DNA of 64,000 nucleotides from Anaerolineales bacterium. GTDB lineage: Bacteria > Chloroflexota > Anaerolineae > Anaerolineales > UBA11858. Shown here one piece after another: positions 1-64,000 of the stretch (position 1 is the first letter of the stretch; every line of letters starts with the position of its first letter). The stretch lies in the NCBI GenBank assembly GCA_041686005.1, contig JAWLER010000001.1, forward strand, positions 95,756 through 159,755. Direction: 5' to 3'. The position numbers and the translations under genes were made by a program. The notes beneath the pieces are model-generated. The model saw only the letters and a list, made by a program, of their open reading frames with translations. It did no database searches and was not told the DNA's origin.

Positions 1-882
1 CACTTGCGAGGGCTTGGAAGCGCCGGTGATCACTGTGCTGACATTGGGATTGGTCAGGCACCAGGCGAGGGCGAGTTGGGCCATGTTGCAGCCCACTTCC
101 TCCGCGACAGGCGTCAACCTCTTCACCTTCTCAATTTGCTGTTGGGCGGTTTCATTGGTGAATCGCTTCCGCAGCCATTCGTATTCTTCCAGGTTCGCCC
201 GGGAATCCTCCGGGATGCCTTCGTTGTATTTCCCGGTCAGAAGCCCGCTGGCCAGTGGGCTCCAGATGGTCGTCCCAAGCCCGATTTCAGTGTACAAACG
301 GTGGTACTCTTTTTCAACGCGTTCCCGGTGGAACATGTTGTAACGGGGTTGCTCCATCAAGGGCGGGATCAAGTGCTCCCGTCGGGCGACGGCGTAGGCT
401 TCCATGATTTCCTGGGCAGACCACATGCTGGTCCCCCAATAGAAAGCTTTCCCTTGGTCAATAATGTGATTCATAGCCCGAACGGTTTCCTCGATGGGGG
501 TGTGTTTGTCGGGGCGGTGGGCGAATAGTAAGTCGACGTAATCAAGCTGCATGCGCTCCAAAGACGCGTCCACCCCCTCGATGAGGTGTTTTCGGGACAA
601 TCCACGGTCATTAGGACCTTCCCCACCCCAGAAGATCTTGGTGGAGAGGACAAGGTCAGACCGTTTCCAGCCTGCTTTCTTGATCACCTCCCCCATGATG
701 ATTTCCGCTTCCCCGCTGTTGTATGCCTCGGCGTTGTCAAAAAAGTTGACTCCAGCCTCATAGGCGATGCTCATCAGCTCATACGCTTCATCAACCCCTA
801 TTTGGGTTCCAAAGGTGACCCATGAACCGTACGATAGTGCGGAAACTTTTAAGCCTGATTTTCCTAAAAATCGATACTCCAT
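1..882 (-). CDS. aldo/keto reductase (Kv-beta-like AKR family); 3' end runs off the left edge of the window
   Basis: Absent from the ORF track because no stop lies inside the window. My own minus-strand translation starts at ATG (complement of 880-882, GGAGG just upstream). It reads [80 protein letters not shown] and stays open to base 1. The + strand ORFs 4..528 and 14..343 are antisense shadows. Confidence 0.85.
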
Positions 883-896
883 ATTAACCTCCATAT

Positions 897-1715
897 TTAT
901 GGTCTGGTCACTTCTTTTCGAATAAGTCCTTTTTGAGCTTGAGCCAGATGAGAAGGGGTTGCGGCAGCCAAGGTGACGAATGGCTTATCTCCATACTCGA
1001 GACCGGGATGGGCGGGAAATGGGTTACCTCCTTCTAAAGTGGTGATGGACCCTCCTGCTTCTTGAACGACAAGCCAGGCCCCGGCGATGTCCCAGATTTT
1101 GGGAGTTGTTTCTAAGGCGATGATGGCAGATCCCTTTGCTACGGCACACAGATGGTAAGCGGCTGCACCCAAAGAGCGCGTTTTATAAGGGATGTTTATC
1201 TGGTACTGTTTTGGGGTTCTTGAACAGTGGGCGAAAAACGATGTGGGGGCATGATGCTGTGGATCGGGTACATGACACTGATTGCCGTTAAGTTCCAAGC
1301 CCTCTCCACGCTGGGCGACATAACATTCGTCAATGATGGGGAAGTAGAGAACGGCCGACTGGGGGTGTCCTTCTTCAAAACGGGCGATGGATACACCCCA
1401 GTAGTGTAGTCCAAGGCTGAAGTTGGTCGTGCCGTCCAAGGGATCCACAACCCACACATGGGGATGCCCGTCCGGGTAGAAAGTGTCACCTTCTTCACTG
1501 AGAATCCCGTCGAGAGGATATTTCTTTTGGATGGCTTTGCGGATCAACTTATCTGCTTCTAAATCCGCTTTTGTCACCAGGGAGTGATCTGCCTTTAACC
1601 GGCCCGGAAGGCCGTCCATTTCAAAATAATTTGTTAAGAGAGCCCCCGTTTCCTTTGCCAAATCCGTGACAAACGTAAGCATTTCATTATTCATACCTAC
1701 CAGTATACCATCCAC
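897..1715 (-). CDS. inositol monophosphatase / CysQ / SuhB family phosphatase
   Basis: Motifs [12 protein letters not shown] and [15 protein letters not shown] are typical of the IMPase fold. It sits 14 nt upstream of the AKR start on the same strand. Confidence 0.9.
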
Positions 1716-1730
1716 ATTTTTACATCGTCT

Positions 1731-2597
1731 TCAGCTGTCGAGGAGGTCCGGTTGGGATTGAACGGTTTGAAGAAACGCTTCTACGGATTCTGCGAGCGTG
1801 CATTGACCGCTCAACACCTTCTGCTCGTACTCCCGGTGCCAGCGGTTGATGAGGGGTTTGGCGGAGAGGAGTTCCTGTAGGATGATCTTAACCATCGGAC
1901 CTCCCTCCTCCATAAAATTCGTTTCATAAAAATCTTGGATAGCTCGATCGCGATCGTAATCGAACCGGCGTACGGCGATCTCTACACCCTTTGGCGTGGC
2001 CCGGATTTGCGCGTAACTTGGCCTGGTGTTGCCGTCAAATGGAAGGCCTACCGAACCGGCGTTGACGATTTTGGTCTCATCCAATGTGCGGATCAGTGGT
2101 TTGTGGGTATGTCCCACACAGAGGATATCGGGGGCGGGTTGGATCATATCTCGCAGTTTCTCTGGCGGTGTGTGCGGGTAGATTCCCGCCCGCAGGCCTG
2201 CCATGGACGCATGTACAGCCCTTAGATGTTGCCCGGTTGGGAGTTTTTCATCAATGTGACGGGGGAAGTTTTTGATTGCCTGGAGCTCCTCTCGGCTTAA
2301 CTTTTGATACGTCCAATACACAAATTGGAGGATGTCAAAACGAGGGCCCGAGCGGGGAATACCCTCTTCTTCGAATTGCAGGACATACGCTTCGTGGTTG
2401 CCAAGTATCATCTGCCAGTTTTCTTCCTGGCGTTTTTGCAGCAGGTACTGCAAACATGCTTTGGGTCGAGGTCCCCGGTTGATGGCATCACCCAGCACGA
2501 AGACAGAGTCGGGGTTCCAGCGTTTTAGTTCTTCGGATACAGATAAAAGGGCGGGAAAATTGGCATGGATATCTGCCAGGAGGGCAATTTTGATCAT
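1731..2597 (-). CDS. metallophosphoesterase (calcineurin-like, ApaH/PrpE-type)
   Basis: Carries the metallophosphoesterase motif series DIHAN .. GDAINRGP .. GNHE .. GHTH. Its start overlaps the stop of the upstream gene by 4 nt (2594-2597). Confidence 0.85.
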   Translation of the reverse strand: MIKIALLADIHANFPALLSVSEELKRWNPDSVFVLGDAINRGPRPKACLQYLLQKRQEENWQMILGNHEAYVLQFEEEGIPRSGPRFDILQFVYWTYQKLSREELQAIKNFPRHIDEKLPTGQHLRAVHASMAGLRAGIYPHTPPEKLRDMIQPAPDILCVGHTHKPLIRTLDETKIVNAGSVGLPFDGNTRPSYAQIRATPKGVEIAVRRFDYDRDRAIQDFYETNFMEEGGPMVKIILQELLSAKPLINRWHREYEQKVLSGQCTLAESVEAFLQTVQSQPDLLDS

Positions 2598-4579
2598 CCT
2601 GACTCTGATTCTACGATGAGGACATAATCATCCGTCCGCCTTTCCTGAGGAGAAACGCCGAGGATGTTGAGCAAATCATCAGCCAATTCCGCCTTTTTCT
2701 CCGCGTCTTCAAGACTCCAGGTGCGGCTCTTGACTTCCAGGAAAGTGCCCAGGTCGGGGTCGTCCAGCCGGTCCACGTTGATATAAAACTCGATGCCGTG
2801 GTAGCTGACTTTCCACCGCAAGCGATCTTTTTCGATGAAAGTCTCTCCCGTGGGTTGGAAATATTCCCTGTAGAAGCGGAGACTGTGGGTGGCAGGGGCA
2901 AGAAAACGGCTTCGTGAAAGGAGCACTTCTTGGGGGAATTTCCGTTCTCGTGTCGGCCCGATGAGCGTCAGACGGTACCGGATATCGTATACATCCCCCC
3001 GGTCGTTGATGAACTCGTCTTCGCGGTATCTCAACCAGCCTTCTTCTGAATCTTCGAACTCAAAATAGGTATCGTACTCGTGGTAGTGACGGTCGTAAAT
3101 GATCTCCAGATCGGAGTCCTTCAACGCCTGGACGATGGTTTGGGGATCGTCCACTTTGACCTTGGCTTGCACTTCGTAGCTTTCCTGCTCCACAGCGCCT
3201 CCGATGGCGATCAATTTCGAATAAACGGATTGTTCGCGTTTTGAGACGAATTGATCGATGTGGTCAGCGATTTTTTGTGCCTCGGGAAGGAGCTCTTCGA
3301 CGTCAAGGGTCAACAATTCCCGGGAGCGCATGAGCCACTTGCCGTTGACCATCACATCCTGGACGTCCGTTGACTTCGCCGCATATACCAGTTGGGCGTA
3401 TACCCCATCAGGGTCATTGTGGAAGTGAGGGGAATTATGCAGGGTTGAGATGTCAACCGTGATCAGGTCCGCTTTCTTGCCTGGCGTCAACGAGCCGGTC
3501 TGATCTGCGATGTGGATCGCCTCGGCGCCCATCCTGGTCGCCATAGCAAGAGCCGTTTTGGCAGGGATGGTCGTCGGGTCCCCTGTGCTTCCCTTCGCGA
3601 GCAGGGCTGTCAAGCGCATTTCTTCAAACATGTCCAGGTCATTGTTGGAGGAAACCCCGTCTGTGCCGATGCCGACGTTCAGTCCTATGTCCAGCATGGC
3701 CGGAACGGGGGCAATGCCGGAGCCGAGTTTCAGGTTTGAAGTGGGATTGTGGGCGATGCCCACATTGTGGTGATGCAGGGTATGCATCTCGCTTTCATCG
3801 ATGTGGACGCAATGAGCGGCAATCGTTTTCGCTGAAAATATGCCTTGGGTTTCAAGGTAGTGCACGACCCGCATCTCGTAATTTTTGATGCATTCTTCGA
3901 CTTCATTGCTTGTTTCCGCGATGTGAATGTGGAGAGGTACATCATAGGATAAAGCCAGCTCTGTGGCGGAGGTTAAAATATCTTCTGTGGAGGTGTAGGC
4001 AGCATGGGGGGCGACAGCAGGGGTGATCAGCGGATGTCCCTTCCATTTTTTGATCAAGTCTTCTGAAGAAGCGAGGGCTTGTTCATATGTTGAGGCATCC
4101 GGGCCTTTAAATTTAAGAATGGTCTGTGAGCAGACTCCCCGCAAACCCGCCTCCGCAGTGGCTTGGGCGACCTGATCTTCAAAATAATACATATCCGCGA
4201 AGGCAGTTACCCCCGACCGGATCAATTCAGCACAGGCGAGGGTCGTCCCTAAGCGGACGAATTCCGGTGAGACAAATTCCCGCTCCACGGGCATGATATA
4301 TCCCAGCAGCCAGACATCCAGGCGGAGATCGTCTGCCAACCCTCGGAGCAAGTTCATGGCTACATGGCTGTGGGTGTTGATCAGTCCCGGCATGACCACC
4401 TTTCCCCCACAGTCGACGACCGAATCAGCTTTGAACTCGTCTTCCAGAGTCTGGCTGGAACCCACCGCGTATATGCGATCCCCCTGGATGGCAACCGCGC
4501 CATGGTCGTACTTTTTATATGCCTCGTCCAGGGTGAGGACGGTGGCATTGGTCAGTAAAAGGTCGATCTTGGTTTTCAT
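2594..4579 (-). CDS. amidohydrolase (MTA/SAH-deaminase-like, COG0402) fused to a C-terminal CYTH-like domain
   Basis: The N-terminal ~440 aa carry PGLINTHSHVAMNLLRGLADD, HIHIAET and GIGTDG amidohydrolase motifs. The C-terminal ~200 aa (about nt 2597-3190) read like a CyaB/ThTPase CYTH domain: YEVQAKVKVDD .. DTYFEF .. RYRLTLIGP .. FLEVKSR. Confidence 0.8.
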   Translation of the reverse strand: MKTKIDLLLTNATVLTLDEAYKKYDHGAVAIQGDRIYAVGSSQTLEDEFKADSVVDCGGKVVMPGLINTHSHVAMNLLRGLADDLRLDVWLLGYIMPVEREFVSPEFVRLGTTLACAELIRSGVTAFADMYYFEDQVAQATAEAGLRGVCSQTILKFKGPDASTYEQALASSEDLIKKWKGHPLITPAVAPHAAYTSTEDILTSATELALSYDVPLHIHIAETSNEVEECIKNYEMRVVHYLETQGIFSAKTIAAHCVHIDESEMHTLHHHNVGIAHNPTSNLKLGSGIAPVPAMLDIGLNVGIGTDGVSSNNDLDMFEEMRLTALLAKGSTGDPTTIPAKTALAMATRMGAEAIHIADQTGSLTPGKKADLITVDISTLHNSPHFHNDPDGVYAQLVYAAKSTDVQDVMVNGKWLMRSRELLTLDVEELLPEAQKIADHIDQFVSKREQSVYSKLIAIGGAVEQESYEVQAKVKVDDPQTIVQALKDSDLEIIYDRHYHEYDTYFEFEDSEEGWLRYREDEFINDRGDVYDIRYRLTLIGPTRERKFPQEVLLSRSRFLAPATHSLRFYREYFQPTGETFIEKDRLRWKVSYHGIEFYINVDRLDDPDLGTFLEVKSRTWSLEDAEKKAELADDLLNILGVSPQERRTDDYVLIVESESG

Positions 4580-4801
4580 TTTTCTTCCTTGATGTAATAA
4601 TGAAATATCCAGGTATTGAATGGTTTGTTAAGGTGTGATTGTATCACCGTTTTAATCCGAATCACATATTGTTGTCCTGTTTGGCCTTCAAAAATGAGAC
4701 GAGTTCCCCCTCTGTTGGGCGGTTTTTCACACCGAAAAAACCCTGAGGGAAGGGGGTAGAATGACCAAAGTATGGCAGATGTATGGTAAAATATATGTTC
4801 G

Positions 4802-5818
4802 ATGATGAGACGAGAAAACAGCATTCCGGAGCCCCCAAAAACGCTAAAATCGATACGAATCGGGTTTGATGCGATCACACAACATGTCGGATTGATTTTA
4901 TTCCCTCTCATCTTGGATTTAATCATTTGGTTTGCGCCACATGTACGGATAAAAAGACAAATTGAAGGGTTGGTCACGAGTTTTTTCTCGGTCTCCAGCC
5001 TGGATAACGCGGAGTTGAATGAACTGCTGCAAGCCAGCCGAGAGGTGTGGACGGTTTTAGCTGAAAGGTTTAACTTAGTCGTCGCCCTCCGCTCTTTCCC
5101 GGTGGGGATATTCAGTTTATTGAGCTCTTTGTTGCCCGTCAAAACCCCTTTCGGTGAGCCGGTCTTTGTGGAGGTGAAGGACCCTGGGACTGCTCTTCTG
5201 ATCGTCCTTTTTTTCCTGCTGATGGGCATGATCTTAGGGGTTTTTTATTATGCCTGCGTGAATCGAGCTGCCCTTTTTGATGAGGTTCGCTGGCAGGATA
5301 TCCTGGCCCAATGGCCGTGGTTGGTCAAGCATACGCTGCTTTTAAGTTTGATTTGGTTTGCATTATTTCTCGGCATCTCATTTCTGGGTGGTTGTTTCAT
5401 TACCGGGGTAGCATTTATCAGCACTTCGTTTGCGCAAGTGGCGTTTCTGCTCTTCAGTATGGTTTACATTTGGATGCTTTTTCCCCTCTTTTTTTCCCCT
5501 CACGGTATTTTTGTGGAAAAGAAGAAGGCCTGGCGCTCTGTGTATGAAAGCATCCGCATGACGACATTGTCCTTTTTACAGACGGGATTCTTCATCATCT
5601 TGGCGGTATTAATCACCCAGGGATTGGACGTGATCTGGCAGGTCCCTCCTGAAGATTCTTGGTTGATGTTGATCAGCATCACCGGCCATGCCTTTGTGTC
5701 AACCGGTGTTTTGGCAGCAAGTTTTGTCTTTTACCAGGATATGAACCGCTGGATCAAGGAAATCGTCCTTTGGCAGCAGCGTGAGATATCCCCTGAAAAG
5801 GGTGAGATACAGGAATGA
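4802..5818 (+). CDS. multi-pass integral membrane protein, unknown function
   Basis: 338-aa ORF with at least 6 long hydrophobic segments. It ends 48 nt upstream of gyrB on the same strand and is divergent from the amidohydrolase gene. I recognise no family motif. Confidence 0.6.
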   Translation: MMRRENSIPEPPKTLKSIRIGFDAITQHVGLILFPLILDLIIWFAPHVRIKRQIEGLVTSFFSVSSLDNAELNELLQASREVWTVLAERFNLVVALRSFPVGIFSLLSSLLPVKTPFGEPVFVEVKDPGTALLIVLFFLLMGMILGVFYYACVNRAALFDEVRWQDILAQWPWLVKHTLLLSLIWFALFLGISFLGGCFITGVAFISTSFAQVAFLLFSMVYIWMLFPLFFSPHGIFVEKKKAWRSVYESIRMTTLSFLQTGFFIILAVLITQGLDVIWQVPPEDSWLMLISITGHAFVSTGVLAASFVFYQDMNRWIKEIVLWQQREISPEKGEIQE

Positions 5819-7789
<1,971 letters not shown>

Positions 7790-7965
7790 TAAGCCTTGCA
7801 CCACGCCGATGGCGGGTACTCATGTCCGCTGGCAGGGAATGCGGGGTGCGGATGATCAAAATCTCAGACCGCGTGAAGGATAAGGACCTGCGGCCCGGGC
7901 AGGCGAGATGTTTTTTCTGCGCGGAAAACAATTGGAAGAGTTTCGGGATGCGTTGAGCTGTTGAT

Positions 7966-9078
7966 ATGTCTCTCAAACAAGGTTCTCTCCTCATAGATAG
8001 ATACCGGATCATCGAAGTCCTCGGTCAAGGGGGGATGGGCTCCATCTACCGGGCTGTAGATGAAAACCTGGGGGTTGAGGTAGCGGTCAAAGAGAATCTG
8101 TTCACTATTGAGGATTACACGCGGCAATTCAAGCGGGAAGCGGTTATCTTAGCCAGTCTGCGGCACCGGAATTTGCCTCGCGTCACGGACCACTTTTCCA
8201 TCGAAAATCAAGGGCAATACTTGATTATGGATTATGTGGAGGGGGAGGACCTTCAGGAGAGGATGGAGCGCGTTAAGGTCATCCCGGAGGAAGAGGTGAT
8301 TGTGATCGGGGCGACCATTTGTGATGCGCTTGCCTACATGCACTCCCATGATCCTGTCGTTTTGCACAGGGATATCAAACCGGGAAATGTGCGGATCACG
8401 CCCAGAGAGGAAATCTTCCTGGTGGATTTCGGGTTGGCGAAGATCATCAGGGGAGACCAGACGACCTCCACCGGCGCCAGAGCCATGACGATGGGTTTCT
8501 CCCCCCCCGAGCAGTATGGCGCTGCCCGAACGGATCCCAGAACAGATATTTACTCTTTAGGGGCGACCCTGTACACTGCCCTGACGGGGATCACGCCCGA
8601 AGACAGCCTGGCGCGGACGATGGATCAGGAGGAATTGACCCCTGTCCGAGAGCGGAATCCGAAAGTGTCCCGGCGCGTTGCCGATGCCATCGAAAAAGCC
8701 CTTGAGGTGCATCCTAATAACCGCTTTCAAATGGCTGCGGAGTTTAAAAACGAGCTGCTGAAAGCGCAGAGCGGGCGGTTTGCCTTCAGCTTTAGCATGG
8801 ATCGAACGGAAGTGTCGCATCAGGGGGACAGAAAAGAAGACCAAGAATCAGAGGCTGACCGCATTATCACCAAAGATTTGGATGAGGGGGTAAAGGAAAA
8901 GGTCGTTTCCTCTTTTCTGAAAGAGGGGAAAGATCAATCTCCATCCCGGGCGGAGCGATTCCGGGGCGGCTGCCTTTCCTTGTTGGCCCTGATCGGATTG
9001 ATCGTGGTATTGGCGCTGGCAGTGTTTTGCCTGTTATACCCTTCTTTGGCGAATCATCTGTTTGGTTTTAACTTTTAA
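7966..9078 (+). CDS. Hanks-type serine/threonine protein kinase with C-terminal transmembrane anchor
   Basis: GQGGMGSIY glycine loop, VAVK, HRDIKPGN and DFGLA motifs, with a hydrophobic tail LSLLALIGLIVVLALAVFCLL. Confidence 0.9.
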   Translation: MSLKQGSLLIDRYRIIEVLGQGGMGSIYRAVDENLGVEVAVKENLFTIEDYTRQFKREAVILASLRHRNLPRVTDHFSIENQGQYLIMDYVEGEDLQERMERVKVIPEEEVIVIGATICDALAYMHSHDPVVLHRDIKPGNVRITPREEIFLVDFGLAKIIRGDQTTSTGARAMTMGFSPPEQYGAARTDPRTDIYSLGATLYTALTGITPEDSLARTMDQEELTPVRERNPKVSRRVADAIEKALEVHPNNRFQMAAEFKNELLKAQSGRFAFSFSMDRTEVSHQGDRKEDQESEADRIITKDLDEGVKEKVVSSFLKEGKDQSPSRAERFRGGCLSLLALIGLIVVLALAVFCLLYPSLANHLFGFNF

Positions 9079-9190
9079 TCTGCAATCCCGGACACAGTGG
9101 GGGATATGATTTTACTATCTAAGCTATCGCAACGGTCGATCATTAAATCCTTTATCCACCCTGTCCACAAGAGCTATTTGTCATGAACAT

Positions 9191-9250
9191 TTAATTGTCT
9201 GACAATTGACAATTCACCCCCTTTTTGTTACACTTTTAATTGTCAGACAA
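9191..9250 (+). promoter_or_regulatory. sigma70-like promoter (TTGACA-17-TACACT) flanked and overlapped by two palindromic GntR-type operator candidates
   Basis: AATTGTC-T-GACAATT lies at 9193-9207 and AATTGTC-A-GACAA at 9238-9250, with centres 45 bp apart. TTGACA is at 9206-9211, followed by a 17-nt spacer and TACACT at 9229-9234. The first gene of the island starts at 9286. Confidence 0.6.
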
Positions 9251-9285
9251 CTCAGGATGTCCAGATTATAAACCGGGTAGGGCGA

Positions 9286-10668
9286 ATGAGCACATTATTG
9301 GTTAAAAACGCGCAAATATTGCTTACCATGGATGACCACCGTCGGGAGATCAAAGGCGGTGGTATTTTCATTAAAGACGGCTTCATCGAAGAGGTGGGTC
9401 CCAGCGCTTCGTTGCCGGATCAGGCGGATGAAGTCCTTGATGTTTCAGGGCATATCGTGCTCCCTGGACTGGTGAACACGCACCACCATTTTTATCAGAC
9501 ATTGACCAGGGTCATCCCAGATGCTCAAGATGTCAATCTCTTCCATTGGTTGAAGACGCTCTATCCCATTTGGGCCAGAATGGGACCGGAGGAAATCAGG
9601 GTGTCCACGAAGACCGCCTTGGCTGAGTTAGCTCTCTCCGGGTGCACGACAGCTTCGGATCACCTCTATCTCTTCCCCAATGGTTCTCGTTTGGATGATG
9701 AAATACAGTCAGCCCAAGAGATCGGCCTGCGATTGCACGCTTCCCGGGGCTCGATGAGTTTAGGGGAGAGCAAAGGGGGGCTTCCGCCGGACAGCGTGGT
9801 GGAGGATGAAGACGAAATCCTGCGCGATTCCCAGCGGGTGATTGAGACATACCATGATCCCGAACCGGGTTCTTTTCTGCAAATTGTGCTCGCACCCTGC
9901 TCGCCCTTCAGCGTCACAGGGGATTTGATGCGGGAAAGCGCTGCCCTGGCTCGAGAATACGGCGTCCGCTTGCATACCCATCTGGCAGAGACAGAAGATG
10001 AGATTGATTTTTGTCTGGAACAATTTGGAAAACGCCCAGTTGCTTACATGGAAGATGTGGGTTGGATGGGGCCGGATGTCTGGTTTGCCCATTCTGTGCA
10101 CATCAATGATGATGAAATGGCAGAGTATGCAAAGCACGACTGCGGCGTCGCTCACTGCCCCGGTTCAAACATGCGCCTGGCGTCCGGTGCGGCTCCCATC
10201 CTCGATATGTTGAAGGCAGGGATCCGGGTGGGCGTCGGGGTCGACGGCTCAGCCAGCAATGATAGTTCGCACATGATCGAAGAGGTCCGGCGGGCCATGC
10301 TATTGGCTCGTTTAAGAGCGGGTATGTTGGGGGCTTCTCGCTCGGGAGAGAATGGCTTGCCGATCATGTCTGCCCGCCAGGCTTTAGAGATCGGGACGCG
10401 GGGCGGCGCGGCTGTCTTAGGCCGTACGGACATCGGTGCTTTGGAGAAGGGGAAAGTGGGAGATTTCATCGCCCTGGATTTGCGGCAGTTGGGGTATGCC
10501 GGCGCGCTGCATGATCCGGTCGCAGCTGTCAATTTCTGTGCTCCGAGCGGTGTTGCCTACAACGTGGTGGGTGGGAAATTCGTCGTCAAGGAAGGCGAGT
10601 TGGTCTCTGTGGATATCAACCAACTCATTGAAACCCACAATCAATTGGCGCAGCAGCTGGTTCGCTGA
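9286..10668 (+). CDS. amidohydrolase of the guanine/8-oxoguanine/cytosine deaminase group (COG0402)
   Basis: PGLVNTHHHFYQTLTR metal-binding motif, HTHLAET, and HCPGSNMRLASG .. GVGVDGSASND. Confidence 0.85.
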   Translation: MSTLLVKNAQILLTMDDHRREIKGGGIFIKDGFIEEVGPSASLPDQADEVLDVSGHIVLPGLVNTHHHFYQTLTRVIPDAQDVNLFHWLKTLYPIWARMGPEEIRVSTKTALAELALSGCTTASDHLYLFPNGSRLDDEIQSAQEIGLRLHASRGSMSLGESKGGLPPDSVVEDEDEILRDSQRVIETYHDPEPGSFLQIVLAPCSPFSVTGDLMRESAALAREYGVRLHTHLAETEDEIDFCLEQFGKRPVAYMEDVGWMGPDVWFAHSVHINDDEMAEYAKHDCGVAHCPGSNMRLASGAAPILDMLKAGIRVGVGVDGSASNDSSHMIEEVRRAMLLARLRAGMLGASRSGENGLPIMSARQALEIGTRGGAAVLGRTDIGALEKGKVGDFIALDLRQLGYAGALHDPVAAVNFCAPSGVAYNVVGGKFVVKEGELVSVDINQLIETHNQLAQQLVR

Positions 10669-10710
10669 GCTGTTTTATAAAGCGTTTATTCAGTATCGTA
10701 CTTTTCAGGA

Positions 10711-12522
10711 GTGTTCACCATGAGCATGAAAACCATTCGTGAACGAACGCAAACGTTAGTGGATGTGGCGATGGGGAGAGCGCCCGCCGATCTGGTGATA
10801 AAGGGGGGGCAGTGGGTGAACGTCCAGTCCGGAGAGATCATCCCTGCCATAGATATCGCTGTCGTCGGAGAGCGGATCGCTTTTGTGGGGGAGAACGCTT
10901 CTCACACCGTGGGCGACGAGACGGAGGTCATCCAAGCTGAGGGCCGTTACTTGGTGCCCGGCTTATTGGATGCCCACATGCACATTGAATCCGGTATGGT
11001 CACCATCACCGAATTCGTCCGCGCGGTGGGTCCCCACGGCACAACGGGCATGTTTGTCGATCCCCATGAGATCGCCAACGTTTTCGGTCTGAAGGGCGTT
11101 CGCTTGATGGCGGAAGAAGCGGAAAAGCAGCCTGTTCATGTCTGGGTACAAGTCCCCTCTTGCGTTCCGTCCGCCCCAGGTTTGGAGACGCCGGGATCCA
11201 GCATCGGCCCGGAAGAAGTCCAGGAAGCCATGTCTTGGGACCGGATTATCGGATTGGGGGAGATGATGAATTTCCCCGGGGTTTTTAACAGTGACCGGAA
11301 AATGCACGATGAAATGGCAGCCACCCGGGCTGCGGGAAAAGTGGTGGGCGGGCATTATGCATCCCCTGATCTGGGATTGCCGTTTCATGGCTATGCGGCA
11401 GGCGGTCCCGAGGATGATCATGAGGGGACCCGGAAGGAAGATGCCCTGGCGCGCGTCAGGCAGGGGATGAAAGCCATGCTGCGCTATGGCTCCGGCTGGT
11501 TGGATGTCGAAGCCCAGATCAAAGCGGTCACAGAAGAAGGGTTGGACCCCCGGCATTTCCTGCTTTGCACAGATGACACCCATTCTGAGACTCTGGTCAA
11601 TGAAGGACATATGGACCGTGTAGTCCGGCACACCATCGACTTGGGTGTGGATCCTCTCACCGTGATCCAGATGGCGACATTGAACACCGCAGAGCACTTT
11701 GGGGTGGCGCGGGATATGGGGCAAATCGCCCCCGGACGCTATGCGGACATCCTTCTGGTGCCGGATTTGAAAGACTTCATTGCCGAGACGGTGATCGCTA
11801 AAGGTCAGGTGATCGCGGAAAATGGGACATGGGCGATCGATTTACCGGAGGTTGAATACCCTCGTTGGGCGACACACTCCGTCAACGTCAAACGCCCTCT
11901 GACCGCGGATGATTTCCGCCTGGAGGTCCCGGAAGAGCTGTCCGGTGCGGAGCTGGAAGCCCATGTCATCGGTGTCATCGAAGGTCAGGCGCCCACAAAA
12001 CATTTGCGGGTCCCTGTCGAAGCGGAAGGTGGCGAAATCAAGGTGGATATCGGGCGTGATTTGGCGAAGATCGCTTTGGTAGAGCGCCACAATGCGACCG
12101 GCGGTGTGCAGGTCGCGCTGGTGCAGGGCTTTGAACTCGGCCCGGATTGCGCCCTCGCCAGCACGGTTGCTCATGACTCCCATCACATGATCGTGGTGGG
12201 GACGGATGAAGATCAGATGGCCCGGGCTGCCAATGAGCTGGTGGACATGCAGGGAGGGCAGGTGGTGGTCAAAGAGGATCAGATCATTGGAAAAGTCCCC
12301 CTGCCCATTGCCGGTTTGATGTCTGATAAACGGGCAGAGGTGGTTGCCGAAGAAGCCGCCTCGGTTTTAGAGGGGTTCCGGGAATGCGGGTGCACGATCA
12401 AGAATCCCAATATGCAGCTCAGCCTTTTAGCTCTGGTGGTCATCCCCGCTTTACGGATTTCGGATTTGGGATTGGTGGATGCCGATGCGTTCAAGCTCAT
12501 CCCAGCAGTTGAAGAAGTATAA
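10711..12522 (+). CDS. ade: adenine deaminase
   Basis: ~600 aa with VPGLLDAHMHIESGM..GTTGMFVDPHEIANV, typical of the Ade family. The true start may be ATG 10720 or 10726 rather than GTG 10711. Confidence 0.85.
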   Translation: MFTMSMKTIRERTQTLVDVAMGRAPADLVIKGGQWVNVQSGEIIPAIDIAVVGERIAFVGENASHTVGDETEVIQAEGRYLVPGLLDAHMHIESGMVTITEFVRAVGPHGTTGMFVDPHEIANVFGLKGVRLMAEEAEKQPVHVWVQVPSCVPSAPGLETPGSSIGPEEVQEAMSWDRIIGLGEMMNFPGVFNSDRKMHDEMAATRAAGKVVGGHYASPDLGLPFHGYAAGGPEDDHEGTRKEDALARVRQGMKAMLRYGSGWLDVEAQIKAVTEEGLDPRHFLLCTDDTHSETLVNEGHMDRVVRHTIDLGVDPLTVIQMATLNTAEHFGVARDMGQIAPGRYADILLVPDLKDFIAETVIAKGQVIAENGTWAIDLPEVEYPRWATHSVNVKRPLTADDFRLEVPEELSGAELEAHVIGVIEGQAPTKHLRVPVEAEGGEIKVDIGRDLAKIALVERHNATGGVQVALVQGFELGPDCALASTVAHDSHHMIVVGTDEDQMARAANELVDMQGGQVVVKEDQIIGKVPLPIAGLMSDKRAEVVAEEAASVLEGFRECGCTIKNPNMQLSLLALVVIPALRISDLGLVDADAFKLIPAVEEV

Positions 12523-12524
12523 CC

Positions 12525-13262
12525 ATGGGTACACAAGGGGTTTCAGAAACAGTCCAATTGCAGTTGAGTGCCATCATCGCTGAGATGGAAACCGGGGAGC
12601 GGCTTCCCTCGGAACCCAAGCTCGCGAACCAGCTGGGAGTGTCCCGGGCCACCCTTCGGGAGGTGATGAGGACCTTTGAAACGCGGGGCCTGCTGCGCAG
12701 GAAGCAGGGGGTGGGCACGTTTGTGATCCATCCCACCCAGGTTTTCGAAAGCGGCTTGGAGAATTTGGTCAGCTTGGAGACCTTGGCGGAGAGGATTGGG
12801 CTTTCTGTATCCATGGGGGAATTGGAAATAGAACGGGGTTTCCCTGGCGATGAGGAAGCGGAAGCCTTGAACCTGGACCAGGATGTGGACATTGTCCGCG
12901 TCACGAGGGTCATTATGGCGGAGAACCGGCCAGTCGCTTATTTGGTCGATATTTTACCCACCGATATCTTGGCACCGGACGAAATCCCGCCGGATTTCAC
13001 GGGTTCCATTTTGGACTTGCTTTTGGAAAAGAATCAACCTCCCTTAGCGAGCTCCCGCACGGACATCAACGCCACCGGTGCTTCTCCGGAAATCGCCAGT
13101 GCCCTGGATATCCAACGCCATGCCCCCTTGCTGGTGTTTTGCTCTCAGCTCTACTCTACCAGGGGGCGGGTGGTTGATTATTCCTTCAGCTATTTCTTGC
13201 CAGGTTATTTCCGGTTTCACATTGTACGCCATATAGGGAACAGGATTTCAGGTTCCTCCTAG
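12525..13262 (+). CDS. GntR-family transcriptional regulator (HutC-like, probable UTRA effector domain)
   Basis: The wHTH reads LPSEPKLANQLGVSRATLREVMRTFETRGLLRRKQGVGTFV, and the 245-aa length fits the family. Its start is only 2 nt after the adenine deaminase stop, so it is probably co-transcribed. Confidence 0.85.
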   Translation: MGTQGVSETVQLQLSAIIAEMETGERLPSEPKLANQLGVSRATLREVMRTFETRGLLRRKQGVGTFVIHPTQVFESGLENLVSLETLAERIGLSVSMGELEIERGFPGDEEAEALNLDQDVDIVRVTRVIMAENRPVAYLVDILPTDILAPDEIPPDFTGSILDLLLEKNQPPLASSRTDINATGASPEIASALDIQRHAPLLVFCSQLYSTRGRVVDYSFSYFLPGYFRFHIVRHIGNRISGSS

Positions 13263-13334
13263 TGGGAAAGAGGCGAGAAGCAGGACGGCATAGGACAACA
13301 GATCATTCATTTTGTAACAAAAGGAGTAAAGGAC

Positions 13335-14288
13335 ATGCGAAGTTTTTTGGGACGAGACATTTTATCTTTGAAGGATTTTGAACGACGTGAATTCCAGCGG
13401 GTTTTTGAGGTCGCTGAGGAACTGGCGCCCATCGCCCACAATCGAAAGAACGTTGACCTTCTCCAGGAAAAAACGCTGGTGACGGCTTTCTATCAACCGT
13501 CCACCCGCACTCGCTTGGCGCACGAGTCCGCTATGCTGCGACTGGGTGGAAAAGTGACCGGCTTTGCGGATGCCAGTGTGACCCGGGCGGGGGACTTCTA
13601 CCAGGAGTCCATCAAGGACACGTTTAAGATGTTGGAGCATTACGGGGATGTGATCGTCACCCGGCACTTCCAAAAAGGTGCACCGCACGAAGCCGCCAAA
13701 TGGGTCAGCGTGCCGGTGATCAACGGCGGGGATGGGTGGGGCGAGCATCCCACACAGATTCTGACCGACCTTTATACCATTTACCGGGAAAAAGGGACCA
13801 TCGACGGTTTGAATTGGGTTGCCGTGGGCGACATGCGCATGCGCACCATGCACTCCTTGGGCCACGCCCTGACCCAATTTGACTGCCCCTTGACCTTGAT
13901 TTCGCCGGACGATATGTCCCTCCCTGATGAGTACAGGGAAGACTTCAAAGCGGGTAGCCTGAATTTCACCGAGGGCGGCGATGTCCGTGAGGTGATTGGC
14001 CAAGCGGATGTCATCCTGGTAGAGCCTGTCGTACAACCGGATTACACCAAATCCCGCGACGAACGGAAAGGCGAGGTGGCCCAGACGCCGCCGCAGTTCA
14101 AGATCACCAAGGAATTGCTGGAGACCAAGGCGAAATCTGATGCCATCCTGCTCCACTCACTACCCCGCATGGATGAAATCCCCCCGGATGTGGACCACAC
14201 CCGTTGGTCGCGTTACTGGGAAGAGGGCTTCAACGGCGTGGTCATGCGTATGGCGCTTCTGGCCTTGGTGCTGGGCGCGAAGGAGTAA
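13335..14288 (+). CDS. aspartate-carbamoyltransferase-like transcarbamylase with a divergent second-substrate site
   Basis: Carbamoyl-phosphate motifs STRTR and HPTQ are present, and the HPLPR motif reads HSLPRMDEI. The canonical TRVQKER segment appears as EPVVQPD in a by-eye alignment. Confidence 0.8.
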   Translation: MRSFLGRDILSLKDFERREFQRVFEVAEELAPIAHNRKNVDLLQEKTLVTAFYQPSTRTRLAHESAMLRLGGKVTGFADASVTRAGDFYQESIKDTFKMLEHYGDVIVTRHFQKGAPHEAAKWVSVPVINGGDGWGEHPTQILTDLYTIYREKGTIDGLNWVAVGDMRMRTMHSLGHALTQFDCPLTLISPDDMSLPDEYREDFKAGSLNFTEGGDVREVIGQADVILVEPVVQPDYTKSRDERKGEVAQTPPQFKITKELLETKAKSDAILLHSLPRMDEIPPDVDHTRWSRYWEEGFNGVVMRMALLALVLGAKE

Positions 14289-14393
14289 GGTAGGGACTCA
14301 TACCGAAGATGAGAAGGGGGCTGAAGCCATGATCTTCATCCATAGCTCTAGTCCCCCTCATGATTTGAAATTTCGAAGAGAGGAGTTTGAAAG

Positions 14394-15374
14394 ATGATTA
14401 CGGATTTGAGAAATCGAGATCTGATCAGCGACCTTGATTTCAGTAAAGAAGAAGTGGAAACGGTGCTTGACGTGGCCTGGGATCTGAAGAAGAAGCAGGC
14501 CCTCGGTCAGCCCCACGCTTATTTACGAGATAAGACCCTGGGTATGCTGTTTTTCTTTTCCAGCACGCGAACGAGGTCGTCCTTTGAAGCCGGGATGGCA
14601 CAGTTAGGAGGTCATGCGGCCTTCATCGAAAGCCGCACCACCCAGGTCTCCCATGGGGATACGGAGAAAGAATTGGGTGAAATTTTGGGACGCTACTTTG
14701 ATGGGATTGCCATCCGTCATGTGGATTGGGGGGTTGGCAATAACTACCTTAACAATGTCGCCTCCGCTTCCCGCGTCCCCGTGCTCAACATGCAAGATGA
14801 GTTTTACCATCCCCATCAATGCCTGGCGGATTTGATGACTATCCAGGAAAAGAAAGGGAAGGATTTACGTGGTAAGAAGATCGTCGTTTCCTGGGCCTAT
14901 GCCTCTTCCTACCTGAAACCGATCTCCGTCCCCCAATCGTTAATATTGCAGATGCCTCGCTTCGGGTTGGACGTCACCTTATCCCACCCCCCGGAATTTG
15001 AACTCATGCCGGAGATCATGGAACAGGCCCGGGAACAGGCCGCATTGTTCGACACCAAGTTCGAAGTCGTCCATGATATGAAAGAAGGCTTTGAAGGGGC
15101 GGATATCGTGTATGCCAAGTCCTGGGGCCCGCTGTTGACAACTCGCGATCAGGATGAAGGCAAGCGCATTCAGGACCAGTACAAAGATTGGATCACGGAT
15201 TCGGAGAAGATGGCCCTGGCGGACAAGGATGCCGTTTATATGCATCCCCTTCCTGCGGATCGGGATGTCGAGGTCACCAGCGAAGTGATGGATGGTCCGC
15301 AGTCCGTGGTGTATGATCAAGCTGAGAATCGATTGCATGCTCAAAAAGCTGTCATGGCGTTGACCATGCGTTAG
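14394..15374 (+). CDS. transcarbamylase of unknown specificity (YgeW-like rather than OTC/PTC)
   Basis: STRTR and HPHQCLADL motifs are present, HPLPA replaces HCLP, and there is no DxxxSMG ornithine motif (AKSWGP instead). The block KKIVVSWAYASSYLKPISVPQS resembles what I recall of the E. coli YgeW subfamily. Confidence 0.75.
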   Translation: MITDLRNRDLISDLDFSKEEVETVLDVAWDLKKKQALGQPHAYLRDKTLGMLFFFSSTRTRSSFEAGMAQLGGHAAFIESRTTQVSHGDTEKELGEILGRYFDGIAIRHVDWGVGNNYLNNVASASRVPVLNMQDEFYHPHQCLADLMTIQEKKGKDLRGKKIVVSWAYASSYLKPISVPQSLILQMPRFGLDVTLSHPPEFELMPEIMEQAREQAALFDTKFEVVHDMKEGFEGADIVYAKSWGPLLTTRDQDEGKRIQDQYKDWITDSEKMALADKDAVYMHPLPADRDVEVTSEVMDGPQSVVYDQAENRLHAQKAVMALTMR

Positions 15375-15383
15375 GAGATAAGT

Positions 15384-16340
15384 ATGAGTGAAGATCGCAA
15401 AGTAGCCGTTGTCGCCATCGGCGGCAACTCATTGATCAAGAGCAAGGACCACCAGACTGTAGAAGATCAGTACCAGGCGGCGAAGGAGACGGCCAAACAC
15501 CTGGTGGACATGATCGAGCAGGGATGGGATATCGCCATCGGGCACGGAAATGGGCCCCAGGTGGGGTTCATCCTCCGCCGCTCGGAGATCGCAGCTCGGG
15601 TGGAAGGCATGCATGAATTGCCGCTGGATGTGTGTGGTGCAGACAGCCAGGGCGCGATTGGCTATGCCTTACAGCAAAACATTCAGAACGAGCTGCAGGA
15701 ACGGGGCATTGACAAGGGGGCAGCCACCGTGATCACCCAGGTCCGGGTGGACCCGGACGATCCAGCCTTCCAAGAACCGTCCAAGCCCATCGGAAGTTTC
15801 ATGGAGGAAGGCGAAGCCCAGCGCAGGGAAAAGGAAGACGGCTGGGATGTGGTCGAAGATGCCGGACGGGGCTGGCGGCGTGTCGTCCCTTCTCCCTTAC
15901 CCCAAGAGATCATGGAGTTGGACGCGGTGAAAGCCTTGATTGAGGCCGGGACCATCACCATCACCGTGGGCGGCGGCGGCATCCCGGTCATTCGCGATGG
16001 GGACGGGGTGAGGGGGACCGCAGCGGTGATTGACAAAGATTTCGCGTCCGGCCTGCTGGCGAACGAAATCAATGCTGATTTGTACTTGATCTCCACCGCA
16101 GTGGAAAAAGTAGCCCTGAATTTCGGGAAACCAAATCAGGAGTGGATCGATACCATGACCGTCGCCGATGCGAAGCGGTACCTGGAGGAAGGCACGCACT
16201 TCGCCAAAGGCTCCATGGAACCGAAGATCAAAGCCATCGTGCGCTTCTTGGAGAGCGGCGGCAAGGAGGCCATCGTCACCAATCCGGAAAATATCGGGCG
16301 GGCGTTAAAGGGAGAGACCGGTACACATATCCTCCCTTAG
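15384..16340 (+). CDS. carbamate kinase
   Basis: VVAIGGNSL .. GHGNGPQVG .. TVGGGGIPV motifs and a length of 318 aa. The start is 9 nt after the transcarbamylase stop. Confidence 0.9.
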   Translation: MSEDRKVAVVAIGGNSLIKSKDHQTVEDQYQAAKETAKHLVDMIEQGWDIAIGHGNGPQVGFILRRSEIAARVEGMHELPLDVCGADSQGAIGYALQQNIQNELQERGIDKGAATVITQVRVDPDDPAFQEPSKPIGSFMEEGEAQRREKEDGWDVVEDAGRGWRRVVPSPLPQEIMELDAVKALIEAGTITITVGGGGIPVIRDGDGVRGTAAVIDKDFASGLLANEINADLYLISTAVEKVALNFGKPNQEWIDTMTVADAKRYLEEGTHFAKGSMEPKIKAIVRFLESGGKEAIVTNPENIGRALKGETGTHILP

Positions 16341-16620
16341 CATAAGAACAGATGCGGTGATAACGCAACGGGTCTTCTTCAGCCAGCATGGTTCTTTGGC
16401 TTATGAAGAGCAGGTATACTACATAGGAAAGGCCGGTCTGTGATCCGCTCGGGGATGAAAGTCAGGAGTAAGGCCGAGGTGCAAGGGAGTGGATGCTGGT
16501 GCGGAAGGTGGTCATCCCCATCGAGAGGGGGTGGGATGTCCATCATCCGTCCCTGGATTTGTGAACCGTGAAGGGGATCACTCCCCAAGACAGGTGCTGT
16601 ATATTGAAAGGAATTCGATC

Positions 16621-17772
16621 ATGAAAAAGTGGCTGAAAGATGAATGGGTGTCGCAATTTGTTGATACCTCACTGCCCATCGTGGCAGCGCTGGGAGCATT
16701 TGCCTTAGGTGCAGTCATGCTCTTATTTTTCAATGTCAATCCTTTTGAAGCATATGGTGCCCTCATCAGGGGTGCATTCGGAAGCTGGAATTCAGTTGCT
16801 GAAACATTGGTGAAAGCGACGCCTTTGTTACTCGTGGGGATAGGGATTTGCATATCTTTCCGGGGGGATGTGATCAACATCGGTGGCGAAGGGCAAATGA
16901 TCGTTGGGGCCATCCTGGGCACCTTTGTGGGATTGAACTTAACCCAATTGCCTGGTTGGTTGGGGATCGTGTTGGCATTTCTCGGTGGATTTGTGGGGGG
17001 CGCTATTTGGGGCGGTATACCAGGCGCCTTAAAAGCCTATTTCAACGTCAATGAGATCCTAAGCACGGTGATGATGAACGCGATTGCCGTTCAATTGATG
17101 AATTTTTTGCTCCGAGGTCCGATGATCGACCCCGCTCAAGCGGAATTGGCCTCCAAGATCCCCCAAACCGCTCGCCTGCAAGACGCCTTCCACTTGCCCC
17201 GTTGGGTACCCACCCGGTTGCATCTCGGGTCGTTGATCGCTGTGGTCCTGGCTATTTTAGTCTACATCCTTTTGTGGCGAACGGTGTTGGGTTATCGCAT
17301 CCGTGCTGTGGGTCAAAGCCCTCATGCTGCTCGGTATGCCGGGATCAAAGTCAAACAGAGTGTGGTTTTAGCGCTTTTGTTGAGTGGAGCTTTTGCGGGT
17401 TTAGCAGGCGTGACCAAAGTCTATGGGGTCAATTATCGTATGATCACAGATGGCTCAGCTTCTGGGTTTACGGGGAGCGCAGGTTTCAACGGTATTGTGG
17501 CCGCCTTGTTCGGTCAGCTTCATCCCATTGGGACCATTCCAGCCTCCATATTATTTGGGGGACTGCTTGTAGGTGCCAATAAAATGCAGCGGGTGATGCA
17601 AATTCCTTCCGCTTTGATCACCGCCCTTAACGGTTTGGTGGTGGTCTTTGTGGTCAGCAGTGAGGTCCTACGTCAAAGGCGACAGCGGCACAGGCTGGCG
17701 GAGAAAATGAAAGAAGTAAGCCAAAATGAGGGGGGTGTGCCAGATGATGACAGCCGGGAGGTGGGAGGATGA
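16621..17772 (+). CDS. ABC transporter permease (BMP/nucleoside-type)
   Basis: Multi-pass permease. I prefer ATG 16621 (MKKWLKDEW..) over the track start 16489, whose N-terminal extension is non-hydrophobic and lies in a probable leader. The stop overlaps the next permease by 4 nt. Confidence 0.8.
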   Translation: MKKWLKDEWVSQFVDTSLPIVAALGAFALGAVMLLFFNVNPFEAYGALIRGAFGSWNSVAETLVKATPLLLVGIGICISFRGDVINIGGEGQMIVGAILGTFVGLNLTQLPGWLGIVLAFLGGFVGGAIWGGIPGALKAYFNVNEILSTVMMNAIAVQLMNFLLRGPMIDPAQAELASKIPQTARLQDAFHLPRWVPTRLHLGSLIAVVLAILVYILLWRTVLGYRIRAVGQSPHAARYAGIKVKQSVVLALLLSGAFAGLAGVTKVYGVNYRMITDGSASGFTGSAGFNGIVAALFGQLHPIGTIPASILFGGLLVGANKMQRVMQIPSALITALNGLVVVFVVSSEVLRQRRQRHRLAEKMKEVSQNEGGVPDDDSREVGG

Positions 17773-18701
17773 TTTCAGATTTGTTTTCAGCGACGGTCCT
17801 GGTTGGCATCCTGGCCTCTGGAATCCGATTGGCTACCCCTTACTTGTATGCAGCGCTCGGTGAAACGTTCAGCCAGCGGAGCGGGGTTTTGAACCTGGGC
17901 GTGGAGGGGCAGATGCTTTTAGGAGCTTTTGCTGCCTTCTATGTCGCCTTTACCACTGGAAACTTATGGCTGGGTATGCTGGCAGCCTTGATTGTCGGCG
18001 CCATGATGGGGCTGGCGATGGCATTTGTCACCGTGAATCTTCATGCAGAGCAGGGCATCAGTGGGATCGGTTTTTATCTCTTCGGTCTGGGAATGAGCGA
18101 CTTACTCTTCCAAAAGGTTCTGGGTACGGTGGAAACCGTGAAAGGGTTCCCCAAAGTGAACATCCCCTACTTAAGCGATCTTCCTGTGTTGGGCAAAATC
18201 CTCTTTCAACATAATATTCTGGTATATATCGCTTTTGCCCTGGTTCCCATCAGCTGGTTTGTGATCAATAAGACCACATTGGGATTGAAAATTAGGTCGG
18301 TGGGAGAGAACCCGGAAGCAGCCGATTCCCTGGGTGTGAGCGTAGCTCGTGTCCGGTATTTTACCGTCATCCTCGGCGGAGCCATGTCAGGGATCGCTGG
18401 CGCCTCCCAATCTATTGCATTGTTGAACGTATTTCAGCAAAATATGACCAGCGGCTTGGGATTCATCGCTGTGGCTTTGGTGTACTTTGGCGCTTGGCGA
18501 CCTGCGGGTGTCATGGGAGGGGCGTTGATCTTCAGCATGGTGAACTCCCTGCAGTTATGGATTCAAGTTTTAGGCATCCCCATCCCCTCGGATATCGCTG
18601 TGATGATGCCTTATATTTTGACCATATTAGTCTTGATGTCTTCGGCATCAGGTGTCCGTTCGCCATCGGCATTAACCAGACCTTTTGAGCGTGAAGAGTG
18701 A
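17769..18701 (+). CDS. ABC transporter permease (second subunit, BMP/nucleoside-type)
   Basis: 310-aa multi-pass protein, translationally coupled to the preceding permease. Confidence 0.85.
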   Translation: MISDLFSATVLVGILASGIRLATPYLYAALGETFSQRSGVLNLGVEGQMLLGAFAAFYVAFTTGNLWLGMLAALIVGAMMGLAMAFVTVNLHAEQGISGIGFYLFGLGMSDLLFQKVLGTVETVKGFPKVNIPYLSDLPVLGKILFQHNILVYIAFALVPISWFVINKTTLGLKIRSVGENPEAADSLGVSVARVRYFTVILGGAMSGIAGASQSIALLNVFQQNMTSGLGFIAVALVYFGAWRPAGVMGGALIFSMVNSLQLWIQVLGIPIPSDIAVMMPYILTILVLMSSASGVRSPSALTRPFEREE

Positions 18702-18807
18702 ATAACTGTGGCCTTCTATAAATAAAAAAGGAGGTGGTGTCCTCTCATGAAAGAAGGCTTAGAATTGGTGGTTGATTTGTAGACTTTAAAGAAAAAAGGA
18801 GAGAAAA

Positions 18808-19812
18808 ATGAGGAAGAATAGTTTATCCATTTTGTTTTTGATCTTCACCATGATCCTGACCGCATGCGGTGGAGCAGCTGGCGGAGAAGAGGAGGGGGTG
18901 TTTAAAGTCGCCCTTGTCATGCCCAGCCCTGTCAGCGACCTGGCCTTCAGCCAGAGCATGTACGATGCTTTGATGTTGATCCAGGAAGAGATGGGCGGTG
19001 AGGAAGCGATGACAGTGGTCTATTCAGACAACATGTTCGTCGTCGATGATGCTGCTGCAGCTATCCGGGACTATGCCTCTCAAGGGATAGACCTGGTCAT
19101 CGCCCATGGATCCCAATATGGCTCCTCACTACAAGAAATTGCGCCCGATTTCCCCGACACGGCCTTTGCTTGGGGTACGACGGTGGATACCTTTAAAGAT
19201 CAGGGCATAGATAACGTCTTTGCATATGAGGCCCGTTCAGAAGAGGGCGGGTATGTCAACGGCGTTGTGGGTACCACCCTTTCCGACAGCAAAGTTTTGG
19301 GAGTGGTCGGCCCCATTGAAACCGGCGATGCCAAACTCTATGTCGATGGTTTCGTAGCAGGGGCGAAAGCCACCGATCCGGATGTCAAAGTCAATGTGAA
19401 CTACATCGGTTCTTTCTCCGATGTGGCCTTGGCTTCTGAAGCTGCCAACACGCATGTTTCAGCGGGCGCTGATGTGCTGACCGGGTCCGCGCAGATGGTC
19501 ACCGGCGCGATCGGAGTCGCTGAGGAGAGCGATGTCCTCTGGTTCGGCACGCAGGCCAACCAGACCGAACTCGCGCCCAGCGTCGTGGTCGCCAATCAGG
19601 TCTATCACTGGGAGGTCATCCTCCGGGATATGATTGACAATGTCCAGAACGGGACATTAGGCGGCGAAGTCTACACGATCGACTTGGCGAATGACGGATT
19701 GCAGATTGAATTCAATCCTGACTTCGATCTGCCAGAAGATGTAAAGTCTTTGGCGGATGAGACCATCCAGGGCATCATTGACGGTGAGATCACGGTTGGC
19801 GTAGGTGAGTAA
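18808..19812 (+). CDS. BMP-family (PnrA/Med-like) ABC substrate-binding lipoprotein
   Basis: Signal peptide with lipobox LTACGG, and KVALVMPSPVSDLAFSQSMYDAL typical of the basic-membrane-protein family, which binds purine nucleosides and bases. Confidence 0.8.
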   Translation: MRKNSLSILFLIFTMILTACGGAAGGEEEGVFKVALVMPSPVSDLAFSQSMYDALMLIQEEMGGEEAMTVVYSDNMFVVDDAAAAIRDYASQGIDLVIAHGSQYGSSLQEIAPDFPDTAFAWGTTVDTFKDQGIDNVFAYEARSEEGGYVNGVVGTTLSDSKVLGVVGPIETGDAKLYVDGFVAGAKATDPDVKVNVNYIGSFSDVALASEAANTHVSAGADVLTGSAQMVTGAIGVAEESDVLWFGTQANQTELAPSVVVANQVYHWEVILRDMIDNVQNGTLGGEVYTIDLANDGLQIEFNPDFDLPEDVKSLADETIQGIIDGEITVGVGE

Positions 19813-19826
19813 GTTTTCTTGGGGAA

Positions 19827-19856
19827 AAGACCAGGGGGAACCAACCCCCTGGTCTT
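19827..19856 (+). other. strong intra-operon stem-loop between the SBP and ATPase genes (12-bp stem, 6-nt loop, no U-tract)
   Basis: AAGACCAGGGGG-aaccaa-CCCCCTGGTCTT read directly; it is followed by CCCCCTTCC rather than a T-run. Confidence 0.6.
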
Positions 19857-19892
19857 CCCCCTTCCTGTCATACCCGATAGAAAGGATGAGCG

Positions 19893-21449
19893 ATGTCTGA
19901 AGAAAATGTGCTTCCCACAGGTGAAACCCGGATTGACCACATGGAAATGCGATCGATTACCAAACGCTTTCCTGGGGTCTTAGCCAATGATCGGATTGAT
20001 TTCGAGGTCAAATCTGGGGAAGTTCACGCCTTATTAGGGGAAAATGGTGCCGGTAAAAGCACCTTGATGAATGTCCTCTATGGCTTGTATCAGGCTGATG
20101 AAGGCCAGATTTTCCTGAACGGGGAAGAGATCAGGATCCAATCCCCCACAGATGCCATCAAAAACGGGATTGGCATGATCCATCAACATTTCATGCTGGT
20201 GGAGACGTTAACGGTGGCCGAAAATGTGGCTTTGGGTTTGGAATCTTCCCGCAAGCCGCTGACGGACTTAGATCACGTCACAGAACGCGTTTTAGAGCTT
20301 GCCGATGTGTATGGCCTGGAAATGGATCCCGGCGCTTATATTTGGCAATTGTCAGTGGGTCAGCGCCAGCGGGTGGAGATCATGAAAGCGCTCTATCGGG
20401 GGGCTGCATTGCTGATCCTCGATGAACCCACCGCGGTGTTGACACCTCAAGAGGTGGACGAGTTATTCCAAATCATCCGCGAGATGGCGGAAGATGGACA
20501 TGCACTTATCTTTATATCTCATAAATTGCACGAAGTGATCGACATCAGCGATCGCGTCACGGTCTTGCGTGGCGGGCGCAAAGTGGGCACTTACCAAACG
20601 GAAGAGGTCACCAAATCCGATTTGGCGAGGAGGATGGTAGGTCGGGAGGTTATCTTCCGCCCCGACATCGCGGAGGTTGAAGCTGGAGAGGTCCGTTTGG
20701 AGGTCAATCACGTGTCCTGCAAGAGTGACCGGGGCACGCCCGGTTTACGGGAGGTGGACTTGGAAGTCAGATCCGGAGAGATCTTGGGTGTGGCTGGGGT
20801 CTCCGGAAACGGTCAACTTGAGCTGGCGGAGGTCATCACAGGACTGAGGGAGGTTACGGAGGGACGGATCATTTTGGATGGCGAGGATATCACAAGGTAT
20901 CCCCCCATTGAACGAACGGACCGTAAGCTTGCCTACATCCCTGAAGAACGCATGCGGGATGGGATGATCAAAGAGTTTACGGTGGCGGAGAATCTGATCC
21001 TTCGCGAACATCACAGGAAACCCTTTTCCCAATCCGGCTTCCTGAATCTAAAGGCGATCAGGGAAAACAGCGATGAGTTAATTGACAACTATCAGATTAA
21101 AACCCCCTCCAGGGAAACCCTGGCGAAAAGCCTCTCCGGGGGGAATATTCAGAAGGTCGTGGTGGCCCGGGAGCTCTCCCGAAAACCGCGCGTGATCGTG
21201 GCTTCTCAGCCCACCCGTGGGCTTGATGTCGGCGCCACGGAGTACGTTCGGGAACAGTTGCTGTCGCAGCGCAAAGAAGGTACAGCCATCCTGCTTATCT
21301 CAGAGGACCTGGATGAGATCCTGGCCTTGGCGGATCGCATTGCCGTCATCTATGAAGGCCAAATCATGGGCATCGTCCCTGGGGATCAAGCCACCCCGCA
21401 AGAGTTGGGCTTGATGATGGCTGGTGTGAAAGAAAGAGAAAAGGAATAG
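19893..21449 (+). CDS. ABC transporter ATP-binding protein, duplicated ATPase domains
   Basis: Two nucleotide-binding domains: GENGAGKST / LSVGQRQR / LLILDEPT, then GVSGNGQ / LSGGNIQK. Confidence 0.9.
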   Translation: MSEENVLPTGETRIDHMEMRSITKRFPGVLANDRIDFEVKSGEVHALLGENGAGKSTLMNVLYGLYQADEGQIFLNGEEIRIQSPTDAIKNGIGMIHQHFMLVETLTVAENVALGLESSRKPLTDLDHVTERVLELADVYGLEMDPGAYIWQLSVGQRQRVEIMKALYRGAALLILDEPTAVLTPQEVDELFQIIREMAEDGHALIFISHKLHEVIDISDRVTVLRGGRKVGTYQTEEVTKSDLARRMVGREVIFRPDIAEVEAGEVRLEVNHVSCKSDRGTPGLREVDLEVRSGEILGVAGVSGNGQLELAEVITGLREVTEGRIILDGEDITRYPPIERTDRKLAYIPEERMRDGMIKEFTVAENLILREHHRKPFSQSGFLNLKAIRENSDELIDNYQIKTPSRETLAKSLSGGNIQKVVVARELSRKPRVIVASQPTRGLDVGATEYVREQLLSQRKEGTAILLISEDLDEILALADRIAVIYEGQIMGIVPGDQATPQELGLMMAGVKEREKE

Positions 21450-21456
21450 GCATAGG

Positions 21457-22695
21457 ATGCGTAAATTTGTCGGTTACCGGTGCTCGGTGTGCGGAAGGGA
21501 ATACGGCCCCGATGAGGTGACGTATACCTGCCCTAAAGATGATGGGATTTTGGATGTCGTACTGGATTACCCGGCCTTAAGGGAAAAGGCGAAGGGTGAC
21601 CTTATCCTGGGGGAGGAGGCCTCTTTATGGCGGTACCTCCCCCTCTTGCCGGTGGAGGAAAGGATAGGGGAGGGCACTTCCCTCCGGGCGGCAGGTTGGA
21701 CACCGACGTATGCCCCTCCTGTGTTGAAGGAGGAGCTGGGGCTTGCTCAATTGTGGGTCAAAGATGAGAGCCCTAACCCCACAGCTTCCTTCAAAGACCG
21801 GGCCAGCGCGCTTTTGATCGTTCGGGCCCGGGAAATAGGCGCTGACGTGATCGTCACCGCCTCGACGGGAAATGCCGGGGCGGCTTTGGCGGGGATGGCT
21901 GCAGCGGTGGGGCACCGGTCCGTGATCTTCGCCCCCAAAACAGCCCCACCGGCGAAAATCGCCCAGCTGTTGATTTATGGGGCGCAGGTTATCCTGGTGG
22001 ATGACAACTATGACGCAGCCTACCAGTTGTCGCTGGAGGCGACACGGGCGTTCGGCTGGTACAACCGGAATACGGGCTATAACCCTTTCACTGCAGAGGG
22101 AAAGAAAACCGCGGCATTTGAAATTTGGGAAACGGTCATAGAGGAAAACGATTTCGAGCGACCCTTATGCGTTTTCGTCTCTGTGGGGGACGGGAACATC
22201 ATTTCCGGGTTACATAAAGGATTTAAGGACCTCTCTGAAATCGGGAAGCTTGGGCAGATGCCGCGCATTTTTGGCTGCCAGTCCACAGGGTCGGCGGCGA
22301 TCGCCAATGCCTTCCAAAAGGGGACAGAGGAGATCGAGCCCGTGTCCGCGGACACACTGGCGGACAGCATCTCCGTGAATTTACCCAGCGATGGATTGCG
22401 GGCCCTGCGGGCGGCGACGGAAACGGATGGCGCCTACGTGGCTGTTGAAGATCAGGCCATCCTGCAAGCGGTCTCAGATTTGGGCCGGGTGGGGATCTTC
22501 GCTGAGCCAGCCGGAGCGACCTCCTATGCGGGATTGAAAAAAGCCCTTCAGGAGGGCCTGGTTGAAGCCCAGGATCCGATCCTGGTCTTGAACACGGGCA
22601 GCGGATTGAAAGATGTCGATGCCGCGATGGACGCTGCAGGGGAAGCGCCGGTGATCAAGCCCGATTTGGAAGAAGTCAAGAAGCTGCTCGCATAG
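21457..22695 (+). CDS. threonine-synthase-family PLP (fold-type II) enzyme with N-terminal Cys4 zinc ribbon
   Basis: CSVCGREYGPDEVTYTCPKDDG ribbon, SFKDRA PLP-lysine motif, and GNAGAA. It starts 7 nt after the ATPase stop. Confidence 0.75.
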   Translation: MRKFVGYRCSVCGREYGPDEVTYTCPKDDGILDVVLDYPALREKAKGDLILGEEASLWRYLPLLPVEERIGEGTSLRAAGWTPTYAPPVLKEELGLAQLWVKDESPNPTASFKDRASALLIVRAREIGADVIVTASTGNAGAALAGMAAAVGHRSVIFAPKTAPPAKIAQLLIYGAQVILVDDNYDAAYQLSLEATRAFGWYNRNTGYNPFTAEGKKTAAFEIWETVIEENDFERPLCVFVSVGDGNIISGLHKGFKDLSEIGKLGQMPRIFGCQSTGSAAIANAFQKGTEEIEPVSADTLADSISVNLPSDGLRALRAATETDGAYVAVEDQAILQAVSDLGRVGIFAEPAGATSYAGLKKALQEGLVEAQDPILVLNTGSGLKDVDAAMDAAGEAPVIKPDLEEVKKLLA

Positions 22696-22737
22696 CTGCT
22701 TTCTATGGAGGTACAAGGGTTTTATCCCTGATCAAAC

Positions 22738-23694
22738 ATGACCACATACTCGATTATCGCTCCCATATATAACGAAATGGAAAACCTCCCCGTTCTTTAC
22801 CGCCGGGTCGGTGAGGTCATGGCTAAAACGGGGGAAACGTGGGAATTTGTCATGGTGGACGATGGCTCCACGGATGGATCCGTGGAGCGTATCCGGGAGT
22901 TTGCGGAACAGGATGATCGTGTTCGCCCGGTGATCTTCGCCCGCAATTTTGGCCATCAGATCGCGGTCACGGCGGGGTTGGATTACAGCCGGGGGGATGC
23001 TGTGGTGGTGATCGACGCGGACTTGCAGGACCCTCCGGAAGTGATCTTAGACTTAATCGAGAAATGGAAGGAAGGGTATGAGGTGGTTTACGCTGTCCGT
23101 GATAAACGTGAGGGCGAAAGCTGGTTTAAACTGGCTACCGCGGCGGCTTTTTACCGCATCATCCAGCGGATCACGGAGGTCAATATCCCTTTGGACACGG
23201 GCGATTTCCGTCTCCTGGACAGGAAAGTGGTTTCGGTCATGAAGCGGATGCGTGAACGGCACCGCTTTTTGCGGGGGATGTCGGTTTGGGTAGGCTTCAA
23301 GCAGGCCGGTGTGACCTATGAACGTGAAGAACGGTATGCCGGGGAGACCAAATACCCTTTGCGCAAGATGTTGAAATTGGCCAGCGATGCGGTCACCGGT
23401 TTTTCCTATTTTCCCCTTCAGCTTGCGATGGGCCTCGGTTTCACGGCGGCGGGATTGGGGTTGTTGGTGCTGTTGATCCTCATCGCCTTGCGTTTGGCTG
23501 GTTCAGGCGCTTACTCTGGCCAGGCGCTGACCCTGATTGTGGTCTTATTCCTAGGGGGTGTGCAGCTGATGTTTTTGGGGGTCGTGGGGGAGTACATTGG
23601 GCGCATCTATGATGAGGTCAGAGGAAGGCCATTGTACATTGTCCGGGAAGCTCCGGAAGAAAATCAAAGCGAACCTAAGTGGATGGATTTGTAA
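22738..23694 (+). CDS. family-2 glycosyltransferase (polyprenol-phosphate glycosyltransferase, GtrB/Dpm1/ArnC-like) with two C-terminal TM helices
   Basis: [10 protein letters not shown] .. [11 protein letters not shown] .. [10 protein letters not shown] motifs plus a hydrophobic C-terminus. Confidence 0.85.
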
Positions 23695-23722
23695 ACTTAT
23701 TTAGAGAAAGGAACGGAAGATA

Positions 23723-25183
23723 ATGATAGATCTAACTGTCAATGAAGAGCAATTGGAAAGAACCGTCAAACGCGCCCGAGAGCGGGACATCATCATCCCC
23801 ACCTTCGCGCAGATGCGGAATCCGGAATTGATCCCCGATAAAGTAAAAGAGGAATTGAAAGGGATTGGATTGTGGGATATCACCTCGCGGAATTTGTTCC
23901 GCATCACCTGGAAAAACGAGCCCGTGGAACATGGTGGTGGATTTAACGGTGTCAATTATATGGAACTGCCCAAGAGCTTTACAGGTGTGGATGCGCGCAT
24001 CATCTCTTTGGTGGGGAAATGGTTCCCAACCGGTTCCCACAAAGTGGGTGCAACCTTTGGGTGCCTTGTGCCCCGCCTGGTAACGGGCCAGTTTGATCCC
24101 ACCTTCCACCAAGCAGTGTGGCCCTCCACCGGGAATTACTGTCGAGGTGGAGCGTACGATGCCTCCCTTTTGGCTTGTGAGTCGATCGCCATTCTCCCTG
24201 AGGGGATGAGCCAGGAGCGCTTTGATTGGCTGGCCAAGGTGGCGGGGGAAGTGATCGCCACCCCAGGCTCGGAGTCCAACGTCAAAGAGATTTATGATAA
24301 GGTCTGGGAGCTGCGGGAAGAACGTGATAACGTTTTCGTCTTCAATCAGTTTGACGAGTTCGGGAACCACCTCTGGCACTACGATGTCACCGGGAAGGCC
24401 ATGGAGGAGGTCCTGGAACAGGAGATGGGTCCCCACGATAATTACCACGGCGTGGCGCTGACCTCCGGATCCTCGGGGACCATGGGCTGCGGGGATTACA
24501 TGAAGGAGATCTTCCCCACCAGCAGGATCGCGGTAGGTGAAGCTCTGCAGTGCCCGACCTTGATGGAGAACGGGTACGGCGCCCACCGCATTGAGGGCAT
24601 CGGCGATAAGCATGTGCCCTGGATCCACAATGTCAAGAATACAGACATGGTCATCGCCATTGACGATAATGCTGTTGTCAACCTGGCCCGTCTTTTCAAT
24701 GAGCCAGCCGGTCGACAGTATCTGATTGACCAGGGTATCCCTGAAGATCTCGTCTGCCAGTTGGATTTGCTGGGCTTCTCCAGCATTGCCAACGTGCTCA
24801 TGTGCATCAAGTACGCCAAATACTACGAATTAGGTGAGAATGACATCATCCTGACCACCTTCACGGATTCCATGGAACTCTACGAAAGCCGGTTGCGGGA
24901 GATGCACGAGGAGGTCGGGGAATACACAGAAATGGATGCGGCCCGCGATCACGCCCGCTATCTGGAAGGGGTGACCCCCAATTACCTGTTGGATCTGAAC
25001 CACGAGGCCCGGCGCCGGATCCATAACCTGAAGTATTACACCTGGATCGAGCAGCAGGGCAGAGATCTTGAAGAGCTCAATGCCCAGTGGGAAGATGATT
25101 CATATTGGGATGGGTACCACCAGCAAATCGACGACATGGATGAGCTGATCGAGGATTTCAACGACCGGGTCGGTTTGCTCTGA
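23723..25183 (+). CDS. PLP-dependent fold-type II enzyme (lyase/thiolase-like), specificity unknown
   Basis: 486 aa. Candidate PLP-lysine in FPTGSHKVGATFG, plus a TSGSSGTMG glycine-rich phosphate loop. It is longer than cysteine synthase or TrpB. Confidence 0.65.
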   Translation: MIDLTVNEEQLERTVKRARERDIIIPTFAQMRNPELIPDKVKEELKGIGLWDITSRNLFRITWKNEPVEHGGGFNGVNYMELPKSFTGVDARIISLVGKWFPTGSHKVGATFGCLVPRLVTGQFDPTFHQAVWPSTGNYCRGGAYDASLLACESIAILPEGMSQERFDWLAKVAGEVIATPGSESNVKEIYDKVWELREERDNVFVFNQFDEFGNHLWHYDVTGKAMEEVLEQEMGPHDNYHGVALTSGSSGTMGCGDYMKEIFPTSRIAVGEALQCPTLMENGYGAHRIEGIGDKHVPWIHNVKNTDMVIAIDDNAVVNLARLFNEPAGRQYLIDQGIPEDLVCQLDLLGFSSIANVLMCIKYAKYYELGENDIILTTFTDSMELYESRLREMHEEVGEYTEMDAARDHARYLEGVTPNYLLDLNHEARRRIHNLKYYTWIEQQGRDLEELNAQWEDDSYWDGYHQQIDDMDELIEDFNDRVGLL

Positions 25184-25209
25184 TCCCGGGGGCATCAGGT
25201 TTGCGATCA

Positions 25210-25252
25210 AACGCCGAATTCGCCGTTCAAGAATTCGGCGTTTTCTTTTCTC
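25210..25252 (+). terminator. rho-independent terminator
   Basis: AACGCCGAATTC-gccgttcaa-GAATTCGGCGTT (12-bp perfect stem) followed by TTCTTTTCTC. It is the first convincing intrinsic terminator I see downstream of 9286. Confidence 0.85.
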
Positions 25253-25404
25253 ATCTCCATAGGTGAAATGCGATTGAGTTCCATATATAAGGCAAGAGGT
25301 GGGGGGATTTGTGTATAATGAAAGGTAGACTGGTGAGTGAGAGGAGCATGGCTGGATCAGCTGTTCGGTGCTTTTAGCGGCTGGCAGCTTATGGGGGTGA
25401 TGTT

Positions 25405-25983
25405 ATGAATGGGGCGTATCTGTCCCCTTCGGCGTTGATTTTAGTGGCCATCATGCCTGATCCCCGAGATTTGCAATATGCGCGCGTTTTGGGCTGGTAT
25501 CGAATCCCGGTCCGCACCGCACCTCGGGTGCTGAATGTCGATTACCTGGCATTTTATCAGCCGGGCACATTTGGTGACCGGAAGTGGCGTGTGGAATATC
25601 TCGCCCCTGTCTTGGGGCATGAGTTGACCACGCGGTTGGACCTGATCAGCGAGGAGCCTGATCATCCCAGGGCCCACGAAGAGTATTTTAAAATCCAACT
25701 AGGGTCCCTTCAGGCATTGCCTCATCCCATCCTGGCCGGCGGTTGGAAGCGTTTCACCTTTTTGTACACCACCGGTGAATACCTGAGGGAAGCGAATCAG
25801 TTAACGGACCTCACCGTGCGTTCCAGCGAGCGTAAAAGGTTGTGGAAAGCGCTCCGGGAGCGGGCCGATCAAGACAGGGCATACAGGGCCAAGGACCCTG
25901 TTGAAGGTCTGTCCCCCGAGGTCCTGGCTGCTTTATTAGGCATTCCATCGGACCTGGATGAGTTCACAACCCAGGGGGATTAA
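25405..25983 (+). CDS. hypothetical protein
   Basis: 192-aa ORF with coding-like composition and no motif I recognise. Confidence 0.5.
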   Translation: MNGAYLSPSALILVAIMPDPRDLQYARVLGWYRIPVRTAPRVLNVDYLAFYQPGTFGDRKWRVEYLAPVLGHELTTRLDLISEEPDHPRAHEEYFKIQLGSLQALPHPILAGGWKRFTFLYTTGEYLREANQLTDLTVRSSERKRLWKALRERADQDRAYRAKDPVEGLSPEVLAALLGIPSDLDEFTTQGD

Positions 25984-26176
25984 ACCAGAACCATTTCTGG
26001 GCCGACGTGGTGGGGCGCTGTCTTTCAAAGAGCCGGGTGGAGAGGGGTAAAAGCCTCCTGCTCCATTCTTTGGTTCCCCAAGATGTGCAGTATAATCCCA
26101 TGGTAGATCGGCTTTTATACCACCTGTGGGTCCTCATGCAGGAGACGAATCGGGGATTGTTTCAAAGGATGAACCT

Positions 26177-27598
26177 ATGGCGAAGATATTGATTAAAAAT
26201 GGGACGTTAATTACCGCAGCGGAGATCTTTGAAGCGGACATCCTCATTGAGGGTGAAAAGATCGTTGCAGTCGGTCAGGGTTTCGATGAGTCGGACTGCC
26301 GCGTGGTGGATGCTGAAGATCTTTTGGTTATGCCGGGGGGGATTGATCCCCACACGCATTTCGACCTGCCTATGTTTGACACGGTTTCCTCGGATGATCA
26401 CTACACCGGTCACAAAGCGGCGGCTTTCGGCGGGACGACGACCGTGATGGATTTCGTGCCTGACGATAGCCCGGATCTGCTTGAAAATGTGGAAGCCTGG
26501 AACGCCAAGGCGGATCCCAAAGCGGCAATTGACTTCGGTTTTCACATGAATATCACCCATTTCAATGAGGAGATCGCGGCCCAAATCCCGGATTTGGTGT
26601 CTGCCGGTATCACGACGCTCAAGGTGTTCACAGCTTATAACGGCCGGCTCCGCCTCCAAGACGGGGAGATTTTCCAGGTCATGCGGATCGCCCGGGACCA
26701 GGGCATGCTGACCATGCTCCATGCTGAAAATGGGGATGTGATTGAAGTCCTGGTGGAGGAGGCTATAGCCGCCGGGCACACCACCCCGGAGTGGCATGCG
26801 CACACCCGACCGGATTGGGGAGCGATGGAATCGGTGCTGCGGGGGGCAGCCTTGTCCGCCCAAGCGGAGGCTCCCCTGTACATCGTCCATATGAACACAG
26901 CGGGCGGGGTGGACCAGCTGCAGTACGCCCGAGACCTGGGTATTTCTGTGATGGGAGAGACATGTCCCCAGTATTTGTTTTTCACGGTGGATCATTTACG
27001 TCGGCCGGATGGGGCGAAATGGGTCTGTTCCCCTCCCATGCGAACGCAAATCGACAATGAGCGGCTCTGGGTGGGTTTAGAGGATGAGCTCATTCAAACC
27101 GTGGGCACGGATCACTGCCCTTTCTTTTACGACGGCACGACGCCCATCGAGTATGAAGGGGAAAAAGTGGCCATCCCTGGAAAAGAGCTCGGTGCAGATG
27201 ATTTCACAAAAATCCCCAATGGGTTGCCTGGCGTGGGGGACCGTATGCCCATTTTGTGGACGGAGGGCGTGGTCAAAGGGGCTTTGACACCCACCCAATT
27301 TGTGGCTCAGATGAGCACCAACACGGCCAAGATCTTCGGTCTATATCCCCGCAAAGGGTCCTTAATGCCCGGTGCGGATGCAGATATCGCGATCTGGGAT
27401 CCGGAGAAAACCCTTACCTACGGCGTCGAGGTCGCCCACCACCGCACGGATTACAATCTTTATGAAGGGTGGGAGTTAAAGGGATATCCTGTAAAAGTCT
27501 TTTTACGGGGGCAGCTGATCGTGGATGGAGAGGAGTGGTTGGGGAAGGCGGGGATGGGTCAGTTCCTGAAACGCAAGCCCGATGCAGAGGTGATCTAG
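26177..27598 (+). CDS. dihydropyrimidinase / D-hydantoinase (cyclic amidohydrolase)
   Basis: GGIDPHTHFDLPMF..GGTTTVMDF, the carboxylated-lysine context TTLKVFTAY, and LHAENGD. I prefer ATG 26177 (MAKILIKNGTL, AAGGA upstream) over the track start 26126. Confidence 0.85.
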   Translation: MAKILIKNGTLITAAEIFEADILIEGEKIVAVGQGFDESDCRVVDAEDLLVMPGGIDPHTHFDLPMFDTVSSDDHYTGHKAAAFGGTTTVMDFVPDDSPDLLENVEAWNAKADPKAAIDFGFHMNITHFNEEIAAQIPDLVSAGITTLKVFTAYNGRLRLQDGEIFQVMRIARDQGMLTMLHAENGDVIEVLVEEAIAAGHTTPEWHAHTRPDWGAMESVLRGAALSAQAEAPLYIVHMNTAGGVDQLQYARDLGISVMGETCPQYLFFTVDHLRRPDGAKWVCSPPMRTQIDNERLWVGLEDELIQTVGTDHCPFFYDGTTPIEYEGEKVAIPGKELGADDFTKIPNGLPGVGDRMPILWTEGVVKGALTPTQFVAQMSTNTAKIFGLYPRKGSLMPGADADIAIWDPEKTLTYGVEVAHHRTDYNLYEGWELKGYPVKVFLRGQLIVDGEEWLGKAGMGQFLKRKPDAEVI

Positions 27599-27621
27599 TG
27601 GTTCTTGAGGAGGGAACAAGG

Positions 27622-28491
27622 ATGGAGCAAGAGTTATCCGTAGGAGATGTTACCTTTCAATGGGGGGAACGGACCTATATCATGGGCATCCTTAATCTCA
27701 CCCCGGACAGCTTTTCTGGGGATGGGTTGGTAGAGGAGGGGGTGGATGGAGCGCTAGCCCTGGCCCGGACGTTCGTGAATGCGGGGGTGGATATCCTGGA
27801 TGTGGGTGGGGAGAGCACCCGCCCTGGTGCGGATCCGGTGCCTTTGGAAGAGGAATTAAACCGCGTCATTCCGGTGATCGAAAGGCTGTCTGAGGAGTTT
27901 GAGACTTTGATCTCCATTGACACGTATAAGGCAAAGGTTGCTGAAAAAGCGCTTGCAAAGGGAGCTCATCTTGTCAATGATGTCTGGGGGTTGAGGGCGG
28001 ACCCGGGATTGAGAAACGTTGTCGCTGAGCATGGAGTGCCGGTGATTTTGATGCACAACCGTAGCGATCCCAGTAACGCTGAGGTCAAAAAGCAGCTTGG
28101 GGGGCGTTACGTGGGGGTCGAATATGACAATTTGTTGGAGAATGTGAAGCGGGAATTGATGGACAGCGTCGAAATCGCCCTCGATGTGGGCATCTCCCCA
28201 AGACGCATCCTTCTCGACCCGGGGATCGGTTTTGGGAAGACGGTGGAGCAGAATCTGGAACTTTTAAATCGCTTGGATGAGATCCGGGCTCTGGGTTTTC
28301 CCGTTTTAGTGGGTCCCTCCCGGAAATCCTTCATCGGTTATACCCTGGATCTGCCGCCGGAAGAGCGGTTGGACGGGACCGCTGCCGCCGTCTCTGTGGC
28401 GATCATCCGGGGAGCGGATGTGGTTCGGGTTCATGATGTCGTTGAAATGGTGCGGGTGGCGAAAATGACGGATGCCATTGTCCGGAGATAG
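27622..28491 (+). CDS. folP: dihydropteroate synthase
   Basis: IMGILNLTPDSFSGDG .. DVGGESTRPG .. SIDTYK .. NDVWG .. GIGFGKT motifs. I prefer ATG 27622 (GAGGAGGG upstream); the track start 27469 would overlap the hydantoinase gene. Confidence 0.9.
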   Translation: MEQELSVGDVTFQWGERTYIMGILNLTPDSFSGDGLVEEGVDGALALARTFVNAGVDILDVGGESTRPGADPVPLEEELNRVIPVIERLSEEFETLISIDTYKAKVAEKALAKGAHLVNDVWGLRADPGLRNVVAEHGVPVILMHNRSDPSNAEVKKQLGGRYVGVEYDNLLENVKRELMDSVEIALDVGISPRRILLDPGIGFGKTVEQNLELLNRLDEIRALGFPVLVGPSRKSFIGYTLDLPPEERLDGTAAAVSVAIIRGADVVRVHDVVEMVRVAKMTDAIVRR

Positions 28492-28677
28492 GGGATCCCC
28501 ACCTGTAAGGATGGATTTCTAACACTTTTCTGCAAGGGAATGCTGCATAATCACAAAGTTCTCTTTGATGGGCAATCAGAGGGGACTTTTTTTTTAGACC
28601 CTGTATTCTTACAACATTTTAACACTCATTCGATATAGTAGGTGTACCGAGCAATGATACTTGGCAGGAGGTAAAGA

Positions 28678-30576
28678 ATGAGTGAGGATTTCGAGCCTAC
28701 AATTGAGAATCCCAGTGATCCCATCGCCTTTCAGACAGAAGTGAAGCAGTTGTTAAATATCCTGATTCATTCCTTGTACACGGAGAGAGAAATATTTTTA
28801 CGGGAATTGATCTCCAACGCGTCCGATGCCCTGACGCAAATGAGGTTTATTCTGCAAAAGGAGCGTGAAGTCGTAAATCCTGAAGCGGAATTTGAGATCC
28901 GAATCAGCATGGACGAGGAGGAAGGCATCCTGGAGATCAAGGATACCGGGGTTGGCATGACCCAAGAGGAGATCCGGACCAATCTGGGCACCATCGCCCA
29001 GTCCGGGGCGCGGGCTTTTTTGGAGGCAGCGGAGGATGAGGACACGAACCTGGCGGACGTGATCGGTCAATTTGGGGTGGGGTTTTACTCAGTGTTTATG
29101 GTGGCGGAATGGGTCAAAGTCTCCAGCAGGTCTTATAAACCTGATGCTAAACCAGCCAGCTGGTTCGCCACCGGTGCGGAAACCTTCACCATTGGCAGCT
29201 CCGATAAAGAAGAACGGGGTACAACGGTCACGGTGAAGCTCAAAGAAGATGCAGAAGAGTTTACACAAAAACACAGGTTACAAGAAATCATTAAAAAGCA
29301 TTCGGATTACGTTGCCTATCCCATTTATCTGGAGGGGGAGGAAGAGCAGGTCAACCGCCAAAACGCGATCTGGAGGGAATCCCCTCGTTCCGTGGAAGAG
29401 GAGGAATATAAGGAGTTCTACAAACACCTTACATATGAACTTGAACCCCCCTTAGAGACGATCCATTTTGTCGCGGATGCCCCTTTGAAGATTTTTGCCC
29501 TGCTGTACATCCCTCCCCAACCAGACCGGGGTATGTTCACCCTTCGGGATGAGAACGGGTTGAAGTTGTACGCTCGGAAAGTGTTAATCGACGAATATTC
29601 AAAGGACCTTCTGCCCCAATACTACCGCTTCGTCCAGGGTGTGGTGGACGCTGAAGACCTGCCCCTCAATGTCTCCCGGGAAAGCGTCCAGGCGAGCGCT
29701 GTCATGGCTCGTTTAAAGCGCATTCTCACTAATCAGGTGACGAAACGGTTGACATCGATGGCGTCAGAGGATGAAGATCGTTATGAGGAGTTTTGGCGCG
29801 AATTTGGACAATTTATTAAAGAGGGAGTCGCCTCGGATGACTCGGATCGGGCATCCCTTTATCCCTTGCTCCGCTTCCGGACCACCTCTTGTCCTGAAAC
29901 ATGGTCTTCGCTGGACGATTACATCGAGCGCATGAAAGCAGGTCAGGATAAGATCTACTACATATTGGGCGATGATGAGCACTCGGTGACCCGCAGCCCG
30001 CACTTGGATTACTTCCAAACCCATGGCTACGAGGTCCTGATCCTCACCGATCCGGTGGACTCCTTCATGTTGATGGGAATTCGAGAATACAAAGAGCACC
30101 CCCTTAAAAATGTAGCCGATTCTGATCTTGAGCTACCCACCCCGCCCAGCGAGGAAGAAGCCCAGGACAAAGAAGAGAAGGACCGAGAACCCTCCTTATC
30201 CGATGAGACATTAAGCCAGTTGCTGGACCATTTTAAGGAAACATTAGGAGACCGGGTGGTGGACGTGCGAACAACGGACCGCTTGACATCCTCTGTCGCT
30301 CGTTTGGTTGACCCGGAGGGGACGATGGGACAGGAGATGCAGCGCGTTTTCAAGATGATGGATCGTGATTTTAAGATTCCCAAAAAGATCTTGGAGCTTA
30401 ATGCCAAACATCCCATCGTCAAGCGCTTGGGCAGATTGGATGATGGCCATGAGTTGTTGGGAACGATTATCGAACAAATCTTTGAGAGCGCGCTGCTCAT
30501 TGAGGGTTTGCACCCAGATCCTGCAGCCATGATTCCACGCATTCAGACATTGATGGAGTCCGCCCTCGAAGAGTGA
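28678..30576 (+). CDS. htpG: molecular chaperone HtpG (Hsp90)
   Basis: FQTEVKQLLNILIHSLYTEREIFLRELISNASDA and GQFGVGFYS motifs; 632 aa. Confidence 0.95.
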   Translation: MSEDFEPTIENPSDPIAFQTEVKQLLNILIHSLYTEREIFLRELISNASDALTQMRFILQKEREVVNPEAEFEIRISMDEEEGILEIKDTGVGMTQEEIRTNLGTIAQSGARAFLEAAEDEDTNLADVIGQFGVGFYSVFMVAEWVKVSSRSYKPDAKPASWFATGAETFTIGSSDKEERGTTVTVKLKEDAEEFTQKHRLQEIIKKHSDYVAYPIYLEGEEEQVNRQNAIWRESPRSVEEEEYKEFYKHLTYELEPPLETIHFVADAPLKIFALLYIPPQPDRGMFTLRDENGLKLYARKVLIDEYSKDLLPQYYRFVQGVVDAEDLPLNVSRESVQASAVMARLKRILTNQVTKRLTSMASEDEDRYEEFWREFGQFIKEGVASDDSDRASLYPLLRFRTTSCPETWSSLDDYIERMKAGQDKIYYILGDDEHSVTRSPHLDYFQTHGYEVLILTDPVDSFMLMGIREYKEHPLKNVADSDLELPTPPSEEEAQDKEEKDREPSLSDETLSQLLDHFKETLGDRVVDVRTTDRLTSSVARLVDPEGTMGQEMQRVFKMMDRDFKIPKKILELNAKHPIVKRLGRLDDGHELLGTIIEQIFESALLIEGLHPDPAAMIPRIQTLMESALEE

Positions 30577-30647
30577 GGGTTGGGAATGGACGAAGAGAAA
30601 TGGGGATGGCCAAGCCTGGCGGCCATCCCTTTTGTTTTCAGCCCAGA

Positions 30648-31901
30648 TCATGTCAGGTGTTCACTGCCATGTCCCTTGTTTCGCAAACTGAGGAAGAAAA
30701 GCAGCAGGGCACCCAGCAGACCGGCCAATCCCCCCCCGTACCAAATCGAAACCGGATGAAAACGGTCATTCAGGAACCCTCCCGTGACCGGTCCGATCAA
30801 AGAGCCGGCTCCCCAGGTTAAGGCCAAAAGGCTCATATATCTTCCCCGCATCTGTTCCGGTGCGATGTTGGCGGTATAGGAACTGCTGGTGGGGATGACC
30901 AACAATTCGCCCATGGTGACGATGACCATACTCATCCAAAATCCCCAGAAACCATTTCCCTGAGAGATGCTCCCCACGCCGAGGGCATACAGAAAAGTGC
31001 CCAGGGTCACCACGCGCAGCGGGGGGTATTTCTTGGTTTGTTTGGTGACGAAAACCTGCAGGAAGACGACCATCAGGGCATTGGTGGTGGGGATCAAGCC
31101 ATACAGGCTTTCGGTCACCCCGTAGTTCTCCTTCGCATAGGCAGCAAGGAGCACCCAGAGCATGCTGGCGCTGACCTGCTGCAGTATGATTCCGAGGATG
31201 AAGGTCAGGAAGACGCGATCTTGAAAGATGACGCCGTATCCTTGAAGGGACTGGGGGAGGGTTTTCTTTTTAACCTCGCTGGTGGAGAGGGTTTCATGGG
31301 CGTAAAAAGCGATCAAGAGGCTGAAAAGGATGGACGTGGTCGCTGCGATTCCAAAGGCTATGCTGTAAGAGGTCGCCGCCAGGAAACCGCCCAAGGCAGG
31401 ACCCAGGGCCACACCGACATTCTTGCTTAGTCTGTTCAATGCGTAAGCGTCTGCCCGTTGCCGGGGAGGGACGAGGTCGGCCAGCATGGCGTCCGCACCG
31501 ACGCGAAAAAGAGGGCTGAACGCGCCGCGCAGCGCCATTAACAGGGCAAATTGACCCAACGTATGGGCCGGGATCATGGCGATATATGCCACGCCGTTGA
31601 AAATCAAGCTGATCACCATGGCCCATTTCCGCCCCATCCGGTCCGTGATGGAGCCGGCGAGGAAGGAGGCGATCAGGCTCATGGCTGCGTTCAATGTGAT
31701 CAACCCCCCGATAGAAGCCAGAGGGAGGTCCAGCTGTTCGCTGATGTAAACCACCAGATAGGGCCAGATCATACTCATCCCCACTGTGCTCACCAGTGTG
31801 CCCCAGAACAACAGCCAGAATTGGGGCGGGTAGGAGCGGCGGAATTGGTTGATCCTTTGTGTGAGCTGGGAGGAAAGGGGGAATTTCTGCATGGAGGACA
31901 C
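30648..31901 (-). CDS. MFS transporter
   Basis: About 12 hydrophobic segments and a GSITDRMGRK loop motif; 417 aa. Confidence 0.85.
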   Translation of the reverse strand: MSSMQKFPLSSQLTQRINQFRRSYPPQFWLLFWGTLVSTVGMSMIWPYLVVYISEQLDLPLASIGGLITLNAAMSLIASFLAGSITDRMGRKWAMVISLIFNGVAYIAMIPAHTLGQFALLMALRGAFSPLFRVGADAMLADLVPPRQRADAYALNRLSKNVGVALGPALGGFLAATSYSIAFGIAATTSILFSLLIAFYAHETLSTSEVKKKTLPQSLQGYGVIFQDRVFLTFILGIILQQVSASMLWVLLAAYAKENYGVTESLYGLIPTTNALMVVFLQVFVTKQTKKYPPLRVVTLGTFLYALGVGSISQGNGFWGFWMSMVIVTMGELLVIPTSSSYTANIAPEQMRGRYMSLLALTWGAGSLIGPVTGGFLNDRFHPVSIWYGGGLAGLLGALLLFFLSLRNKGHGSEHLT

Positions 31902-32097
31902 CTGGTGTTAAAACTTGATACCCATTGTACTACCTCCCCGGGATCGCAAACGGTAACATATCTCCTGTTTTCATAGAGTATGAAATGCACTTGGGATTTG
32001 AGAATTTTCAAGAATCATACGGGTGTTCTTCGGTATAATGGTGTTTTAGCCTTTAAGCGAATGTACGCAGCTATCCCTTTTCAAGGTGAGTGCGCGA

Positions 32098-32892
32098 ATG
32101 GGTTCTATTCCTCATATCCTGGTCACCAATGACGACGGGATCCATGCTCCCGGGTTATTAGCGCTGGCTCGCGAAATGAAGGGCCTGGGGCGGGTGAGTG
32201 TCCTGGCACCCGACCACAACTGGTCAGCCTCAGGCCATGTCAAAACCTTACATCGACCGCTCAGGGTCAGGGAGGTGGAGCTCGAAGAGGGGGTGACGGC
32301 CCTGGCGAGCGATGGGGCCCCTTCCGATTGCGTCGCCTTGGCTGTCCTGGGTCTGACCGACGAGATTGATTTGGTGGTTTCAGGGATCAACCCCCACGCG
32401 AATCTGGGGCATGACGTCACCTATTCGGGAACGGTGACCGCTGCCATGGAGGCGGTCATCTGGGATATTCCGGGTTTGGCGGTCTCGGTAGATGCTGCGG
32501 AAAACCATTTTGGCAAGTTGGATTATCAACCCTCGGCGGCGATCGCTTTTCAGGTGGCAAGGATGGTGCTGCGGGGGACATTGCCGCTGGATGTGGTCTA
32601 TAATCTCAATGTGCCGGACCTTCCTGCTGAAAAGATCAAGGGGATCCAAGTCACCCGTCAGGGGTTGCGTGAATACAGGGATGAGTTAGTGACCCGTAAA
32701 GACCCCCGGGGAACCCCATATTATTGGATTGGCGGTGACCCACCCACCGGTGCGCCGGATCGAGGGACGGATATCGGCGCTCTCGCCGCGGGATACGCTT
32801 CGCTTACCCCGCTGGCGCTTGATTTGACCGCGGAACATGTCTTTGAACAGATTCGCCAGCAGGTGGATCAAGATGGGTTATCCTGGTCGTAA
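32098..32892 (+). CDS. surE: 5'/3'-nucleotidase SurE
   Basis: ILVTNDDGIHAPGL .. GINPHANLG .. YSGTVTAAMEA motifs. I prefer ATG 32098 (AAGGTGA upstream) over GTG 32086. Confidence 0.9.
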   Translation: MGSIPHILVTNDDGIHAPGLLALAREMKGLGRVSVLAPDHNWSASGHVKTLHRPLRVREVELEEGVTALASDGAPSDCVALAVLGLTDEIDLVVSGINPHANLGHDVTYSGTVTAAMEAVIWDIPGLAVSVDAAENHFGKLDYQPSAAIAFQVARMVLRGTLPLDVVYNLNVPDLPAEKIKGIQVTRQGLREYRDELVTRKDPRGTPYYWIGGDPPTGAPDRGTDIGALAAGYASLTPLALDLTAEHVFEQIRQQVDQDGLSWS

Positions 32893-32903
32893 GTTTATTC
32901 AGT

Positions 32904-33212
32904 ATGGGTAGGGTGATGGATATGAAAAATAAAATCTGGAAACTCATTCATTCTTTGATTATTACCAATTTCATCCTCGAAATTACCTACAGTTTTTACA
33001 TGGTATTTTTCGTGATTGGCGGGGGGAAATGGCCTTTGCTTCGCAAAGCTGTGGAGACGCCCATGGAGGTGATATTAAAACGGCGTTTATATGCCATTGA
33101 AGCCTGGGTGGCGGTCGGCGGATTGTGCATCTATATCGCCATCACCGAGCTTCTCCCCCAAAAAATCCGTTTCGCCTCCTCAGAGGGGTCGCAGGTTGTC
33201 GGGGAAGGATGA
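32904..33212 (+). CDS. small hypothetical membrane protein
   Basis: 102-aa ORF with 2-3 hydrophobic segments and no recognisable motif. Confidence 0.4.
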   Translation: MGRVMDMKNKIWKLIHSLIITNFILEITYSFYMVFFVIGGGKWPLLRKAVETPMEVILKRRLYAIEAWVAVGGLCIYIAITELLPQKIRFASSEGSQVVGEG

Positions 33213-33298
33213 GTCCAGCTTGTGATCAAAGGTTGATAGACTAAGGTTTTGCCCCTGAAGATGCAGGTGTTGTGCTGCCGGGGGATGTGGTTGGAATT

Positions 33299-35161
33299 AT
33301 GATCATGATCCAAAGATTATCCTCCAGATTCTGGAAGGGTGGATTGCTGTTGGTAATGACCTTGGCATTTGGGGCCTGTCAGGCTCCAGCGGGGAATCCG
33401 GAGGTTGTTTCCACATCGACTACCCCACCTACAAAGACCATTCTCCCTTCCCAAGCCGCTTCCCTTGAAGCGGTGGAGACCACGGCACCTCAGCTATCGT
33501 CATCTTCAACCCCTCCGCCTGCTAGCGCCACGCCAACTTTGGAAGGCCGAGAGCCATCCCCCATCCCCATGATCGAAATCCAGGATGTCCAAGAAGCGGA
33601 GCTTCCTTACAATTACCTGTTCCAGGAGATGATAGATGCCTATCGGACCTGCCAGGAAGAAGCGAGCGAGGATTGGAGTGCCAGCCTCTTCCTCTATGAT
33701 CTGGATCAGCGACAACCTCTGGCGGGGATGGGTTTGGATAAACAAATGCCGGTCGCTTCCGCTTTCAAGGGTCCGGTGTTATTTTATGCTCTCAGCCATC
33801 TGGACCCTGATGTGACAGGAAGTGTGCCGATCCGGTATTGGTCCCAAACAGGGGAGATTCCCGAAGAATACCTGCCCCTTCTTCGCGAGCATTGGATCCT
33901 CTCCCGTCTTTATAACATGATCGTCCACAGCTCGAATAGAGCCACGGCCCAGGTCCTTAATTATGTGAACGCGCGTAGCCAGACGGATTTGAATCCCCTG
34001 GAGCAATTCAATGCTTGGTCTCGAGAGGTCGTTCAGACGAGTATGGAATCCGGGCTGTACCAATGGCAGCATCCTCCTTTGGAAGGGATCACCGATCCCT
34101 CCTCTCCCCCTCAGAACGTGTATGGGCGTTGTGGGAGCGCCTATTATTATTACAACACGTACTCAGTGCGCGATTTGGGTATGTACTATGCCTGGTTGGT
34201 GAATGAAGCCCCTGCCCATGTCCAGGAGCTTGCATTTTCTCTGTTGAGCATTGTGGAAGAAGAACCGGGGTTTTTGGAAACGACGGCGGTCCGGTTGAGG
34301 GGTAGATCGATCAGTAAAGGGGGTATTTTCGGGGGGGAAGCCATTACCCATGTATGGGTGGATGCGGGTCTGATCCTCCTCGAGGAGGGCCAGACCTATT
34401 TAGCCGCAACCGCGACGATCAATTCCGCTGATTTGTTATCGTCTTTTTACGAGGGCATCGAGCGCATCATCCGAATCGAGAATGATCTTCCCCGAACGCA
34501 TCTGATTAACCAAATCACCCTTCCTGATTGGGCGGCCAATCTTAAAGCGGTCGCTTCAAACTACCAGGCGGACAGCCATCAAGAAGCGGTTGAGGTGGCG
34601 AGGGACATTGATTACATCAAAGGGCACGACACGGAGGATTCATCCACCATGTGCGGTCCACTCACAGGAGCGATGCTCCGGGACGCAGGTTTGCTTGCGC
34701 CGGATGTGGACTTGGGCTTATTTTGGTATCCGGATCCCATCAGGAATGGGAGGCCGTGGACGTTATTCGATTTAGATGATTTTTATCTGTTCGGATTCCG
34801 ATCGCCGGAATACGCTCTCGATACATTCGATTTCACACGATTCCCGCTTCTGCCAGGGGATATCATCTACACCCATGGGGGGAGCGGGACCCATTTATTT
34901 GTGGTCACGGAGGTGGATGATCAGGGGCGGGCTTACACGGTGACCAACTATTGTGAGGGTGAGCATGACTGCCCGATACGGAGATTGCTTCTGTATGACC
35001 CGGCTGATCCGGGCCGGGGCGCTTTTTATAGCGAGTTTCAGGAAGGTTGGTTTCGCACTGGGATGATGGGATTTGACCTTTTACGTTCCAAAACATACCC
35101 TCAAATATTTTCTGATTGGTACCTGACATTCCTTCTCAATGATGAATATCAAGAAGAATGA
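33299..35161 (+). CDS. secreted (lipobox) protein: class-A beta-lactamase-like serine hydrolase domain plus a C-terminal candidate Cys/His (papain-like) domain
   Basis: Signal/lipobox LAFGAC, a P/S/T-rich linker, SxxK as VASAFKG, an SDN-like HSSNRAT, and KTG-like SKGG. The C-terminal part has MCGPLTGAML and THGGSGTHLFVV. The start may be GTG 33272 or ATG 33299. Confidence 0.65.
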   Translation: MIMIQRLSSRFWKGGLLLVMTLAFGACQAPAGNPEVVSTSTTPPTKTILPSQAASLEAVETTAPQLSSSSTPPPASATPTLEGREPSPIPMIEIQDVQEAELPYNYLFQEMIDAYRTCQEEASEDWSASLFLYDLDQRQPLAGMGLDKQMPVASAFKGPVLFYALSHLDPDVTGSVPIRYWSQTGEIPEEYLPLLREHWILSRLYNMIVHSSNRATAQVLNYVNARSQTDLNPLEQFNAWSREVVQTSMESGLYQWQHPPLEGITDPSSPPQNVYGRCGSAYYYYNTYSVRDLGMYYAWLVNEAPAHVQELAFSLLSIVEEEPGFLETTAVRLRGRSISKGGIFGGEAITHVWVDAGLILLEEGQTYLAATATINSADLLSSFYEGIERIIRIENDLPRTHLINQITLPDWAANLKAVASNYQADSHQEAVEVARDIDYIKGHDTEDSSTMCGPLTGAMLRDAGLLAPDVDLGLFWYPDPIRNGRPWTLFDLDDFYLFGFRSPEYALDTFDFTRFPLLPGDIIYTHGGSGTHLFVVTEVDDQGRAYTVTNYCEGEHDCPIRRLLLYDPADPGRGAFYSEFQEGWFRTGMMGFDLLRSKTYPQIFSDWYLTFLLNDEYQEE

Positions 35162-35242
35162 GTGGTTCACTCACCCTGGCATGCTGCTGGTTAGGGTGAA
35201 TAATAAGGCCCTGTTCACTCTTTAGAGTGGGAACGGATCCAT

Positions 35243-36043
35243 ATGTCGAAGAGCATCGTTTGGAAGACAACCCTGGTCTTGGTCAGCTTATGTCTTTTAG
35301 GGATCTGGCTGGTTAAGACGCCGGAAGGCCTTTTGGGGAAAGCGGATGCGGTCGGTTATGCCATCTGCCACCGCCTGCCATCCCACTCTTTTCAGATCCA
35401 TGACCGGCCGTCATCACTTTGCGCCCGCTGCACTGGCCAGTATCTGGGTGTGGTCGTGGGCCTGACTTATCTCGGCGTGGTGGCCCGGAGGCGTTCCGGG
35501 CTGCCGCACTGGACGGTCTTGATCCTCTTAACTGGTCTCTTTTTTGCTTATCTTGTGGATGCCCTCAATTCCCTGATCCATTATTATCCCGAATTGGTGG
35601 AATATACCCTTTACCAGCCGAGAAATGAATATCGCTTCCTGTCAGGCATGGGGATGGGGCTGACGATAAGCGTCCTGGTGCATATCCTCTTTCAAAGGAC
35701 GGTTTGGAAACGCTTTTTGCCCCAACCGGTTCTAAGAGGTTTTCGGCCGTGGGTGGGTTTTTTCCTTTCCGGCGGTTTGGTAGCAGCAGCTGTGCTCTCT
35801 GGGGAACCCTGGATCCTTACCCCGCTGACCTTGGTCAGTGTGCTGGGCGTGGTGGGACTTTTGACCCTGTTATACGCGTTGATTTGGATCATATTCTTTG
35901 GATTGGAAAATCGATCTGACCAGCTCCGGGAGATAATCTGGCCGTTGGTGGGGGGATTTGCGACTGCGCTCCTGCAAATAGGGGGTATGGATCTGCTCCG
36001 GTTTGGGTTAACCGGGACTTGGAGTGGATTTACCTTCGGTTGA
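35243..36043 (+). CDS. DUF2085-family membrane protein
   Basis: CHRLPSHSF .. CARCTGQYLG motif followed by multiple TM helices. Confidence 0.75.
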   Translation: MSKSIVWKTTLVLVSLCLLGIWLVKTPEGLLGKADAVGYAICHRLPSHSFQIHDRPSSLCARCTGQYLGVVVGLTYLGVVARRRSGLPHWTVLILLTGLFFAYLVDALNSLIHYYPELVEYTLYQPRNEYRFLSGMGMGLTISVLVHILFQRTVWKRFLPQPVLRGFRPWVGFFLSGGLVAAAVLSGEPWILTPLTLVSVLGVVGLLTLLYALIWIIFFGLENRSDQLREIIWPLVGGFATALLQIGGMDLLRFGLTGTWSGFTFG

Positions 36044-36163
36044 GAGGAAGCAGGTTTAAGCCGCAGCTGGTTTTGCTCGGGCCGCATGCAGCTGTTGCTG
36101 GTGCAACAGTATGTGTTCTATATCCCTTCTTCTTTTTGGTCAAGAAATGAAAATAAAGGGGGG

Positions 36164-37225
36164 CTATTCTTGGAAGAGCTGTAAGGCTTGATAGGGATCA
36201 AAATGGAGGATGACCTCTTCACCGACAGCGGGTAAATCCGTGGTGGCGGCGGGGAAATGGAACTGCAGTGTGGTCCCCGCCACATCCACCTCGGTTCGAA
36301 AGGTCTTTCCGCTGAAGGATTTCTTTGCCAGCGCTCCCCTCAGCTCGCAGTGCTTCGCGGAGGAGGGGGGTCCGACTTCCACGACATCAGGACGGAGCAG
36401 TACGGTGCATTTCCCTTGCGCGTCCTCCTCGCTGGGCCAGGTACCCAACGGAGTGGAGATCATGGTCCTCTTCCCCTCTCGCTTTGCTTCCCCCTCCAGG
36501 AGATTGGTCAATCCTAAAAATTGGGCTACAAAGGTGGAATTGGGATGGCGGTAGATCTCCATCGGGGTCCCTATTTGAGCTACCTTTCCCTCTTTGATGA
36601 CCACGATCCGGTCGGCAACCGAGAAAACCTCCACCTGGTCATGGGTGACATATAGGGCGGTTTGATTCATCGATTTTAATATCTCCCGCAGTTCGCCCAT
36701 CAACCGTTCCCGCAGGGTGCGGTCCAAGGAGCCAATGGGTTCATCCAGCATCAACAAACGGGGTTGGGGGGCCAGGGAACGAGCGAGCGCCACCCGCTGC
36801 TGTTCGCCGCCGGACAACGTATCCACATCGCGCTGCCCGAAATCAGGCAACCCCACCAGCTCCAGGACGTCTTCCACGCGTTGGGCGCTCTTTTCTGGGG
36901 GCCAATCTTGCATCAACAAGCCGAAGGCGACGTTCTCCTCCACGTTTTTATGCGGGAAAAGTGCGAAATCTTGGAACATGAGACCAAATCCGCGCCGATA
37001 AGGCGGGATGGCGGTTAAATCCTCCCCGTCCCAGGTGCAAGTCCCTTGGTCGGGCTGGATCAAGCCGGCGATGATCTCCAGCAAAGTGGTTTTGCCGCTT
37101 CCGCTGGGGCCTAAGATCCCCACGATTTCCCCTTTGTGAACCTTGAAGGACACCCCGGTCACGGCCCGGGTATTTCCAAAAGACTTATGGATATTGTGGA
37201 GTTCTAAGCCTTCTTCTGAACTCAT
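36164..37225 (-). CDS. ABC transporter ATP-binding protein (PotA/FbpC/ThiQ-type importer ATPase with C-terminal TOBE-like region)
   Basis: GPSGSGKTT, LSGGEQQRVALAR and LLMLDEP motifs. I prefer ATG 37225 (MSSEEGLELHNIHKSFG) over the track start 37312. Confidence 0.85.
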   Translation of the reverse strand: MSSEEGLELHNIHKSFGNTRAVTGVSFKVHKGEIVGILGPSGSGKTTLLEIIAGLIQPDQGTCTWDGEDLTAIPPYRRGFGLMFQDFALFPHKNVEENVAFGLLMQDWPPEKSAQRVEDVLELVGLPDFGQRDVDTLSGGEQQRVALARSLAPQPRLLMLDEPIGSLDRTLRERLMGELREILKSMNQTALYVTHDQVEVFSVADRIVVIKEGKVAQIGTPMEIYRHPNSTFVAQFLGLTNLLEGEAKREGKRTMISTPLGTWPSEEDAQGKCTVLLRPDVVEVGPPSSAKHCELRGALAKKSFSGKTFRTEVDVAGTTLQFHFPAATTDLPAVGEEVILHFDPYQALQLFQE

Positions 37226-37391
37226 AGATATCACCAGATCCCCGATGCTGCTTCTTAAAGGTGGGTCAAGTTTTGACACCGGTGGATGGATGTCCATCCG
37301 GGGAACTTTCATCTATAATACCATTCATCCAGGCTGTTATTATTTTATCGCTGATTCTTGCCAGGCTGACCATCGAGACAGGACGGGGTTT

Positions 37392-37823
37392 ATGAAAATC
37401 TATTTCGCGTGTTCGATCACCGGCGGTAGGGAGGATGAAGGAGTGTACCAAAGGCTGGTTAAAGCCTTGACGGAGGCGGGCCACGACGTTCCCACCGCCC
37501 ACATCGCTGAGTCCGGTGTGGAGGAGAGGGACCAGTGGGAGGACCCTCTGGATATTTACCGACGGGATGTGACCTGGATTGAGGAAAGCGACCTTCTGGT
37601 GGCGGAGGTCAGCACCCCTTCCCATGGGGTGGGATATGAAATCGGATACGCCTTATCTTTACGGAAACCTGTGCTGTGCCTTTACCATGCTGACAAAGAT
37701 ATTTCAAAAATGATCTCGGGCAATCCCCACCCGCTGTTGAGCGTCCATGAATACCAAACCCATCAAGAAGCTTTGGAGGTCCTATCGCGCTTTCTCTCTG
37801 AAATTTCTACGGGAGATGGGTAG
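37392..37823 (+). CDS. DNPH1/Rcl-like 2'-deoxynucleoside 5'-phosphate N-hydrolase (nucleoside 2-deoxyribosyltransferase superfamily)
   Basis: Begins MKIYFACSITGGRED and contains PSHGVGYEIGYA, matching the DNPH1 pattern (MKIYFAGSIRGGR .. S.GVG.E.G). The track ORF starts at 37143, but that extension is antisense to the ABC ATPase gene. Confidence 0.7.
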   Translation: MKIYFACSITGGREDEGVYQRLVKALTEAGHDVPTAHIAESGVEERDQWEDPLDIYRRDVTWIEESDLLVAEVSTPSHGVGYEIGYALSLRKPVLCLYHADKDISKMISGNPHPLLSVHEYQTHQEALEVLSRFLSEISTGDG

Positions 37824-38057
37824 GATGTGGGAAGTCCGTGTGGTGTTTCTCAGCGGGCCTTGGTTTGCATTGGGGAGGATCACGGGAACTAAATCTGCTT
37901 GAATTGCGTCTACTCTTTACAGACGGCATTAAATCCATTGGGAAATCACATCTTACTGTGGTGGATCAAGTGTTTGTGCTGGTTGGATGGAATGAACGCA
38001 GGTTCCAATAGTTGACCGATCAAACAATTTACATGGGCGACCGCGAGGAGGGCTGTT

Positions 38058-41000
38058 ATGTCTGACCATACACATTTTTCAGGGTGGAAGTACCTCGCAA
38101 TCGGGCTGGTCTTGATTGCGGCGATGGGCTGCAGACTCACCCAGGTGATCGATATCGATTTTTCGGACGATCAAACCATTCCCCTGGTCACAGATACCTC
38201 GGGGGAAGAAGAGGTCAGAGCTCAAAACGGAGACGGGGAGGATGAAATGCCCGGGTTAATTATCAACCTTAGCGATGGAAGTGCGCAGCCCGCACCCTCG
38301 GAAGGGCCCTCAGAAGTGATAGGTGAACCACTTTCCGAGGATCAAATTCAAGCGATCTTATCCCGATTGCCTGATTTGCCGGATGTGGAAGGGTTGCAGG
38401 TGGATTTCAAGCTCCCAGATGAGGTCTTGCCGCCTCCCCGGACAGGCCAGACCATCGACGTGGTCTTCCCCTCTCCGGATGAGATCGGAGGACCGGAGCC
38501 TGTAGAAGGTCAGCCTTTGAAGGTGTTGCGGTACTCTCCGGAAGGAGAGGTGCCCATTGCGCCTTTCATCAGCGTCACCTTTAACCAGCCCATGGTGCCC
38601 TTGGATACCCTGGAAGGTTTGGCGGATGAGGAGGTACCTGTTGAGGTCAGCCCGGATGTCTCGGGCACATGGCGCTGGCTGGGTACAAAAACCTTGAATT
38701 TCCAATCTGACTCGGAGGAGTATGACCGCCTGCCCATGGCCACTAAGTACCAGGTCACCATCCCGGAAGGGGTGGCGTCGATGTCTGGACAGGTATTGGA
38801 GGAAACGGTTCAGTTCGCATTCCAAACCCCACCTCCCACCCTGCAAACCTACTATCCTTCCAATGGACCCCACGCGCTGGAACCCCTGATGTTCGCTTCT
38901 TTTGACCAGCGTATTAATCCGGAAGCCGTCCTGGAAACGATCCATGTCTCCGCCGGGGGAGAGGAAGTGCCCGTCCGATTGGCAACGGAGGAAGAGGTCA
39001 AAGAGGATGAAAGGGTGAAGCGGATGGCAGAAGATGCCATGGAAGGGCGCTGGCTGGCTTTCCGGGCGGAAGAACCTTTCCCTGCCAATACGACCATCAC
39101 CGTGGATATCGGTCCCGGTACGCCTTCCGCGGAAGGTCCTCTGACGACGGAAAGCGGACAGGGATTCAGTTTTTATACCTACCCACCCCTCCAGATTGAA
39201 GATCACGGTTGCTTTTGGGGTGGTGAGGAATGTCGGCCGCTCACGCCGCTTTACATTCGATTCAACAACCCCTTGGATATAGACGCCTACGAGGAAGGCA
39301 TGCTCCGTATTCAACCGGAACTGCCCAATGCCTCGGTGGATGTGTACGGGAATACGATTAAAATCAGCGGAACGACGAAAGCCCGGACGACATATCGGGT
39401 GACCGTGGATGGGGAGATTAAAGATATCTACGGACAGACGTTGGGGAAAGATGAAACCCTGAGATTCCGGATTGGATCCGCTGAACCGCTCTTATTCGGG
39501 CCAGAGCAGACGCTGGTCACCCTTGATCCGGCTTCAAAGAAACCTGTTTTATCGCTGTATGCGATCAATTATGACCGCCTGGACGTGAAAATTTATGACG
39601 TGGAACCATCCCATTGGCCCGATTTTAGAAAGTACTTGCAGGATTACCAGCGACGGGAGGATCCCATGGATCCCCCCGGTGAATTGGTGTTTGATTCCTC
39701 CGTGCCTGTAGAAGGGGACGCGGATACCCTCACAGAGGTCCCCATTGATCTCAGCGAGGTGATGTCCGGGGAGTTCGGCCATTTTATAGTCATCGCCGAA
39801 CCGCCCAAGGAGCTGTTTAAAAAGGAACGGTACTGGGAAGTGGTCCAGGTCTGGGTCCAGGTCACGCAGATCGGGCTGGACGCCTTCGTGGATCACAGCG
39901 AGATGGTAGCTTGGACGACAGCGCTGAAAGACGGCACCTCCCTCCCGGATGTGAGCATCAGGGACGGGTCGCAGGATGTGCTTGATGTGACCGATCAGAA
40001 GGGTGTGGCGAACTTTGGGATCCCCGCTGGGGGCATCTCTTACCTGATAGCGTCGAAAGGCGGGGACAGCGCTTTGCTGCCCTCCTCATATTCCTATTGG
40101 GGGGAGGGTGGTTGGCAAAAGCGGTCTGTTTTGGATGAATTGCGCTGGTATGTCTTTGACGACCGCCAGATGTACAAGCCGGGGGAAGAGGTATTTGTCA
40201 AAGGCTGGATGCGGCGCATCGGCAGGACGGAGACCGGGGATGTGGAACTGGTCGGCCAAGGGATCACCGGCGTGCGCTATCAAGTCACCGGGCCCCAGGG
40301 GAATGAGATCATCCAAGGGCAAGCGGAAGTGAACGCTTGGGGCGGGTTTGACCTTTCCTTCAGACTGCCGGAAAACATCAACCTAGGAGCCGCTCAACTG
40401 GTATTGAGCCCTCTCGGCAGCGCTGGAGGGATGCAGGCGGGTCAGCATGTACATATGTTCCAGATTCAGGAGTTCCGCCGCCCCGAATTTGAGGTCAAAG
40501 CCCGCAACGAGACCACGGGGCCTTATTTCATCGGGGATCAGGCGGTGGTGGCTGTGGAAGCCAAATATTATGCCGGAGGCCCCTTGCCCAATGCGGATGT
40601 GGAATGGCGCGTGAACACCCAACCCACGAACTACCAGCCCCCGAACTGGCCGGATTTCACTTTTGGGATGTGGACACCGTGGTGGATGTTCTGGCAAGGC
40701 CCGGGGTATGAAGATGGGGGAGGGCACTATACCTTCTCCGGCAGGACGGATGCATCCGGGAATCATTTTTTGAAGGTGGATTTTGAAAGCGTGGAGACGC
40801 CTCGCCCCTACAGCCTGTTGGCGGAAGCCACCGTGATCGATGTCAACCGCCAGGCTTGGGCCAGCACCACCGATCTCATGGTCCATCCTGCGGACCTCTA
40901 CGTCGGCATGCGCACAGAGCGCTACTTCGTCCAGCAGGGGGACCCCATGGAGGTGGACCTCATCGTCACCGATCTGGATGGAGAGCCGGTCACGGATCGG

Positions 41001-44000
41001 CCCATCCAGGTAGAGGCCGCCCGACTGGAGTGGAAAGTTCAAGATGGCCGGTGGCAGGAAGAGGAAGTTGACGTTCAGGAGTGCAGCGAAGGTTCAGAGA
41101 ACGAACCCGTCACCTGCACCTTCGAGACGCCGGCAGGCGGTCGTTACCAGATCACGGCCAAAGTAACCGACAGCCAGGGTCGCGAGAACCAGAGCCGCAT
41201 TATACGCTGGGTGAGTGGGGGGCAGCGTCCTCCCTCCCGTAAGGTGGAGAAGGAAGAAGTCACCCTGGTGCCGGACAAAGAGACCTATCAACCCGGCGAT
41301 GTGGCGGAGATCTTGGTCCAAGCCCCGTTTGAGTCTGGGGAAGGTCTGCTGACCCTGGGCCGGGATGGGATCGTCGATACGAAACCTTTTTCATTCACAG
41401 AGGGGAGCACCACGCTTAACGTCCCCATCAAAGAGGCATATCTTCCCAACCTGCACTTGCAGGTGGATGTCGTGGGTTCAGCCCCTCGAACCGATGACCA
41501 AGGAGAGGCGCTGGGTGATGTCCCCCCGCGACCTGCCTACGCTTCAGGGCACATAAATCTGGAGATCCCGCCGTTAGACCGTACGTTATCTGTGAAAGCG
41601 GCGCTGGAAGATCAGGCTTTAGAGCCCGGTGGCGCGACGAATCTGAACCTGGAGGTAAAAGATGCCCGCGGAGAGCCGGTCCAAAATGCGGAATTGGCCG
41701 TGGTGGTGGTGGATGAAGCCATCCTGGCCTTGACGAATTACCGGCTGACCGATCCCCTGTCTGTTTTCTATCAGACCCGTCCGGCAGGTTTCAGCTCCTA
41801 TTACAGCCGGGCCAGTATCGTCCTCGTCGACCCCCGCTCCTTGCTGGAAGATGTCCAACAGGACGAGGCGTGGAATGCCGCACAACCGACCATGGTGGCT
41901 GAAGGGGCTCTGGAGATGGAAGTGGCAGAGGAGGAGGCCCCACTGGCGAAATCAGCGGATACAGCAGGCAGAGGTGCAGCGGAGGCACCGGGAGAGGAGC
42001 CCATCCAGGTCAGGACAGATTTCAACCCCCTGGCCACCTTTGCACCGGAAGTCCGGACCGATGCCCGGGGGGAAGCCAGCGTCCGCATCCAGGTGCCGGA
42101 CAATTTGACCCGCTACCGGGTCATGGTGGTGGCGGTGGATCAGGGTGGGAAGCAATTTGGTTCCGCGGAGACCAATCTGACCGCGCGTTTGCCGTTGATG
42201 GTCCGCCCCTCTGCCCCCCGTTTCTTGAATTTTGGGGATGTCTTTGAACTTCCTGTTGTCCTCCAAAACCAGACCGGTGAACCGTTTGAGGCGGATGTGG
42301 TCCTCCGGGCCAATAATCTCAACCTGGATGAGGAACAAGGGATGCGGGTCACGGTCCCGGCGAAGGACCGGATCGAAGTCCGCTTCCCGGCTTCCACCGA
42401 GATGGCGGGGACAGTCCATTTCCAGGTGGCAGCTGTAGCGGGGGATTATGAAGACGCTGCCTTTGGGGAGCTGCCCGTCTATACGCCGGCCACGACAGAG
42501 GCCTTCGCCACGTACGGGACGATCAATGAGGGAACGGTCATGCAGCCGGTAGCAGCCCCCGAGGATGTCTTCCCCCAGTTTGGCGGCCTGGAAGTCAATA
42601 CCTCTTCTACGGCGCTCCAAGCGCTGACCGATGCCGTTTTGTACCTGGTTTCCTATCCCTATGACTGCTCGGAGCAAATCGCCTCCCGGGTGCTGGGCAT
42701 CGCAGCTTTGCGGGATGTCCTCACCGCTTTCGAGGCGGAAGGATTGCCATCCCCACAGGCGTTGGAAAACGCGGTGGCGCGAGATGTGGAGGAACTGGAA
42801 CGCTTGCAGAATAACGATGGTGGGTTCCCGTATTGGCGCAAAGGGCTGGATTCCATCCCCTTCCATACCATTCATGTCGCTCATGCTCTGCAGCGGGCGG
42901 AGATGAAGGGGTTTGAGGTCCCGGATGAGATGCAGAATCGGCTCTTAACGTATCTGCGCGAGATCGAGCGCCACTATCCGTCCTGGTACGGGGAGGACAC
43001 GAGGAACACCCTCAGCGCCTATGCCCTCTATGTGCGGGATTTGATGGGGGACAGCGACCCGGTCAAAGCCAGGAATTTGTTGAATGACGCCGGGATTGAG
43101 GAGCTCCGCCTGGATGCTGTAGGTTGGATCTGGCAGGTTTTGATCGATTCCCCCGGCTCAGCCCTGGAATTGGAGACTATCCGCCGCCATGTGGGCAACC
43201 GGGTGGTGGAGACGGCCGGAGCGGCCAATTTCACAACCCGCTTTGACGATCAGAATTACCTCCTCCTGGGTTCGAACCGCCGCACGGACGCCATCCTTCT
43301 GGATGCCCTGATCGCCGATGATCCGGGCAGCGATCTCATTCCTAAAGTGGTCAATGGATTGTTAGCTCACCGAGAGAAGGGGCGCTGGCGGAACACACAG
43401 GAGAACGTATTCGTCCTCCTCGCTCTTGACCGCTATTTCAACACCTTTGAAAAGCAAACCCCTGAATTTGTGGCCCGCATCTGGCTGGGCGAGACCTATG
43501 CTGGTGCGCACACCTACGTGGGACGAACCACGGAGCGGAAAGAGACCCAGATCCCGATGTCCTTCTTGGTCGGAGAAGGGGAGGGGGAAACCCAGGACCT
43601 GATCATCGAGAAGGAAGGGCCAGGCCGGCTTTACTACCGCTTGGGTTTGATATACGCGCCCACCGATCTGGACCTGGATCCCCTGGAGATGGGGTTCGTC
43701 GTCCAGCGAGAGTATGAAGCGGTCGACGACCCCGAGGATGTCTGGCGAGACGAAGATGGGACCTGGCACATCAAAGCCGGGGCCCGGGTCCGGGTCAGGC
43801 TGACCATGGTGGCGGATAACCGCCGTTATCATGTCGCCCTGGTCGATCCCCTCCCGGCAGGCTTGGAGATCGTCAACCCCGCCTTGGCGGTGTCCGGCAG
43901 CATACCTGAGGATCCGAACAGTGAGGAGTACCGCTTTGGCTGGTGGTGGTGGTGGACCTGGTACAACCATCAGAACATGCGCGATGAGCGGGCGGAAGCC

Positions 44001-44156
44001 TTCACGCCATTGCTGTGGGATGGCGTTTATGAATATACCTATGTCGCCCGCGCCACCACACCTGGCACCTTCGTAGTGCCTCCCGCGAAAGCGGAGGAGA
44101 TGTATTCCCCCGAGGTCTTCGGACGCAGCAGCAGCGACCGGGTCATCGTGGAGTGA
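38058..44156 (+). CDS. bacterial alpha-2-macroglobulin family protein (2032 aa) with thioester motif and possible lipoprotein signal
   Basis: The size and repeated beta-rich MG-like segments fit the family. The thioester-type motif YPYDCSEQ lies at nt 42666-42677 (CSEQ). Also present are FPYW, a terpenoid-cyclase-like TED context, and a C-terminal GWWWWWTWYNHQNMRDERAEAF. The N-terminus is hydrophobic and ends in AAMGC. Confidence 0.85.
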   Translation: MSDHTHFSGWKYLAIGLVLIAAMGCRLTQVIDIDFSDDQTIPLVTDTSGEEEVRAQNGDGEDEMPGLIINLSDGSAQPAPSEGPSEVIGEPLSEDQIQAILSRLPDLPDVEGLQVDFKLPDEVLPPPRTGQTIDVVFPSPDEIGGPEPVEGQPLKVLRYSPEGEVPIAPFISVTFNQPMVPLDTLEGLADEEVPVEVSPDVSGTWRWLGTKTLNFQSDSEEYDRLPMATKYQVTIPEGVASMSGQVLEETVQFAFQTPPPTLQTYYPSNGPHALEPLMFASFDQRINPEAVLETIHVSAGGEEVPVRLATEEEVKEDERVKRMAEDAMEGRWLAFRAEEPFPANTTITVDIGPGTPSAEGPLTTESGQGFSFYTYPPLQIEDHGCFWGGEECRPLTPLYIRFNNPLDIDAYEEGMLRIQPELPNASVDVYGNTIKISGTTKARTTYRVTVDGEIKDIYGQTLGKDETLRFRIGSAEPLLFGPEQTLVTLDPASKKPVLSLYAINYDRLDVKIYDVEPSHWPDFRKYLQDYQRREDPMDPPGELVFDSSVPVEGDADTLTEVPIDLSEVMSGEFGHFIVIAEPPKELFKKERYWEVVQVWVQVTQIGLDAFVDHSEMVAWTTALKDGTSLPDVSIRDGSQDVLDVTDQKGVANFGIPAGGISYLIASKGGDSALLPSSYSYWGEGGWQKRSVLDELRWYVFDDRQMYKPGEEVFVKGWMRRIGRTETGDVELVGQGITGVRYQVTGPQGNEIIQGQAEVNAWGGFDLSFRLPENINLGAAQLVLSPLGSAGGMQAGQHVHMFQIQEFRRPEFEVKARNETTGPYFIGDQAVVAVEAKYYAGGPLPNADVEWRVNTQPTNYQPPNWPDFTFGMWTPWWMFWQGPGYEDGGGHYTFSGRTDASGNHFLKVDFESVETPRPYSLLAEATVIDVNRQAWASTTDLMVHPADLYVGMRTERYFVQQGDPMEVDLIVTDLDGEPVTDRPIQVEAARLEWKVQDGRWQEEEVDVQECSEGSENEPVTCTFETPAGGRYQITAKVTDSQGRENQSRIIRWVSGGQRPPSRKVEKEEVTLVPDKETYQPGDVAEILVQAPFESGEGLLTLGRDGIVDTKPFSFTEGSTTLNVPIKEAYLPNLHLQVDVVGSAPRTDDQGEALGDVPPRPAYASGHINLEIPPLDRTLSVKAALEDQALEPGGATNLNLEVKDARGEPVQNAELAVVVVDEAILALTNYRLTDPLSVFYQTRPAGFSSYYSRASIVLVDPRSLLEDVQQDEAWNAAQPTMVAEGALEMEVAEEEAPLAKSADTAGRGAAEAPGEEPIQVRTDFNPLATFAPEVRTDARGEASVRIQVPDNLTRYRVMVVAVDQGGKQFGSAETNLTARLPLMVRPSAPRFLNFGDVFELPVVLQNQTGEPFEADVVLRANNLNLDEEQGMRVTVPAKDRIEVRFPASTEMAGTVHFQVAAVAGDYEDAAFGELPVYTPATTEAFATYGTINEGTVMQPVAAPEDVFPQFGGLEVNTSSTALQALTDAVLYLVSYPYDCSEQIASRVLGIAALRDVLTAFEAEGLPSPQALENAVARDVEELERLQNNDGGFPYWRKGLDSIPFHTIHVAHALQRAEMKGFEVPDEMQNRLLTYLREIERHYPSWYGEDTRNTLSAYALYVRDLMGDSDPVKARNLLNDAGIEELRLDAVGWIWQVLIDSPGSALELETIRRHVGNRVVETAGAANFTTRFDDQNYLLLGSNRRTDAILLDALIADDPGSDLIPKVVNGLLAHREKGRWRNTQENVFVLLALDRYFNTFEKQTPEFVARIWLGETYAGAHTYVGRTTERKETQIPMSFLVGEGEGETQDLIIEKEGPGRLYYRLGLIYAPTDLDLDPLEMGFVVQREYEAVDDPEDVWRDEDGTWHIKAGARVRVRLTMVADNRRYHVALVDPLPAGLEIVNPALAVSGSIPEDPNSEEYRFGWWWWWTWYNHQNMRDERAEAFTPLLWDGVYEYTYVARATTPGTFVVPPAKAEEMYSPEVFGRSSSDRVIVE

Positions 44157-44187
44157 ACCTGCTTTCCTGAAATCAACTTTAGAAGAA

Positions 44188-44224
44188 AAAGACCCCAGGC
44201 GGTAATCGAACGTCTGGGGTCTTT
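44188..44224 (+). terminator. rho-independent terminator after the A2M gene
   Basis: AAAGACCCCAG..loop..CTGGGGTCTTT is flanked by an A-run upstream and followed by a short T-tract. Confidence 0.7.
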
Positions 44225-44581
44225 ACTATCTTGGGAAATGGGAAACGCTCCTGATTCCCCTGAGATGATCCGCTGGGTGCTGGCGCCTTATGGAATCAGC
44301 GATGTGGGTTGGTGGGGAAAGTATCTTGCGCATAGCCGAGTGATGTTCTGATCCTATCTTTACGGATAGGATCAGAGAGGGTGGACTTTTTGAGGGAAGG
44401 GAACCTGTTTACGGATGATTTGGGCTGGGCCGATGATCGATTGCTGGCCGGTTGTGTTAGGGGTATAATTCGATGAAATTATAACTGCTTGCATCGGTTT
44501 TCATTTGGAGTGATATATTTTAAATGGGGTGCGTTTGGTAGCGTTCGTTGATTATGCATGTCAATCAAAGGAGGAAGGGAG

Positions 44582-46213
44582 ATGGGAACGAAACGGGGAA
44601 GACAGCTTTTTGTGGTGATCGTTACCTTGATCGCGTCAATGCTGGCCTGCAATTTTGGGAGTGAACCGACGGTCGAGGTGGCGATTGAGAGCCCGGAGGA
44701 CGGCGCGACGGTAAATGTTGGCGAAGCGGTGGAGATCCTTTCCCATGCCAAAGCCAGCGCTGGGGTGGCGCGGGTCGAGTTGTGGGTCAACGGGGAAGTG
44801 GAGCGCATGGATGAACCGCCCACGGAGAACCCCACGGAATTCCGGGTCGCGCAGCCCTGGACGCCTGATGCCCCGGGGGAGGTGACCCTCTCCACGGTAG
44901 CCTACGATGGGGAGGGAAATATCTCATCCCCAGCCATCATCACCGTGCAGGTCGTTGGGGAGAGTGCCGTGGAGGTAACGCCGACGCCTTTTACGCCCGA
45001 GCCCACGGCGGAGGAAGAACCAACATCAGAGCCCACCGAGGAGGTTGAACCGACATCGGAGCCCACAGTGGAGGATGAATGCACCCTTGACGCCTCCTTT
45101 GTATCGGATGTCAGCATCCCGGATGGCACGGAGGTCGACCCCGGGGCATCTTTTGTCAAGATCTGGCGCGTAAAAAATAATGGGACCTGTGATTGGGAAG
45201 GGGGATTCCAGCTCTTGTACACCAGCGGAGATCAACTCGGCGGGCCCGCTTCTATCAATCTGCCCGTTGTCGCACCGGGGCAGGAAGTGGATCTCTCGGT
45301 TGATTTGACCGCACCGGTTGCACCAGGGACCTATCAAGGGGAGTGGCGGCTGCGGTCTGCGGATGGGGAGATCTTTGGGACCAACTTGATCGTGGAGATC
45401 GTCGTCCCGGCGCCTCCGACCGACACGCCCACACCCACAGCGACCTTGCATATCGTATTGACGGTAAAGCCTATCACATTGATACCGTTCTTTCCTTACA
45501 CGGAGTTGGTGGCCGAGCAGATCTCAATCAACTCGGGTGCCATTGGGTCCACCACTGCCACTTGCCCCAGCGGGAGCCTTTTGGTCAGCGGCGGGTTCGC
45601 GACACACCCTGATGTGCTGGTTTACACCCACTCGAGGAACGGCAACGGCTGGCGGGCCTATGCCAAGAACAACTCGGGTTCCAGCAAATTGCTCAATGTA
45701 TATGCTACTTGCTTGCATAATGCGTCCGGCGCTTCCATCACCCAAGTGGTCCAAAGTGTCATGGCGGCGGGTGGTGGTACCGGCCATCCCGTGGCTGCCT
45801 GCCCGTCCGGAAGCATCGTCACCGGCGGTGGGTGGGCCAGCAAATCAGACGGCAGTCTGTGGGTCTATAAAAGCTCTAAGTCGGGCAACGGCTGGCAGGT
45901 GTATGCCAAGAACTCCAGTGGATCGGGCAACCAGGTGAACGCCTACGCCATCTGCCTGTCGGGTGTCAGCGGCTTGACTGAGCAAATCATGCAGTCAACG
46001 AGCATCGCGGCCGGATCAACCGGGAGCGCTACTGCCACTTGTGGGAGCAATAAACTCGTCACCGGGGGCGGGTTTGCATCCCAGGATGATCTGGTGATGT
46101 ACAACACCTCCCCATATTTGACCGGAACGAATCAGTGGCGGACCTATGCCAAGAACACCGGAGGTTCCACCCGGACGATGTACGGGTACGCAGTCTGCCT
46201 CTCGTTCCCGTAA
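44582..46213 (+). CDS. secreted lipoprotein: Ig-like domain, P/T/E linker, NBR1/FW-like domain, three C-terminal Cys-bracketed repeats
   Basis: Signal with LIASMLAC. The FW-like block is FVSDVSIPDGTEVDPGASFVKIWRVKNNGTCDW..GTYQGEWRLRSADGEIFG. There are three repeats of the form C[PG]S..[VL][ST]GGG[FW]A..W..YAKN..G..Y[AG].CL. I prefer ATG 44582 over the track start 44558. Confidence 0.8.
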   Translation: MGTKRGRQLFVVIVTLIASMLACNFGSEPTVEVAIESPEDGATVNVGEAVEILSHAKASAGVARVELWVNGEVERMDEPPTENPTEFRVAQPWTPDAPGEVTLSTVAYDGEGNISSPAIITVQVVGESAVEVTPTPFTPEPTAEEEPTSEPTEEVEPTSEPTVEDECTLDASFVSDVSIPDGTEVDPGASFVKIWRVKNNGTCDWEGGFQLLYTSGDQLGGPASINLPVVAPGQEVDLSVDLTAPVAPGTYQGEWRLRSADGEIFGTNLIVEIVVPAPPTDTPTPTATLHIVLTVKPITLIPFFPYTELVAEQISINSGAIGSTTATCPSGSLLVSGGFATHPDVLVYTHSRNGNGWRAYAKNNSGSSKLLNVYATCLHNASGASITQVVQSVMAAGGGTGHPVAACPSGSIVTGGGWASKSDGSLWVYKSSKSGNGWQVYAKNSSGSGNQVNAYAICLSGVSGLTEQIMQSTSIAAGSTGSATATCGSNKLVTGGGFASQDDLVMYNTSPYLTGTNQWRTYAKNTGGSTRTMYGYAVCLSFP

Positions 46214-46255
46214 TGAACATGGGTTGTTAGATCCCAAGCGTTTGAACCGTTCAGC

Positions 46256-46293
46256 AAAAGCTGGCTCCACATTAGAGCCAGCTTTTTCCTTTG
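46256..46293 (+). terminator. rho-independent terminator
   Basis: AAAAGCTGGCTC-cacatta-GAGCCAGCTTTT (12-bp stem) followed by TCCTTTGG. Confidence 0.8.
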
Positions 46294-46450
46294 GCACCGT
46301 AAATACCCTTATGGTGAACTTTTTCACAAATCGTTCACTTCATCTTCACATCTTCTTCACAACTGTTATGTATCATCAACCCGGTATGAAATATGTGAGC
46401 TACGGGAAATGGATTTAAGACCTAAACGATGGGCGAAGAAGGAGAATGGT

Positions 46451-47110
46451 ATGGGGAAAAAAAGACGGATTGTATCTGAACAAACGAGGAATAACCTCAT
46501 CTTGGACAGCTTAATGGGGTTGGGGGGCATACTTTCTGCTTTATCCGGGGTTTATTTCCTGTTTTTACCGGTCGGCGGTTATCAAGGGGGTCGGAATCCC
46601 CTCCATGGGGTGACGGTGCTCTTTGAGCGTCACACCTGGAGCGAAATCCATACTTGGGCCAGTGTGGCCTTGATTGGGATAGCGGCGCTGCACATCCCCC
46701 TCCACTGGAGCTGGATCCTGAACATGAGCAAACGCGGTGCGCGGTTATTGTTTGGGGACTGCCAGTTGAATAAATACAGTCAATTTAACCTTGGTGTAAA
46801 CATTTTAATTGGTTTGAGCGGGTTGGTCACGGCGTTCAGCGGTTTGTATTTCCTGCTTGTACCCGGCGCGTCGCATGAATCTCTATTGACTGATCCGGGA
46901 TGGCTGTTCACCCGTTTGACCTGGGATTTGATCCATACCTGGAGTGGTGTGGTTTTTATATCGGCCATGGTGCTCCATATCTGGATCCACTGGAAATGGT
47001 TTTATAAAGTGGCCTTGCGGTATGGGGTGGTTTGGCGGAAGAGAATGTCCGGTCCGGTGCTGGAGGGGGGATCCACCGAGGTGGCTTCGGTCCCTGTGGA
47101 GGATCGATAA
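46451..47110 (+). CDS. DUF4405-like membrane protein (two repeats of a His-containing TM pair)
   Basis: The motif HTW[AS].V..I..A.LHI..HW.W occurs twice. AAGGAG lies 8 nt upstream of ATG 46451; the track start is 46409. Confidence 0.65.
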   Translation: MGKKRRIVSEQTRNNLILDSLMGLGGILSALSGVYFLFLPVGGYQGGRNPLHGVTVLFERHTWSEIHTWASVALIGIAALHIPLHWSWILNMSKRGARLLFGDCQLNKYSQFNLGVNILIGLSGLVTAFSGLYFLLVPGASHESLLTDPGWLFTRLTWDLIHTWSGVVFISAMVLHIWIHWKWFYKVALRYGVVWRKRMSGPVLEGGSTEVASVPVEDR

Positions 47111-47157
47111 TCAGGAAATCAATGTAGATGTACACGAGGATGTTGTGAGGTTAAATA

Positions 47158-47751
47158 ATGGTTAAGAAAATCGTTTTGTGGTCGATCTATGCTTTATTTG
47201 TCGGACTGCTTGTCTGGGGGGCGGTCAACCGCACGGTGGCGAAATCCGGCGCTGACAGCGGCGTCAGGCAGGAGGGGCTGGTGGGAGTTCAAGAAGGAGG
47301 CCGAGGGCTAAGCGGATATGGGGGAGGGGAGGGAAGCATTGAAGGCGCTGATTCTGGAGATTGTGAGAGTAGGGTAGAAGGCGGTGAGGGGAACCGGGGA
47401 CAGGGCAGCTTCGGGGGCGGGAAGCCGTCAGCCGGACATAGTGAGATTGGCCCGGAATCCGTTCCGGAGAATCATGAATGGCTGACGGTGGACGGGATTA
47501 TCGCTGCCGTGGATGGGGAGGGCATGCTTGTGGAAACCGAAGGCTATGGGGGTATTGAGGTTACCCGACGGGCCTGGAGGTTTGCACAAGAGTTGGGATA
47601 CGCCCCTCAAGTGGGGCATGAAGTGAAACTGGAAGGGTTTTTCGAAGGGGGTACGTTTGAAACGGCCGTTGTCCAGGATCTGACCTCCGGTCACACGATC
47701 CGGCTCCGGGATGAGACCGGGCGCCCCTTGTGGGCCGGTGGCGGGCGGTGA
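47158..47751 (+). CDS. hypothetical membrane-anchored protein with a Gly-rich linker and a C-terminal beta-rich domain
   Basis: N-terminal TM IVLWSIYALFVGLLVWGAV followed by a G/E/S-rich low-complexity segment. No family recognised. Confidence 0.5.
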   Translation: MVKKIVLWSIYALFVGLLVWGAVNRTVAKSGADSGVRQEGLVGVQEGGRGLSGYGGGEGSIEGADSGDCESRVEGGEGNRGQGSFGGGKPSAGHSEIGPESVPENHEWLTVDGIIAAVDGEGMLVETEGYGGIEVTRRAWRFAQELGYAPQVGHEVKLEGFFEGGTFETAVVQDLTSGHTIRLRDETGRPLWAGGGR

Positions 47752-47764
47752 ACGGTTGGAAATC

Positions 47765-48313
47765 CTAATGTATCTGGTAGATAGATTCAGGCGGCACAGC
47801 TTTAACCAACCAGATTTCCTCTGTGGCTTTGTAAAAAATATGTCCTTCTTGGTGCATCTCAGCCGCATCCACGCGGAGGATGACCGGCTCCCCATGCCTT
47901 TTTCCCACCTGGCGGGCAACCTCAGGGGTGGAAGAGAGGTGGACGAATTTTCTCCCCTGAGGTTTTAATCCCTCCTGTTTAATCCCCTCGACAGCATGTA
48001 TGGCTGTGCCGTGGAAAAGGATCTGGGGAGGATCCTGCGGTTGATAGTCCAGGTCAACGTCCAGCGAATGCCCGTAGCGGGCCCGGGTCCGCGATCCGTC
48101 CGGGCTGATCTCGAAACGGTTCTTTGAACTGGTCTCCACGATCTCTTCCAGGGCATCACGATCGAGATCGACCCCGTGCTGGTTTGCCCGGGTGATGAGC
48201 TCATCTACTTCTGCCCAGCCTCCTGGATCCAGCTCCAAGCCGATCTTCCCCGGTTGGTGGCGCAGGATATGGCTCAGGAACTTGCTGTAATGCGTGCGTT
48301 TTATCTTCCTCAT
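47765..48313 (-). CDS. kptA: RNA 2'-phosphotransferase Tpt1/KptA family
   Basis: SKFLSHILRHQPGKIGLELDPGGWAEVDELI .. RFEI .. IRARYGHS .. LFHGT .. HLS motifs. Confidence 0.85.
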   Translation of the reverse strand: MRKIKRTHYSKFLSHILRHQPGKIGLELDPGGWAEVDELITRANQHGVDLDRDALEEIVETSSKNRFEISPDGSRTRARYGHSLDVDLDYQPQDPPQILFHGTAIHAVEGIKQEGLKPQGRKFVHLSSTPEVARQVGKRHGEPVILRVDAAEMHQEGHIFYKATEEIWLVKAVPPESIYQIH

Positions 48314-48360
48314 GGGAATCCCACTTCATTTAGCGATGGCTTCGAAAGAGCAAGCCGTCA

Positions 48361-48396
48361 AAAAACAAAAAACCCGGGAGCGAGGGCTCTACCGGG
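48361..48396 (-). terminator. rho-independent terminator downstream of tRNA-Asp
   Basis: On the minus strand: ACCCGG..loop..CCGGGT followed by TTTTTGTTTT. Confidence 0.7.
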
Positions 48397-48407
48397 TTTC
48401 TCTCGGA

Positions 48408-48480
48408 GCGGGGACGACCGGATTCGAACCGGCGATCTCGGCCTTGACAGGGCCGCATGTTAACCGCTACACCACGCCCC
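48408..48480 (-). tRNA. tRNA-Asp (anticodon GUC), 3' CCA not encoded
   Basis: Hand-folded cloverleaf from the minus strand. Acceptor GGGGGCG/CGTCCCC with one G-U pair, D-arm GTGT/ACAT, anticodon stem CGGCC/GGCCG with loop CUGUCAA, 5-nt variable loop, T-arm GCCGG-TTCGAAT-CCGGT, discriminator G followed by CTCC. Confidence 0.9.
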
Positions 48481-48557
48481 CGAGCGAAAGCTATTCTATC
48501 ACATCCCCCCTTGGCGTCAAGTATTTTGTTGGTTCCCGTAGGTTTGTTGACAAGCGT

Positions 48558-50270
48558 TCAGAACTCGCCGATATCTGCGATCCGGAAACGCTCGATGGCC
48601 AGCATGCCGCCCAGGGTGACCACCATCAAGATGGTGCTCAAGGCCATGGCCTGCCCGTAGTGCAACGGGCCCGGTCGAGAAAGCAAGCGGTAAATTACCA
48701 CGGGGACGGTGGGGTATTCAGGGCGGACGATCAAAGACGTAGCCCCGAATTCGCCAATCGAGATGGTGAAGGCGAAGGTGGCCGCCACCAGCAAAGCCCG
48801 GCCGATCATGGGCAGATCGATGTGCTGGAAAACCTGGCGGGGCGAGGCCCCCAAAACGGCCGCCGCCTGGTGCAGGTTGGGCTGAATACTTTGCAACACC
48901 GGGGTCAGGCTGCGGACCACAAAGGGAAAGGCCACCAGGGTGTGAGCCAGGGGGATGAGGATGGGTGAGGCCCGCAGATCGAGTGGTGGGTGATCCAAGG
49001 CGACGATGAATCCCAATCCCAAAGTGACCGCTGAGGTCCCCAAAGGGAGCATGAGCAGGGGATCGAGGACCTTATTCAGGGGGGAATCCCTGTCTCTGGC
49101 CAAAGCCCAAGAAGCGGGGAGGCCCAGGACCAGGGCGAGGACGACCGTGACAGCCGCATATCCAAAAGAGATGCCAATCGCCGTGGTGGGCGGGACGTAA
49201 AAGAGGGATTCCTGTGGATTTTGAGCTAAAGCTTTGAAAAACGCAAAGGTCAACCCCCGGGGTCCATCTCGGGTGGGAGAGAGGTGGGTGATGGAGCGGG
49301 TCCCAAGCGCTATCAGGGGTGTGGTGAGGACGAGCAACAGGACCGCGATGAACGCCCCTGCAATGAGTTTCCTCCGCCAAGTGACCAGGGGGCGCTGGAT
49401 TTGTCGTTCGGAGCGCTGCTGGACGGGGCGGGAGATCCGGTCCATCAGCCGTGTGTAAACCACGGTGAGGACCAGCGTCATCCCCAGTTGCAGGAGGGAG
49501 AGAGTGGCTGCCATGGGGAGGTTGAACAAACTGATGGTTTGATAGTAGATTTCCACTTCCAAGGTTGAAAATTGGGGTCCCCCCAGAACCAGGATCACTC
49601 CAAAAGACGTGAAATCGAAGATGAAGACCAGCAGCGAGGCTGCCGCTACCGCCGGGGCCAGCAAGGGGATGGTCACCTGGCGCAGCGTCTGCCAGCGGTT
49701 TCCTCCCAAGACTTGGGCGGCTTGTGCGAAACGGGGGTCCAGACGGCTCCAGAAATCCCCCACCACGCGGAGGACAATGGTCGTGTTGTAAAAGACGTGG
49801 GCGACCAAAATAGCCGGGAAAGTATTCAGGAAGTTGATGGGCGGGGAGGGAAGGGAAAAAAGGTCCATCAGCAGGGTATTTACCCAACCATTGGGCCCCA
49901 GCAGGGCGTTGAATCCGGCTGCCACCACCAGGGTGGGGAGCACGAAGGGCACACCGGTCAGGGCGCGGAGGAAGTCCTTCCCTCTAAACTGGAAACGGGC
50001 AAAGAGGTAAGCCCCTGGCAGGCCGAGAAGGAGGGTGAGGATGGTGGAAAGGGTCGCCTGCCAGAGCGTGAATCCCAGGACATCCCTGACGGTCGGCGTG
50101 ATCAGCGCGTTCCAGAGGGAAACCAGAGCGTTTCCCTCCCCCCGGCTGAAGCTGAGTTGGATGATGTTGCCCAGCGGGTAAAAGTAGAATACCCCCAGAA
50201 ATCCCAAGGGCAATAACCATAATATATAGGGGAGGGTGCGCTGGATCTTTGATCTCGAAGAAAGGTTCAT
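48558..50270 (-). CDS. thiP: thiamine ABC transporter permease (two fused permease domains)
   Basis: About 570-aa duplicated permease under TPP-riboswitch control. I prefer the start MNLSSRSKIQ (50270) over the track start 50312. Confidence 0.8.
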   Translation of the reverse strand: MNLSSRSKIQRTLPYILWLLPLGFLGVFYFYPLGNIIQLSFSRGEGNALVSLWNALITPTVRDVLGFTLWQATLSTILTLLLGLPGAYLFARFQFRGKDFLRALTGVPFVLPTLVVAAGFNALLGPNGWVNTLLMDLFSLPSPPINFLNTFPAILVAHVFYNTTIVLRVVGDFWSRLDPRFAQAAQVLGGNRWQTLRQVTIPLLAPAVAAASLLVFIFDFTSFGVILVLGGPQFSTLEVEIYYQTISLFNLPMAATLSLLQLGMTLVLTVVYTRLMDRISRPVQQRSERQIQRPLVTWRRKLIAGAFIAVLLLVLTTPLIALGTRSITHLSPTRDGPRGLTFAFFKALAQNPQESLFYVPPTTAIGISFGYAAVTVVLALVLGLPASWALARDRDSPLNKVLDPLLMLPLGTSAVTLGLGFIVALDHPPLDLRASPILIPLAHTLVAFPFVVRSLTPVLQSIQPNLHQAAAVLGASPRQVFQHIDLPMIGRALLVAATFAFTISIGEFGATSLIVRPEYPTVPVVIYRLLSRPGPLHYGQAMALSTILMVVTLGGMLAIERFRIADIGEF

Positions 50271-50337
50271 GGTCTCAGGGTCACTTTGCTGAAGACACCC
50301 TGCAGGTCCCAAATCTGCAGGGTGTCTGAAAATCTCA

Positions 50338-51426
50338 TCAACGGAGCACCGTTTCCGTCCACTCCCGGATCCATTTCTCCCTGTTTTCAGCGATGGCTTG
50401 AGGACTGACTTCCGCTGTTTCGTCCGGGATGGCGAGGTATTTCTGGAAGGTATCGTCCAGCTCCGCGTTTTGATTGACGGGGAAGACGAACATGTTCATC
50501 GGGATGTCTTCCTGGAAGGTGGGGGAGAGCATGAAATCGATCCACTTCTCCGCCAAATCCCGCTTTTCCGTCCCTTTCAGGATGCCCACGAACTCGATTT
50601 GCCGGAAACAACTCCCATCGCTGACCACCGCTGCAGTGGGGGGTTCTTCAATCTCTTCCTCAGCAAAAATGACCTCAAAGGGAGGGCTGGAGCCGTAGGA
50701 TACGACGATGGGGTAAGAACCTCCCGCTTGGCTGAAAGCGGAATAATAGGCGGTCTCCCAGTCGTTAACCACGTTGAGGTCGTTTTCCACCAGCTGCTGC
50801 CAGTATTCCAGGTATTGATCCTCCCCGAAATGGCCGATGGTGGCGAATAAGAAAGCCAAGCCGGGTGAAGACGTGGCAGGATTTTCCACCGTCAAGAGCC
50901 CTTTGTACTCGGGCTTGGTCAGATCCTCCAGGTTTTGGGGCGGCTGGAGTTCGTTTTCTTCGAAGTAGGCTTTTTGGTAGTTCAGGCAGACATCCCCGTA
51001 GTCGACAGGCAAGGCGCGATTTTGTTCGTCCAACTGGAACCTGTCATCGATATCTTCCAGGAGGGGCGAGTCGTAAGGGATGAATATCCCTTCATCCAGG
51101 GCGCGGCTGAGAAAGGTGTTATCCACGCCGTAGAAGACATCCGCCAGGGGATTTCCCTTGGAGAGCACGGCTTTGTTGACCGCCGTCCCTGTGTCCCCCG
51201 CTTCGAGAAATTGGACATCCACGTTGTGTTCTTCCTCAAAGGCTTTGATGACCTCCTCCGAAGCGGCAAAGGAATCGTGGGTCATGACGGTCAACGTCTG
51301 CGGCTCGGCAGCCGTTTCCGTGGGTGGTGAGGTCGGCCCTACAGTCGGCTGCTCTGGCGTCCCGGCTTGCCCGCAAGCGGTGAGCAAAAAGATACATACG
51401 GTGAAAAGAATAATTTTGTTTTTCAT
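50338..51426 (-). CDS. thiB: thiamine-binding periplasmic/lipoprotein component (TbpA/ThiB)
   Basis: Lipobox LLTACGQ. LTVMTHDSFAASEEVIKAFEEEH parallels the E. coli TbpA N-terminus as I recall it. I prefer the start MKNKIILF (51426) because the track start 51510 overlaps thiN by 71 nt. Confidence 0.8.
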   Translation of the reverse strand: MKNKIILFTVCIFLLTACGQAGTPEQPTVGPTSPPTETAAEPQTLTVMTHDSFAASEEVIKAFEEEHNVDVQFLEAGDTGTAVNKAVLSKGNPLADVFYGVDNTFLSRALDEGIFIPYDSPLLEDIDDRFQLDEQNRALPVDYGDVCLNYQKAYFEENELQPPQNLEDLTKPEYKGLLTVENPATSSPGLAFLFATIGHFGEDQYLEYWQQLVENDLNVVNDWETAYYSAFSQAGGSYPIVVSYGSSPPFEVIFAEEEIEEPPTAAVVSDGSCFRQIEFVGILKGTEKRDLAEKWIDFMLSPTFQEDIPMNMFVFPVNQNAELDDTFQKYLAIPDETAEVSPQAIAENREKWIREWTETVLR

Positions 51427-51439
51427 AATCTTTCTCCAC

Positions 51440-52078
51440 TCAACTGGATTTATTTTGGGTGTGAATGACACATAAAAGTCCTTCGCGGAGGGAGATGACA
51501 GCTTGATCACCCTCCATGACGTTGCTGATGCCCCGTGTGGTCCCGTAAGCCAACATCCCCTCTTGGAGCGGATATTCCAGGTTCTGGGTGGTGATCCCAG
51601 AGGTGGTGGGGAGAAGGGGAAGGAGGGAGACCATATCCCCTTGTCTTCCTTCCAGGATCAATGTGGATCCCCCTCTCACCACGCTTAGAACCTCATTTTC
51701 ACATATCATCTTGATCTCACAGTTCAGATCCGGATGGGCGAGGAGGAGGATGTTCCCCAGGGTCATGTCCAGGCGATCCCCCAGTGCCCCGTAGACATGG
51801 ATCTCATCCGCCCCTTTCTCCTGGGCATATTCCAGGGCGATCTCGAGATCGGTCTTATCTTTACGCTGGGGATGGCGGATGATTTCCACCCCTTTCTTCT
51901 CCCATTCCACCCGGCGGGATTGTGAGGTGGAGTCCAGGTCACCGATCAGGATCTGGGGGCGGATGCCTAACATTTGACAGTGATCACTCCCACCGTCCGC
52001 AGCGATGACCAGATCAAAATCTGACGTGTCGAGAGATTCAGACTGGAATGATCCATTGGCAAATACAAGTACGCGCAA
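51440..52078 (-). CDS. thiN: thiamine pyrophosphokinase
   Basis: 212 aa; VIAADGG .. IGDLDS .. KDKTDLEIAL motifs. TTG start with AAGGAG upstream, immediately downstream of the TPP riboswitch. Confidence 0.85.
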   Translation of the reverse strand: MRVLVFANGSFQSESLDTSDFDLVIAADGGSDHCQMLGIRPQILIGDLDSTSQSRRVEWEKKGVEIIRHPQRKDKTDLEIALEYAQEKGADEIHVYGALGDRLDMTLGNILLLAHPDLNCEIKMICENEVLSVVRGGSTLILEGRQGDMVSLLPLLPTTSGITTQNLEYPLQEGMLAYGTTRGISNVMEGDQAVISLREGLLCVIHTQNKSS

Positions 52079-52104
52079 TGTGGGCTCCTTTTATGTGCTG
52101 GTAA

Positions 52105-52240
52105 AGTAAAAAACTCCTCTTTGCGGAGGAGCTTTGTCTTTGATATCAGCATGCCTCCGCCGGTATTATCCGGATCAGGTTCGCGGGTCGAAAGTTGAAC
52201 TTTCCTCTCAGCCGAATGGTCGGCTCCCCGTGCTTCCTAT
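52105..52240 (-). promoter_or_regulatory. TPP (THI-box) riboswitch with terminator-type expression platform
   Basis: The minus strand reads ..CACGGGGAGC..GCUGAGAGG..ACCCGCGAACCUGAUCCGGAUAAUACCGGCGGAGG.. and then CUCCUC-cgcaaa-GAGGAG-UUUUUU. GCGGAGG of the aptamer 3' side can alternatively pair with CCUCCGC of the terminator. Confidence 0.9.
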
Positions 52241-52254
52241 TCTATTCTAGTCCC

Positions 52255-52283
52255 AGTATAGTCTTCGACCCTTCTCTTGTCAA
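52255..52283 (-). promoter_or_regulatory. sigma70-type promoter TTGACA-17-TATACT driving the riboswitch/thiamine operon
   Basis: Minus strand: TTGACA (complement of 52278-52283), a 17-nt spacer, then TATACT (complement of 52255-52260). Confidence 0.7.
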
Positions 52284-52455
52284 GCAGCGAGCTTTTTTGA
52301 TCGTTTCCCCTATAAAAGTTTTGAATGATAGATCATCGAAATGTGATCATCAGGAAGGGCGCACAGGCTGAAGATGGTCTGCACAGTGTAAGTGTGTCGT
52401 AATTACCCTATTCTTTTATCCCTTGATGGGGCAGGGTATATGTGTGAAATCCCTG

Positions 52456-53256
52456 TCAAGTTTCCCTGATGGCTTGTTTGAGCGCTTTCTGGGATGATGG
52501 CGAGAAGGCGTTCAGGCTACCCCGCACTAGACGGGTGATTTTGGGTTTCGGGGCGGTGGGGATCTGGTGTTGGAGAAAGAAGAGCGTTTCCCGCTCGGAG
52601 CGCCGGGCTAATGTCCTCACCACTTCGGCCAGCGCGGAGAGATAGCTCTCGTCCTCCGCTTGCAGGAGGGGCTTCAGATATTGGAAGATGAGGGGGAGGT
52701 TCTGGAAGCTCTCATCCATGACCAGGGGTTTGAGGGAAAAAAGAACTGACTTTCCCGCTTTTGATCCCGCCAGGGATGGCAATTCATCTATAAAAGAGAA
52801 GTAGCTCTCCTTGTCGTCTGCTCTCAGGCTGGATAATCCCCTGCAGATGATGGATTCTAATAGCAGGTCCTCCTCGCAGCTACTAATCCAGGTCCTGACC
52901 CTGCTCAATATTTCCTTTTTCAAGGTGGAGGGGATATAACCCAGAAAAATGGTCGCCAAAAGGCGTGTTTCCAGCCATTCTTCCTCCCATAAGGCGTCGA
53001 TTATGGGCCATCCTTCCTCCGGGGAAGCCCGCAGTTTTGCCCTCACGCTGCGTTCGATGTGTCGTAATACAGGGGGTGGGACGTGATAGGCATCGATCGC
53101 TGGTGGAGGGGATCCACTCTGGCCAGAGCGGTGAACGCGATCGGCATACAGAGAAAGCAGGTCGTGCAATGCCGAGATGTACTGATCCGCTTGGGGGAAT
53201 TTCTCGCTCAGTTCGGTGGATTGGATTTTCAATTGGCTGGGATTGATGGCCGGCAT
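52456..53256 (-). CDS. hypothetical all-alpha (HEAT/ARM-like) protein, possibly related to DNA-alkylation-repair-type repeat proteins
   Basis: 266 aa, with helix-rich composition judged by eye. The start abuts the LOG-like stop with zero-nt spacing. The family assignment is weak. Confidence 0.5.
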   Translation of the reverse strand: MPAINPSQLKIQSTELSEKFPQADQYISALHDLLSLYADRVHRSGQSGSPPPAIDAYHVPPPVLRHIERSVRAKLRASPEEGWPIIDALWEEEWLETRLLATIFLGYIPSTLKKEILSRVRTWISSCEEDLLLESIICRGLSSLRADDKESYFSFIDELPSLAGSKAGKSVLFSLKPLVMDESFQNLPLIFQYLKPLLQAEDESYLSALAEVVRTLARRSERETLFFLQHQIPTAPKPKITRLVRGSLNAFSPSSQKALKQAIRET

Positions 53257-53829
53257 TTATTCCACTTCGTCCTTCACGATCTGGACCGCTTCTTCCACAG
53301 AGAGGGCGAACCGAAGCCAGCGATGATCCTTTTGGGGGATGTATTCCTCAAAATGGCCGTAAAAGGTTGAGAAGGTGGTTTCCCACCCTTCGCCAATCAG
53401 GATCAACGCTCGAGGGCTGATGGCGCCCGTTTGCAGTTGGGACCACATCACGGCGATCTCGGCCAATGTGCCGATCCCACCGGGAAGGGCGATGGCTGCG
53501 TGGCAGTTTTCAATTAAGGCATAAAGTCGTTCTTTGAGGGTGGGAAAGCGCATTTCTTCCTCCACCCAGGGATTGGGGCCTACAGGACGCCATGACTCGA
53601 TCTCATCGCAGGTCACCCCGATGACATGTCCCCCAGCTTGGGAAGCCCCCCGCGAGACAGCTTCCATGGTCCCGATGTATCCTCCGGTGAGCACGGTGTA
53701 ACCGGCGGATCCCAGCAGCGACCCCAACCGTTGGGCCTGCTGGTAGGCCTGGGATCCCTCCTGGGGTTTGGAGCCCCCGAAGACGGTGATGCCTATGGGT
53801 CTCTTCTTTGCTGGCGGTTTCTGGGTCAT
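53257..53829 (-). CDS. LOG / TIGR00730-family nucleotide phosphoribohydrolase
   Basis: GGYIGTMEAVSRGA and LPGGIGTLAEI motifs; 190 aa. Confidence 0.85.
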   Translation of the reverse strand: MTQKPPAKKRPIGITVFGGSKPQEGSQAYQQAQRLGSLLGSAGYTVLTGGYIGTMEAVSRGASQAGGHVIGVTCDEIESWRPVGPNPWVEEEMRFPTLKERLYALIENCHAAIALPGGIGTLAEIAVMWSQLQTGAISPRALILIGEGWETTFSTFYGHFEEYIPQKDHRWLRFALSVEEAVQIVKDEVE

Positions 53830-54140
53830 TATGCTCCTTCCTCAGGCCAACTGCGTTGGTAATTTGCTTGCAATTTGCGTAAGATGGCTTCTTCCAAATC
53901 AATCTCACTCACCCGGGAGATCTGGAGCAGGTACAAAGCCACATCTGCCAGTTCCTCCGCCAGAGATTCTTTATCGACCCTTTGAGCCCCCCACTGGTAC
54001 AATTCCAGGATTTCTGAGGTTTCCAAATGGAGTGAGATGGCCAGATTTCGAGGCGTCTGGGGCCGGGGACTGTCCTCATCGTACCAGCCTTTATCCTGTA
54101 CAAATTGGTCCATGCGCTCGGTTAACGCTTTGATGTCCAT
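53829..54140 (-). CDS. MazG-like nucleotide pyrophosphohydrolase (small all-alpha NTP-PPase)
   Basis: 103 aa with LHLETSEILE and EELADVALYLL (ExxE / ExxD metal motifs). The stop overlaps the LOG-like start by 1 nt. Confidence 0.8.
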   Translation of the reverse strand: MDIKALTERMDQFVQDKGWYDEDSPRPQTPRNLAISLHLETSEILELYQWGAQRVDKESLAEELADVALYLLQISRVSEIDLEEAILRKLQANYQRSWPEEGA

Positions 54141-54341
54141 AACGTCCTATTATAAAGGGAATTCAGCCTCTGAAAAAGGCACATCGGGAGGTAGCCTCTA
54201 AAATCAGCCAGGTTGGGAGGACATATGTAATCCAGGTCCTGGGAATTGCCCCAATGGAGATGGTTGAAAATGTGGTTTTTTGATCCTCTTCTGTGTTAAA
54301 ACAACAGATAAGGTACAATACAATCGGTTAAATCAGATTTC

Positions 54342-56981
54342 ATGCAGCTCGGATTGAAGCGTGCTATGGACATTATTCTCACGCATGAGCGAACGGATTT
54401 CGACGGATTGGCATCCCTTCTGGGCGCGTATTTGCTCGATGAAGACTTGACCCCCGTCCTCCCCCGCCAGTTGAACCGCAACGTTGAAGCATTTTTAAAC
54501 CTTTACGGCGTGGAGCTCCCCTTCATCGATCCACGGGACCTCTCCGGCGATCCCATTACGTCGGTGACCCTCGTCGACACCCAATCTTTGATCAGCGTGA
54601 AGGGCATGTCCTCCGAAACGGAGGTCCGTGTCATCGATCACCATTCGCTGCGGGAAGACATCCCTGAGGAATGGGATACGACCATAAAAGAAACCGGGGC
54701 GACCACGACGATTTTTGTGGAAGCCATCAAGGAGCGGGATCTGCAGCTGACGCCCATTCAAGCCACTCTGCTGTTACTGGGGATTTATGAAGATACCGGG
54801 TCTCTGACATACGCCAGGACCTCCGCCTCCGATATTTACGCTGCTGGATGCCTGGTAGAACAGGGCGCCAGTTTATCCATCGTCACGGATTATATTAACC
54901 ATCCTCTTTCTCTGGAACAGCAAAAAGTCTATGAGGATTTACGTGCCAACGCAGAGAGCAGGATCATCCATGGGCACAGCGTGATCATCGCTCAAGCTGA
55001 CGCCCGGGAATTGGATGCGGAGCTGTCGACCTTGGCTCATAAGCTGCGGGATTTGCTGGACCCCGATGCCATATTTCTGCTCCTGGAAACCAGCGCAGGG
55101 GTGCAGGTCATCGCCCGGTCGAACGATGACCATATCGATGTCTCTGCGGTGTTAGAGACCTTCGAAAGTGGGGGGGGTCATCCCCGGGCGGCAGCGGCGT
55201 TGATCAAGGAGGGGGATGTTGAGGAGATCTACGATCAGTTCCAGGAGGTCCTCCCTGAGGTGGTTGAACCGGCCATTACCGCCAAGCAGATCATGTCCCG
55301 CAACCCGCAGACCATCCCCCCTGACATGCCGGTTGAGAAAGCGGCGGAGATGATGGTCAAGTACGGCTACGAGGGGTTCCCGGTCGTGGAGGGAGGAGAG
55401 ATCGTGGGTTTGCTCACCCGACGGGCGGTGGACCGGGCCATGGCGCACGGGTTGAATTTGACGGTGTCCAGCTTGATGGAGGCGGGGAATGTGCGGGTCT
55501 TCCCCTCGGATTCCCTGGAACACATTCAAAACGTGATGACGGATACCGGTTGGGGACAGATCCCGGTCGTCACCTCACGTTCCAAGACCATCGTGGGGAT
55601 TGTCACTCGCACGGATTTGTTGAAAATCCTCGCCCCCAGCAAATCCACACCCGGGCGCCAGAATTTGGCAGCCCGTCTGGAGGCCAAGCTGCCTCCGGCG
55701 CGGTTGAAACTGCTCCAAAAAGTGGCTCAAATCGCCCACCAGCGCAAAGACGCCCTCTACATCGTGGGAGGCTTCGTACGGGATTTGCTCCTCGAATATC
55801 CCAGCCTTGATTTCGATTTGGTTGTGGAAGGGGATGCCATTTCCCTCTCAAATGCCATCCAGGAAGAATACGGCGGACGGGTCACCAGCCACAGCCGGTT
55901 TGGGACTGCCAAATGGTTTCTCGATCAGGATATGGGGGACAATCTGGGGCTTTCTCAGCAGGAGATGACCTCTCTTCCCGATGCATTGGATTTTATTTCC
56001 GCCCGGACGGAGTTCTATACTCACCCCACAGCGCTGCCGACCGTGGAGCGGGGGAGCATAAAACTCGATCTTCACCGCCGGGATTTCACCATCAACACCC
56101 TTGCCCTGCGGCTGGATGGGCGTCATTACGGCGAATTGTACGATTATTGGGGAGGGTTGAGCGATCTCAAGCAAGGGATCATCCGCGTGCTCCATTCGCT
56201 TTCTTTCGTCGATGACCCGACGCGCATTCTACGCGCGGTACGCTATGAACAGCGCTATGAGTTCGAGATAGAAGATCGAACACAGGAATTGCTATTGGAA
56301 GCGAAATCCTTGCTCAAACGCGTTTCCGGGGACCGCATTCGACACGAATTTGACCGCATCTTCGATGAAGAGAAGGCAGCCCAAATGATGGAACGCCTTC
56401 AAGAGCTGAGCATTTTGGAAGCCGTCCACCCTGATCTCCATTGGGATGAAGATCTCTATGCCTTGGTTGACTCCATCTTCGAAAAAGAACTCCCCGGCGA
56501 ATGGATGGTCGAGGGGGAACTATCGGGGGTGGAGTTGCATAGAGCGCTCATCTACACCATTTGGTTGATGCAGACCTCCGGACCCTCTCGGGTGGTCAAA
56601 CGTTTGAAATTGACCAGTGATATCTCCCAAATTATACAGGAGGCGGCGTCGCTGCATAAAACGCTGCCCTCTTTGATGGATAAATCGCACAGTGAAGTGG
56701 CAGCAGCCCTGGATCAAGTATCGAATGTGGCGATCTACGCCGTGTATCTCAGCCGGGAGAAACCGGAACAAAAGGGCCTCCTCTCCCGGTACCTTTCATC
56801 CTGGCAGCACGTTTCCCCCCATATTTCCGGCCAGGACCTCAAAGATCGCGGCTTGCCCCCCGGCCCGCGTTACAGCGAGATCCTGAAATCCCTACGGAGC
56901 GCCTGGATAGATGGAGAGATTTCAACAAAAGAAGAGGAGGAGGAATTGCTGGAGAGGATGCTGGCCGAAGAGGGGGAATGA
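54342..56981 (+). CDS. DHH/DHHA1 phosphoesterase - CBS pair - class II nucleotidyltransferase (CCA-adding / poly(A) polymerase) fusion protein
   Basis: N-terminal DFDG .. VIDHH .. GGGHPRAAAA, two CBS modules in the middle, and GGFVRDLLL..DFDLVVEGD with RRDFTIN in the C-terminal head domain. 879 aa. Confidence 0.85.
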   Translation: MQLGLKRAMDIILTHERTDFDGLASLLGAYLLDEDLTPVLPRQLNRNVEAFLNLYGVELPFIDPRDLSGDPITSVTLVDTQSLISVKGMSSETEVRVIDHHSLREDIPEEWDTTIKETGATTTIFVEAIKERDLQLTPIQATLLLLGIYEDTGSLTYARTSASDIYAAGCLVEQGASLSIVTDYINHPLSLEQQKVYEDLRANAESRIIHGHSVIIAQADARELDAELSTLAHKLRDLLDPDAIFLLLETSAGVQVIARSNDDHIDVSAVLETFESGGGHPRAAAALIKEGDVEEIYDQFQEVLPEVVEPAITAKQIMSRNPQTIPPDMPVEKAAEMMVKYGYEGFPVVEGGEIVGLLTRRAVDRAMAHGLNLTVSSLMEAGNVRVFPSDSLEHIQNVMTDTGWGQIPVVTSRSKTIVGIVTRTDLLKILAPSKSTPGRQNLAARLEAKLPPARLKLLQKVAQIAHQRKDALYIVGGFVRDLLLEYPSLDFDLVVEGDAISLSNAIQEEYGGRVTSHSRFGTAKWFLDQDMGDNLGLSQQEMTSLPDALDFISARTEFYTHPTALPTVERGSIKLDLHRRDFTINTLALRLDGRHYGELYDYWGGLSDLKQGIIRVLHSLSFVDDPTRILRAVRYEQRYEFEIEDRTQELLLEAKSLLKRVSGDRIRHEFDRIFDEEKAAQMMERLQELSILEAVHPDLHWDEDLYALVDSIFEKELPGEWMVEGELSGVELHRALIYTIWLMQTSGPSRVVKRLKLTSDISQIIQEAASLHKTLPSLMDKSHSEVAAALDQVSNVAIYAVYLSREKPEQKGLLSRYLSSWQHVSPHISGQDLKDRGLPPGPRYSEILKSLRSAWIDGEISTKEEEEELLERMLAEEGE

Positions 56982-57117
56982 GGGCGGGGTGCTTTTCTAT
57001 CCCGCTGCCCGGGCAGGACAATTGAACATTTTCCCAGCTTGATGCGTTCAAAGGGGAAAGTGGTATTCTTGCAAGGATATGAAAAGCAATCCGTAAGTCA
57101 TTGGGATTGCAGCTGCC

Positions 57118-57146
57118 TTGCCATTGGTTTATTTTCATGATAGAAT
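57118..57146 (+). promoter_or_regulatory. sigma70-type promoter TTGCCA-17-(TGa)TAGAAT upstream of nusA
   Basis: TTGCCA at 57118-57123; an extended -10 with TG at 57138-57139 and TAGAAT at 57141-57146. Confidence 0.6.
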
Positions 57147-57183
57147 TTGGTGGCAGAGGGAGGTAGCAATACTGGCGGCGATG

Positions 57184-57209
57184 AAAAGTGGGTCAACCCC
57201 ACTTTTTTT
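57184..57209 (+). terminator. weak intrinsic terminator / attenuator in the nusA leader
   Basis: AAAAGTGGG-tcaac-CCCACTTTT followed by T7 in total (57203-57209). It lies between the promoter and the nusA start at 57265. Confidence 0.55.
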
Positions 57210-57264
57210 AATGCTGGGATATGTTGTCAACCTCCATCCTCAGGGAATGATTGGAGTTGGTGCA

Positions 57265-59289
57265 ATGAAAAACGAATTTACATTGGCTTTCAAACAAGTT
57301 ATCAGCGATCGGAATTTGCCGGAAGAGATCATCCTGGATGCTTTGAAGGATGCGATGGTCTCCGCTTACCGACGATCCGTGAACGCCTCCAGCGCGCAGA
57401 AGGTGGAAGCGGAGATAGACCTCGAAACGGGGGATGTGACCATCTTTGCGGAGAAGGAGGTCGTGGAAGGCGTTCAGGACGAACGCACCGAGGTGGAATT
57501 GTCTGAAGCCCAAGAGGTCAAAGAAGACGCTGAACCGGGGGATTTGGTGATGGTAGAAAGCACGCCCACCGACTTCGGCCGGGTCGCTGCCCAAACCGCA
57601 CGACAGGTGATTCAACAGCGGATCCGGCAGGCGGAGCGCGAGGCGCAATTTGAGTATTACAGCGAACGGGTGGGGGAGATCGTCACCGGCGTCGTGCAGG
57701 CCATCCACAGAAGCGAGCTCACCATTGGGTTGAACATCAACGCGGAAGGGATCATGCCCCGCAGCCAGCAAATCCCCAAGGAATATTTCCGGGTTCACGA
57801 CCGCATCCGGGCTTTACTGCTGGATGTGGAGGAGACGACCCGCGAACCCAAGATCATCCTCTCTCGAGCCCATCGAGACTTTTTGCGCCGGCTGCTGGAA
57901 AACGAGGTCCCCGAGATCTATCAGGGTCTTGTGGAAATTCGTTCCATCGCCCGGGAGGCGGGCCACCGCTCCAAAGTGGCGGTGGCGGCGCTGAAACCTG
58001 GGGTGGACCCTGTAGGCGCATGCGTCGGCGTGCGCGGCGTCCGCATTCAGGCCATCGTCCGCGAGTTAAGCGATGAGAAGATCGATGTCATCGAGTGGAA
58101 TCCAAATACGGAAGAATACATCGCCAAAGCCCTCAGCCCCGCCCGGGTGTTGAGCGTCTTTTTGAATAAAGACACGGACGGGATGCCGACCGCTACCGTG
58201 GTGGTCCCGGAAGACCAGTTGAGCCTGGCTATCGGCCGGAGCGGTCAAAACGCGCGCTTGGCAGCGAAATTGACAGGCTGGCGGATCGATATCAAAGGGC
58301 TCTTTGAGGTCGCATCCGAAACCTTGTTTAACCTGCAGAACAACCCACAATACGCTTTGTTCGCGGAGCAGGAAGCGGATGCCATCTCGGAGATTGAAGC
58401 GATCATGACGAAAAAGGCAGAAGGCAGGCCTATTCAACCCGAGGAATACCGGGATCTGCATGATTTTACAGAGCGGGTGGAGAAGGGGCTCACCGAGCGG
58501 CGCGAAAAGATCAAGCAGTTGATCAAAGAACGTATGGAAGCCGTAGAAGAAGCGGTGCCCGAAGACGCGTACGATCTGCCCTTGATGACTTTGGGTTTGC
58601 CCACCCGGGTGGAGAATATATTACTGGATGAGGGATTTGAGAACGTCGGTGCTCTGGCCTATCAGCTGCTCTTAGAACCGGAATCCATCGCCAATATCGA
58701 GGGTATTGGTCCGACCTATATTCAACAGATCAAGGACGCCTTAGAGGTCATGGTAGGGTATGAACCTCTTCCTGAAGAGCTGCAAATTGATCAAGAAGAG
58801 CTCCTTCAAGAGGACATCGACCTTGAAGAGGTGGAGAAGGAGATCGTTGGGGAGCCGGAGGAAGAGGTTCCGAGTGAAGAGGGTGAAGAACCAGCCCCGG
58901 AAACCGAGGAAGAGATCGTTGAAGAAGAGGTGGAGAAAGAACCCGAGAAGGTCTCAGAAGGAGAGGAGGCCCTCGAAGTACCCATCCCTGAGGATGCCTA
59001 TGATTTACCTTTGATGACTCTGGGTTTGCCTGCAGAGGTGGAGACGTTGTTGACGGAGGAAGGCTATGAGAATGTCGGTGTTCTCGCCCATCAAGTATAT
59101 TCCAGTCCGGACTCCTTGTCGGACATTGAGGGGTTAGGACCTGACCAGGTCGAGATAATCAAGGAATCCGTCAATGTCATGGTAGATTATGAACCTCTCC
59201 CGGCGGCTGAAGAAGGGGTGGACCCATCAGCTGAAGGGGAGGAGGAGATCGAGAAGGAAGAACTGGAGTTTCAGGAGGGGGATGAGTGA
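57265..59289 (+). CDS. nusA: transcription termination/antitermination factor NusA with duplicated C-terminal HhH (AR-like) repeats
   Basis: [38 protein letters not shown]-terminus, an S1 domain, KH domains ([25 protein letters not shown]), and two copies of [17 protein letters not shown][IL]GP. I prefer ATG 57265 (GGAG upstream) over the track start 57118. Confidence 0.93.
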
Positions 59290-59383
59290 CGGAGATCCGT
59301 CTTATTGAGGAGGGGACGGCCTGAAGTTGCACTGGTCGAAGACCCTCCCAGCGGTCTTCTAGATATGAGGGGCTGGATGAAGG

Positions 59384-59668
59384 ATGATGGGAAGACGCAA
59401 GCATAAACCACAACGGACCTGTGTCGGCTGTGGTCAAGTCGAAGATAAGAAGGCCTTGGTCCGTGTCGTCCGCACGCCGGAAGGCGTATATGTGGACCCC
59501 ACAGGAAAACGACCAGGCCGGGGAGCGTATCTTCACCCTCGCCCGGGATGCTGGCAGGCTGGTTTGGACTCCTCCCTGGGTCACGCCTTGCGGACCTCAT
59601 TGACGGAGGAAGATAAGCAACGGCTGAAGGAAACGCTTTCCACTATAGAAGAAGGTGACCAGGGTTAA
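59384..59668 (+). CDS. ylxR: YlxR/RnpM (DUF448) RNA-binding protein
   Basis: RTCVGCGQVEDKKALVRVV .. DPTGKRPGRGAYLH, in the canonical position between nusA and infB. Confidence 0.85.
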   Translation: MMGRRKHKPQRTCVGCGQVEDKKALVRVVRTPEGVYVDPTGKRPGRGAYLHPRPGCWQAGLDSSLGHALRTSLTEEDKQRLKETLSTIEEGDQG

Positions 59669-59724
59669 GCGCGGGGATCATGTTACGGGTTTGAAAAAGG
59701 GGAGAGAGGATAACGAGGTTATTT

Positions 59725-61530
59725 ATGGCAGAGAACGAACAAGACACAAAACAGATTGAACTGCCCATTAGCATTACGGTGAGAGATTTGGCTCAACGAC
59801 TTGAGGTAAGTCCGATCGATGTCATTAAGACGTTGATGGCGAACGGGATGATGGCCAACATCAATCAAGAGATTGATTATGATACGGCGGCTATCGTTTC
59901 GACAGAGATGGGTTATGAGCCAGCCCCAGAACAGGTCGAAGAAGAACCCGAGGTGAAGGTCGGGCAAATCCCCCTCTGGCGGAGAAAGCTGGCTGAGGAG
60001 GAGGAAGAAAATCTCGAACCTCGGGCGCCGGTCGTCACCATGCTGGGTCATGTGGACCACGGCAAGACCACATTGCTGGATGCCATCCGCCATACCTCCG
60101 TGGCGGCTGGAGAGGCGGGGGGTATCACACAGCATATCGGCGCCTATCAGGTGGAACACAATCAAAAGCCCATCACCTTTTTGGACACGCCTGGACACGC
60201 CGCGTTCACGTCCATGCGCGCTCGTGGCGCGCAGGGGGCGGACATTGTGATCCTGGTTGTGGCTGCTGACGACGGCGTCATGCCGCAAACGGAAGAGGCG
60301 ATCGCCCATGCTAAAGCTGCTCAAGTGCCTATGATCGTCGCCCTTAACAAGATGGATAAGGAAAACGCCGCCCCTGAACAGGTCAAGCAGGAATTAGCGG
60401 ACGCCGGTTTGGTGCCGGATGAGTGGGATGGGGATACCATTGTGGTCCCTATCTCCGCCACGGAACGAGAAGGGCTAGAAGATTTGCTGGAAGCTATTCT
60501 CCTGGTCGCAGGGGACATGGATATCCACGCCAATCCGGAAGGGGAGGTCTTTGGTACGGTCGTGGAAGGGGAGCTGACCCGGAGACGGGGCCCCATGGCC
60601 ACGCTGTTGGTGCAAAACGGCACCCTCAGGGTGGGGGATACCGTGATTGCCAACACCGCTTACGGGCGGATCAAAGCCATGTTCGATTTCCGTGGGCAAA
60701 CCATTGAAGAGGCAGGTCCCTCTGTGCCCGTCTCTGTGATGGGGATGAACGAAGTGCCCGTTGCGGGGGACTTATTCCAGATCGTGGGAAGTGAGAAAGA
60801 AGCCAGAGAGATCGCAGAGGAACGCAGACTGAGTCAGGAAAAGAGAGAGGCGGAGGAAGTCAGTGGCGCCAGTCTGGAACAATTGTTTGAACGGGTGCAG
60901 GCAGGGGAGGAAGAGGAGCTTCGCCTGATCGTCAAAGCGGATGTCCAGGGGTCGTTGGAACCGATTGTCTCATCCTTGCAGGATCTGAAGAGCGCAGGCG
61001 AACAAGAAATCGGTGTCAACATCATCCACACCGGCACGGGTCAGATCGGAGAAAATGATGTCATGCTGGCGGCGGCTTCTAATGCCATTGTGATTGGTTT
61101 CAATGTCAGTCCGGATAACGCAGCCAAACGATTGGCGGAAGTGGAAGGCGTCTCCATACGGGAATATAACATCATCTACCACCTCATCGAAGATATTGAA
61201 AAAGCGTTGCATGGCATGCTCGAACCCGTGGAAAAGAAGATCCTGATCGGCAGGGCGGAGGTATTGGCGGTTTTCCCGTCCGGTCGATTTGACCAAGTCG
61301 CCGGTTGCCGGGTGCAAAAAGGGTCCATCAAGCGCAATGCGAAAATCCGCGTTTTGCGGGATGATAAGATGGCATACGAAGGGGAAATTTCCTCCCTCAA
61401 GCGCCATCAAGATGATGTCAATGAAGTCAGGGAGGGATATGAGTGCGGGATCGGATTGCGGGGCTTCTCTGACTTTCAGGAGGGCGATATCCTGGAATGC
61501 TTTATTATCGAAATGGTTACGGAGTATTAG
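59725..61530 (+). CDS. infB: translation initiation factor IF-2 (short form, 601 aa)
   Basis: [17 protein letters not shown] and NKMD G-domain motifs, with the typical C-terminal domains. Confidence 0.95.
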
Positions 61531-61542
61531 AGGTCGTTGGGT

Positions 61543-61923
61543 ATGGTATCAGAATCTAGATCTGTCCGGATTGCTGATCGAATAAAAAGGGAACTCTCCC
61601 TTCTTTTCCTCCACGAGATCGAAGACCCTCGCTTAGAGGGTGTATCGGTGACCTATGTGAAGGTGGATCGGGAATTGTCTTTTGCGGATGTTTACGTCTC
61701 CGCGTTTGAGGGGAAGGAAAGGGCGGATGAGGTCTTAGCTGCCCTGGAGCACGCCAAAGGGTACCTTCGTTCGGCACTCGCCCATTCCATTTCACATTTG
61801 CGGACCTTCCCTCAACTTCGGTTTCATTGGGATATCGTGCCTGAGCGAGCAGACCGCATCGATCGGCTGATCGCTGAACTTGATGAAGAGGAAGCGGGTG
61901 AAGAGAATGCCTCCGAAGACTAA
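61543..61923 (+). CDS. rbfA: ribosome-binding factor A
   Basis: SRSVRIADRIKRELSLLF .. VTYVKVDRELSFADVYVS .. PQLRFHWD. I prefer ATG 61543 over TTG 61537. Confidence 0.9.
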   Translation: MVSESRSVRIADRIKRELSLLFLHEIEDPRLEGVSVTYVKVDRELSFADVYVSAFEGKERADEVLAALEHAKGYLRSALAHSISHLRTFPQLRFHWDIVPERADRIDRLIAELDEEEAGEENASED

Positions 61924-62875
61924 TAGCAGGTATGACGAATTCGGAGCGAAGATCCATGATGCAGACCGCATCCTCGTCGTTTCCCATATCCGTCCTGACG
62001 GCGACGCGGTCGGTTCATTGATCGGACTGGGGCTTGTCTTGGAGGAGATGGGGAAAAAGGTCAATACGGTGCTGGAAGACGGGGTCCCCCTCACCTTCCA
62101 CTTTTTGTATGGCCACGATCAAGTCTATCAGGACGCCGCTGGTGTTTATGATTTGGTGATCGTCGTCGACTGCTCTGACATCAGCCGGGTGGGATCCGTG
62201 CTGGATGAGGTCAATCAGCCGGATATCAATATCGACCATCACCCCACCAACACCCACTTCGCACCGTTAAATATCGTCCAAACCGACGCGGTGGCGACCG
62301 CGGAGATCATTTATGAGCTTATCCAGTACCTTTCCCTGCCCATGAACAAAACCATTGCGGAGGCGTTGTTGATGGGGATCATCACGGATAGTTTAGGCTT
62401 TCGGACCTCGAATACCAGCTCGAAGGCATTGCGAGTGGCGGCAGACCTCCAAGAACGGGGAGCGGATATTTCGATGCTCCACCACAAAGCGCTTTTGGAG
62501 CGTTCATATGAGGCGGTAAAATACTGGGGAGCGGGTTTGACCACTGCGCAGAAGGAGGGACGCCTGGTGTGGGCGACATTGTCTTTGGAAGACCGGGAGC
62601 GGGTGGGATATCCCGGGCGTGACGATGCCGATCTGGTAAACATCCTTTCCACAGTGCAGGACACAGATGTATGCCTTATCTTTGTGGAGCAGAGGGGAGG
62701 CACGGTCAAAGTCAGTTGGCGGGCCCGGCCGGGGTTTGATGTTTCTGAAGTGGCTTTGCAATTTGGTGGGGGAGGACATAAGCCGGCTGCAGGTGCGGAA
62801 ATCCCCGGGGAGTTGGAGAATGTCAAGCGGGACGTGATACAAGCGACGAAACACATGTTGGGGGAAGAAGAGTAG
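61907..62875 (+). CDS. nrnA: DHH-family bifunctional oligoribonuclease / pAp phosphatase NrnA
   Basis: SHIRPDGDAVGS, DHH as NIDHHPTN, and GGGHKPAAG. I prefer ATG 61907; it overlaps the rbfA end by 17 nt. Confidence 0.85.
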   Translation: MPPKTNSRYDEFGAKIHDADRILVVSHIRPDGDAVGSLIGLGLVLEEMGKKVNTVLEDGVPLTFHFLYGHDQVYQDAAGVYDLVIVVDCSDISRVGSVLDEVNQPDINIDHHPTNTHFAPLNIVQTDAVATAEIIYELIQYLSLPMNKTIAEALLMGIITDSLGFRTSNTSSKALRVAADLQERGADISMLHHKALLERSYEAVKYWGAGLTTAQKEGRLVWATLSLEDRERVGYPGRDDADLVNILSTVQDTDVCLIFVEQRGGTVKVSWRARPGFDVSEVALQFGGGGHKPAAGAEIPGELENVKRDVIQATKHMLGEEE

Positions 62876-62914
62876 AGAACGCATTTCAAATGTCAAGATT
62901 GGGGAGATTGAGCT

Positions 62915-63829
62915 ATGTCGAATGATCAAGGGTTGAAGGATTTTGTCTCGGGTGCGCTGGTCGTGGATAAACCGGTCGGCGTGACCTCGCATGACGTGGT
63001 CAAAGTCATCCGCAAAGGGACGGATATCCGCCGGGTGGGGCATACGGGCACCTTGGACCCCAGAGCTTCGGGGGTCTTGGTGGTCCTGATTGGGCCCGCA
63101 GTCCGCCTCAGCGAGTATCTCTCCGCTTCCGATAAGCGGTACCAGGCGATCATCAAATTCGGAATTGCCACAGATACGTATGATACGGAGGGGAAGCAGG
63201 TGGGGGAAACCAAATCCGTTGACCACATTACCGAACAGGATATTCACCAGCTTTTACGCGATTATGAAGGTAAGATCCAGCAGTATCCCCCTTCACATTC
63301 CGCCGCCAAAGTGGACGGTGAAAAGGCGTATGAAAAAGCGCGCCGGGGGGAAGAGGTGGAGTTGGAACCCCGGGAGATCGATGTCTATAATTTAGAGCTC
63401 CTGGAGTGGGCGCCGCCGGAGGCGGTTATCGATGTCTACGCCTCTTCCGGCACATATGTCCGCTCTTTGGCGAATGATCTGGGGAACGATTTGGGGGTAG
63501 GGGCCCATTTGACGGGACTCCGGCGGACGAAGAACGGGCAGTTCACCTTGCGGGATGCGGTCCGGCTCAGCGAGCTTAAAGACGCCTTCGTCGCTGGTGA
63601 TTGGTACAAATACCTTATCCCCGCCGCCGAAACCCTCTCGGATTGGCATACCGTGGTTTTAGATGAGGATGAGTTGGAGAGGATTAAACACGGCCAACGT
63701 ATTCCGGCTGAAGCGGGGGATTCTGGGATGGCGCGGGCGTTGAGCCAACAGGGGGATTTGATCGCCCTCCTGGAAGCGATCGAAGAGGACCAGGAGTGGC
63801 AGCCCCGGAAAGTGTTCCTGACCACCTGA
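62915..63829 (+). CDS. truB: tRNA pseudouridine(55) synthase TruB
   Basis: VDKPVGVTSHDVV .. VGHTGTLDPRASGVL motif with the catalytic Asp. Confidence 0.93.
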   Translation: MSNDQGLKDFVSGALVVDKPVGVTSHDVVKVIRKGTDIRRVGHTGTLDPRASGVLVVLIGPAVRLSEYLSASDKRYQAIIKFGIATDTYDTEGKQVGETKSVDHITEQDIHQLLRDYEGKIQQYPPSHSAAKVDGEKAYEKARRGEEVELEPREIDVYNLELLEWAPPEAVIDVYASSGTYVRSLANDLGNDLGVGAHLTGLRRTKNGQFTLRDAVRLSELKDAFVAGDWYKYLIPAAETLSDWHTVVLDEDELERIKHGQRIPAEAGDSGMARALSQQGDLIALLEAIEEDQEWQPRKVFLTT

Positions 63830-63848
63830 GGGAGACGGCAAAACAACG

Positions 63849-64000
63849 ATGCAGCGTTACGATTCCTTGCAAGCAGCCCATCTCGATCGCTCCTGGGTGA
63901 CCGTCGGCACTTTTGACGGCGTGCACCTCGGGCACCAGAAAATCATCCGTGGGCTTGTGGATCATGCCCATCAAAATGACCGCCAGGCGGTGGTCGTCAC
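63849..64000 (+). CDS. ribF: riboflavin kinase / FAD synthetase, 5' fragment running off the right edge
   Basis: My translation from ATG 63849 gives MQRYDSLQAAHLDRSWVTVGTFDGVHLGHQKIIRGLV, with the G.FDG.H.GH nucleotidyltransferase motif. It is absent from the ORF track because no stop lies in the window. Confidence 0.8.
   Translation, partial: MQRYDSLQAAHLDRSWVTVGTFDGVHLGHQKIIRGLVDHAHQNDRQAVVV

Follow-up and report, generated by a model that had tools for sequence, protein, structure and literature searches.

A gene island of Anaerolineae likely to serve the ATP-yielding lower part of a variant reductive uric-acid pathway

A gene island in a 64-kb stretch of DNA from an Anaerolineales bacterium (hereafter the window) is likely to encode the substrate-funnelling, ATP-yielding lower part of an Anaerolineae variant of the reductive uric-acid/2,8-dioxopurine pathway. 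The initial annotation had seen a ygeW/yqeA/hyuA-type purine island, in which phosphorolysis of ureido compounds supplies carbamoyl phosphate for ATP formation by carbamate kinase (CK), and the comparative evidence supports this central reading. It did not know the gene set and order as a described pathway. The reductive urate/2,8-dioxopurine route of E. coli/Clostridium has since been resolved by two 2025 preprints and comprises XdhD, YgfK, SsnA, HyuA, YgeW with Pi, YgeY, and YgeX, with YqeA making ATP (bioRxiv 10.1101/2025.05.19.654654; 10.1101/2025.04.24.650524). The two preprints are at odds over which ureido group YgeW removes, and one of them already noted a Chloroflexota variant; Li et al. 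reported an F420-dependent luciferase-family reductase in Chloroflexota clusters. In the island, a second, ATCase-derived transcarbamylase (TC1) and a module of two PLP enzymes (ThrCl and PLP486) probably take the place of known parts.

An ORF check of the window found every island ORF on the + strand, in the order and at the coordinates first given, and family profile matches upheld the families assigned to the genes. The tight junctions were re-measured at their claimed sizes (2 nt at ade/gntR, 9 nt between the YgeW-type transcarbamylase TC2 and CK, −4 nt between the permeases, and 7 nt between the transporter ATPase and ThrCl). The first gene (9286-10668) encodes a COG0402 amidohydrolase assigned as 8-oxoguanine deaminase (oxoGD), which scores 684 bits on NF006055 (cut-off 532) and matches the PDB entries 3HPA (595 bits) and 7WW2 ("8-oxoguanine deaminase", 559 bits). 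The known reaction of this family yields urate. Assignment of the same protein to SsnA was rejected (150 bits, below 444); the oxoGD orthologue adjoins SsnA in two related loci (L050 and L093). Adenine deaminase (ade, 10711-12522; TIGR01178, 502 > 472), which converts adenine to hypoxanthine, is kept upstream of the core in many relatives. Thermoflexus hugenholtzii, a relative that has been cultured, consumed nothing from its medium except adenine and adenosine.

Carbamate kinase (15384-16340), which forms ATP and carbamate from carbamoyl phosphate and ADP, passes NF009007 (409 > 266) and TIGR00746 (385 > 358), and is 51% identical to E. coli YqeA. It is followed by a BMP/PnrA-type ABC importer (16489-21449; PF02608 Bmp), consisting of two permeases (16489-17772 and 17769-18701), a binding protein (18808-19812), and a duplicated ATPase (19893-21449). 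The nearest solved relatives of the importer are 3S99 and AtzT (6PI5), and its cargo is presumably a purine base or nucleoside. The importer is a variable insert, with two different BMP-type transporters filling this position among relatives. Further downstream, a polyprenyl-phosphate glycosyltransferase-like GT2 gene (22738-23694; family match) stands between the two PLP genes. It is present in 13 of the 48 loci with enough downstream sequence and does not separate the PLP genes in L008, L026, L030, L040-42, L050, L072, or Bacteroidota, so that GT2 is probably a passenger inserted there. The 192-aa protein (25405-25983), without a match in Pfam or NCBIfam, travels with the hydantoinase, its orthologue lying before the hydantoinase gene or after PLP486 in eight loci; like GT2, it is probably a passenger or of unclear bearing on the pathway. 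A 207-aa gene at the same position in Bacteroidota was tried as its relative and proved unrelated.

Two palindromes, ATTGTC(W)GACAA, were found by motif scan at 9194-9205 and 9239-9250, on either side of a sigma-70-like promoter with TTGACA at 9206, a 17-nt spacer, and TACACT ending at 9234 (whole region 9193-9251, + strand). The palindrome gives four strand-matches against 0.53 expected by chance and occurs nowhere else in the 64-kb window. Of the 27 related loci with the palindrome, most have it just 5′ of oxoGD (or ade), and in L017 and L055 it stands upstream of PLP486. The GntR/HutC regulator with a UTRA domain (12525-13262; PF00392 and PF07702), whose position before TC1 is kept among relatives, is the presumed binder of these GntR-type operator-like sites. 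The strong intrinsic terminator claimed at 25210 (25210-25251, + strand) is real when read directly: a perfect 12-bp stem (25210-25221/25231-25242) with a 9-nt loop is followed by the T-rich tail TTCTTTTCT. An automatic scan missed it because the loop limit of the scan was 8 nt; the same scan gave no comparable terminator between 9286 and 25183. Presumably the 25210 terminator closes a 16-kb transcription unit starting at the 9206 promoter, and the HutC-type regulator would probably control this one long transcript.

The core TC1-TC2-CK-ThrCl-PLP486 is kept across 80 Anaerolineae loci, which puts the arrangement far beyond chance. As the initial annotation had stated for XDH, YgfK, and YgeY, the reductive genes are missing locally: no XDH, XdhD, YgfK, F420 reductase, SsnA, or YgeY was found in the window or within 10 kb past its 3′ end, and thus the island alone is an incomplete pathway. 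In relatives, however, the core has as its immediate neighbours XDH subunits, an XdhD-like hydroxylase, YgfK or F420 reductase, SsnA, and YgeY. One such locus (L072) reads XDH(FAD/FeS/Mo)-YgeY-TC1-TC2-CK-ThrCl-PLP486-YgfK-SsnA, its YgfK showing 36% identity (592 bits); another (L050) reads XDH-CK-TC1-TC2-ThrCl-PLP486-npdG-XdhD-like-SsnA-oxoGD, with gaps of at most a few dozen nucleotides from CK on. The relatives' YgeY and SsnA pass their models (TIGR03526, 440 > 321; NF005540, 511 > 444). Of the five-step route first inferred, the core of ureido phosphorolysis and CK is supported; the obligatory reduction and dearomatisation steps had been left out.

The last gene of the island (26126-27598; start at 26177 in the public gene call) encodes a HyuA-like D-hydantoinase/dihydropyrimidinase, which does not overlap folP because the latter starts at 27622. 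It passes TIGR02033 (510 > 393) and is 38% identical both to E. coli HyuA and to HyuA of a Bacteroidota urate cluster. Since this model is the dihydropyrimidinase/D-hydantoinase equivalog, and published work has hypothesised a catabolic transcarbamylase for beta-alanine, the island might instead serve pyrimidine or hydantoin catabolism: the enzyme would open dihydrouracil, dihydrothymine, or 5-substituted hydantoins, and TC1/TC2 would gain ATP for the cell by phosphorolysing N-carbamoyl-beta-alanine, N-carbamoyl-beta-aminoisobutyrate, or other N-carbamoyl amino acids. We regard this as extremely unlikely, because linked genes for dihydropyrimidine dehydrogenase or for cytosine/uracil are lacking, the neighbouring deaminases are specific for purines, and SsnA, YgfK, and XdhD occur in relatives. 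Fold-type II PLP enzymes would not be the expected route for beta-amino acids either. Moreover, the hydantoinase is linked in a subset of loci only (downstream of PLP486 in L016, L017, L062, and L075), whereas the TC-CK-PLP core is constant.

Judged by their motif states, both transcarbamylases differ from canonical PyrB and ArgF. In an alignment of 51 sequences, TC1 (13335-14288) keeps S52, T53, R54, T55, R105, H134, Q137, and R167, indicating an intact carbamoyl-phosphate site. In all 51, K84 is replaced by Y, R229 and Q231 are lost (with single exceptions at these two positions), and HPLP has become HSLP. The clade carries a "TRAGD[FY]Y" 80s loop, and RxQxER, with the Asp-binding RxQ motif of ATCase, is absent. 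Although TC1 passes TIGR00670 (257 > 237), its residues identify it as an ATCase-derived pseudo-ATCase with an altered second-substrate site, not PyrB, and its motifs match the signature that Barba et al. (2013) gave for pseudo-ATCases. TC2 (14394-15374) matches YgeW best among E. coli proteins (34% identity, 181 bits, vs 137 bits for ArgI) and falls below all NCBIfam cut-offs (AOTCase 264 < 288, OTC 261 < 306, YgeW 192 < 453). With 326 aa, it is shorter than YgeW, lacks the extra helices of YgeW, and has HPLP where YgeW has H[AVC]LP. In 69 aligned orthologues, the YgeW pocket residues Q160, S200, K203, K270, D334, and E344 are invariant, and neither of the OTC motifs (DxxxSMG, HCLP) is present. 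We propose that TC2 phosphorolyses diureidopropionate or a ureido-amino-acid to carbamoyl phosphate.

YgeY adjoins TC2 in 12 loci. Beside TC2, 45 loci have TC1 alone, seven have YgeY alone, five have both, and two have neither; thus TC1 mostly alternates with YgeY, although the five loci with both mean that they are not strict alternatives. TC1 is accordingly placed in the proposed scheme as a possible phosphorolytic counterpart of the hydrolase YgeY, which would act on one ureido group of 2,3-diureidopropionate or on the mono-ureido product.

Precedent for such a pair exists. A pseudo-ATCase paired with a ygeW homologue was noted in 2013 in Nocardioides (Barba et al., PMC4016543). Within the pseudo-ATCase group, one member has been proven to serve purine catabolism as a CK-linked transcarbamylase with a diureido acid as substrate, and another adjoins a ygeW homologue, the numbering of the subgroups seemingly differing between the text and Table 1 of that paper (PMC4016543). 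A Rubrobacter-type allantoin/allantoate route could be imagined on this model, with the hydantoinase as allantoinase, TC1 as ureidoglycine carbamoyltransferase (allantoate + Pi to ureidoglycine + carbamoyl phosphate), TC2 phosphorolysing a later ureido acid such as oxalurate, CK forming ATP, and the PLP enzymes taking the glycine-derived remnant. The amidohydrolase does score 246 bits on allantoinase models, but this is below the cut-off of 358, and the same protein passes the D-hydantoinase model. The genes linked in relatives are SsnA, YgfK, XdhD-like, YgeY, and the YgeW-type TC2, not uricase, HIU hydrolase, or OHCU decarboxylase. The organisms are presumably anaerobic fermenters, which also speaks against this route. 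Furthermore, the ygeW-paired Nocardioides pseudo-ATCase forms a subgroup apart from UGTCase (PMC4016543). On balance, the allantoate route is unlikely.

The two PLP enzymes always occur as a pair, in Chloroflexota as well as in YgeX-less urate clusters of Bacteroidota. The latter clusters otherwise hold orthologues of YgfK, XdhD, SsnA, HyuA, YgeW (67% to the E. coli protein), and YgeY. ThrCl (21457-22695) is a ThrC-like fold-type II enzyme that passes TIGR00260 marginally (173 > 167), falls short of PRK08197 (254 < 303), and carries an N-terminal CxxC...C zinc-ribbon; in 36/36 aligned ThrCl sequences, T or M replaces the Arg of the ThrC "NPYR" motif. PLP486 (23723-25183) has a divergent CysK/CBS fold with the Lys in GSHKVGA and extra N- and C-terminal helical parts. 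Its PALP match reaches only 47 bits; for the structure model (pLDDT 73, pTM 0.81), the best-matching PDB folds, at ~22% identity, belong to cysteine synthases. PLP486 is 75-90% identical across Anaerolineae and 56% identical to the Bacteroidota orthologues. Members of the CysK fold, which PLP486 has, act on beta-substituted alanines.

No YgeX homologue was found in any of the 80 loci. We propose that ThrCl and PLP486 together replace the diaminopropionate ammonia-lyase YgeX, with PLP486 carrying out beta-elimination or beta-replacement on a beta-substituted alanine remnant (2,3-diaminopropionate or albizziin). That two PLP enzymes would be needed for a step that takes E. coli a single one counts against this substitution. 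Alternatively, the pair might be an accessory of the XdhD-like molybdenum hydroxylase, e.g., in sulfur/selenium delivery or cofactor maturation, with diaminopropionate handled by an unlinked enzyme. In Bacteroidota, the pair is immediately beside the XdhD-like gene (PLP490-ThrCl-XdhD, with a 6-nt gap in L095), and only npdG intervenes in L030 and L050. Sulfide and selenide chemistry is within the range of CysK-fold enzymes, and many pathway members were first annotated as "selenium metabolism-linked". Yet the pair follows CK with no XDH nearby in the window and in most Anaerolineae loci, the Bacteroidota clusters have a counterpart for every E. coli pathway enzyme except YgeX, and the E. coli maturation genes yqeB, yqeC, and mocA come from unrelated families. 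An accessory role is thus quite unlikely.

Across the class, TC2 and PLP486 are 75-96% identical, a level that is more typical of core metabolism and counts against a catabolic reading. Together with the passes of TC1 on TIGR00670 and ThrCl on TIGR00260, and the suggestion in the Thermoflexus paper that CK may stand in for carbamoyl-phosphate synthase, this conservation would fit a biosynthetic cluster. TC1 would then be PyrB, TC2 ArgF or acyl-ornithine transcarbamylase, CK an anabolic source of carbamoyl phosphate as in Pyrococcus, ThrCl threonine synthase, and PLP486 cysteine synthase, the adjacent deaminases being incidental. We consider this very unlikely in view of the substrate-site changes in TC1, the YgeW pocket of TC2 and its lack of OTC motifs, and the missing NPYR Arg of ThrCl. 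In addition, there are no pyr, arg, hom, or thrB genes nearby, the regulator is of HutC type, and YgeY, SsnA, YgfK, and XDH share operons with the core in relatives. T. hugenholtzii has an OTC-like gene beside CK and a second OTC elsewhere, and the PLP pair accompanies urate genes in Bacteroidota.

In the favoured reductive uric-acid pathway, the BMP-type ABC system would bring in purine bases or nucleosides, and the two deaminases would turn amino-purines into oxopurines, 8-oxoguanine deaminase giving urate directly. Enzymes encoded outside the window would convert urate to 2,8-dioxopurine, dearomatise it, and open the pyrimidine ring; candidates are the XdhD-type hydroxylase, YgfK or an F420-linked reductase, and SsnA, which adjoin the core in relatives. 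The HyuA-like hydantoinase may open the remaining ring (hydantoin or dihydrouracil of the reduced purine fragment) to 2,3-diureidopropionate, from which TC2 and TC1 would each take off one ureido group by phosphorolysis, TC1 in place of the E. coli hydrolase YgeY. If both groups leave in this way, the single carbamate kinase may convert two carbamoyl phosphates into up to two ATP. The ThrC-like and CysK-like enzymes would do the job of YgeX, releasing pyruvate and ammonia from the diaminopropionate (or albizziin) remnant.

Compared with the E. coli/Clostridium cluster (xdhD-ygfK-ssnA-hyuA-ygeW-ygeY-ygeX-yqeA), the island shares the YqeA-like kinase (51%) beside a YgeW-type transcarbamylase, the HyuA-type hydantoinase (38%), accompanying purine deaminases and an importer, and the logic of ureido phosphorolysis to ATP; in its relatives, the operons also hold SsnA, YgfK, YgeY, and an XdhD-like enzyme. 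Unlike that cluster, the window lacks the reductive upper half and YgeY, TC2 is compact and below the YgeW cut-offs, TC1 is added, and some relatives carry NADPH-dependent F420 reductase; a GntR/HutC regulator takes the place of the sigma-54 type YgeV of E. coli. Where that cluster has YgeX, the island has two unrelated fold-type II PLP enzymes. These belong to the same superfamily as YgeX/DpaL and occupy the same cluster slot, the amino-acid remnant step of the urate pathway, but they are not its orthologues (the match of ThrCl to YgeX is a local one, 32% over 68 aa), and two genes, ThrCl and the CysK-fold PLP486, with a putative activity stand for one.

Like the pseudo-ATCases of Barba et al. 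(Rxyl_2847 ureidoglycine carbamoyltransferase and the Nocardioides sp. JS614 paralogue), TC1 keeps STRT and HPTQ, has HSLP for HPLP, has lost RxQ, and has a ygeW-type gene, carbamate kinase, and genes of purine catabolism as neighbours. The JS614 paralogue, likened to TC1 by published signature and context, adjoins a ygeW homologue, xdhABC, and hyuA. In contrast to allantoate as substrate, the context of TC1 (alternation with YgeY and linkage to SsnA/YgfK) points to diureidopropionate-derived substrates. The arginine and agmatine deiminase pathways (OTCase or PTCase with CK) likewise gain substrate-level ATP from a ureido compound via transcarbamylase and CK; the island differs from them in having no deiminase or antiporter, in the lack of OTC/PTC substrate motifs in TC1/TC2, and in its context of purine catabolism.

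ORF listing and family scans recovered every gene that the initial annotation had placed in the island (9286-27598, all on the + strand), with unchanged coordinates, and the junction lengths it gave also held. The first gene (9286-10668, +) encoded an 8-oxoguanine deaminase (oxoGD), the reaction of which yields urate. Its NF006055 score of 684 bits exceeded the cut-off (532), and it matched the PDB entries 3HPA and 7WW2 with 595 and 559 bits, respectively. Assignment of this COG0402 gene to SsnA was rejected; the COG0402 proteins in the window scored 150 and 223 bits on the SsnA model, for which the cut-off is 444. Downstream of oxoGD lay, in this order, the genes for an adenine deaminase (ade), a HutC-type GntR regulator (gntR), an ATCase-like protein (TC1; 13335-14288, +), a second transcarbamylase (TC2; 14394-15374, +), a carbamate kinase (CK), a BMP-type ABC importer, a ThrC-like PLP enzyme (ThrCl), a GT2 enzyme and a 486-aa PLP enzyme (PLP486), followed by a terminator, a 192-aa orphan (25405-25983, +) without a family match and a HyuA-type D-hydantoinase (26126-27598, +). 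CK began 9 nt past the end of TC2 and was 51% identical to YqeA; the hydantoinase scored 510 on TIGR02033 (cut-off 393) and was 38% identical to E. coli HyuA. PLP486 was 100% identical to a protein in NCBI from an Anaerolineales MAG (GCA_051744205.1, contig JBNJCT010000001.1). The GT2 gene (22738-23694, +), wedged between those of ThrCl and PLP486, encoded a PgfS/ArnC-like polyprenyl-phosphate glycosyltransferase with no evident purine-catabolic role, and was confined to closer relatives of the window.

Several other genes of the window were also identified. A 660-aa protein encoded ~5 kb upstream of the island (2594-4579, -) was a third nucleobase/nucleoside-type deaminase. Its first ~440 residues belonged to a TRZ/ATZ-family amidohydrolase (MTA/SAH- or 5'-deoxyadenosine-deaminase-like) under all equivalog cut-offs, its ~220 C-terminal residues had no Pfam match, and the gene adjoined that of a YfcE-type phosphodiesterase. 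A few kb past the island, beyond folP, htpG and a gene for an MFS exporter, there was a SurE 5'/3'-nucleotidase gene (32086-32892, +), which may be relevant to nucleotide scavenging; no conserved linkage with the island was seen. A 2032-aa bacterial alpha-2-macroglobulin-like protein (38058-44156, +) contained MG2, bait region, A2M and bMG10 domains. Rfam scanning detected only a TPP riboswitch (52135-52240, -; 69.5 bits) and one tRNA (48409-48481, -) in the window, and no purine or other riboswitch within the island. The TPP riboswitch was located upstream of genes for thiamine pyrophosphokinase, an ABC binding protein and a permease (51440-52078, 50338-51510 and 48558-50312, all -), which probably form a thiamine salvage/uptake operon.

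A scan with TC2, limited to one genome per species, yielded more than 596 relatives, of which the best 80, nearly all from Anaerolineae/Chloroflexota MAGs, were taken for locus comparison by mapping the window proteins onto the loci and clustering all their ORFs. Among these 80 loci, the core TC1-TC2-CK-ThrCl-(GT2)-PLP486 was kept, so that the neighbourhood read from the window proved to be conserved across relatives. In many of the loci, oxoGD-ade-gntR preceded the core; the insert after CK was one of two different BMP-type transporters, and the 192-aa gene and the hydantoinase gene lay downstream in a subset, adjoining each other in eight Anaerolineae loci. A second ade paralogue was present downstream of the ABC transporter in L003, L005, L010, L014, L025 and L036; it was 35% identical to the first, scored 508 on TIGR01178 (cut-off 472) and in several cases directly preceded XDH subunit genes. 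The core was also carried by a Thermoflexales locus (L008). In Thermoflexus hugenholtzii, a cultured Chloroflexota relative, adenine and adenosine were the only medium components consumed; a gene annotated as 'OTC' adjoins carbamate kinase in this species, and a second OTC gene lies elsewhere (PMC8129789).

The palindrome ATTGTC(W)GACAA was found at 9194 and 9239, flanking a promoter-like site before oxoGD (9193-9251), and nowhere else in the window (four strand-matches, against 0.53 expected by chance). No operator copy was present in the other intergenic gaps of the island, the best match there, before TC1, having 4 mismatches in 13. The palindrome occurred in 27 related loci, mostly at the same place as in the window (including L001, L004, L010, L014, L019, L034 and L036), and in two loci it stood before PLP486 (L017:4650 and L055:14301), suggesting a shared regulon. 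This conserved position, together with the copies before PLP486, fits control by the HutC-type regulator, for which the palindrome is a candidate operator. The strong terminator reported at 25210 was confirmed by direct reading as a perfect 12-bp hairpin (25210-25242) with a T-rich tail; the automatic terminator scan did not call it because of its 9-nt loop. As there was no strong terminator before it, the arrangement fits a single 16-kb transcript ending at 25210.

The E. coli/Clostridium locus to which the island had been likened encodes the reductive urate pathway (Li et al.; Liu et al.; bioRxiv 10.1101/2025.05.19.654654 and 10.1101/2025.04.24.650524). In the published route, the molybdenum hydroxylase XdhD converts urate reductively to 2,8-dioxopurine, which YgfK then dearomatises, and ring opening by SsnA and HyuA gives 2,3-diureidopropionate. 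The dearomatising reductase of such clusters can be YgfK, UacX or an F420-linked enzyme. One ureido group is removed by YgeW through phosphorolysis, with the carbamoyl phosphate used by YqeA to form ATP, the other is hydrolysed by YgeY, and YgeX finally converts diaminopropionate to pyruvate and ammonia (2025 preprints). The two preprints differ in the product of YgeW, which is 3-amino-2-ureidopropanoate in Liu et al. and albizziin (3-ureido-2-aminopropionate) in Li et al.

Homologue queries against the 64-kb window agreed with the initial annotation that the upper-pathway oxidoreductases and YgeY are absent: no relevant homologue of XDH, XdhD, SsnA, YgeY, YgfK or F420 reductase was detected, and the 10 kb beyond the 3' end of the window held only housekeeping genes and none of the upper pathway. 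In relatives, the genes missing from the window directly adjoin the core. YgeY (TIGR03526, 440 against a cut-off of 321) was encoded in 12 loci between gntR and TC1/TC2, and a true SsnA (511 against 444) beside the core in L050 and L072, the latter also carrying a YgfK homologue (36% identity, 592 bits). Genes for either an XDH of three subunits or a fused XdhD-like protein were present in about ten loci; the XdhD-like fused FeS-Mo protein adjoined the core in L030 and L050, and was also found in L086, L087, L089 and L093 from the SsnA-centred metagenome scan and in Bacteroidota loci. The gene order was XDH-YgeY-TC1-TC2-CK-ThrCl-PLP486-YgfK-SsnA in L072 and XDH-CK-TC1-TC2-ThrCl-PLP486-npdG-XdhD'-SsnA-oxoGD in L050, with short gaps from CK on. 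The npdG gene, for an NADPH-dependent F420 reductase (204 bits, cut-off 150), directly followed PLP486 in L030, L050 and L052; across these loci and L086, npdG stood after PLP486 or before the XdhD-like gene. Li et al. described Chloroflexota SsnA clusters without XdhD and YgfK and with an F420-dependent reductase, classing the neighbours by Pfam family only, and the placement of npdG fits this remark. No luciferase-like gene was seen inside the fetched flanks of the loci. A literature search found no paper tying ssnA or hyuA to Chloroflexi.

TC2 fell below every curated cut-off, scoring 264 against 288 for AOTCase, 261 against 306 and 247 against 281 for OTC, and 192 against 453 and 182 against 500 for YgeW (NF005538 and TIGR03316, respectively). 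It lacked the OTC motifs DxxxSMG and HCLP, with AKSWGP and HPLP instead, and its top E. coli match was YgeW, with which it shares the specific segments SWAYAxSYLKPxSVPQ and YAKSWGP. All six putative second-substrate residues proposed for YgeW by Shi et al. 2015 (PMC4581275), namely Q160, S200, K203, K270, D334 and E344, were identical in TC2 and invariant in 69 orthologues; D124 and C330 of YgeW were changed to H and P, respectively. YgeW, about 396 aa long, carries additional helices at both termini and a further two in its 240s loop; in the alignment, these insertions were missing from TC2, which has 326 aa. Judged by sequence, with the YgeW pocket and segments kept, the scores below cut-off and the extra helices missing, TC2 is a putative compact YgeW-type enzyme that does not qualify as an orthologue under the curated definition.

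TC1 and 50 orthologues were aligned against the PyrB of E. coli. In TC1 the site for carbamoyl phosphate was intact (S52, T53, R54, T55, R105, H134, Q137 and R167), whereas the aspartate-binding set that marks PyrB, namely RxQxER (R229 and Q231), K84 and HPLP, was lost: across the 51 aligned sequences K84 was changed to Y and HPLP to HSLP, and R229 and Q231 were replaced with single exceptions. A HMMER alignment to the P. abyssi ATCase (1ML4) gave the same aspartate-motif loss. TC1 passed TIGR00670 marginally (257 against 237) and failed NF002032 (225 against 263). Only two close matches were present among 1.84 billion cluster representatives; beyond them came a broad ATCase-like set with a 'TRAGD[FY]Y' 80s loop and without RxQxER, and canonical ATCases ranked lower still. 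TC1 shares the signature of the pseudo-ATCases defined by Barba et al. 2013 (PMC4016543), with STRT and HPTQ kept, HSLP for HPLP, no RxQ and a non-pyrimidine context, here a ygeW-type gene, CK and purine genes. One of these, Rxyl_2847, is a carbamate-kinase-linked ureidoglycine carbamoyltransferase (UGTCase) acting on the diureido acid allantoate, and that of Nocardioides sp. JS614 adjoins a ygeW homologue, xdhABC and hyuA (PMC4016543); the likeness to the Nocardioides protein lies in published motifs and gene context. Two distant pseudo-ATCase relatives, P0246 and P0294, had unrelated gene contexts. For TC1, the context argues for a diureido acid other than that of UGTCase (allantoate <-> ureidoglycine). 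The motif losses of TC1, and the absence of OTC motifs and the YgeW-like pocket of TC2, make a biosynthetic role of either transcarbamylase very unlikely.

The neighbour of TC2 was counted in the 59 loci with enough upstream sequence. In 45 of them only TC1 adjoined TC2, and in 7 only YgeY did; 5 loci had both genes there and 2 had neither. These counts, the intact carbamoyl-phosphate site and the kinship to a diureido-acid transcarbamylase suggest that TC1 may do by phosphorolysis what YgeY does by hydrolysis. Such phosphorolysis would supply a second carbamoyl phosphate and, from it, a second ATP. Which ureido group YgeW removes, on which the preprints disagree, bears on the step that TC1 and TC2 would each take.

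YgeX homologues were absent from the window and from all of the 80 loci. The metagenome scan with a Chloroflexota SsnA gave 13 loci, mostly too short to inform; a low-GC locus (L095) encoded orthologues of PLP486 (56% identity) and ThrCl (40%) adjoining an XdhD-like gene, SsnA, HyuA, YgfK and MocA. A search with this PLP486 orthologue showed a wide distribution of the family among Bacteroidales and Marinilabiliales. Three annotated Bacteroidota contigs carried MocA, YgfK, an AsnC regulator, PLP490 (the Bacteroidota counterpart of PLP486), ThrCl, an XdhD-like gene and SsnA in that order, with HyuA, YgeW and YgeY following SsnA in two of them, and YgeX was absent from all three. The YgeW of these contigs shared 67% identity with that of E. 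coli. Since the cluster is otherwise canonical and YgeX is absent, the PLP pair is its sole non-orthologous element and stands in the YgeX slot. The pair adjoins the XdhD-like gene in several lineages, which leaves room for a role as an accessory of the XdhD-like enzyme; given its place in the YgeX slot, we consider this role unlikely and favor substitution for YgeX. A ~207-aa orphan occupied the place between SsnA and HyuA in the Bacteroidota clusters, equivalent to that of the 192-aa protein of the island; homology between the two was rejected, as the sequences are unrelated.

The structural model of PLP486 (pLDDT 73, pTM 0.81) had a cysteine-synthase/CBS fold with added terminal helices, a predicted fold that would suit substrates of the beta-substituted alanine type, diaminopropionate or albizziin for example. 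Its identification as OrtB was rejected, with no match to NF040741. ThrCl passed TIGR00260 marginally (173 against 167) and stayed below PRK08197 (254 against 303). The Arg of the NPYR segment of ThrC, which we take to be phosphate-binding as in the Thermus enzyme, was T or M in all 36 ThrCl sequences aligned, and there was no hom or thrB context around ThrCl in the mapped loci. On motifs and gene context, canonical biosynthetic roles were rejected for TC1 and TC2, and a role as threonine synthase is considered unlikely for ThrCl. No paper tying ssnA and ygeX to a threonine-synthase-like enzyme was found in the literature.

We tentatively propose, as a possible but still doubtful scheme, a rewired Chloroflexota urate pathway in which TC1 and TC2 would phosphorolyse both ureido groups of 2,3-diureidopropionate, doubling the ATP per purine via one CK, and ThrCl and PLP486 would perform the diaminopropionate/albizziin step, replacing YgeX also in Bacteroidota. 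We infer all of the substrate assignments in this scheme. If it is true, an orphan ATCase paralogue family, including the Nocardioides-type pseudo-ATCases, would gain its first function, and a catabolic route conserving energy from both ureido groups could be defined. The two PLP enzymes would in addition form a module of a new type acting on beta-substituted alanines, and a large orphan PLP family of high conservation would have its first function. Because it bears on the removal of urate in the gut, anaerobic purine and urate degradation is medically interesting, and the alternative parts are candidates for engineered urate-degrading probiotics. The assignments would also put right a systematic error in thousands of MAGs, the naming of these genes as 'aspartate carbamoyltransferase', 'ornithine carbamoyltransferase', 'threonine synthase' and 'cysteine synthase'.

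It was not until 2025 that anaerobic purine/urate degradation was resolved, and then for E. coli and Clostridia alone (2025 preprints). The Anaerolineae, which are abundant environmental fermenters in sludge, sediments and digesters, most likely have a version that is built differently, the PLP module of which is also present in many Bacteroidota. The observation in the initial annotation was real and its interpretation as a purine-degradation locus largely right; the island is most likely a lineage-specific variant of the now-known pathway, not a new kind of system. Compared with that pathway, three features look new, namely a pseudo-ATCase in the putative role of a further catabolic transcarbamylase, a YgeW-type enzyme of compact size and the probable replacement of YgeX by two PLP enzymes in two phyla.

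Follow-up and report, generated by a model that had tools for sequence, protein, structure and literature searches.

Two non-canonical transcarbamylases in tandem with a carbamate kinase in an Anaerolineales genome: a candidate energy-conserving end of reductive purine degradation

The window, that is, the whole 64-kb stretch of DNA from an uncultured Anaerolineales bacterium that was analysed, carries two adjacent transcarbamylase genes, termed TC1 and TC2 here, followed by a carbamate kinase gene (Table 1). An AGGAG-type ribosome-binding site precedes each of the three genes, and no terminator-like site above the shuffled background was found between them. The stop codon of TC2 (TAG, 15372-15374) and the start codon of the kinase (ATG, 15384) are only 9 nt apart, as the first-pass annotation of this DNA had noted. 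The motifs it quoted for the twin transcarbamylases, as well as the open reading frames of the arrangement, were likewise found. The third gene scores above two curated carbamate kinase models (TIGR00746, 385 bits, cutoff 358; NF009007, 409 bits, cutoff 266), and its product shares 51% identity with E. coli YqeA. Carbamate kinases convert carbamoyl phosphate and ADP to ATP, NH3 and CO2.

Table 1. Genes of the three-gene module and its surroundings, in window coordinates.
Feature	Coordinates	Strand	Description
8-oxoguanine deaminase-type amidohydrolase	9286..10668	+	NCBIfam NF006055, 684 bits (cutoff 532)
Adenine deaminase	10711..12522	+	TIGR01178, 502 bits (cutoff 472); Adenine_deam_C domain; in 31/80 loci
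GntR/UTRA (HutC-type) transcription regulator	12525..13262	+	Pfam GntR and UTRA domains
TC1	13335-14288	+	317 aa; ATCase-branch 'pseudo-ATCase' of the HSLP / RAGD type
TC2	14394-15374	+	326 aa; compact YgeW-type carbamoyltransferase
Carbamate kinase	15384-16340	+	318 aa
BMP/PnrA-type ABC transporter	16489..21449	+	Two permeases, binding protein (18808-19812), ATPase
Threonine-synthase-like PLP enzyme	21457..22695	+	Pfam PALP; TIGR00260, 173 (cutoff 167); NF006050, 254 (cutoff 303)
Cysteine-synthase-like PLP enzyme	23723..25183	+	486 aa; Pfam PALP; weak CysK/CBS matches
D-hydantoinase/dihydropyrimidinase, HyuA-like	26126..27598	+	TIGR02033, 510 bits (cutoff 393)

Several of the surrounding genes recur among 80 related loci, 26-27 of which carry the 8-oxoguanine deaminase-type gene upstream of the module. 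Enzymes of this family yield urate, and the window's copy may feed urate into the pathway considered below. The GntR/UTRA gene, which likely encodes the local operon regulator, is found directly 5' of TC1, or of the hydrolase gene YgeY, in 49-56 of the 80. Purines or nucleosides are the probable import substrates of the transporter (Pfam domains Bmp (PnrA-like), BPD_transp_2 and ABC_tran), which is present in about 28 of the 80 loci and in an Acidimicrobiia locus, L088. Found after the kinase gene in 39 of the 80 loci, the threonine-synthase-like PLP gene encodes a candidate substitute for the diaminopropionate ammonia-lyase YgeX; its product is 49% identical to its L088 counterpart and 40% identical to that of a gene beside SbnA/SbnB in Actinoplanes. 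The cysteine-synthase-like PLP gene is also a member of the conserved module (27/80 loci), with 65% identity retained across phyla (L088). The HyuA-like enzyme shares 38% identity with E. coli HyuA, and its gene occupies the same position in four other loci (L016, L017, L062 and L075). No Xdh, reductase or SsnA genes were found within the 64-kb window.

TC1 carries the motifs STRTR (residues 56-60), HPTQ (138-141), GDMRMRTMHSL (165-175) and HSLPRMDEI (274-282). The carbamoyl-phosphate residues of aspartate carbamoyltransferase (ATCase; S52-T53-R54-T55, R105, H134 and Q137) correspond to S56-T59, R110, H138 and Q141 of TC1, and all are invariant among 120 homologues. At the second-substrate site, the ATCase segment TRVQKER reads EPVVQPD, replacing Arg229 with Pro231, Gln231 with Val233 and Arg234 with Asp236. 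This register had first been proposed by eye and was reproduced in four ways, namely by HMMER against the Pyrococcus abyssi ATCase, a 97-sequence MAFFT alignment, profile-profile alignment with hhalign, and an AlphaFold2 model, in which the strand stops at residue 229 and is followed by coil. One small MAFFT alignment paired TRVQKER instead with TKSRDER, eight residues downstream (Lys239, Arg241); the ATCase RxQxER motif is unmatched in either register. The equivalent of Arg167, which contacts the alpha-carboxylate, is kept, while the beta-carboxylate residues Arg229 and Gln231 are gone, and the acidic Glu230 and Asp236 lie close to the replaced positions. Lys84 is lost as well because the 80s loop reads T-RAGD-FYQES and contains no lysine, in line with the earlier remark that TRAGD stands where KGE is expected. 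This loop and the HSLP motif, found in place of HPLP, are invariant among the 120 homologues, as are the residues standing in for Arg229 and Gln231.

TC1 is an orthologue of an uncharacterised Nocardioides 'pseudo-ATCase', A1SH59, to which it is 62-63% identical and with which it groups at 100% bootstrap support. Its motifs, this clustering and the adjoining YgeW-type gene match the HSLP-type pseudo-ATCase of Barba et al. (2013). Judged by these residues, TC1 is predicted to be catalytically competent but not to be an aspartate carbamoyltransferase.

TC2 retains STRTR and HPHQ. At the position of the ornithine carbamoyltransferase (OTCase) motif DxxxSMG it reads AKSWGP (KSWGPLL), and HPLPAD replaces HCLP, both as noted in the first-pass annotation. 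Its block SWAYASSYLKPISVPQS matches MTWAYSPSYGKPLSVPQG of E. coli K-12 YgeW as read from NC_000913, a resemblance that the first-pass annotation had correctly pointed out. Aligned to TWAYSPSYGKPLSVPQG of YgeW, SWAYASSYLKPISVPQS forms the proline-rich (knot) loop block. A trefoil knot is suggested by this homologous loop sequence only; the AlphaFold2 model of TC2 has a pLDDT of 60, too low for inspection of the knot. Seven of the eight proposed second-substrate residues of YgeW are kept in TC2 (Q98*, Q160, S200, K203, K270, D334 and E344) and are invariant among 120 homologues, the exception being D124, which corresponds to His109.

With 34% identity, TC2 is the sister of E. coli YgeW in a neighbour-joining tree (83% support). 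Its orthologues include Anaerolinea E8MZ16 and Nocardioides A1SH60 (62% identical), both labelled 'YTC' in a 2013 tree (PMC4016543). Together with Anaerolinea, Nocardioides, Moorella, Halanaerobium and Thermotogae members, TC2 falls into a separate 'short YTC' clade. Its scores on the curated YgeW models fall far short of the cutoffs (TIGR03316, 182 bits against 500; NF005538, 192 against 453), and the alignment shows neither the extra N- and C-terminal helices of YgeW nor its extended 240s loop with two helices. An ornithine or N-acetylornithine carbamoyltransferase was considered and rejected. In addition to the missing DxxxSMG and HCLP motifs, Trp77 and Glu144 of the acetylornithine enzyme (AOTCase) correspond to Gln84 and Gln134, and scores remain under the OTCase (262 bits, cutoff 306; 247 bits, cutoff 281) and AOTCase (264 bits, cutoff 288) cutoffs. 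TC2 is, on sequence grounds, a compact YgeW relative, and we propose that it may act as a 2,3-diureidopropionate carbamoyltransferase.

Across 80 related genomes, TC1, TC2 and the carbamate kinase form a fixed module. It is widespread in Chloroflexota, where dozens of species genomes or more carry it, and is also present in Acidimicrobiia; such recurrence, in dozens of genomes at the species level, shows that the arrangement is not due to chance. The kinase is adjacent in all 50 assessable TC1 loci and lies downstream of TC2 in 62 of 76. The earlier view of a catabolic module coupled to this enzyme is supported. Upstream sequence is long enough for comparison in 62 loci, of which 47 carry TC1 only, seven carry only a YgeY-family hydrolase in the same slot (446-488 bits on TIGR03526, cutoff 321.5), five carry both and three neither. 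YgeY is thus present in 12 loci overall, and since five of these also carry TC1, the two are not strict alternatives. No TC2 alignment column distinguishes TC1-partnered from YgeY-partnered loci.

These data bear on a reading as ordinary biosynthesis, with TC1 as the pyrB ATCase, TC2 as an (acetyl)ornithine carbamoyltransferase and the kinase supplying carbamoyl phosphate. In its favour, the two proteins carry the names ATCase and OTCase in public records, each is very strongly conserved (75-96% identity), and TC1 exceeds the TIGR00670 ATCase cutoff (257 bits against 237). However, TC1 fails the second ATCase model (NF002032, 225 bits against 263) and has lost Lys84, Arg229, Gln231 and HPLP, and TC2 lacks DxxxSMG and HCLP and stays under every OTCase and AOTCase cutoff. 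Neither protein is a canonical ATCase or OTCase, as first suspected. Further, no pyr or arg genes adjoin the module and no canonical pyrB was found in the 80 loci, a hydrolase replaces TC1 in seven genomes, and in Anaerolinea thermophila a distinct OTCase (E8N5X1) exists in addition to the TC2 orthologue. Pseudo-ATCases are also known to coexist with authentic ATCases (PMC4016543). Ordinary biosynthesis is thus highly improbable.

Some relatives place the module beside further genes of purine degradation. For example, locus L072 combines Xdh, YgeY, TC1, TC2, the kinase and two PLP genes with YgfK (870 bits, cutoff 835) and SsnA (554, cutoff 444). L050 carries a Se-dependent XDH (926, cutoff 830), SsnA (511, cutoff 444) and an F420 reductase. 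In L088, Xdh, an SsnA-like gene and an F420 LLM oxidoreductase lie directly upstream of TC1, TC2, the kinase and two PLP genes. No HyuA-like gene was found in the 10-kb flanks of these three loci. The F420-type genes fit the F420 variant of the urate pathway that has been noted for Chloroflexota (PMC12507026). The first-pass annotation had recognised a non-canonical, catabolic module but derived its ureido substrates from pyrimidines. The context is instead one of purines and urate: 8-oxoguanine and adenine deaminases are encoded upstream, and in relatives the neighbours of the module include SsnA, xanthine dehydrogenase, and either YgfK or an F420 reductase. Of its candidate routes, synteny favours two successive decarbamoylations of mono- and di-ureido-propionates.

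Taken together, the region may encode the final, energy-conserving part of an anaerobic reductive purine/urate pathway in which TC2 and then TC1 both act phosphorolytically, yielding 2 ATP; we give this reading about an even chance of being correct. In such a scheme, urate-derived 5-(ureidomethyl)hydantoin would be ring-opened by the HyuA-like hydantoinase to 2,3-diureidopropionate, from which TC2 would remove one ureido group by phosphorolysis. TC1, with its remodelled aspartate side-chain site, would phosphorolyse the other, a step that YgeY carries out hydrolytically in E. coli, and would thereby serve as a carbamoyl-diaminopropionate phosphorylase in place of YgeY. Both carbamoyl phosphates would pass to carbamate kinase for ATP formation, and their capture would therefore give 2 ATP per purine, compared with 1 in E. 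coli. One of the two conserved PLP enzymes encoded further downstream would presumably then convert the resulting 2,3-diaminopropionate to pyruvate by deamination. The sequences directly show the motifs, the orthology, the synteny and the exchange of genes in TC1's slot; from these we infer both substrates, the reaction directions, the regiochemistry and the ATP yield, and for this genome the presumed source of diureidopropionate is taken from relatives. Analogy with ATCase suggests that TC1 may act on the 2-(alpha)-ureido group; the regiochemistry follows this analogy only, because two published studies disagree on the ureido group that YgeW removes. Two phosphorolyses in series are thermodynamically uphill and require a downstream pull.

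A link between TC1 and diaminopropionate is suggested by its actinomycete relatives. A Streptomyces griseoflavus relative has 47% identity to TC1 and shares its RAGD / EPVVQPDY / HSLP signature; its gene shows translational coupling to SbnA and lies near SbnB. In Actinoplanes, the gene for an orthologue with 69% identity directly adjoins SbnA, SbnB and a ThrC-like gene. SbnA and SbnB are L-2,3-diaminopropionate synthesis genes. A point against this link is that their product is L-diaminopropionate, while the urate intermediates are provisionally assigned the R (D) configuration.

The same relatives, found in NRPS and SbnA/SbnB biosynthetic contexts, probably carbamoylate diaminopropionate to an albizziin-like compound. 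This raises the question of whether TC1 itself runs in the synthetic direction, making an albizziin-like product from diaminopropionate or serving as a carbamoyl-phosphate sink, or whether it acts only as a partner or regulator of TC2. Transcarbamylase equilibria do lie on the carbamoylation side. Nevertheless, such roles are improbable given the constant adjacency of carbamate kinase, a setting that is consistently a catabolic operon of the GntR type, which also includes deaminases and a transporter, and the absence of biosynthetic genes from the Chloroflexota loci. The intact and invariant catalytic carbamoyl-phosphate residues of TC1 also speak against a synthetic or non-independent role.

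Alternatively, TC2 could be the diureidopropionate enzyme while TC1 serves a different ureido compound through the same carbamate kinase. Candidates include a second SsnA/hydantoinase product, allantoate or ureidoglycine (UGTCase-like), oxalurate, N-carbamoyl-beta-alanine and N-carbamoyl-aspartate. The five loci with YgeY, TC1 and TC2 leave room for a third substrate, SsnA yields two products in vitro (PMC12507026), and a dihydropyrimidinase-type gene lies near by. In addition, the one characterised pseudo-ATCase, Rxyl_2847, cleaves allantoate, a diureido acid. However, TC1 is not an orthologue of this ureidoglycine enzyme, being only 34% identical to it and lying in a separate clade with other loops, and no allantoinase or uricase was found among the annotated window proteins or examined loci. 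The aspartate and beta-alanine derivatives, both named in the first-pass annotation, fit poorly, as retention of Arg167 with loss of Arg229 and Gln231 is the reverse of what they would need. With YgeY in TC1's slot in seven loci and relatives tied to diaminopropionate synthesis genes, a different substrate for TC1 appears unlikely, though less so than a synthetic role.

Compared with known systems, TC2 is closest to E. coli YgeW (YTCase, PDB 3Q98), the carbamoyltransferase that acts on 2,3-diureidopropionate in the reductive (2,8-dioxopurine) urate pathway (PMC12507026). The two share the knotted-family loop block WAYxxSYxKP[IL]SVPQ, carbamate kinase follows TC2, and TC2 relatives cluster with SsnA, YgfK, Xdh and YgeY. 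In contrast, TC2 is smaller (326 aa, compared with 396 aa for YgeW), lacks the terminal helices and the 120s/240s insertions, and has HPLP and His109 where YgeW has HCLP and Asp124. YgeW cleaves 2,3-diureidopropionate by phosphorolysis, with ATP formed via YqeA (bioRxiv 10.1101/2025.04.24.650524; PMC12507026); as this was published in 2025, phosphorolysis of ureido acids is not new, contrary to the initial impression.

For TC1, the fold is shared with PyrB (Foldseek TM 0.85 to 1ML4), as are STRT, Arg105, HPTQ and Arg167, but its 160s loop is one residue shorter, its 240s loop is longer and it has no pyr gene context. Rxyl_2847 of Rubrobacter xylanophilus (Q1AS69), a ureidoglycine carbamoyltransferase that takes one ureido group off allantoate, is likewise a catabolic ATCase-branch enzyme encoded beside carbamate kinase, with an H(T/S)LP motif. 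It differs from TC1 in its clade (100% support), its 240s region, its 80s loop (SSAAKEES rather than TRAGDFYQES) and its oxidative pathway context of uricase and allantoinase. The L-2,3-diaminopropionate transcarbamylases (DPTCases) of the viomycin and zwittermicin pathways use diaminopropionate, the probable amine substrate of TC1; however, they belong to the OTCase branch and carry HDLP and (T/S)RWQTTG motifs. YgeY, an M20 hydrolase of the urate pathway, is encoded in TC1's position, flanked by the GntR regulator and TC2, in seven Anaerolineae genomes and presumably also removes the second ureido group to give diaminopropionate. Its fold and chemistry are unrelated to those of TC1, and its hydrolysis is irreversible and yields no ATP, whereas TC1 would phosphorolyse reversibly to carbamoyl phosphate and hence ATP.

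The tandem itself has been known since 2013, which also removes novelty from the gene pair. Barba et al. (2013) described a pseudo-ATCase and ygeW homologue from one organism only, Nocardioides sp. JS614, and proposed no function (PMC4016543). Its A1SH59/A1SH60 pair shares the tandem order and the HSLP and VxP motifs (the latter at the RxQ position), with xanthine dehydrogenase and hydantoinase near by. Here, the tandem is widespread in Chloroflexota, present in Acidimicrobiia and always accompanied by carbamate kinase. What would be new is a second enzyme, from the ATCase branch, that makes the second decarbamoylation phosphorolytic too.

The module consists of two carbamoyltransferase genes, TC1 on the aspartate carbamoyltransferase (ATCase) branch and TC2 of the YgeW type, and a carbamate kinase gene that begins 9 nt downstream of TC2 and whose product shares 51% identity with E. 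coli YqeA. The window is from an Anaerolineales (Chloroflexota) genome; a TC2 sequence 100% identical to the one here is on record for an Anaerolineales MAG. A promoter and terminator scan of the module region gave signal no better than shuffled sequence. Among the neighbouring genes, the glycosyltransferase occupies the same place between the two PLP enzyme genes in about 16-18 related loci, without an evident connection to purine catabolism. Of the 8-9 related loci with the 192-aa ORF (48-61% identity), most have it just upstream of the hydantoinase.

Features of the carbamoyltransferase module and other genes noted in the window
Feature	Position	Strand	Remarks
Amidohydrolase, TRZ/ATZ and MTA/SAH-deaminase type	2594-4579	-	661 aa; top model score 462 bits (under the cutoff, 540); C-terminus extended by about 220 residues that match no domain
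8-oxoguanine deaminase-type amidohydrolase	upstream of TC1	+
Adenine deaminase	upstream of TC1	+
GntR/UTRA regulator	upstream of TC1	+
TC1	13335-14288	+	317 aa; both transcarbamylase Pfam domains; AGGAG-type ribosome-binding site
TC2	14394-15374	+	326 aa; both transcarbamylase Pfam domains; AGGAG-type ribosome-binding site
Carbamate kinase	15384-16340	+	318 aa; AGGAG-type ribosome-binding site; TIGR00746 385 bits, cutoff 358
BMP/PnrA-type ABC transporter	downstream of kinase	+
ThrC-like PLP enzyme (fold-type-II)	21457-22695	+
Glycosyltransferase, family 2, PgfS/ArnC-like (polyprenyl-phosphate sugar transferase type)	22738-23694	+	between ThrC-like and CysK-like genes
CysK-like PLP enzyme (fold-type-II)	23723-25183	+	486 aa
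192-aa ORF	25405-25983		no Pfam/NCBIfam match; just 5' of hydantoinase
D-hydantoinase	downstream	+	38% identity to E. coli HyuA
Dihydropteroate synthase	27469-28491		391 bits on Sul4 (sulfonamide-resistant) model, below cutoff of 600; listed GTG start overlaps hydantoinase end by 130 nt, so true start probably further downstream
Bacterial alpha-2-macroglobulin-like protein	38058-44156		2032 aa; MG2, bait-region, A2M and bMG10 domains

Every transcarbamylase motif quoted in the first-pass annotation was found in the window proteins. In TC1 the carbamoyl-phosphate site is complete, and the fold is that of ATCase: a Foldseek search with the model matched only ATCases (TM 0.85 to 1ML4). The second-substrate site differs. 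The by-eye claim that the aspartate-binding segment TRVQKER reads EPVVQPD, with loss of Arg229, was reproduced in four independent ways: by HMMER with the sequence of the P. abyssi ATCase structure, by a 97-sequence MAFFT alignment including 47 canonical ATCases, by profile-profile hhalign and by the AlphaFold2 model (pLDDT 84), in which the beta-strand stops at residue 229 and a long coil follows. A three-reference MAFFT alignment placed TRVQKER against TKSRDER; this register was rejected in favour of EPVVQPD, on which the four results above agree. Under either register, TC1 lacks RxQxER, the motif that defines ATCases. Lys84 is also lost, with T-RAGD-FYQES in the 80s loop and HSLP in place of HPLP; these residues are invariant in 120 homologues. 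TC1 belongs to a clade of 'pseudo-ATCases' with an RAGD 80s loop and without RxQxER, for which, to our knowledge, no structure exists.

In ATCase, Arg167 is a ligand of the alpha-carboxylate, while Arg229 and Gln231 are ligands of the beta-carboxylate. TC1 keeps Arg167, has replaced Arg229 and Gln231, and carries the acidic residues Glu230 and Asp236 nearby. Given these residue roles, we infer that the site would suit an alpha-amino acid with an amine or ureido side chain rather than a carboxylate.

TC2 lacks the ornithine carbamoyltransferase (OTCase) motifs DxxxSMG and HCLP and falls below all curated cutoffs for OTCase, AOTCase, PTCase and YgeW. The YgeW block given in the first-pass annotation was correct, reading MTWAYSPSYGKPLSVPQG in E. 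coli K-12 YgeW. Work on the YgeW structure (Shi et al. 2015) proposed a set of second-substrate residues; among these, Gln98*, Gln160, Ser200, Lys203, Lys270, Asp334 and Glu344 are kept in TC2 and invariant in 120 homologues, the sole difference being Asp124, which is His109 in TC2. The terminal helices and the 120s and 240s insertions of YgeW are, in contrast, absent. In a bootstrapped neighbour-joining tree, TC2 groups with proteins from Anaerolinea thermophila (E8MZ16), Nocardioides (A1SH60), Moorella and Halanaerobium with 100% support; E. coli YgeW is the sister group of these proteins (83% support). Judged by its sequence, TC2 is in effect a minimal YgeW. Its AlphaFold2 model, for which the input alignment was shallow (all sequences 82% identical or more), reached only pLDDT 60 and was set aside.

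A scan of species-representative genomes with TC2 yielded at least 596 confirmed relatives, the best 80 of which were examined as loci. Nearly all of these 80 are labelled Chloroflexota, mainly Anaerolineae, at 75-96% identity, and one is labelled Zixiibacteriota. Within this set, the gene order GntR, TC1, TC2, carbamate kinase is highly conserved, with a ThrC-like gene following in 39 loci and a CysK-like gene in 27. The kinase is adjacent in all 50 assessable loci that carry TC1. Among the 62 of these best 80 loci with at least 2.6 kb of sequence upstream of TC2, TC1 alone precedes TC2 in 47, and in seven a YgeY-family M20 hydrolase alone takes the same slot. Five have both upstream, a caveat to any replacement of YgeY by TC1, and three have neither. 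On TIGR03526 (cutoff 321.5) these hydrolases reach 446-488 bits. No column of the TC2 alignment, the variable His/Phe residue of HPxQ included, tracks whether the partner gene is TC1 or YgeY, which suggests that TC2 has one role in both settings. Five of the seven loci with YgeY alone lack an adjacent kinase. In a Mesolinea MAG (L049), YgeY-family genes (8648-9859 and 11266-12513) flank TC2 on both sides, with no adjacent TC1 or kinase.

In three loci the module lies in clusters with marker genes of the reductive urate pathway. Locus L072 combines XdhB/C/A-like genes, YgeY, TC1, TC2, the kinase and two PLP genes with YgfK (870 bits, cutoff 835) and SsnA (554, cutoff 444), while L050 carries a Se-dependent xanthine dehydrogenase (926, cutoff 830), SsnA (511, cutoff 444) and an F420 reductase. 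The module also crosses phyla: in an Acidimicrobiia MAG (L088), an Xdh fragment, an SsnA-like gene and an F420-dependent LLM oxidoreductase immediately precede TC1, with identities to the window of 65% for TC1, 64% for TC2, 62.5% for the kinase, 49% for the ThrC-like and 65% for the CysK-like protein. These F420 genes match the F420 variant of the urate pathway described in Chloroflexota (PMC12507026). No orthologue of YgeX, the diaminopropionate ammonia-lyase, was found in any locus examined; one of the ThrC-like and CysK-like enzymes may replace it or eliminate urea from albizziin.

Could the pair simply be pyrB and argF, serving biosynthesis alongside an anabolic kinase? No coexisting canonical pyrB (RxQxER with HPLPR) or argF (DxxxSMG with HCLP) was found in the window or in any of the 80 loci. 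Against this explanation stand the lost substrate residues, scores under the curated cutoffs, a catabolic setting, a hydrolase in the slot of TC1 in some relatives and the distinct OTCase that Anaerolinea thermophila also has; it is very improbable.

The TC1 family reaches cultured actinomycetes, where it occurs in natural-product contexts that bear on its substrate. A Streptomyces griseoflavus relative (L083, 10001-10996; 47% identity to TC1) shares the RAGD / EPVVQPDY / HSLP signature. An NRPS gene precedes it, and its stop codon and the start of SbnA (378 bits, cutoff 350) overlap. SbnB (394, cutoff 327), a glutamate mutase and a Rieske oxygenase lie nearby. An Actinoplanes orthologue (L085, 102-1085; 69% identity) abuts SbnA, SbnB and a ThrC-like gene, the product of which is 40% identical to the ThrC-like protein of the window. 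SbnA and SbnB together make L-2,3-diaminopropionate. Their position beside TC1 relatives suggests that such enzymes take diaminopropionate or its mono-carbamoyl form as second substrate, an idea consistent with the active-site residues of TC1. The actinomycete proteins may represent a second, ATCase-branch type of diaminopropionate carbamoyltransferase. A possible stereochemical conflict arises, as SbnA/SbnB supply the L isomer whereas the urate intermediates are provisionally R. Two further relatives were uninformative in this respect: P0501 stands alone and P0403 is in a DcsG-containing cluster. That TC1 acts on some other ureido compound is unlikely, if still a serious alternative; that it works synthetically, or not as an independent catabolic enzyme, seems more doubtful still.

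Sequence features, orthology and synteny are what we observe directly; the pathway that would connect them runs as follows. Purines would be taken up and deaminated, and urate reduced and its rings opened by Xdh, a reductase and SsnA, the genes for which are absent from the 64-kb window. The HyuA-like hydantoinase would then yield 2,3-diureidopropionate. From this, we infer that TC2 removes one ureido group by phosphorolysis and TC1 the other, with the kinase drawing ATP from both carbamoyl phosphates and one of the two PLP enzymes removing the resulting diaminopropionate. Successive decarbamoylation of di- and mono-ureidopropionates, which the first-pass annotation had suggested, is the best-supported reading. 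Its pyrimidine framing is not supported, the setting being the recently published reductive urate pathway.

We tentatively propose, at somewhat less than even confidence, that TC1 is an ATCase-branch N-carbamoyl-2,3-diaminopropionate:phosphate carbamoyltransferase, a new transcarbamylase specificity, that replaces the hydrolase YgeY in Chloroflexota and Actinomycetota. Both ureido groups of 2,3-diureidopropionate would then become carbamoyl phosphate and urate fermentation would yield 2 ATP by substrate-level phosphorylation, with the same enzyme type run in reverse in actinomycete natural-product clusters, carbamoylating diaminopropionate. An alpha-amine-type site would also help to decide between the two ureido groups as the one that YgeW, and the one that YgeY, takes off. 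If true, a second transcarbamylase in place of a hydrolase would, in a variant widespread in the environment, double the ATP per purine, and a textbook enzyme family would gain a new substrate specificity. With ATCase-type and OTCase/YgeW-type enzymes acting on one molecule, the variant would also offer a clean genetic and biochemical handle on regiochemistry. Orthologues are present in cultured hosts, among them Nocardioides sp. JS614 and Actinoplanes.

TC1 passes TIGR00670, the curated ATCase equivalog (257 bits, cutoff 237), though it lacks the aspartate-binding residues. Public names are 'aspartate carbamoyltransferase' for the TC1 family and 'ornithine' or 'N-acetylornithine carbamoyltransferase' for TC2, which looks like systematic misannotation and can mislead metabolic reconstructions of Chloroflexota. 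Several proteins among P0061-P0084 and P0136, 84-85% identical to TC1 or TC2, are labelled as from 'Candidatus Heimdallarchaeaceae' MAGs; this looks like binning contamination, given that Chloroflexota account for nearly all the remaining close homologues.

Among known systems, the one characterised pseudo-ATCase, the ureidoglycine carbamoyltransferase Rxyl_2847, is only 34% identical to TC1 and falls in a separate clade with different loops; on these sequence comparisons, TC1 is not its orthologue. Much closer is A1SH59 of Nocardioides sp. JS614 (62-63% identity, 100% bootstrap support; sequences from the supplementary data of Barba et al. 2013, PMC4016543). That study described A1SH59 as a single-organism pseudo-ATCase subgroup adjoining a ygeW homologue, xdhABC and hyuA, and proposed no function for it. 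The subgroup numbering in its Table 1 disagrees with the text, Figure 5 legend and tree labels; the supplementary tree labels assign HTLP to Rubrobacter, HPLA to the marine group and HSLP to Nocardioides, and a 2015 review gave H(T/S)LP to the Rubrobacter enzyme. Proteins of the E8MZ16/A1SH60 type were likewise already 'YTC' in the 2013 family tree, and the tandem arrangement was seen that year. Phosphorolysis, put forward as novel in the first-pass annotation, has been published with the reductive urate pathway: YgeW cleaves one ureido group of 2,3-diureidopropionate in this way and YqeA converts the carbamoyl phosphate to ATP (bioRxiv 10.1101/2025.04.24.650524; PMC12507026). The anaerobic pathway was worked out in 2025, with energy yield and order of ureido cleavage still questions (PMC12990295), and the two studies of that year give different answers as to the ureido group that is removed by YgeW. 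Our literature search found no paper on an ATCase-type diaminopropionate carbamoyltransferase or a double-phosphorolysis variant. One element stays new and testable: a second, ATCase-branch transcarbamylase in place of YgeY, for which the search turned up no earlier proposal.

Follow-up and report, generated by a model that had tools for sequence, protein, structure and literature searches.

The gene at positions 38058..44156 of the window, the 64-kb stretch of Anaerolineales DNA that was analyzed, probably encodes a membrane-anchored, Type I-like alpha-2-macroglobulin (A2M) that belongs to an Anaerolineae-wide orthologous family, is monocistronic and has no dedicated partner. With respect to its mechanism, we infer thioester formation, protease trapping, lipidation and localization by homology to ECAM and the Salmonella A2M. 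The ORF lies on the forward strand, as do the hairpin and the lipoprotein gene downstream of it that are described below, comprises 2032 aa including a thioester motif and is preceded by the Shine-Dalgarno sequence GAGGAGGG at 38045-52. An NCBI entry (P0001) that is 100% identical to the protein carries the name 'MAG: alpha-2-macroglobulin family protein [Anaerolineales bacterium]'.

The Pfam analysis confirmed the A2M identity, since Big_5, bMG3, MG2, A2M_BRD, A2M and bMG10 were found over the curated cut-offs or as strong matches. Using BLAST, residues 448-2031 could be aligned to E. coli YfhM with 21% identity (E 1e-38), where YfhM residue 137 corresponds to A2M residue 448. The match to YfaS was weaker (E 2e-18). 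YfhM has 1653 aa, so that the difference in length is 379 aa, which agrees with the value of about 380 aa given in the first-pass annotation. Two extra Ig-like domains of the Big_5 (SbsA) type were detected by Pfam in two stretches at 38508..39182 (residues ~151-375). They are followed by an MG0-NIE-MG1-like region at 39183..40127 (residues ~376-690), which was assigned by Foldseek and by the Pfam match to bMG3 at residues 602-677. The AF2 model of residues 131-720 had a pLDDT of 82, and its top Foldseek match was the MG0-NIE-MG1 fragment of ECAM (4zjg; E 1e-14, target-normalized TM 0.56). The A2M bait-region domain (BRD) was identified at 41262..41732 (residues 1069-1225; PF07703, E 5e-20) and the C-terminal bMG10 domain in full length at 43692..44114 (residues 1879-2019; PF17973, E 4e-38). 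Taken together, Pfam, phmmer, BLAST and the N-terminal model show the Type I domain array of MG domains, BRD, thioester domain (TED) and C-terminal MG10. Every sequence feature that the first-pass annotation had described could be found at its position.

The TED was located at 42555..43457 (residues ~1500-1800). Since the Pfam TED model gave no match to the protein at E<0.01, its homology depends on the phmmer alignment of residues 1322-1790 to residues 960-1429 of the Salmonella A2M (4u48). In this alignment YPYDCSEQ (residues 1533-1540) pairs column for column with ypyGCLEQ of 4u48; the counterpart in YfhM is YPYGCLEQ from residue 1183. The CxEQ motif noticed earlier is therefore present as CSEQ at 42666..42677 (Cys1537 and Gln1540), aligned to CLEQ of the Salmonella protein. 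CxEQ is retained in 79 of 84 orthologues (94%), and the TED is the most conserved part across the family, with a column entropy of ~0.4 around the motif. In the remaining five, including those of the syntenic loci L002/L043, the thioester Cys has given way to Ser or Gly in an otherwise conserved protein, so that some lineages can apparently do without the covalent step.

The bait region proper was placed by column entropy at 41838..42017 (residues ~1261-1320) and is rich in Ala and Glu. Among 119 homologues, no other internal segment varies as much or is as rich in indels (2.0-2.4 bits, 11-14% gaps), whereas most of the others range between 0.4 and 1.3 bits. Its place, after the BRD and before the next MG domain, is that of the variable bait in Type I A2Ms. 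This hypervariability contrasts with the strong conservation of the TED and MG10.

The N-terminus, MSDHTHFSGWKYLAIGLVLIAAMGC, contains a hydrophobic stretch with Cys25 as its last residue, which represents the N-terminal membrane anchor (38058..38132) and ends in the lipobox-like sequence AAMG-C25. The core PROSITE lipobox pattern fits, but the first 7 residues contain no K or R, in line with the earlier description of AAMGC as a possible, imperfect lipobox. An N-terminal anchor was found in 114 of 119 homologues: 68 are lipobox-like and 46 have a transmembrane (TM) anchor without Cys, while the other 5 are mis-called starts. The motif alignment and the N-terminal sequence thus bear out the proposed thioester-motif A2M with a membrane anchor. 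The anchor is followed by an acidic, Pro-rich tether of ~125 aa (38133..38507; residues 26-150), which was delimited using the entropy profile and the consensus. Residues 1-60 are highly variable, and short conserved motifs occur in residues 61-150. The tether end (residues 131-150) has a low pLDDT in the AF2 model.

The protein had been regarded as unusually large. Its length of ~2030 aa proved to be the usual one, as it is shared by nearly all of the best 120 homologues; the few shorter ones are probably truncated. The N-terminal extension was found at the same position in 758 clusters of proteins of ~2000 aa (50% identity clustering, E<=1e-30). More than 3000 A2M homologues were found, with relatives in at least 542 species genomes. 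The best 80 of these 542 belong without exception to the Chloroflexota, and almost all of them carry the label Anaerolineae/Anaerolineales. Among the genomes with an orthologue are that of the cultured strain Leptolinea tardivitalis YMTK-2 (L073) and the complete one of Leptolinea sp. HRD-7 (L072). No mention of macroglobulins in Anaerolineae was found in the searchable open-access literature.

For the analysis of the gene context, E. coli PbpC, YfaP, YfaQ, YfaT and YfaA were searched by tblastn in the 64-kb window and 85 related loci, resulting in no match, with a working positive control on PbpC. A GT51 motif scan of the window and the related loci yielded nothing real; its single match falls inside a GntR regulator and was rejected as spurious. 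The window contains neither pbpC nor a mag-operon gene, and neither was found at a distance of up to 10 kb from the orthologue at 83 related loci, so that the absence of both contexts described in the first-pass annotation holds for the relatives as well. This absence had been considered remarkable. In the literature, a position of the Type I A2M gene beside pbpC is described only as 'often' or 'in a number of bacteria' (PMC3328433, PMC5764988), and the missing pbpC is unsurprising because this juxtaposition is frequent, not universal. The gene upstream belongs to the DNPH1 family, as previously suggested (Nuc_deoxyrib_tr, PF05014; E 8e-17). Its start probably lies later than the TTG at 37143, since the genes called in relatives encode 140-145 aa. 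The commonest neighbour family is a generic ABC ATPase (27 of 84 A2M loci), and no other family exceeds 27. The gene directly downstream is on the opposite strand in 44 of 74 loci, and none of the downstream gene families was seen more than three times. The A2M gene is without any conserved neighbour family; its size and its partner-less state are normal for this large Anaerolineae-wide family.

The A2M unit ends in a terminator-like hairpin at 44188-44224 (-27.1 kcal/mol, z = -5.7), in line with the terminator proposed at 44188. The hairpin is kept in the related loci L003 and L006 with a compensatory C:G to T:A change, though its T-tail in the window (TTTACTATCTT) is weak. The consensus terminator scan of the window did not call it because of this weak T-tail. 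The 401 nt between the A2M and lipoprotein genes include this hairpin, which is conserved and covarying, as well as a -10 box, GGGGTATAAT (TATAAT), that is conserved too, and separate transcription units are therefore favored.

The downstream gene encodes a lipoprotein with a Big_7 Ig domain, an NBR1/FW domain and a three-module PCSK9-C-terminal-like domain (44582..46213). The gene itself was correctly recognized, but its ORF had been delimited as 44558-46213, and the true start is most likely the ATG at 44582, given a GGAGG 8 nt upstream, a start conserved in L003 and the lipobox SMLAC. Pfam supports the Ig-like and NBR1/FW domains noted before (Big_7, E 4e-8; N_BRCA1_IG, PF16158, E 7e-29). 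The FW domain matches ILRUN and NBR1 among PDB sequences (ILRUN 6vhi: E 4e-18), and the AF2 model of the lipoprotein (pLDDT 88) superimposes on 6vhi with a target-normalized TM of 0.93 and 35% identity (Foldseek). The domain is thus a beta-sandwich of the FW type, and its W195, W205 and W255 are invariant in 65 homologues. The C-terminus consists of three Cys-paired repeats with two Cys per module, as deduced from invariant columns. These repeats had been called novel. They are predicted to fold like the PCSK9 C-terminal domain, since Foldseek aligned the model with the complete domain 7anq_A (target-normalized TM 0.67, E 6e-8). That domain is Cys/His-rich and resistin-like and likewise built of three modules; the identity to PCSK9 is 14%. 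Unlike PCSK9 and ILRUN/NBR1, the neighbour is a lipoprotein from a bacterium, in which a Big_7 domain precedes the FW domain.

In the first-pass annotation, the A2M and this lipoprotein were tentatively combined into a two-component surface-defence module of a trap and an adaptor or recogniser. Both proteins are predicted to be exported and membrane-anchored, their genes are on the same strand, and in NBR1 and ILRUN the FW domain serves to bind proteins. The two genes were examined for adjacency at 83 A2M loci; for 62 of them, 2.2 kb or more of sequence is available downstream. Only in three genomes of one narrow clade do the genes lie side by side, namely in the window, at L003 (A2M 92% identical) and at L006 (81%). 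The lipoprotein is absent beside the A2M gene in L001/L007, which are otherwise colinear (86% A2M identity), in L002/L043 (69%) and in the remaining loci. Lipoprotein homologues outside this clade have unrelated surroundings, and no A2M was found within 8-10 kb of them (none of 6 contexts examined). The lipoprotein is thus not conserved beside A2M orthologues, an outcome that the first-pass annotation had itself named as refuting, and it was rejected as a partner; the adjacency is missing even in the colinear relative with 86% identity. The conserved hairpin and -10 box in the spacer, the occurrence of NBR1-domain lipoproteins elsewhere as a multi-copy family in tandem arrays and the lack of any PADLOC match also speak against a module. 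A two-gene module is therefore highly improbable and already largely refuted by non-conservation; the lipoprotein is judged to be a chance neighbour outside the A2M system.

By analogy with the characterized relatives, the A2M would be exported and remain attached to the cytoplasmic membrane on its outer side. Its anchor would be the lipidated Cys25 here and an uncleaved TM helix in many orthologues. The ~125-residue tether and the two extra Big_5 Ig domains may push the trap outward, into the wall/sheath zone. An attacking protease would cleave the exposed hypervariable bait (~residues 1261-1320), and the resulting conformational change would expose the Cys1537-Gln1540 thioester in the TED, which could react with a lysine of the protease and fix it covalently. 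The NBR1/FW lipoprotein would be transcribed separately, in a variable slot between the A2M gene and kptA/the thiamine transporter operon.

Proteins of this fold can have other functions; C3 and insect TEPs opsonise their targets. The Anaerolineales protein could accordingly serve mainly to tag targets covalently or to mediate adhesion, or it could be a structural component of the envelope. In these cases the long-tethered molecule would be fixed through its thioester on foreign surfaces or on polymers of the cell's own wall or sheath. The long tether and the two S-layer-type Big_5 domains, both missing in ECAM, are compatible with such a role, as is the host group, described as filamentous and sheathed and as lacking a classical periplasm (bioRxiv 10.1101/2025.08.19.671072). 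Giant membrane-localized A2Ms of Patescibacteria have also been discussed with respect to host interaction (PMC9793634). However, the hypervariable, indel-rich segment lies exactly at the position of the protease bait, the nearest solved relatives are protease traps, and an opsonin role is not distinguished by any sequence feature, so that tagging, adhesion or a structural role as the main function is unlikely. A trap could also work without the covalent step, with CSEQ kept but the thioester absent or unneeded and the protease inhibited sterically as by MagD, which captures proteases without a thioester (PMC5764988). The five orthologues with Ser or Gly in place of Cys, among them L002/L043 with an otherwise conserved protein, point in this direction. 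Against it stand the CxEQ motif in 94% of the orthologues, the TED segment among the most conserved ones (entropy ~0.4), the absence of Mag partner genes by tblastn in the window and 85 loci and the similarity to YfhM, which exceeds that to YfaS (E 1e-38 versus 2e-18). A Type II-like trap is quite improbable for the protein in the window.

For the single locus the result is of little importance, since the protein had already been annotated automatically as an A2M and the two-gene module fails. At the family level it is of modest value: a Type I-like A2M of ~2030 aa that has no partner and carries a stalk-like N-terminal extension is conserved in hundreds of Anaerolineae species. Whether bacterial A2Ms need a periplasm or PBP1c to function could be examined on these natural cases. 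It is possible, although somewhat short of probable, that the long-tethered thioester A2Ms, which are widespread in the Anaerolineae, are active as membrane-tethered traps outside the periplasm/PBP1c model. If such A2Ms are active traps, the model of a 'periplasmic breach defence coupled to peptidoglycan repair' would not be general. Bacterial A2Ms would then also include tethered traps that reach into the wall/sheath zone of monoderm-like filaments, and the tether and the two extra Big_5 domains would represent a stalk adapted to the Anaerolineae envelope. The Cys to Ser/Gly variants (5 of 84) within one orthologous, syntenic family indicate that the distinction between Type I and Type II can flip within a lineage. 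Experiments are feasible because orthologues are available in the cultured L. tardivitalis YMTK-2 and the complete Leptolinea sp. HRD-7 genome.

Compared with the Type I proteins ECAM/YfhM and Salmonella Sa-A2M (4ziq, 5a42, 4rtd, 4u48), the Anaerolineales A2M has the same order of MG0-NIE-MG1, BRD, bait, TED and MG10 and the YPYxCxEQ motif at the homologous position. The N-terminal anchor in the cytoplasmic membrane that is common to both is also predicted here, while in many Anaerolineae orthologues a TM helix takes the place of the lipobox. The identity is only ~21%, and the additional 379 aa relative to YfhM are distributed over the N-terminal tether and two Big_5 domains (~310 aa), the bait (~50 aa) and later parts (~25 aa). 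In contrast to ECAM, no adjacent pbpC is present in the window and 85 loci.

The Type II proteins MagD (P. aeruginosa) and YfaS (E. coli) are likewise large bacterial proteins of the A2M fold that contain a bait region. They lack the thioester Cys, as does a minority of the Anaerolineae orthologues, whereas the A2M of the window keeps CSEQ. They are encoded in a six-gene mag operon, of which homologues of magA/B/C/E/F (yfaP/Q/T/A) are missing in the window and 85 loci.

The host phylum has been reported to be without BAM/LPS outer-membrane markers, and according to the general view it has no true outer membrane. A large A2M in cells without a classical diderm envelope is also described for Patescibacteria (Ca. 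Vampirococcus lugosii), a likeness drawn by description only. For the giant membrane-localized A2Ms of these bacteria, protection against foreign proteases was proposed (PMC9793634). Their hosts belong to other phyla and live as an epibiotic parasite, whereas the A2M described here is found in free-living filamentous fermenters.

The A2M gene (38058-44156, +) lies downstream of a GAGGAGGG ribosome-binding site and encodes 2032 aa. The public entry P0001 (MAG: alpha-2-macroglobulin family protein [Anaerolineales bacterium]) is 100% identical to this protein. Two Big_5 stretches, bMG3, MG2, a weak bMG5, A2M_BRD, A2M and a full-length bMG10 were assigned by Pfam. NCBIfam returned no match for the A2M, the NBR1 lipoprotein downstream, the NDT-like gene upstream, the DUF4405 gene or orf197. 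Using BLASTP, residues 448-2031 were aligned to residues 137-1650 of E. coli YfhM (21% identity, E 1e-38); the match to the YfaS pseudogene region was weaker (E 2e-18). The thioester-type motif YPYDCSEQ noticed in the first-pass annotation was confirmed at residues 1533-1540 (CSEQ at nt 42666-42677). It aligns with ypyGCLEQ of the Salmonella A2M 4u48 in a phmmer search, and the YfhM motif YPYGCLEQ begins at residue 1183. Because the sequence similarity (YfhM over YfaS) and the motif both point there, the protein is classified on this basis as a Type I-like bacterial A2M.

The protein exceeds YfhM (1653 aa) by 379 aa, in agreement with the earlier estimate of about 380 aa. According to the alignment offsets, ~310 aa of this extra length lie before the equivalent of YfhM residue 137, ~50 aa in the bait segment and ~25 aa later in the protein. 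The AlphaFold model of residues 131-720 (pLDDT 82) consists of beta-sandwich domains in succession, for which the best PDB match was the ECAM MG0-NIE-MG1 fragment 4zjg (E 1e-14, 311 aligned columns). The domain layout was derived by combining this structural match with the sequence offset. A membrane anchor (residues 1-25; window 38058-38132) and an acidic/Pro-rich tether (26-150) are followed by two additional Big_5 domains (~151-375), MG0-NIE-MG1 (~376-690), MG2 (697-783), further MG domains taken as one stretch (784-1068), the bait-region domain (BRD; 1069-1225), the bait (~1261-1320), the A2M domain (1328-1415), the thioester domain (TED; ~1500-1800), which lies between the A2M domain and MG10, and MG10 itself (1879-2019). 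Within the tether, residues 61-150 (window 38238-38507) are more than low-complexity sequence, since the short motifs LSDGxAQP, GEPLSxxEIxxILxRLPxL and DFRLPDExLPPPRTGETI are kept family-wide; these could be a docking site.

The first-pass annotation had described the protein as giant. A homologue search identified 3,059 proteins at E<=1e-10, and the best 120 of these are nearly all ~2030 aa in length with 62-92% identity, the few shorter ones probably being truncated. The named members among these 120 are Anaerolineales/Chloroflexi MAGs. In GTDB contigs (one genome per species), a relative is encoded in 542 stretches. The best 80 of these are all from Chloroflexota and nearly all labelled Anaerolineae/Anaerolineales, with one labelled Ardenticatenaceae; they include Leptolinea tardivitalis YMTK-2, Leptolinea sp. 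HRD-7 (complete genome), Levilinea, Bellilinea, Ornatilinea, Ca. Desulfolinea and many MAGs. When searched by itself, the N-terminal extension (residues 151-480) matched 758 clusters at 50% identity (E<=1e-30), at positions ~130-500 of full-length members of ~1950-2110 aa. A length of ~2030 aa is therefore not unusual, and is the normal size for the Anaerolineae A2M family.

The variability of the family was determined as column entropy in an alignment of 119 sequences. Variability and indel content are highest in the anchor and early tether and at residues 1261-1320 (2.0-2.7 bits), and conservation is strongest in the TED near the thioester (0.4 bits) and in MG10 (0.2-0.6 bits), a pattern that would be expected for a bait-and-thioester trap. 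CxEQ is kept in 79 of 84 orthologues. In the remaining five, counted as those without any CxEQ after a loosely anchored site regex had been discarded for false positions, the thioester Cys is replaced while the rest of the protein is conserved (SSEQ in the related loci L002, L043 and L068, GSEQ in L020 and L082); two of the five, L002 and L043, share synteny with the window. The predicted covalent step is thus conserved strongly though not absolutely, and forms without the thioester Cys arise recurrently within the Type I-like family.

Both known contexts of bacterial A2M genes had been reported as missing here, and this holds for the relatives as well: for E. coli PbpC, YfaP, YfaQ, YfaT and YfaA, no tblastn match (E<=1e-3) was obtained in the 64-kb window or in 85 loci. 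A GT51 motif scan, which detected both motifs in the PbpC control, gave a single GT51-like motif at 12791 as the only match in the test sequences; it lies inside a GntR/UTRA regulator and was regarded as spurious. Next to A2M, the DNPH1-like identity of the upstream gene was verified by Pfam (PF05014, DNPH1/nucleoside deoxyribosyltransferase family). Its 226-aa TTG ORF (37143-37823, +) overlaps a convergent ABC ATPase gene, and since relatives have called genes of 140-145 aa at this place, the product is probably ~140 aa with the real start near 37400. Further upstream, a 629-aa ORF (33272-35161, +) is present in five syntenic loci and has no Pfam match at E<=0.001; for one orthologue, a faint Beta-lactamase2 label is all that is listed.

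The ORFs flanking A2M in 84 loci were all clustered into families. The commonest was a generic ABC ATPase (27 of 84 loci), followed by DUF2085, HSP90, NDT-like, SurE and MFS families in 12-16 of 84 loci, which recur simply because the nearest relatives share synteny. Of 74 loci, 44 have their immediate downstream gene on the strand opposite A2M, and any one family was seen in this position three times at most. The terminator proposed at 44188 stood as a hairpin (44188-44224; -27.1 kcal/mol, z -5.7), which L003 and L006 share, with a compensatory replacement of C:G by T:A. It was established by folding and alignment; a consensus promoter/terminator scan, which found fewer sites than in shuffled sequence, missed it because its T-tail is weak in the window. 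From the context clustering, the strand counts and the conserved hairpin, A2M is therefore probably a stand-alone, monocistronic unit. The GC content of the gene (0.55-0.60) is slightly higher than that of its flanks (~0.53-0.55), and horizontal acquisition was considered and dropped in view of its synteny and its conservation throughout the class.

The alternative is the surface-defence module of A2M and NBR1 lipoprotein put forward in the first-pass annotation. The tblastn search of all loci, at least 2.2 kb of downstream sequence being present in 62 of 83, located the lipoprotein directly after A2M only in L003 (A2M 92% identical) and L006 (81%). In L001 and L007 (86%) it is absent, although both are colinear with the window gene for gene (HSP90, MFS, SurE, 620-aa ORF, DUF2085, ABC ATPase, NDT-like, A2M, kptA, thiamine ABC genes, TPK), with kptA directly after A2M, and in L002 and L043 (69%) another small ORF occupies its position. 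A weak NBR1-domain tblastn match immediately before A2M in L052 (E 8e-6, 82 aa) was set aside; it falls within no ORF of 100 aa or longer. Six lipoprotein homologues outside this clade (42-53% identity) occur in other contexts. Two are flanked by a DUF488 and a SIS-domain gene, in one case within a complete genome of 2.7 Mb, and two belong to tandem arrays of NBR1-domain lipoproteins; of the other two, one neighbours a STAND NTPase and a polysaccharide deacetylase, and one methyltransferase and glycosyltransferase genes. In none of the six was an A2M found within 8-10 kb. The run of four genes that starts with A2M and ends with orf197 gave no PADLOC match and thus includes no known anti-phage defence protein of that catalogue. 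Given the restricted adjacency and the homologues elsewhere, the module was rejected by the standard that the first-pass annotation itself had set for its refutation.

The lipoprotein gene is instead unrelated to A2M and sits in a variable slot from A2M to kptA/the thiamine transporter operon (44157-48481), recognized by its differing content across relatives; a mobile element was considered as a possible source of the insertion. The slot holds the NBR1 lipoprotein, DUF4405, a 197-aa ORF and kptA (-) in the window, kptA only in L007, the lipoprotein only in L006, and a small ORF with kptA in L043; none of the 85 loci carries a counterpart of the DUF4405 gene or of the 197-aa ORF. A tRNA-Asp (48408-48481, -) lies at the slot edge. 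Beyond it, a TPP riboswitch (52135-52240, -) is followed by genes for thiamine pyrophosphokinase, a solute-binding protein and a fused permease, with no ATPase thereafter (48558-52240, -). The only nearby ABC ATPase gene (36164-37312, -) is found on the same strand ~11 kb further, separated by kptA, the variable slot, A2M and the NDT-like gene, an arrangement kept in syntenic relatives; this may be a split transporter operon.

The 401-nt spacer between A2M and the lipoprotein gene contains the hairpin and a GGGGTATAAT box, the latter conserved in L003. The lipoprotein most likely starts at ATG 44582, since GGAGG is located 8 nt upstream and this start is conserved in L003. Its Ig-like domain (Big_7), NBR1/FW domain (N_BRCA1_IG) and three Cys-paired repeats were identified as described before. 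The AlphaFold model (pLDDT 88) comprises a signal peptide/lipobox (residues 1-23), the Big_7 Ig domain (31-125), a disordered linker (129-160), the FW domain (170-275; ILRUN 6vhi, TM 0.93 normalised to target), a second linker (287-300) and a compact three-module C-terminal domain (306-541; window 45497-46204) with two invariant Cys per module. The best non-trivial structural match of the latter is the complete C-terminal (resistin-like) domain of PCSK9, 7anq_A (E 6e-8, TM 0.67 normalised to target, 14% identity). The repeats, called novel in the first-pass annotation and faintly labelled PF27479 in pre-computed Pfam data, thus have a known fold. The protein is probably an envelope binding protein. 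Its ~530-aa family (Big_7, FW and PCSK9-like domain) has 381 homologues, the named ones all from Anaerolineae/Chloroflexota. Tandem arrays of two or three NBR1/FW paralogues occur in other Anaerolineae (L088, 8001-11423; L089, 4457-9656), one arrayed protein being fused to Tricorn/PD40 beta-propeller repeats, which suggests an expanded family of putative envelope binding proteins.

The N-termini of the A2M family were classified loosely; a strict PROSITE-style lipobox regex, which missed lipoproteins owing to the frequent Asn at -4 among orthologues, was replaced. A lipobox-like ...[AGS]C was found in 68 of 119 sequences and a hydrophobic helix without Cys, which looks uncleaved, in 46; five starts are evidently mis-called. 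Tethering to the cytoplasmic membrane thus appears to be the constant feature, with varying anchor chemistry. Chloroflexota have no BAM or LPS genes and generally count as monoderms, yet cryo-ET revealed multilayered envelopes (bioRxiv 10.1101/2025.08.19.671072). From this we infer that the A2M most likely acts in the zone from the cytoplasmic membrane to the wall, outer layer or sheath, where the long tether and both additional Ig domains would function as a stalk.

No co-mention of macroglobulins and Anaerolineae was found in the open-access literature searched. By titles and abstracts, no co-mention of macroglobulin and Chloroflexi seemed relevant, and the A2M passages in PMC9793634 concern Patescibacteria. 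Large A2Ms have been noted in that group (PMC9793634), so there is precedent for A2Ms outside classical diderms. Bacterial A2Ms have been divided into pbpC- and mag-associated types (PMC5764988, PMC3328433), and for Type I the linkage to pbpC is described as no more than frequent: "often located juxtaposed" (PMC3328433) or "in a number of bacteria" (PMC5764988). The locus encodes an ordinary A2M from a large and uncharacterised Type I-like branch that spans Anaerolineae. It is of modest interest at the family level, as an A2M with no partner and a putative stalk in a phylum that lacks a classical periplasm.
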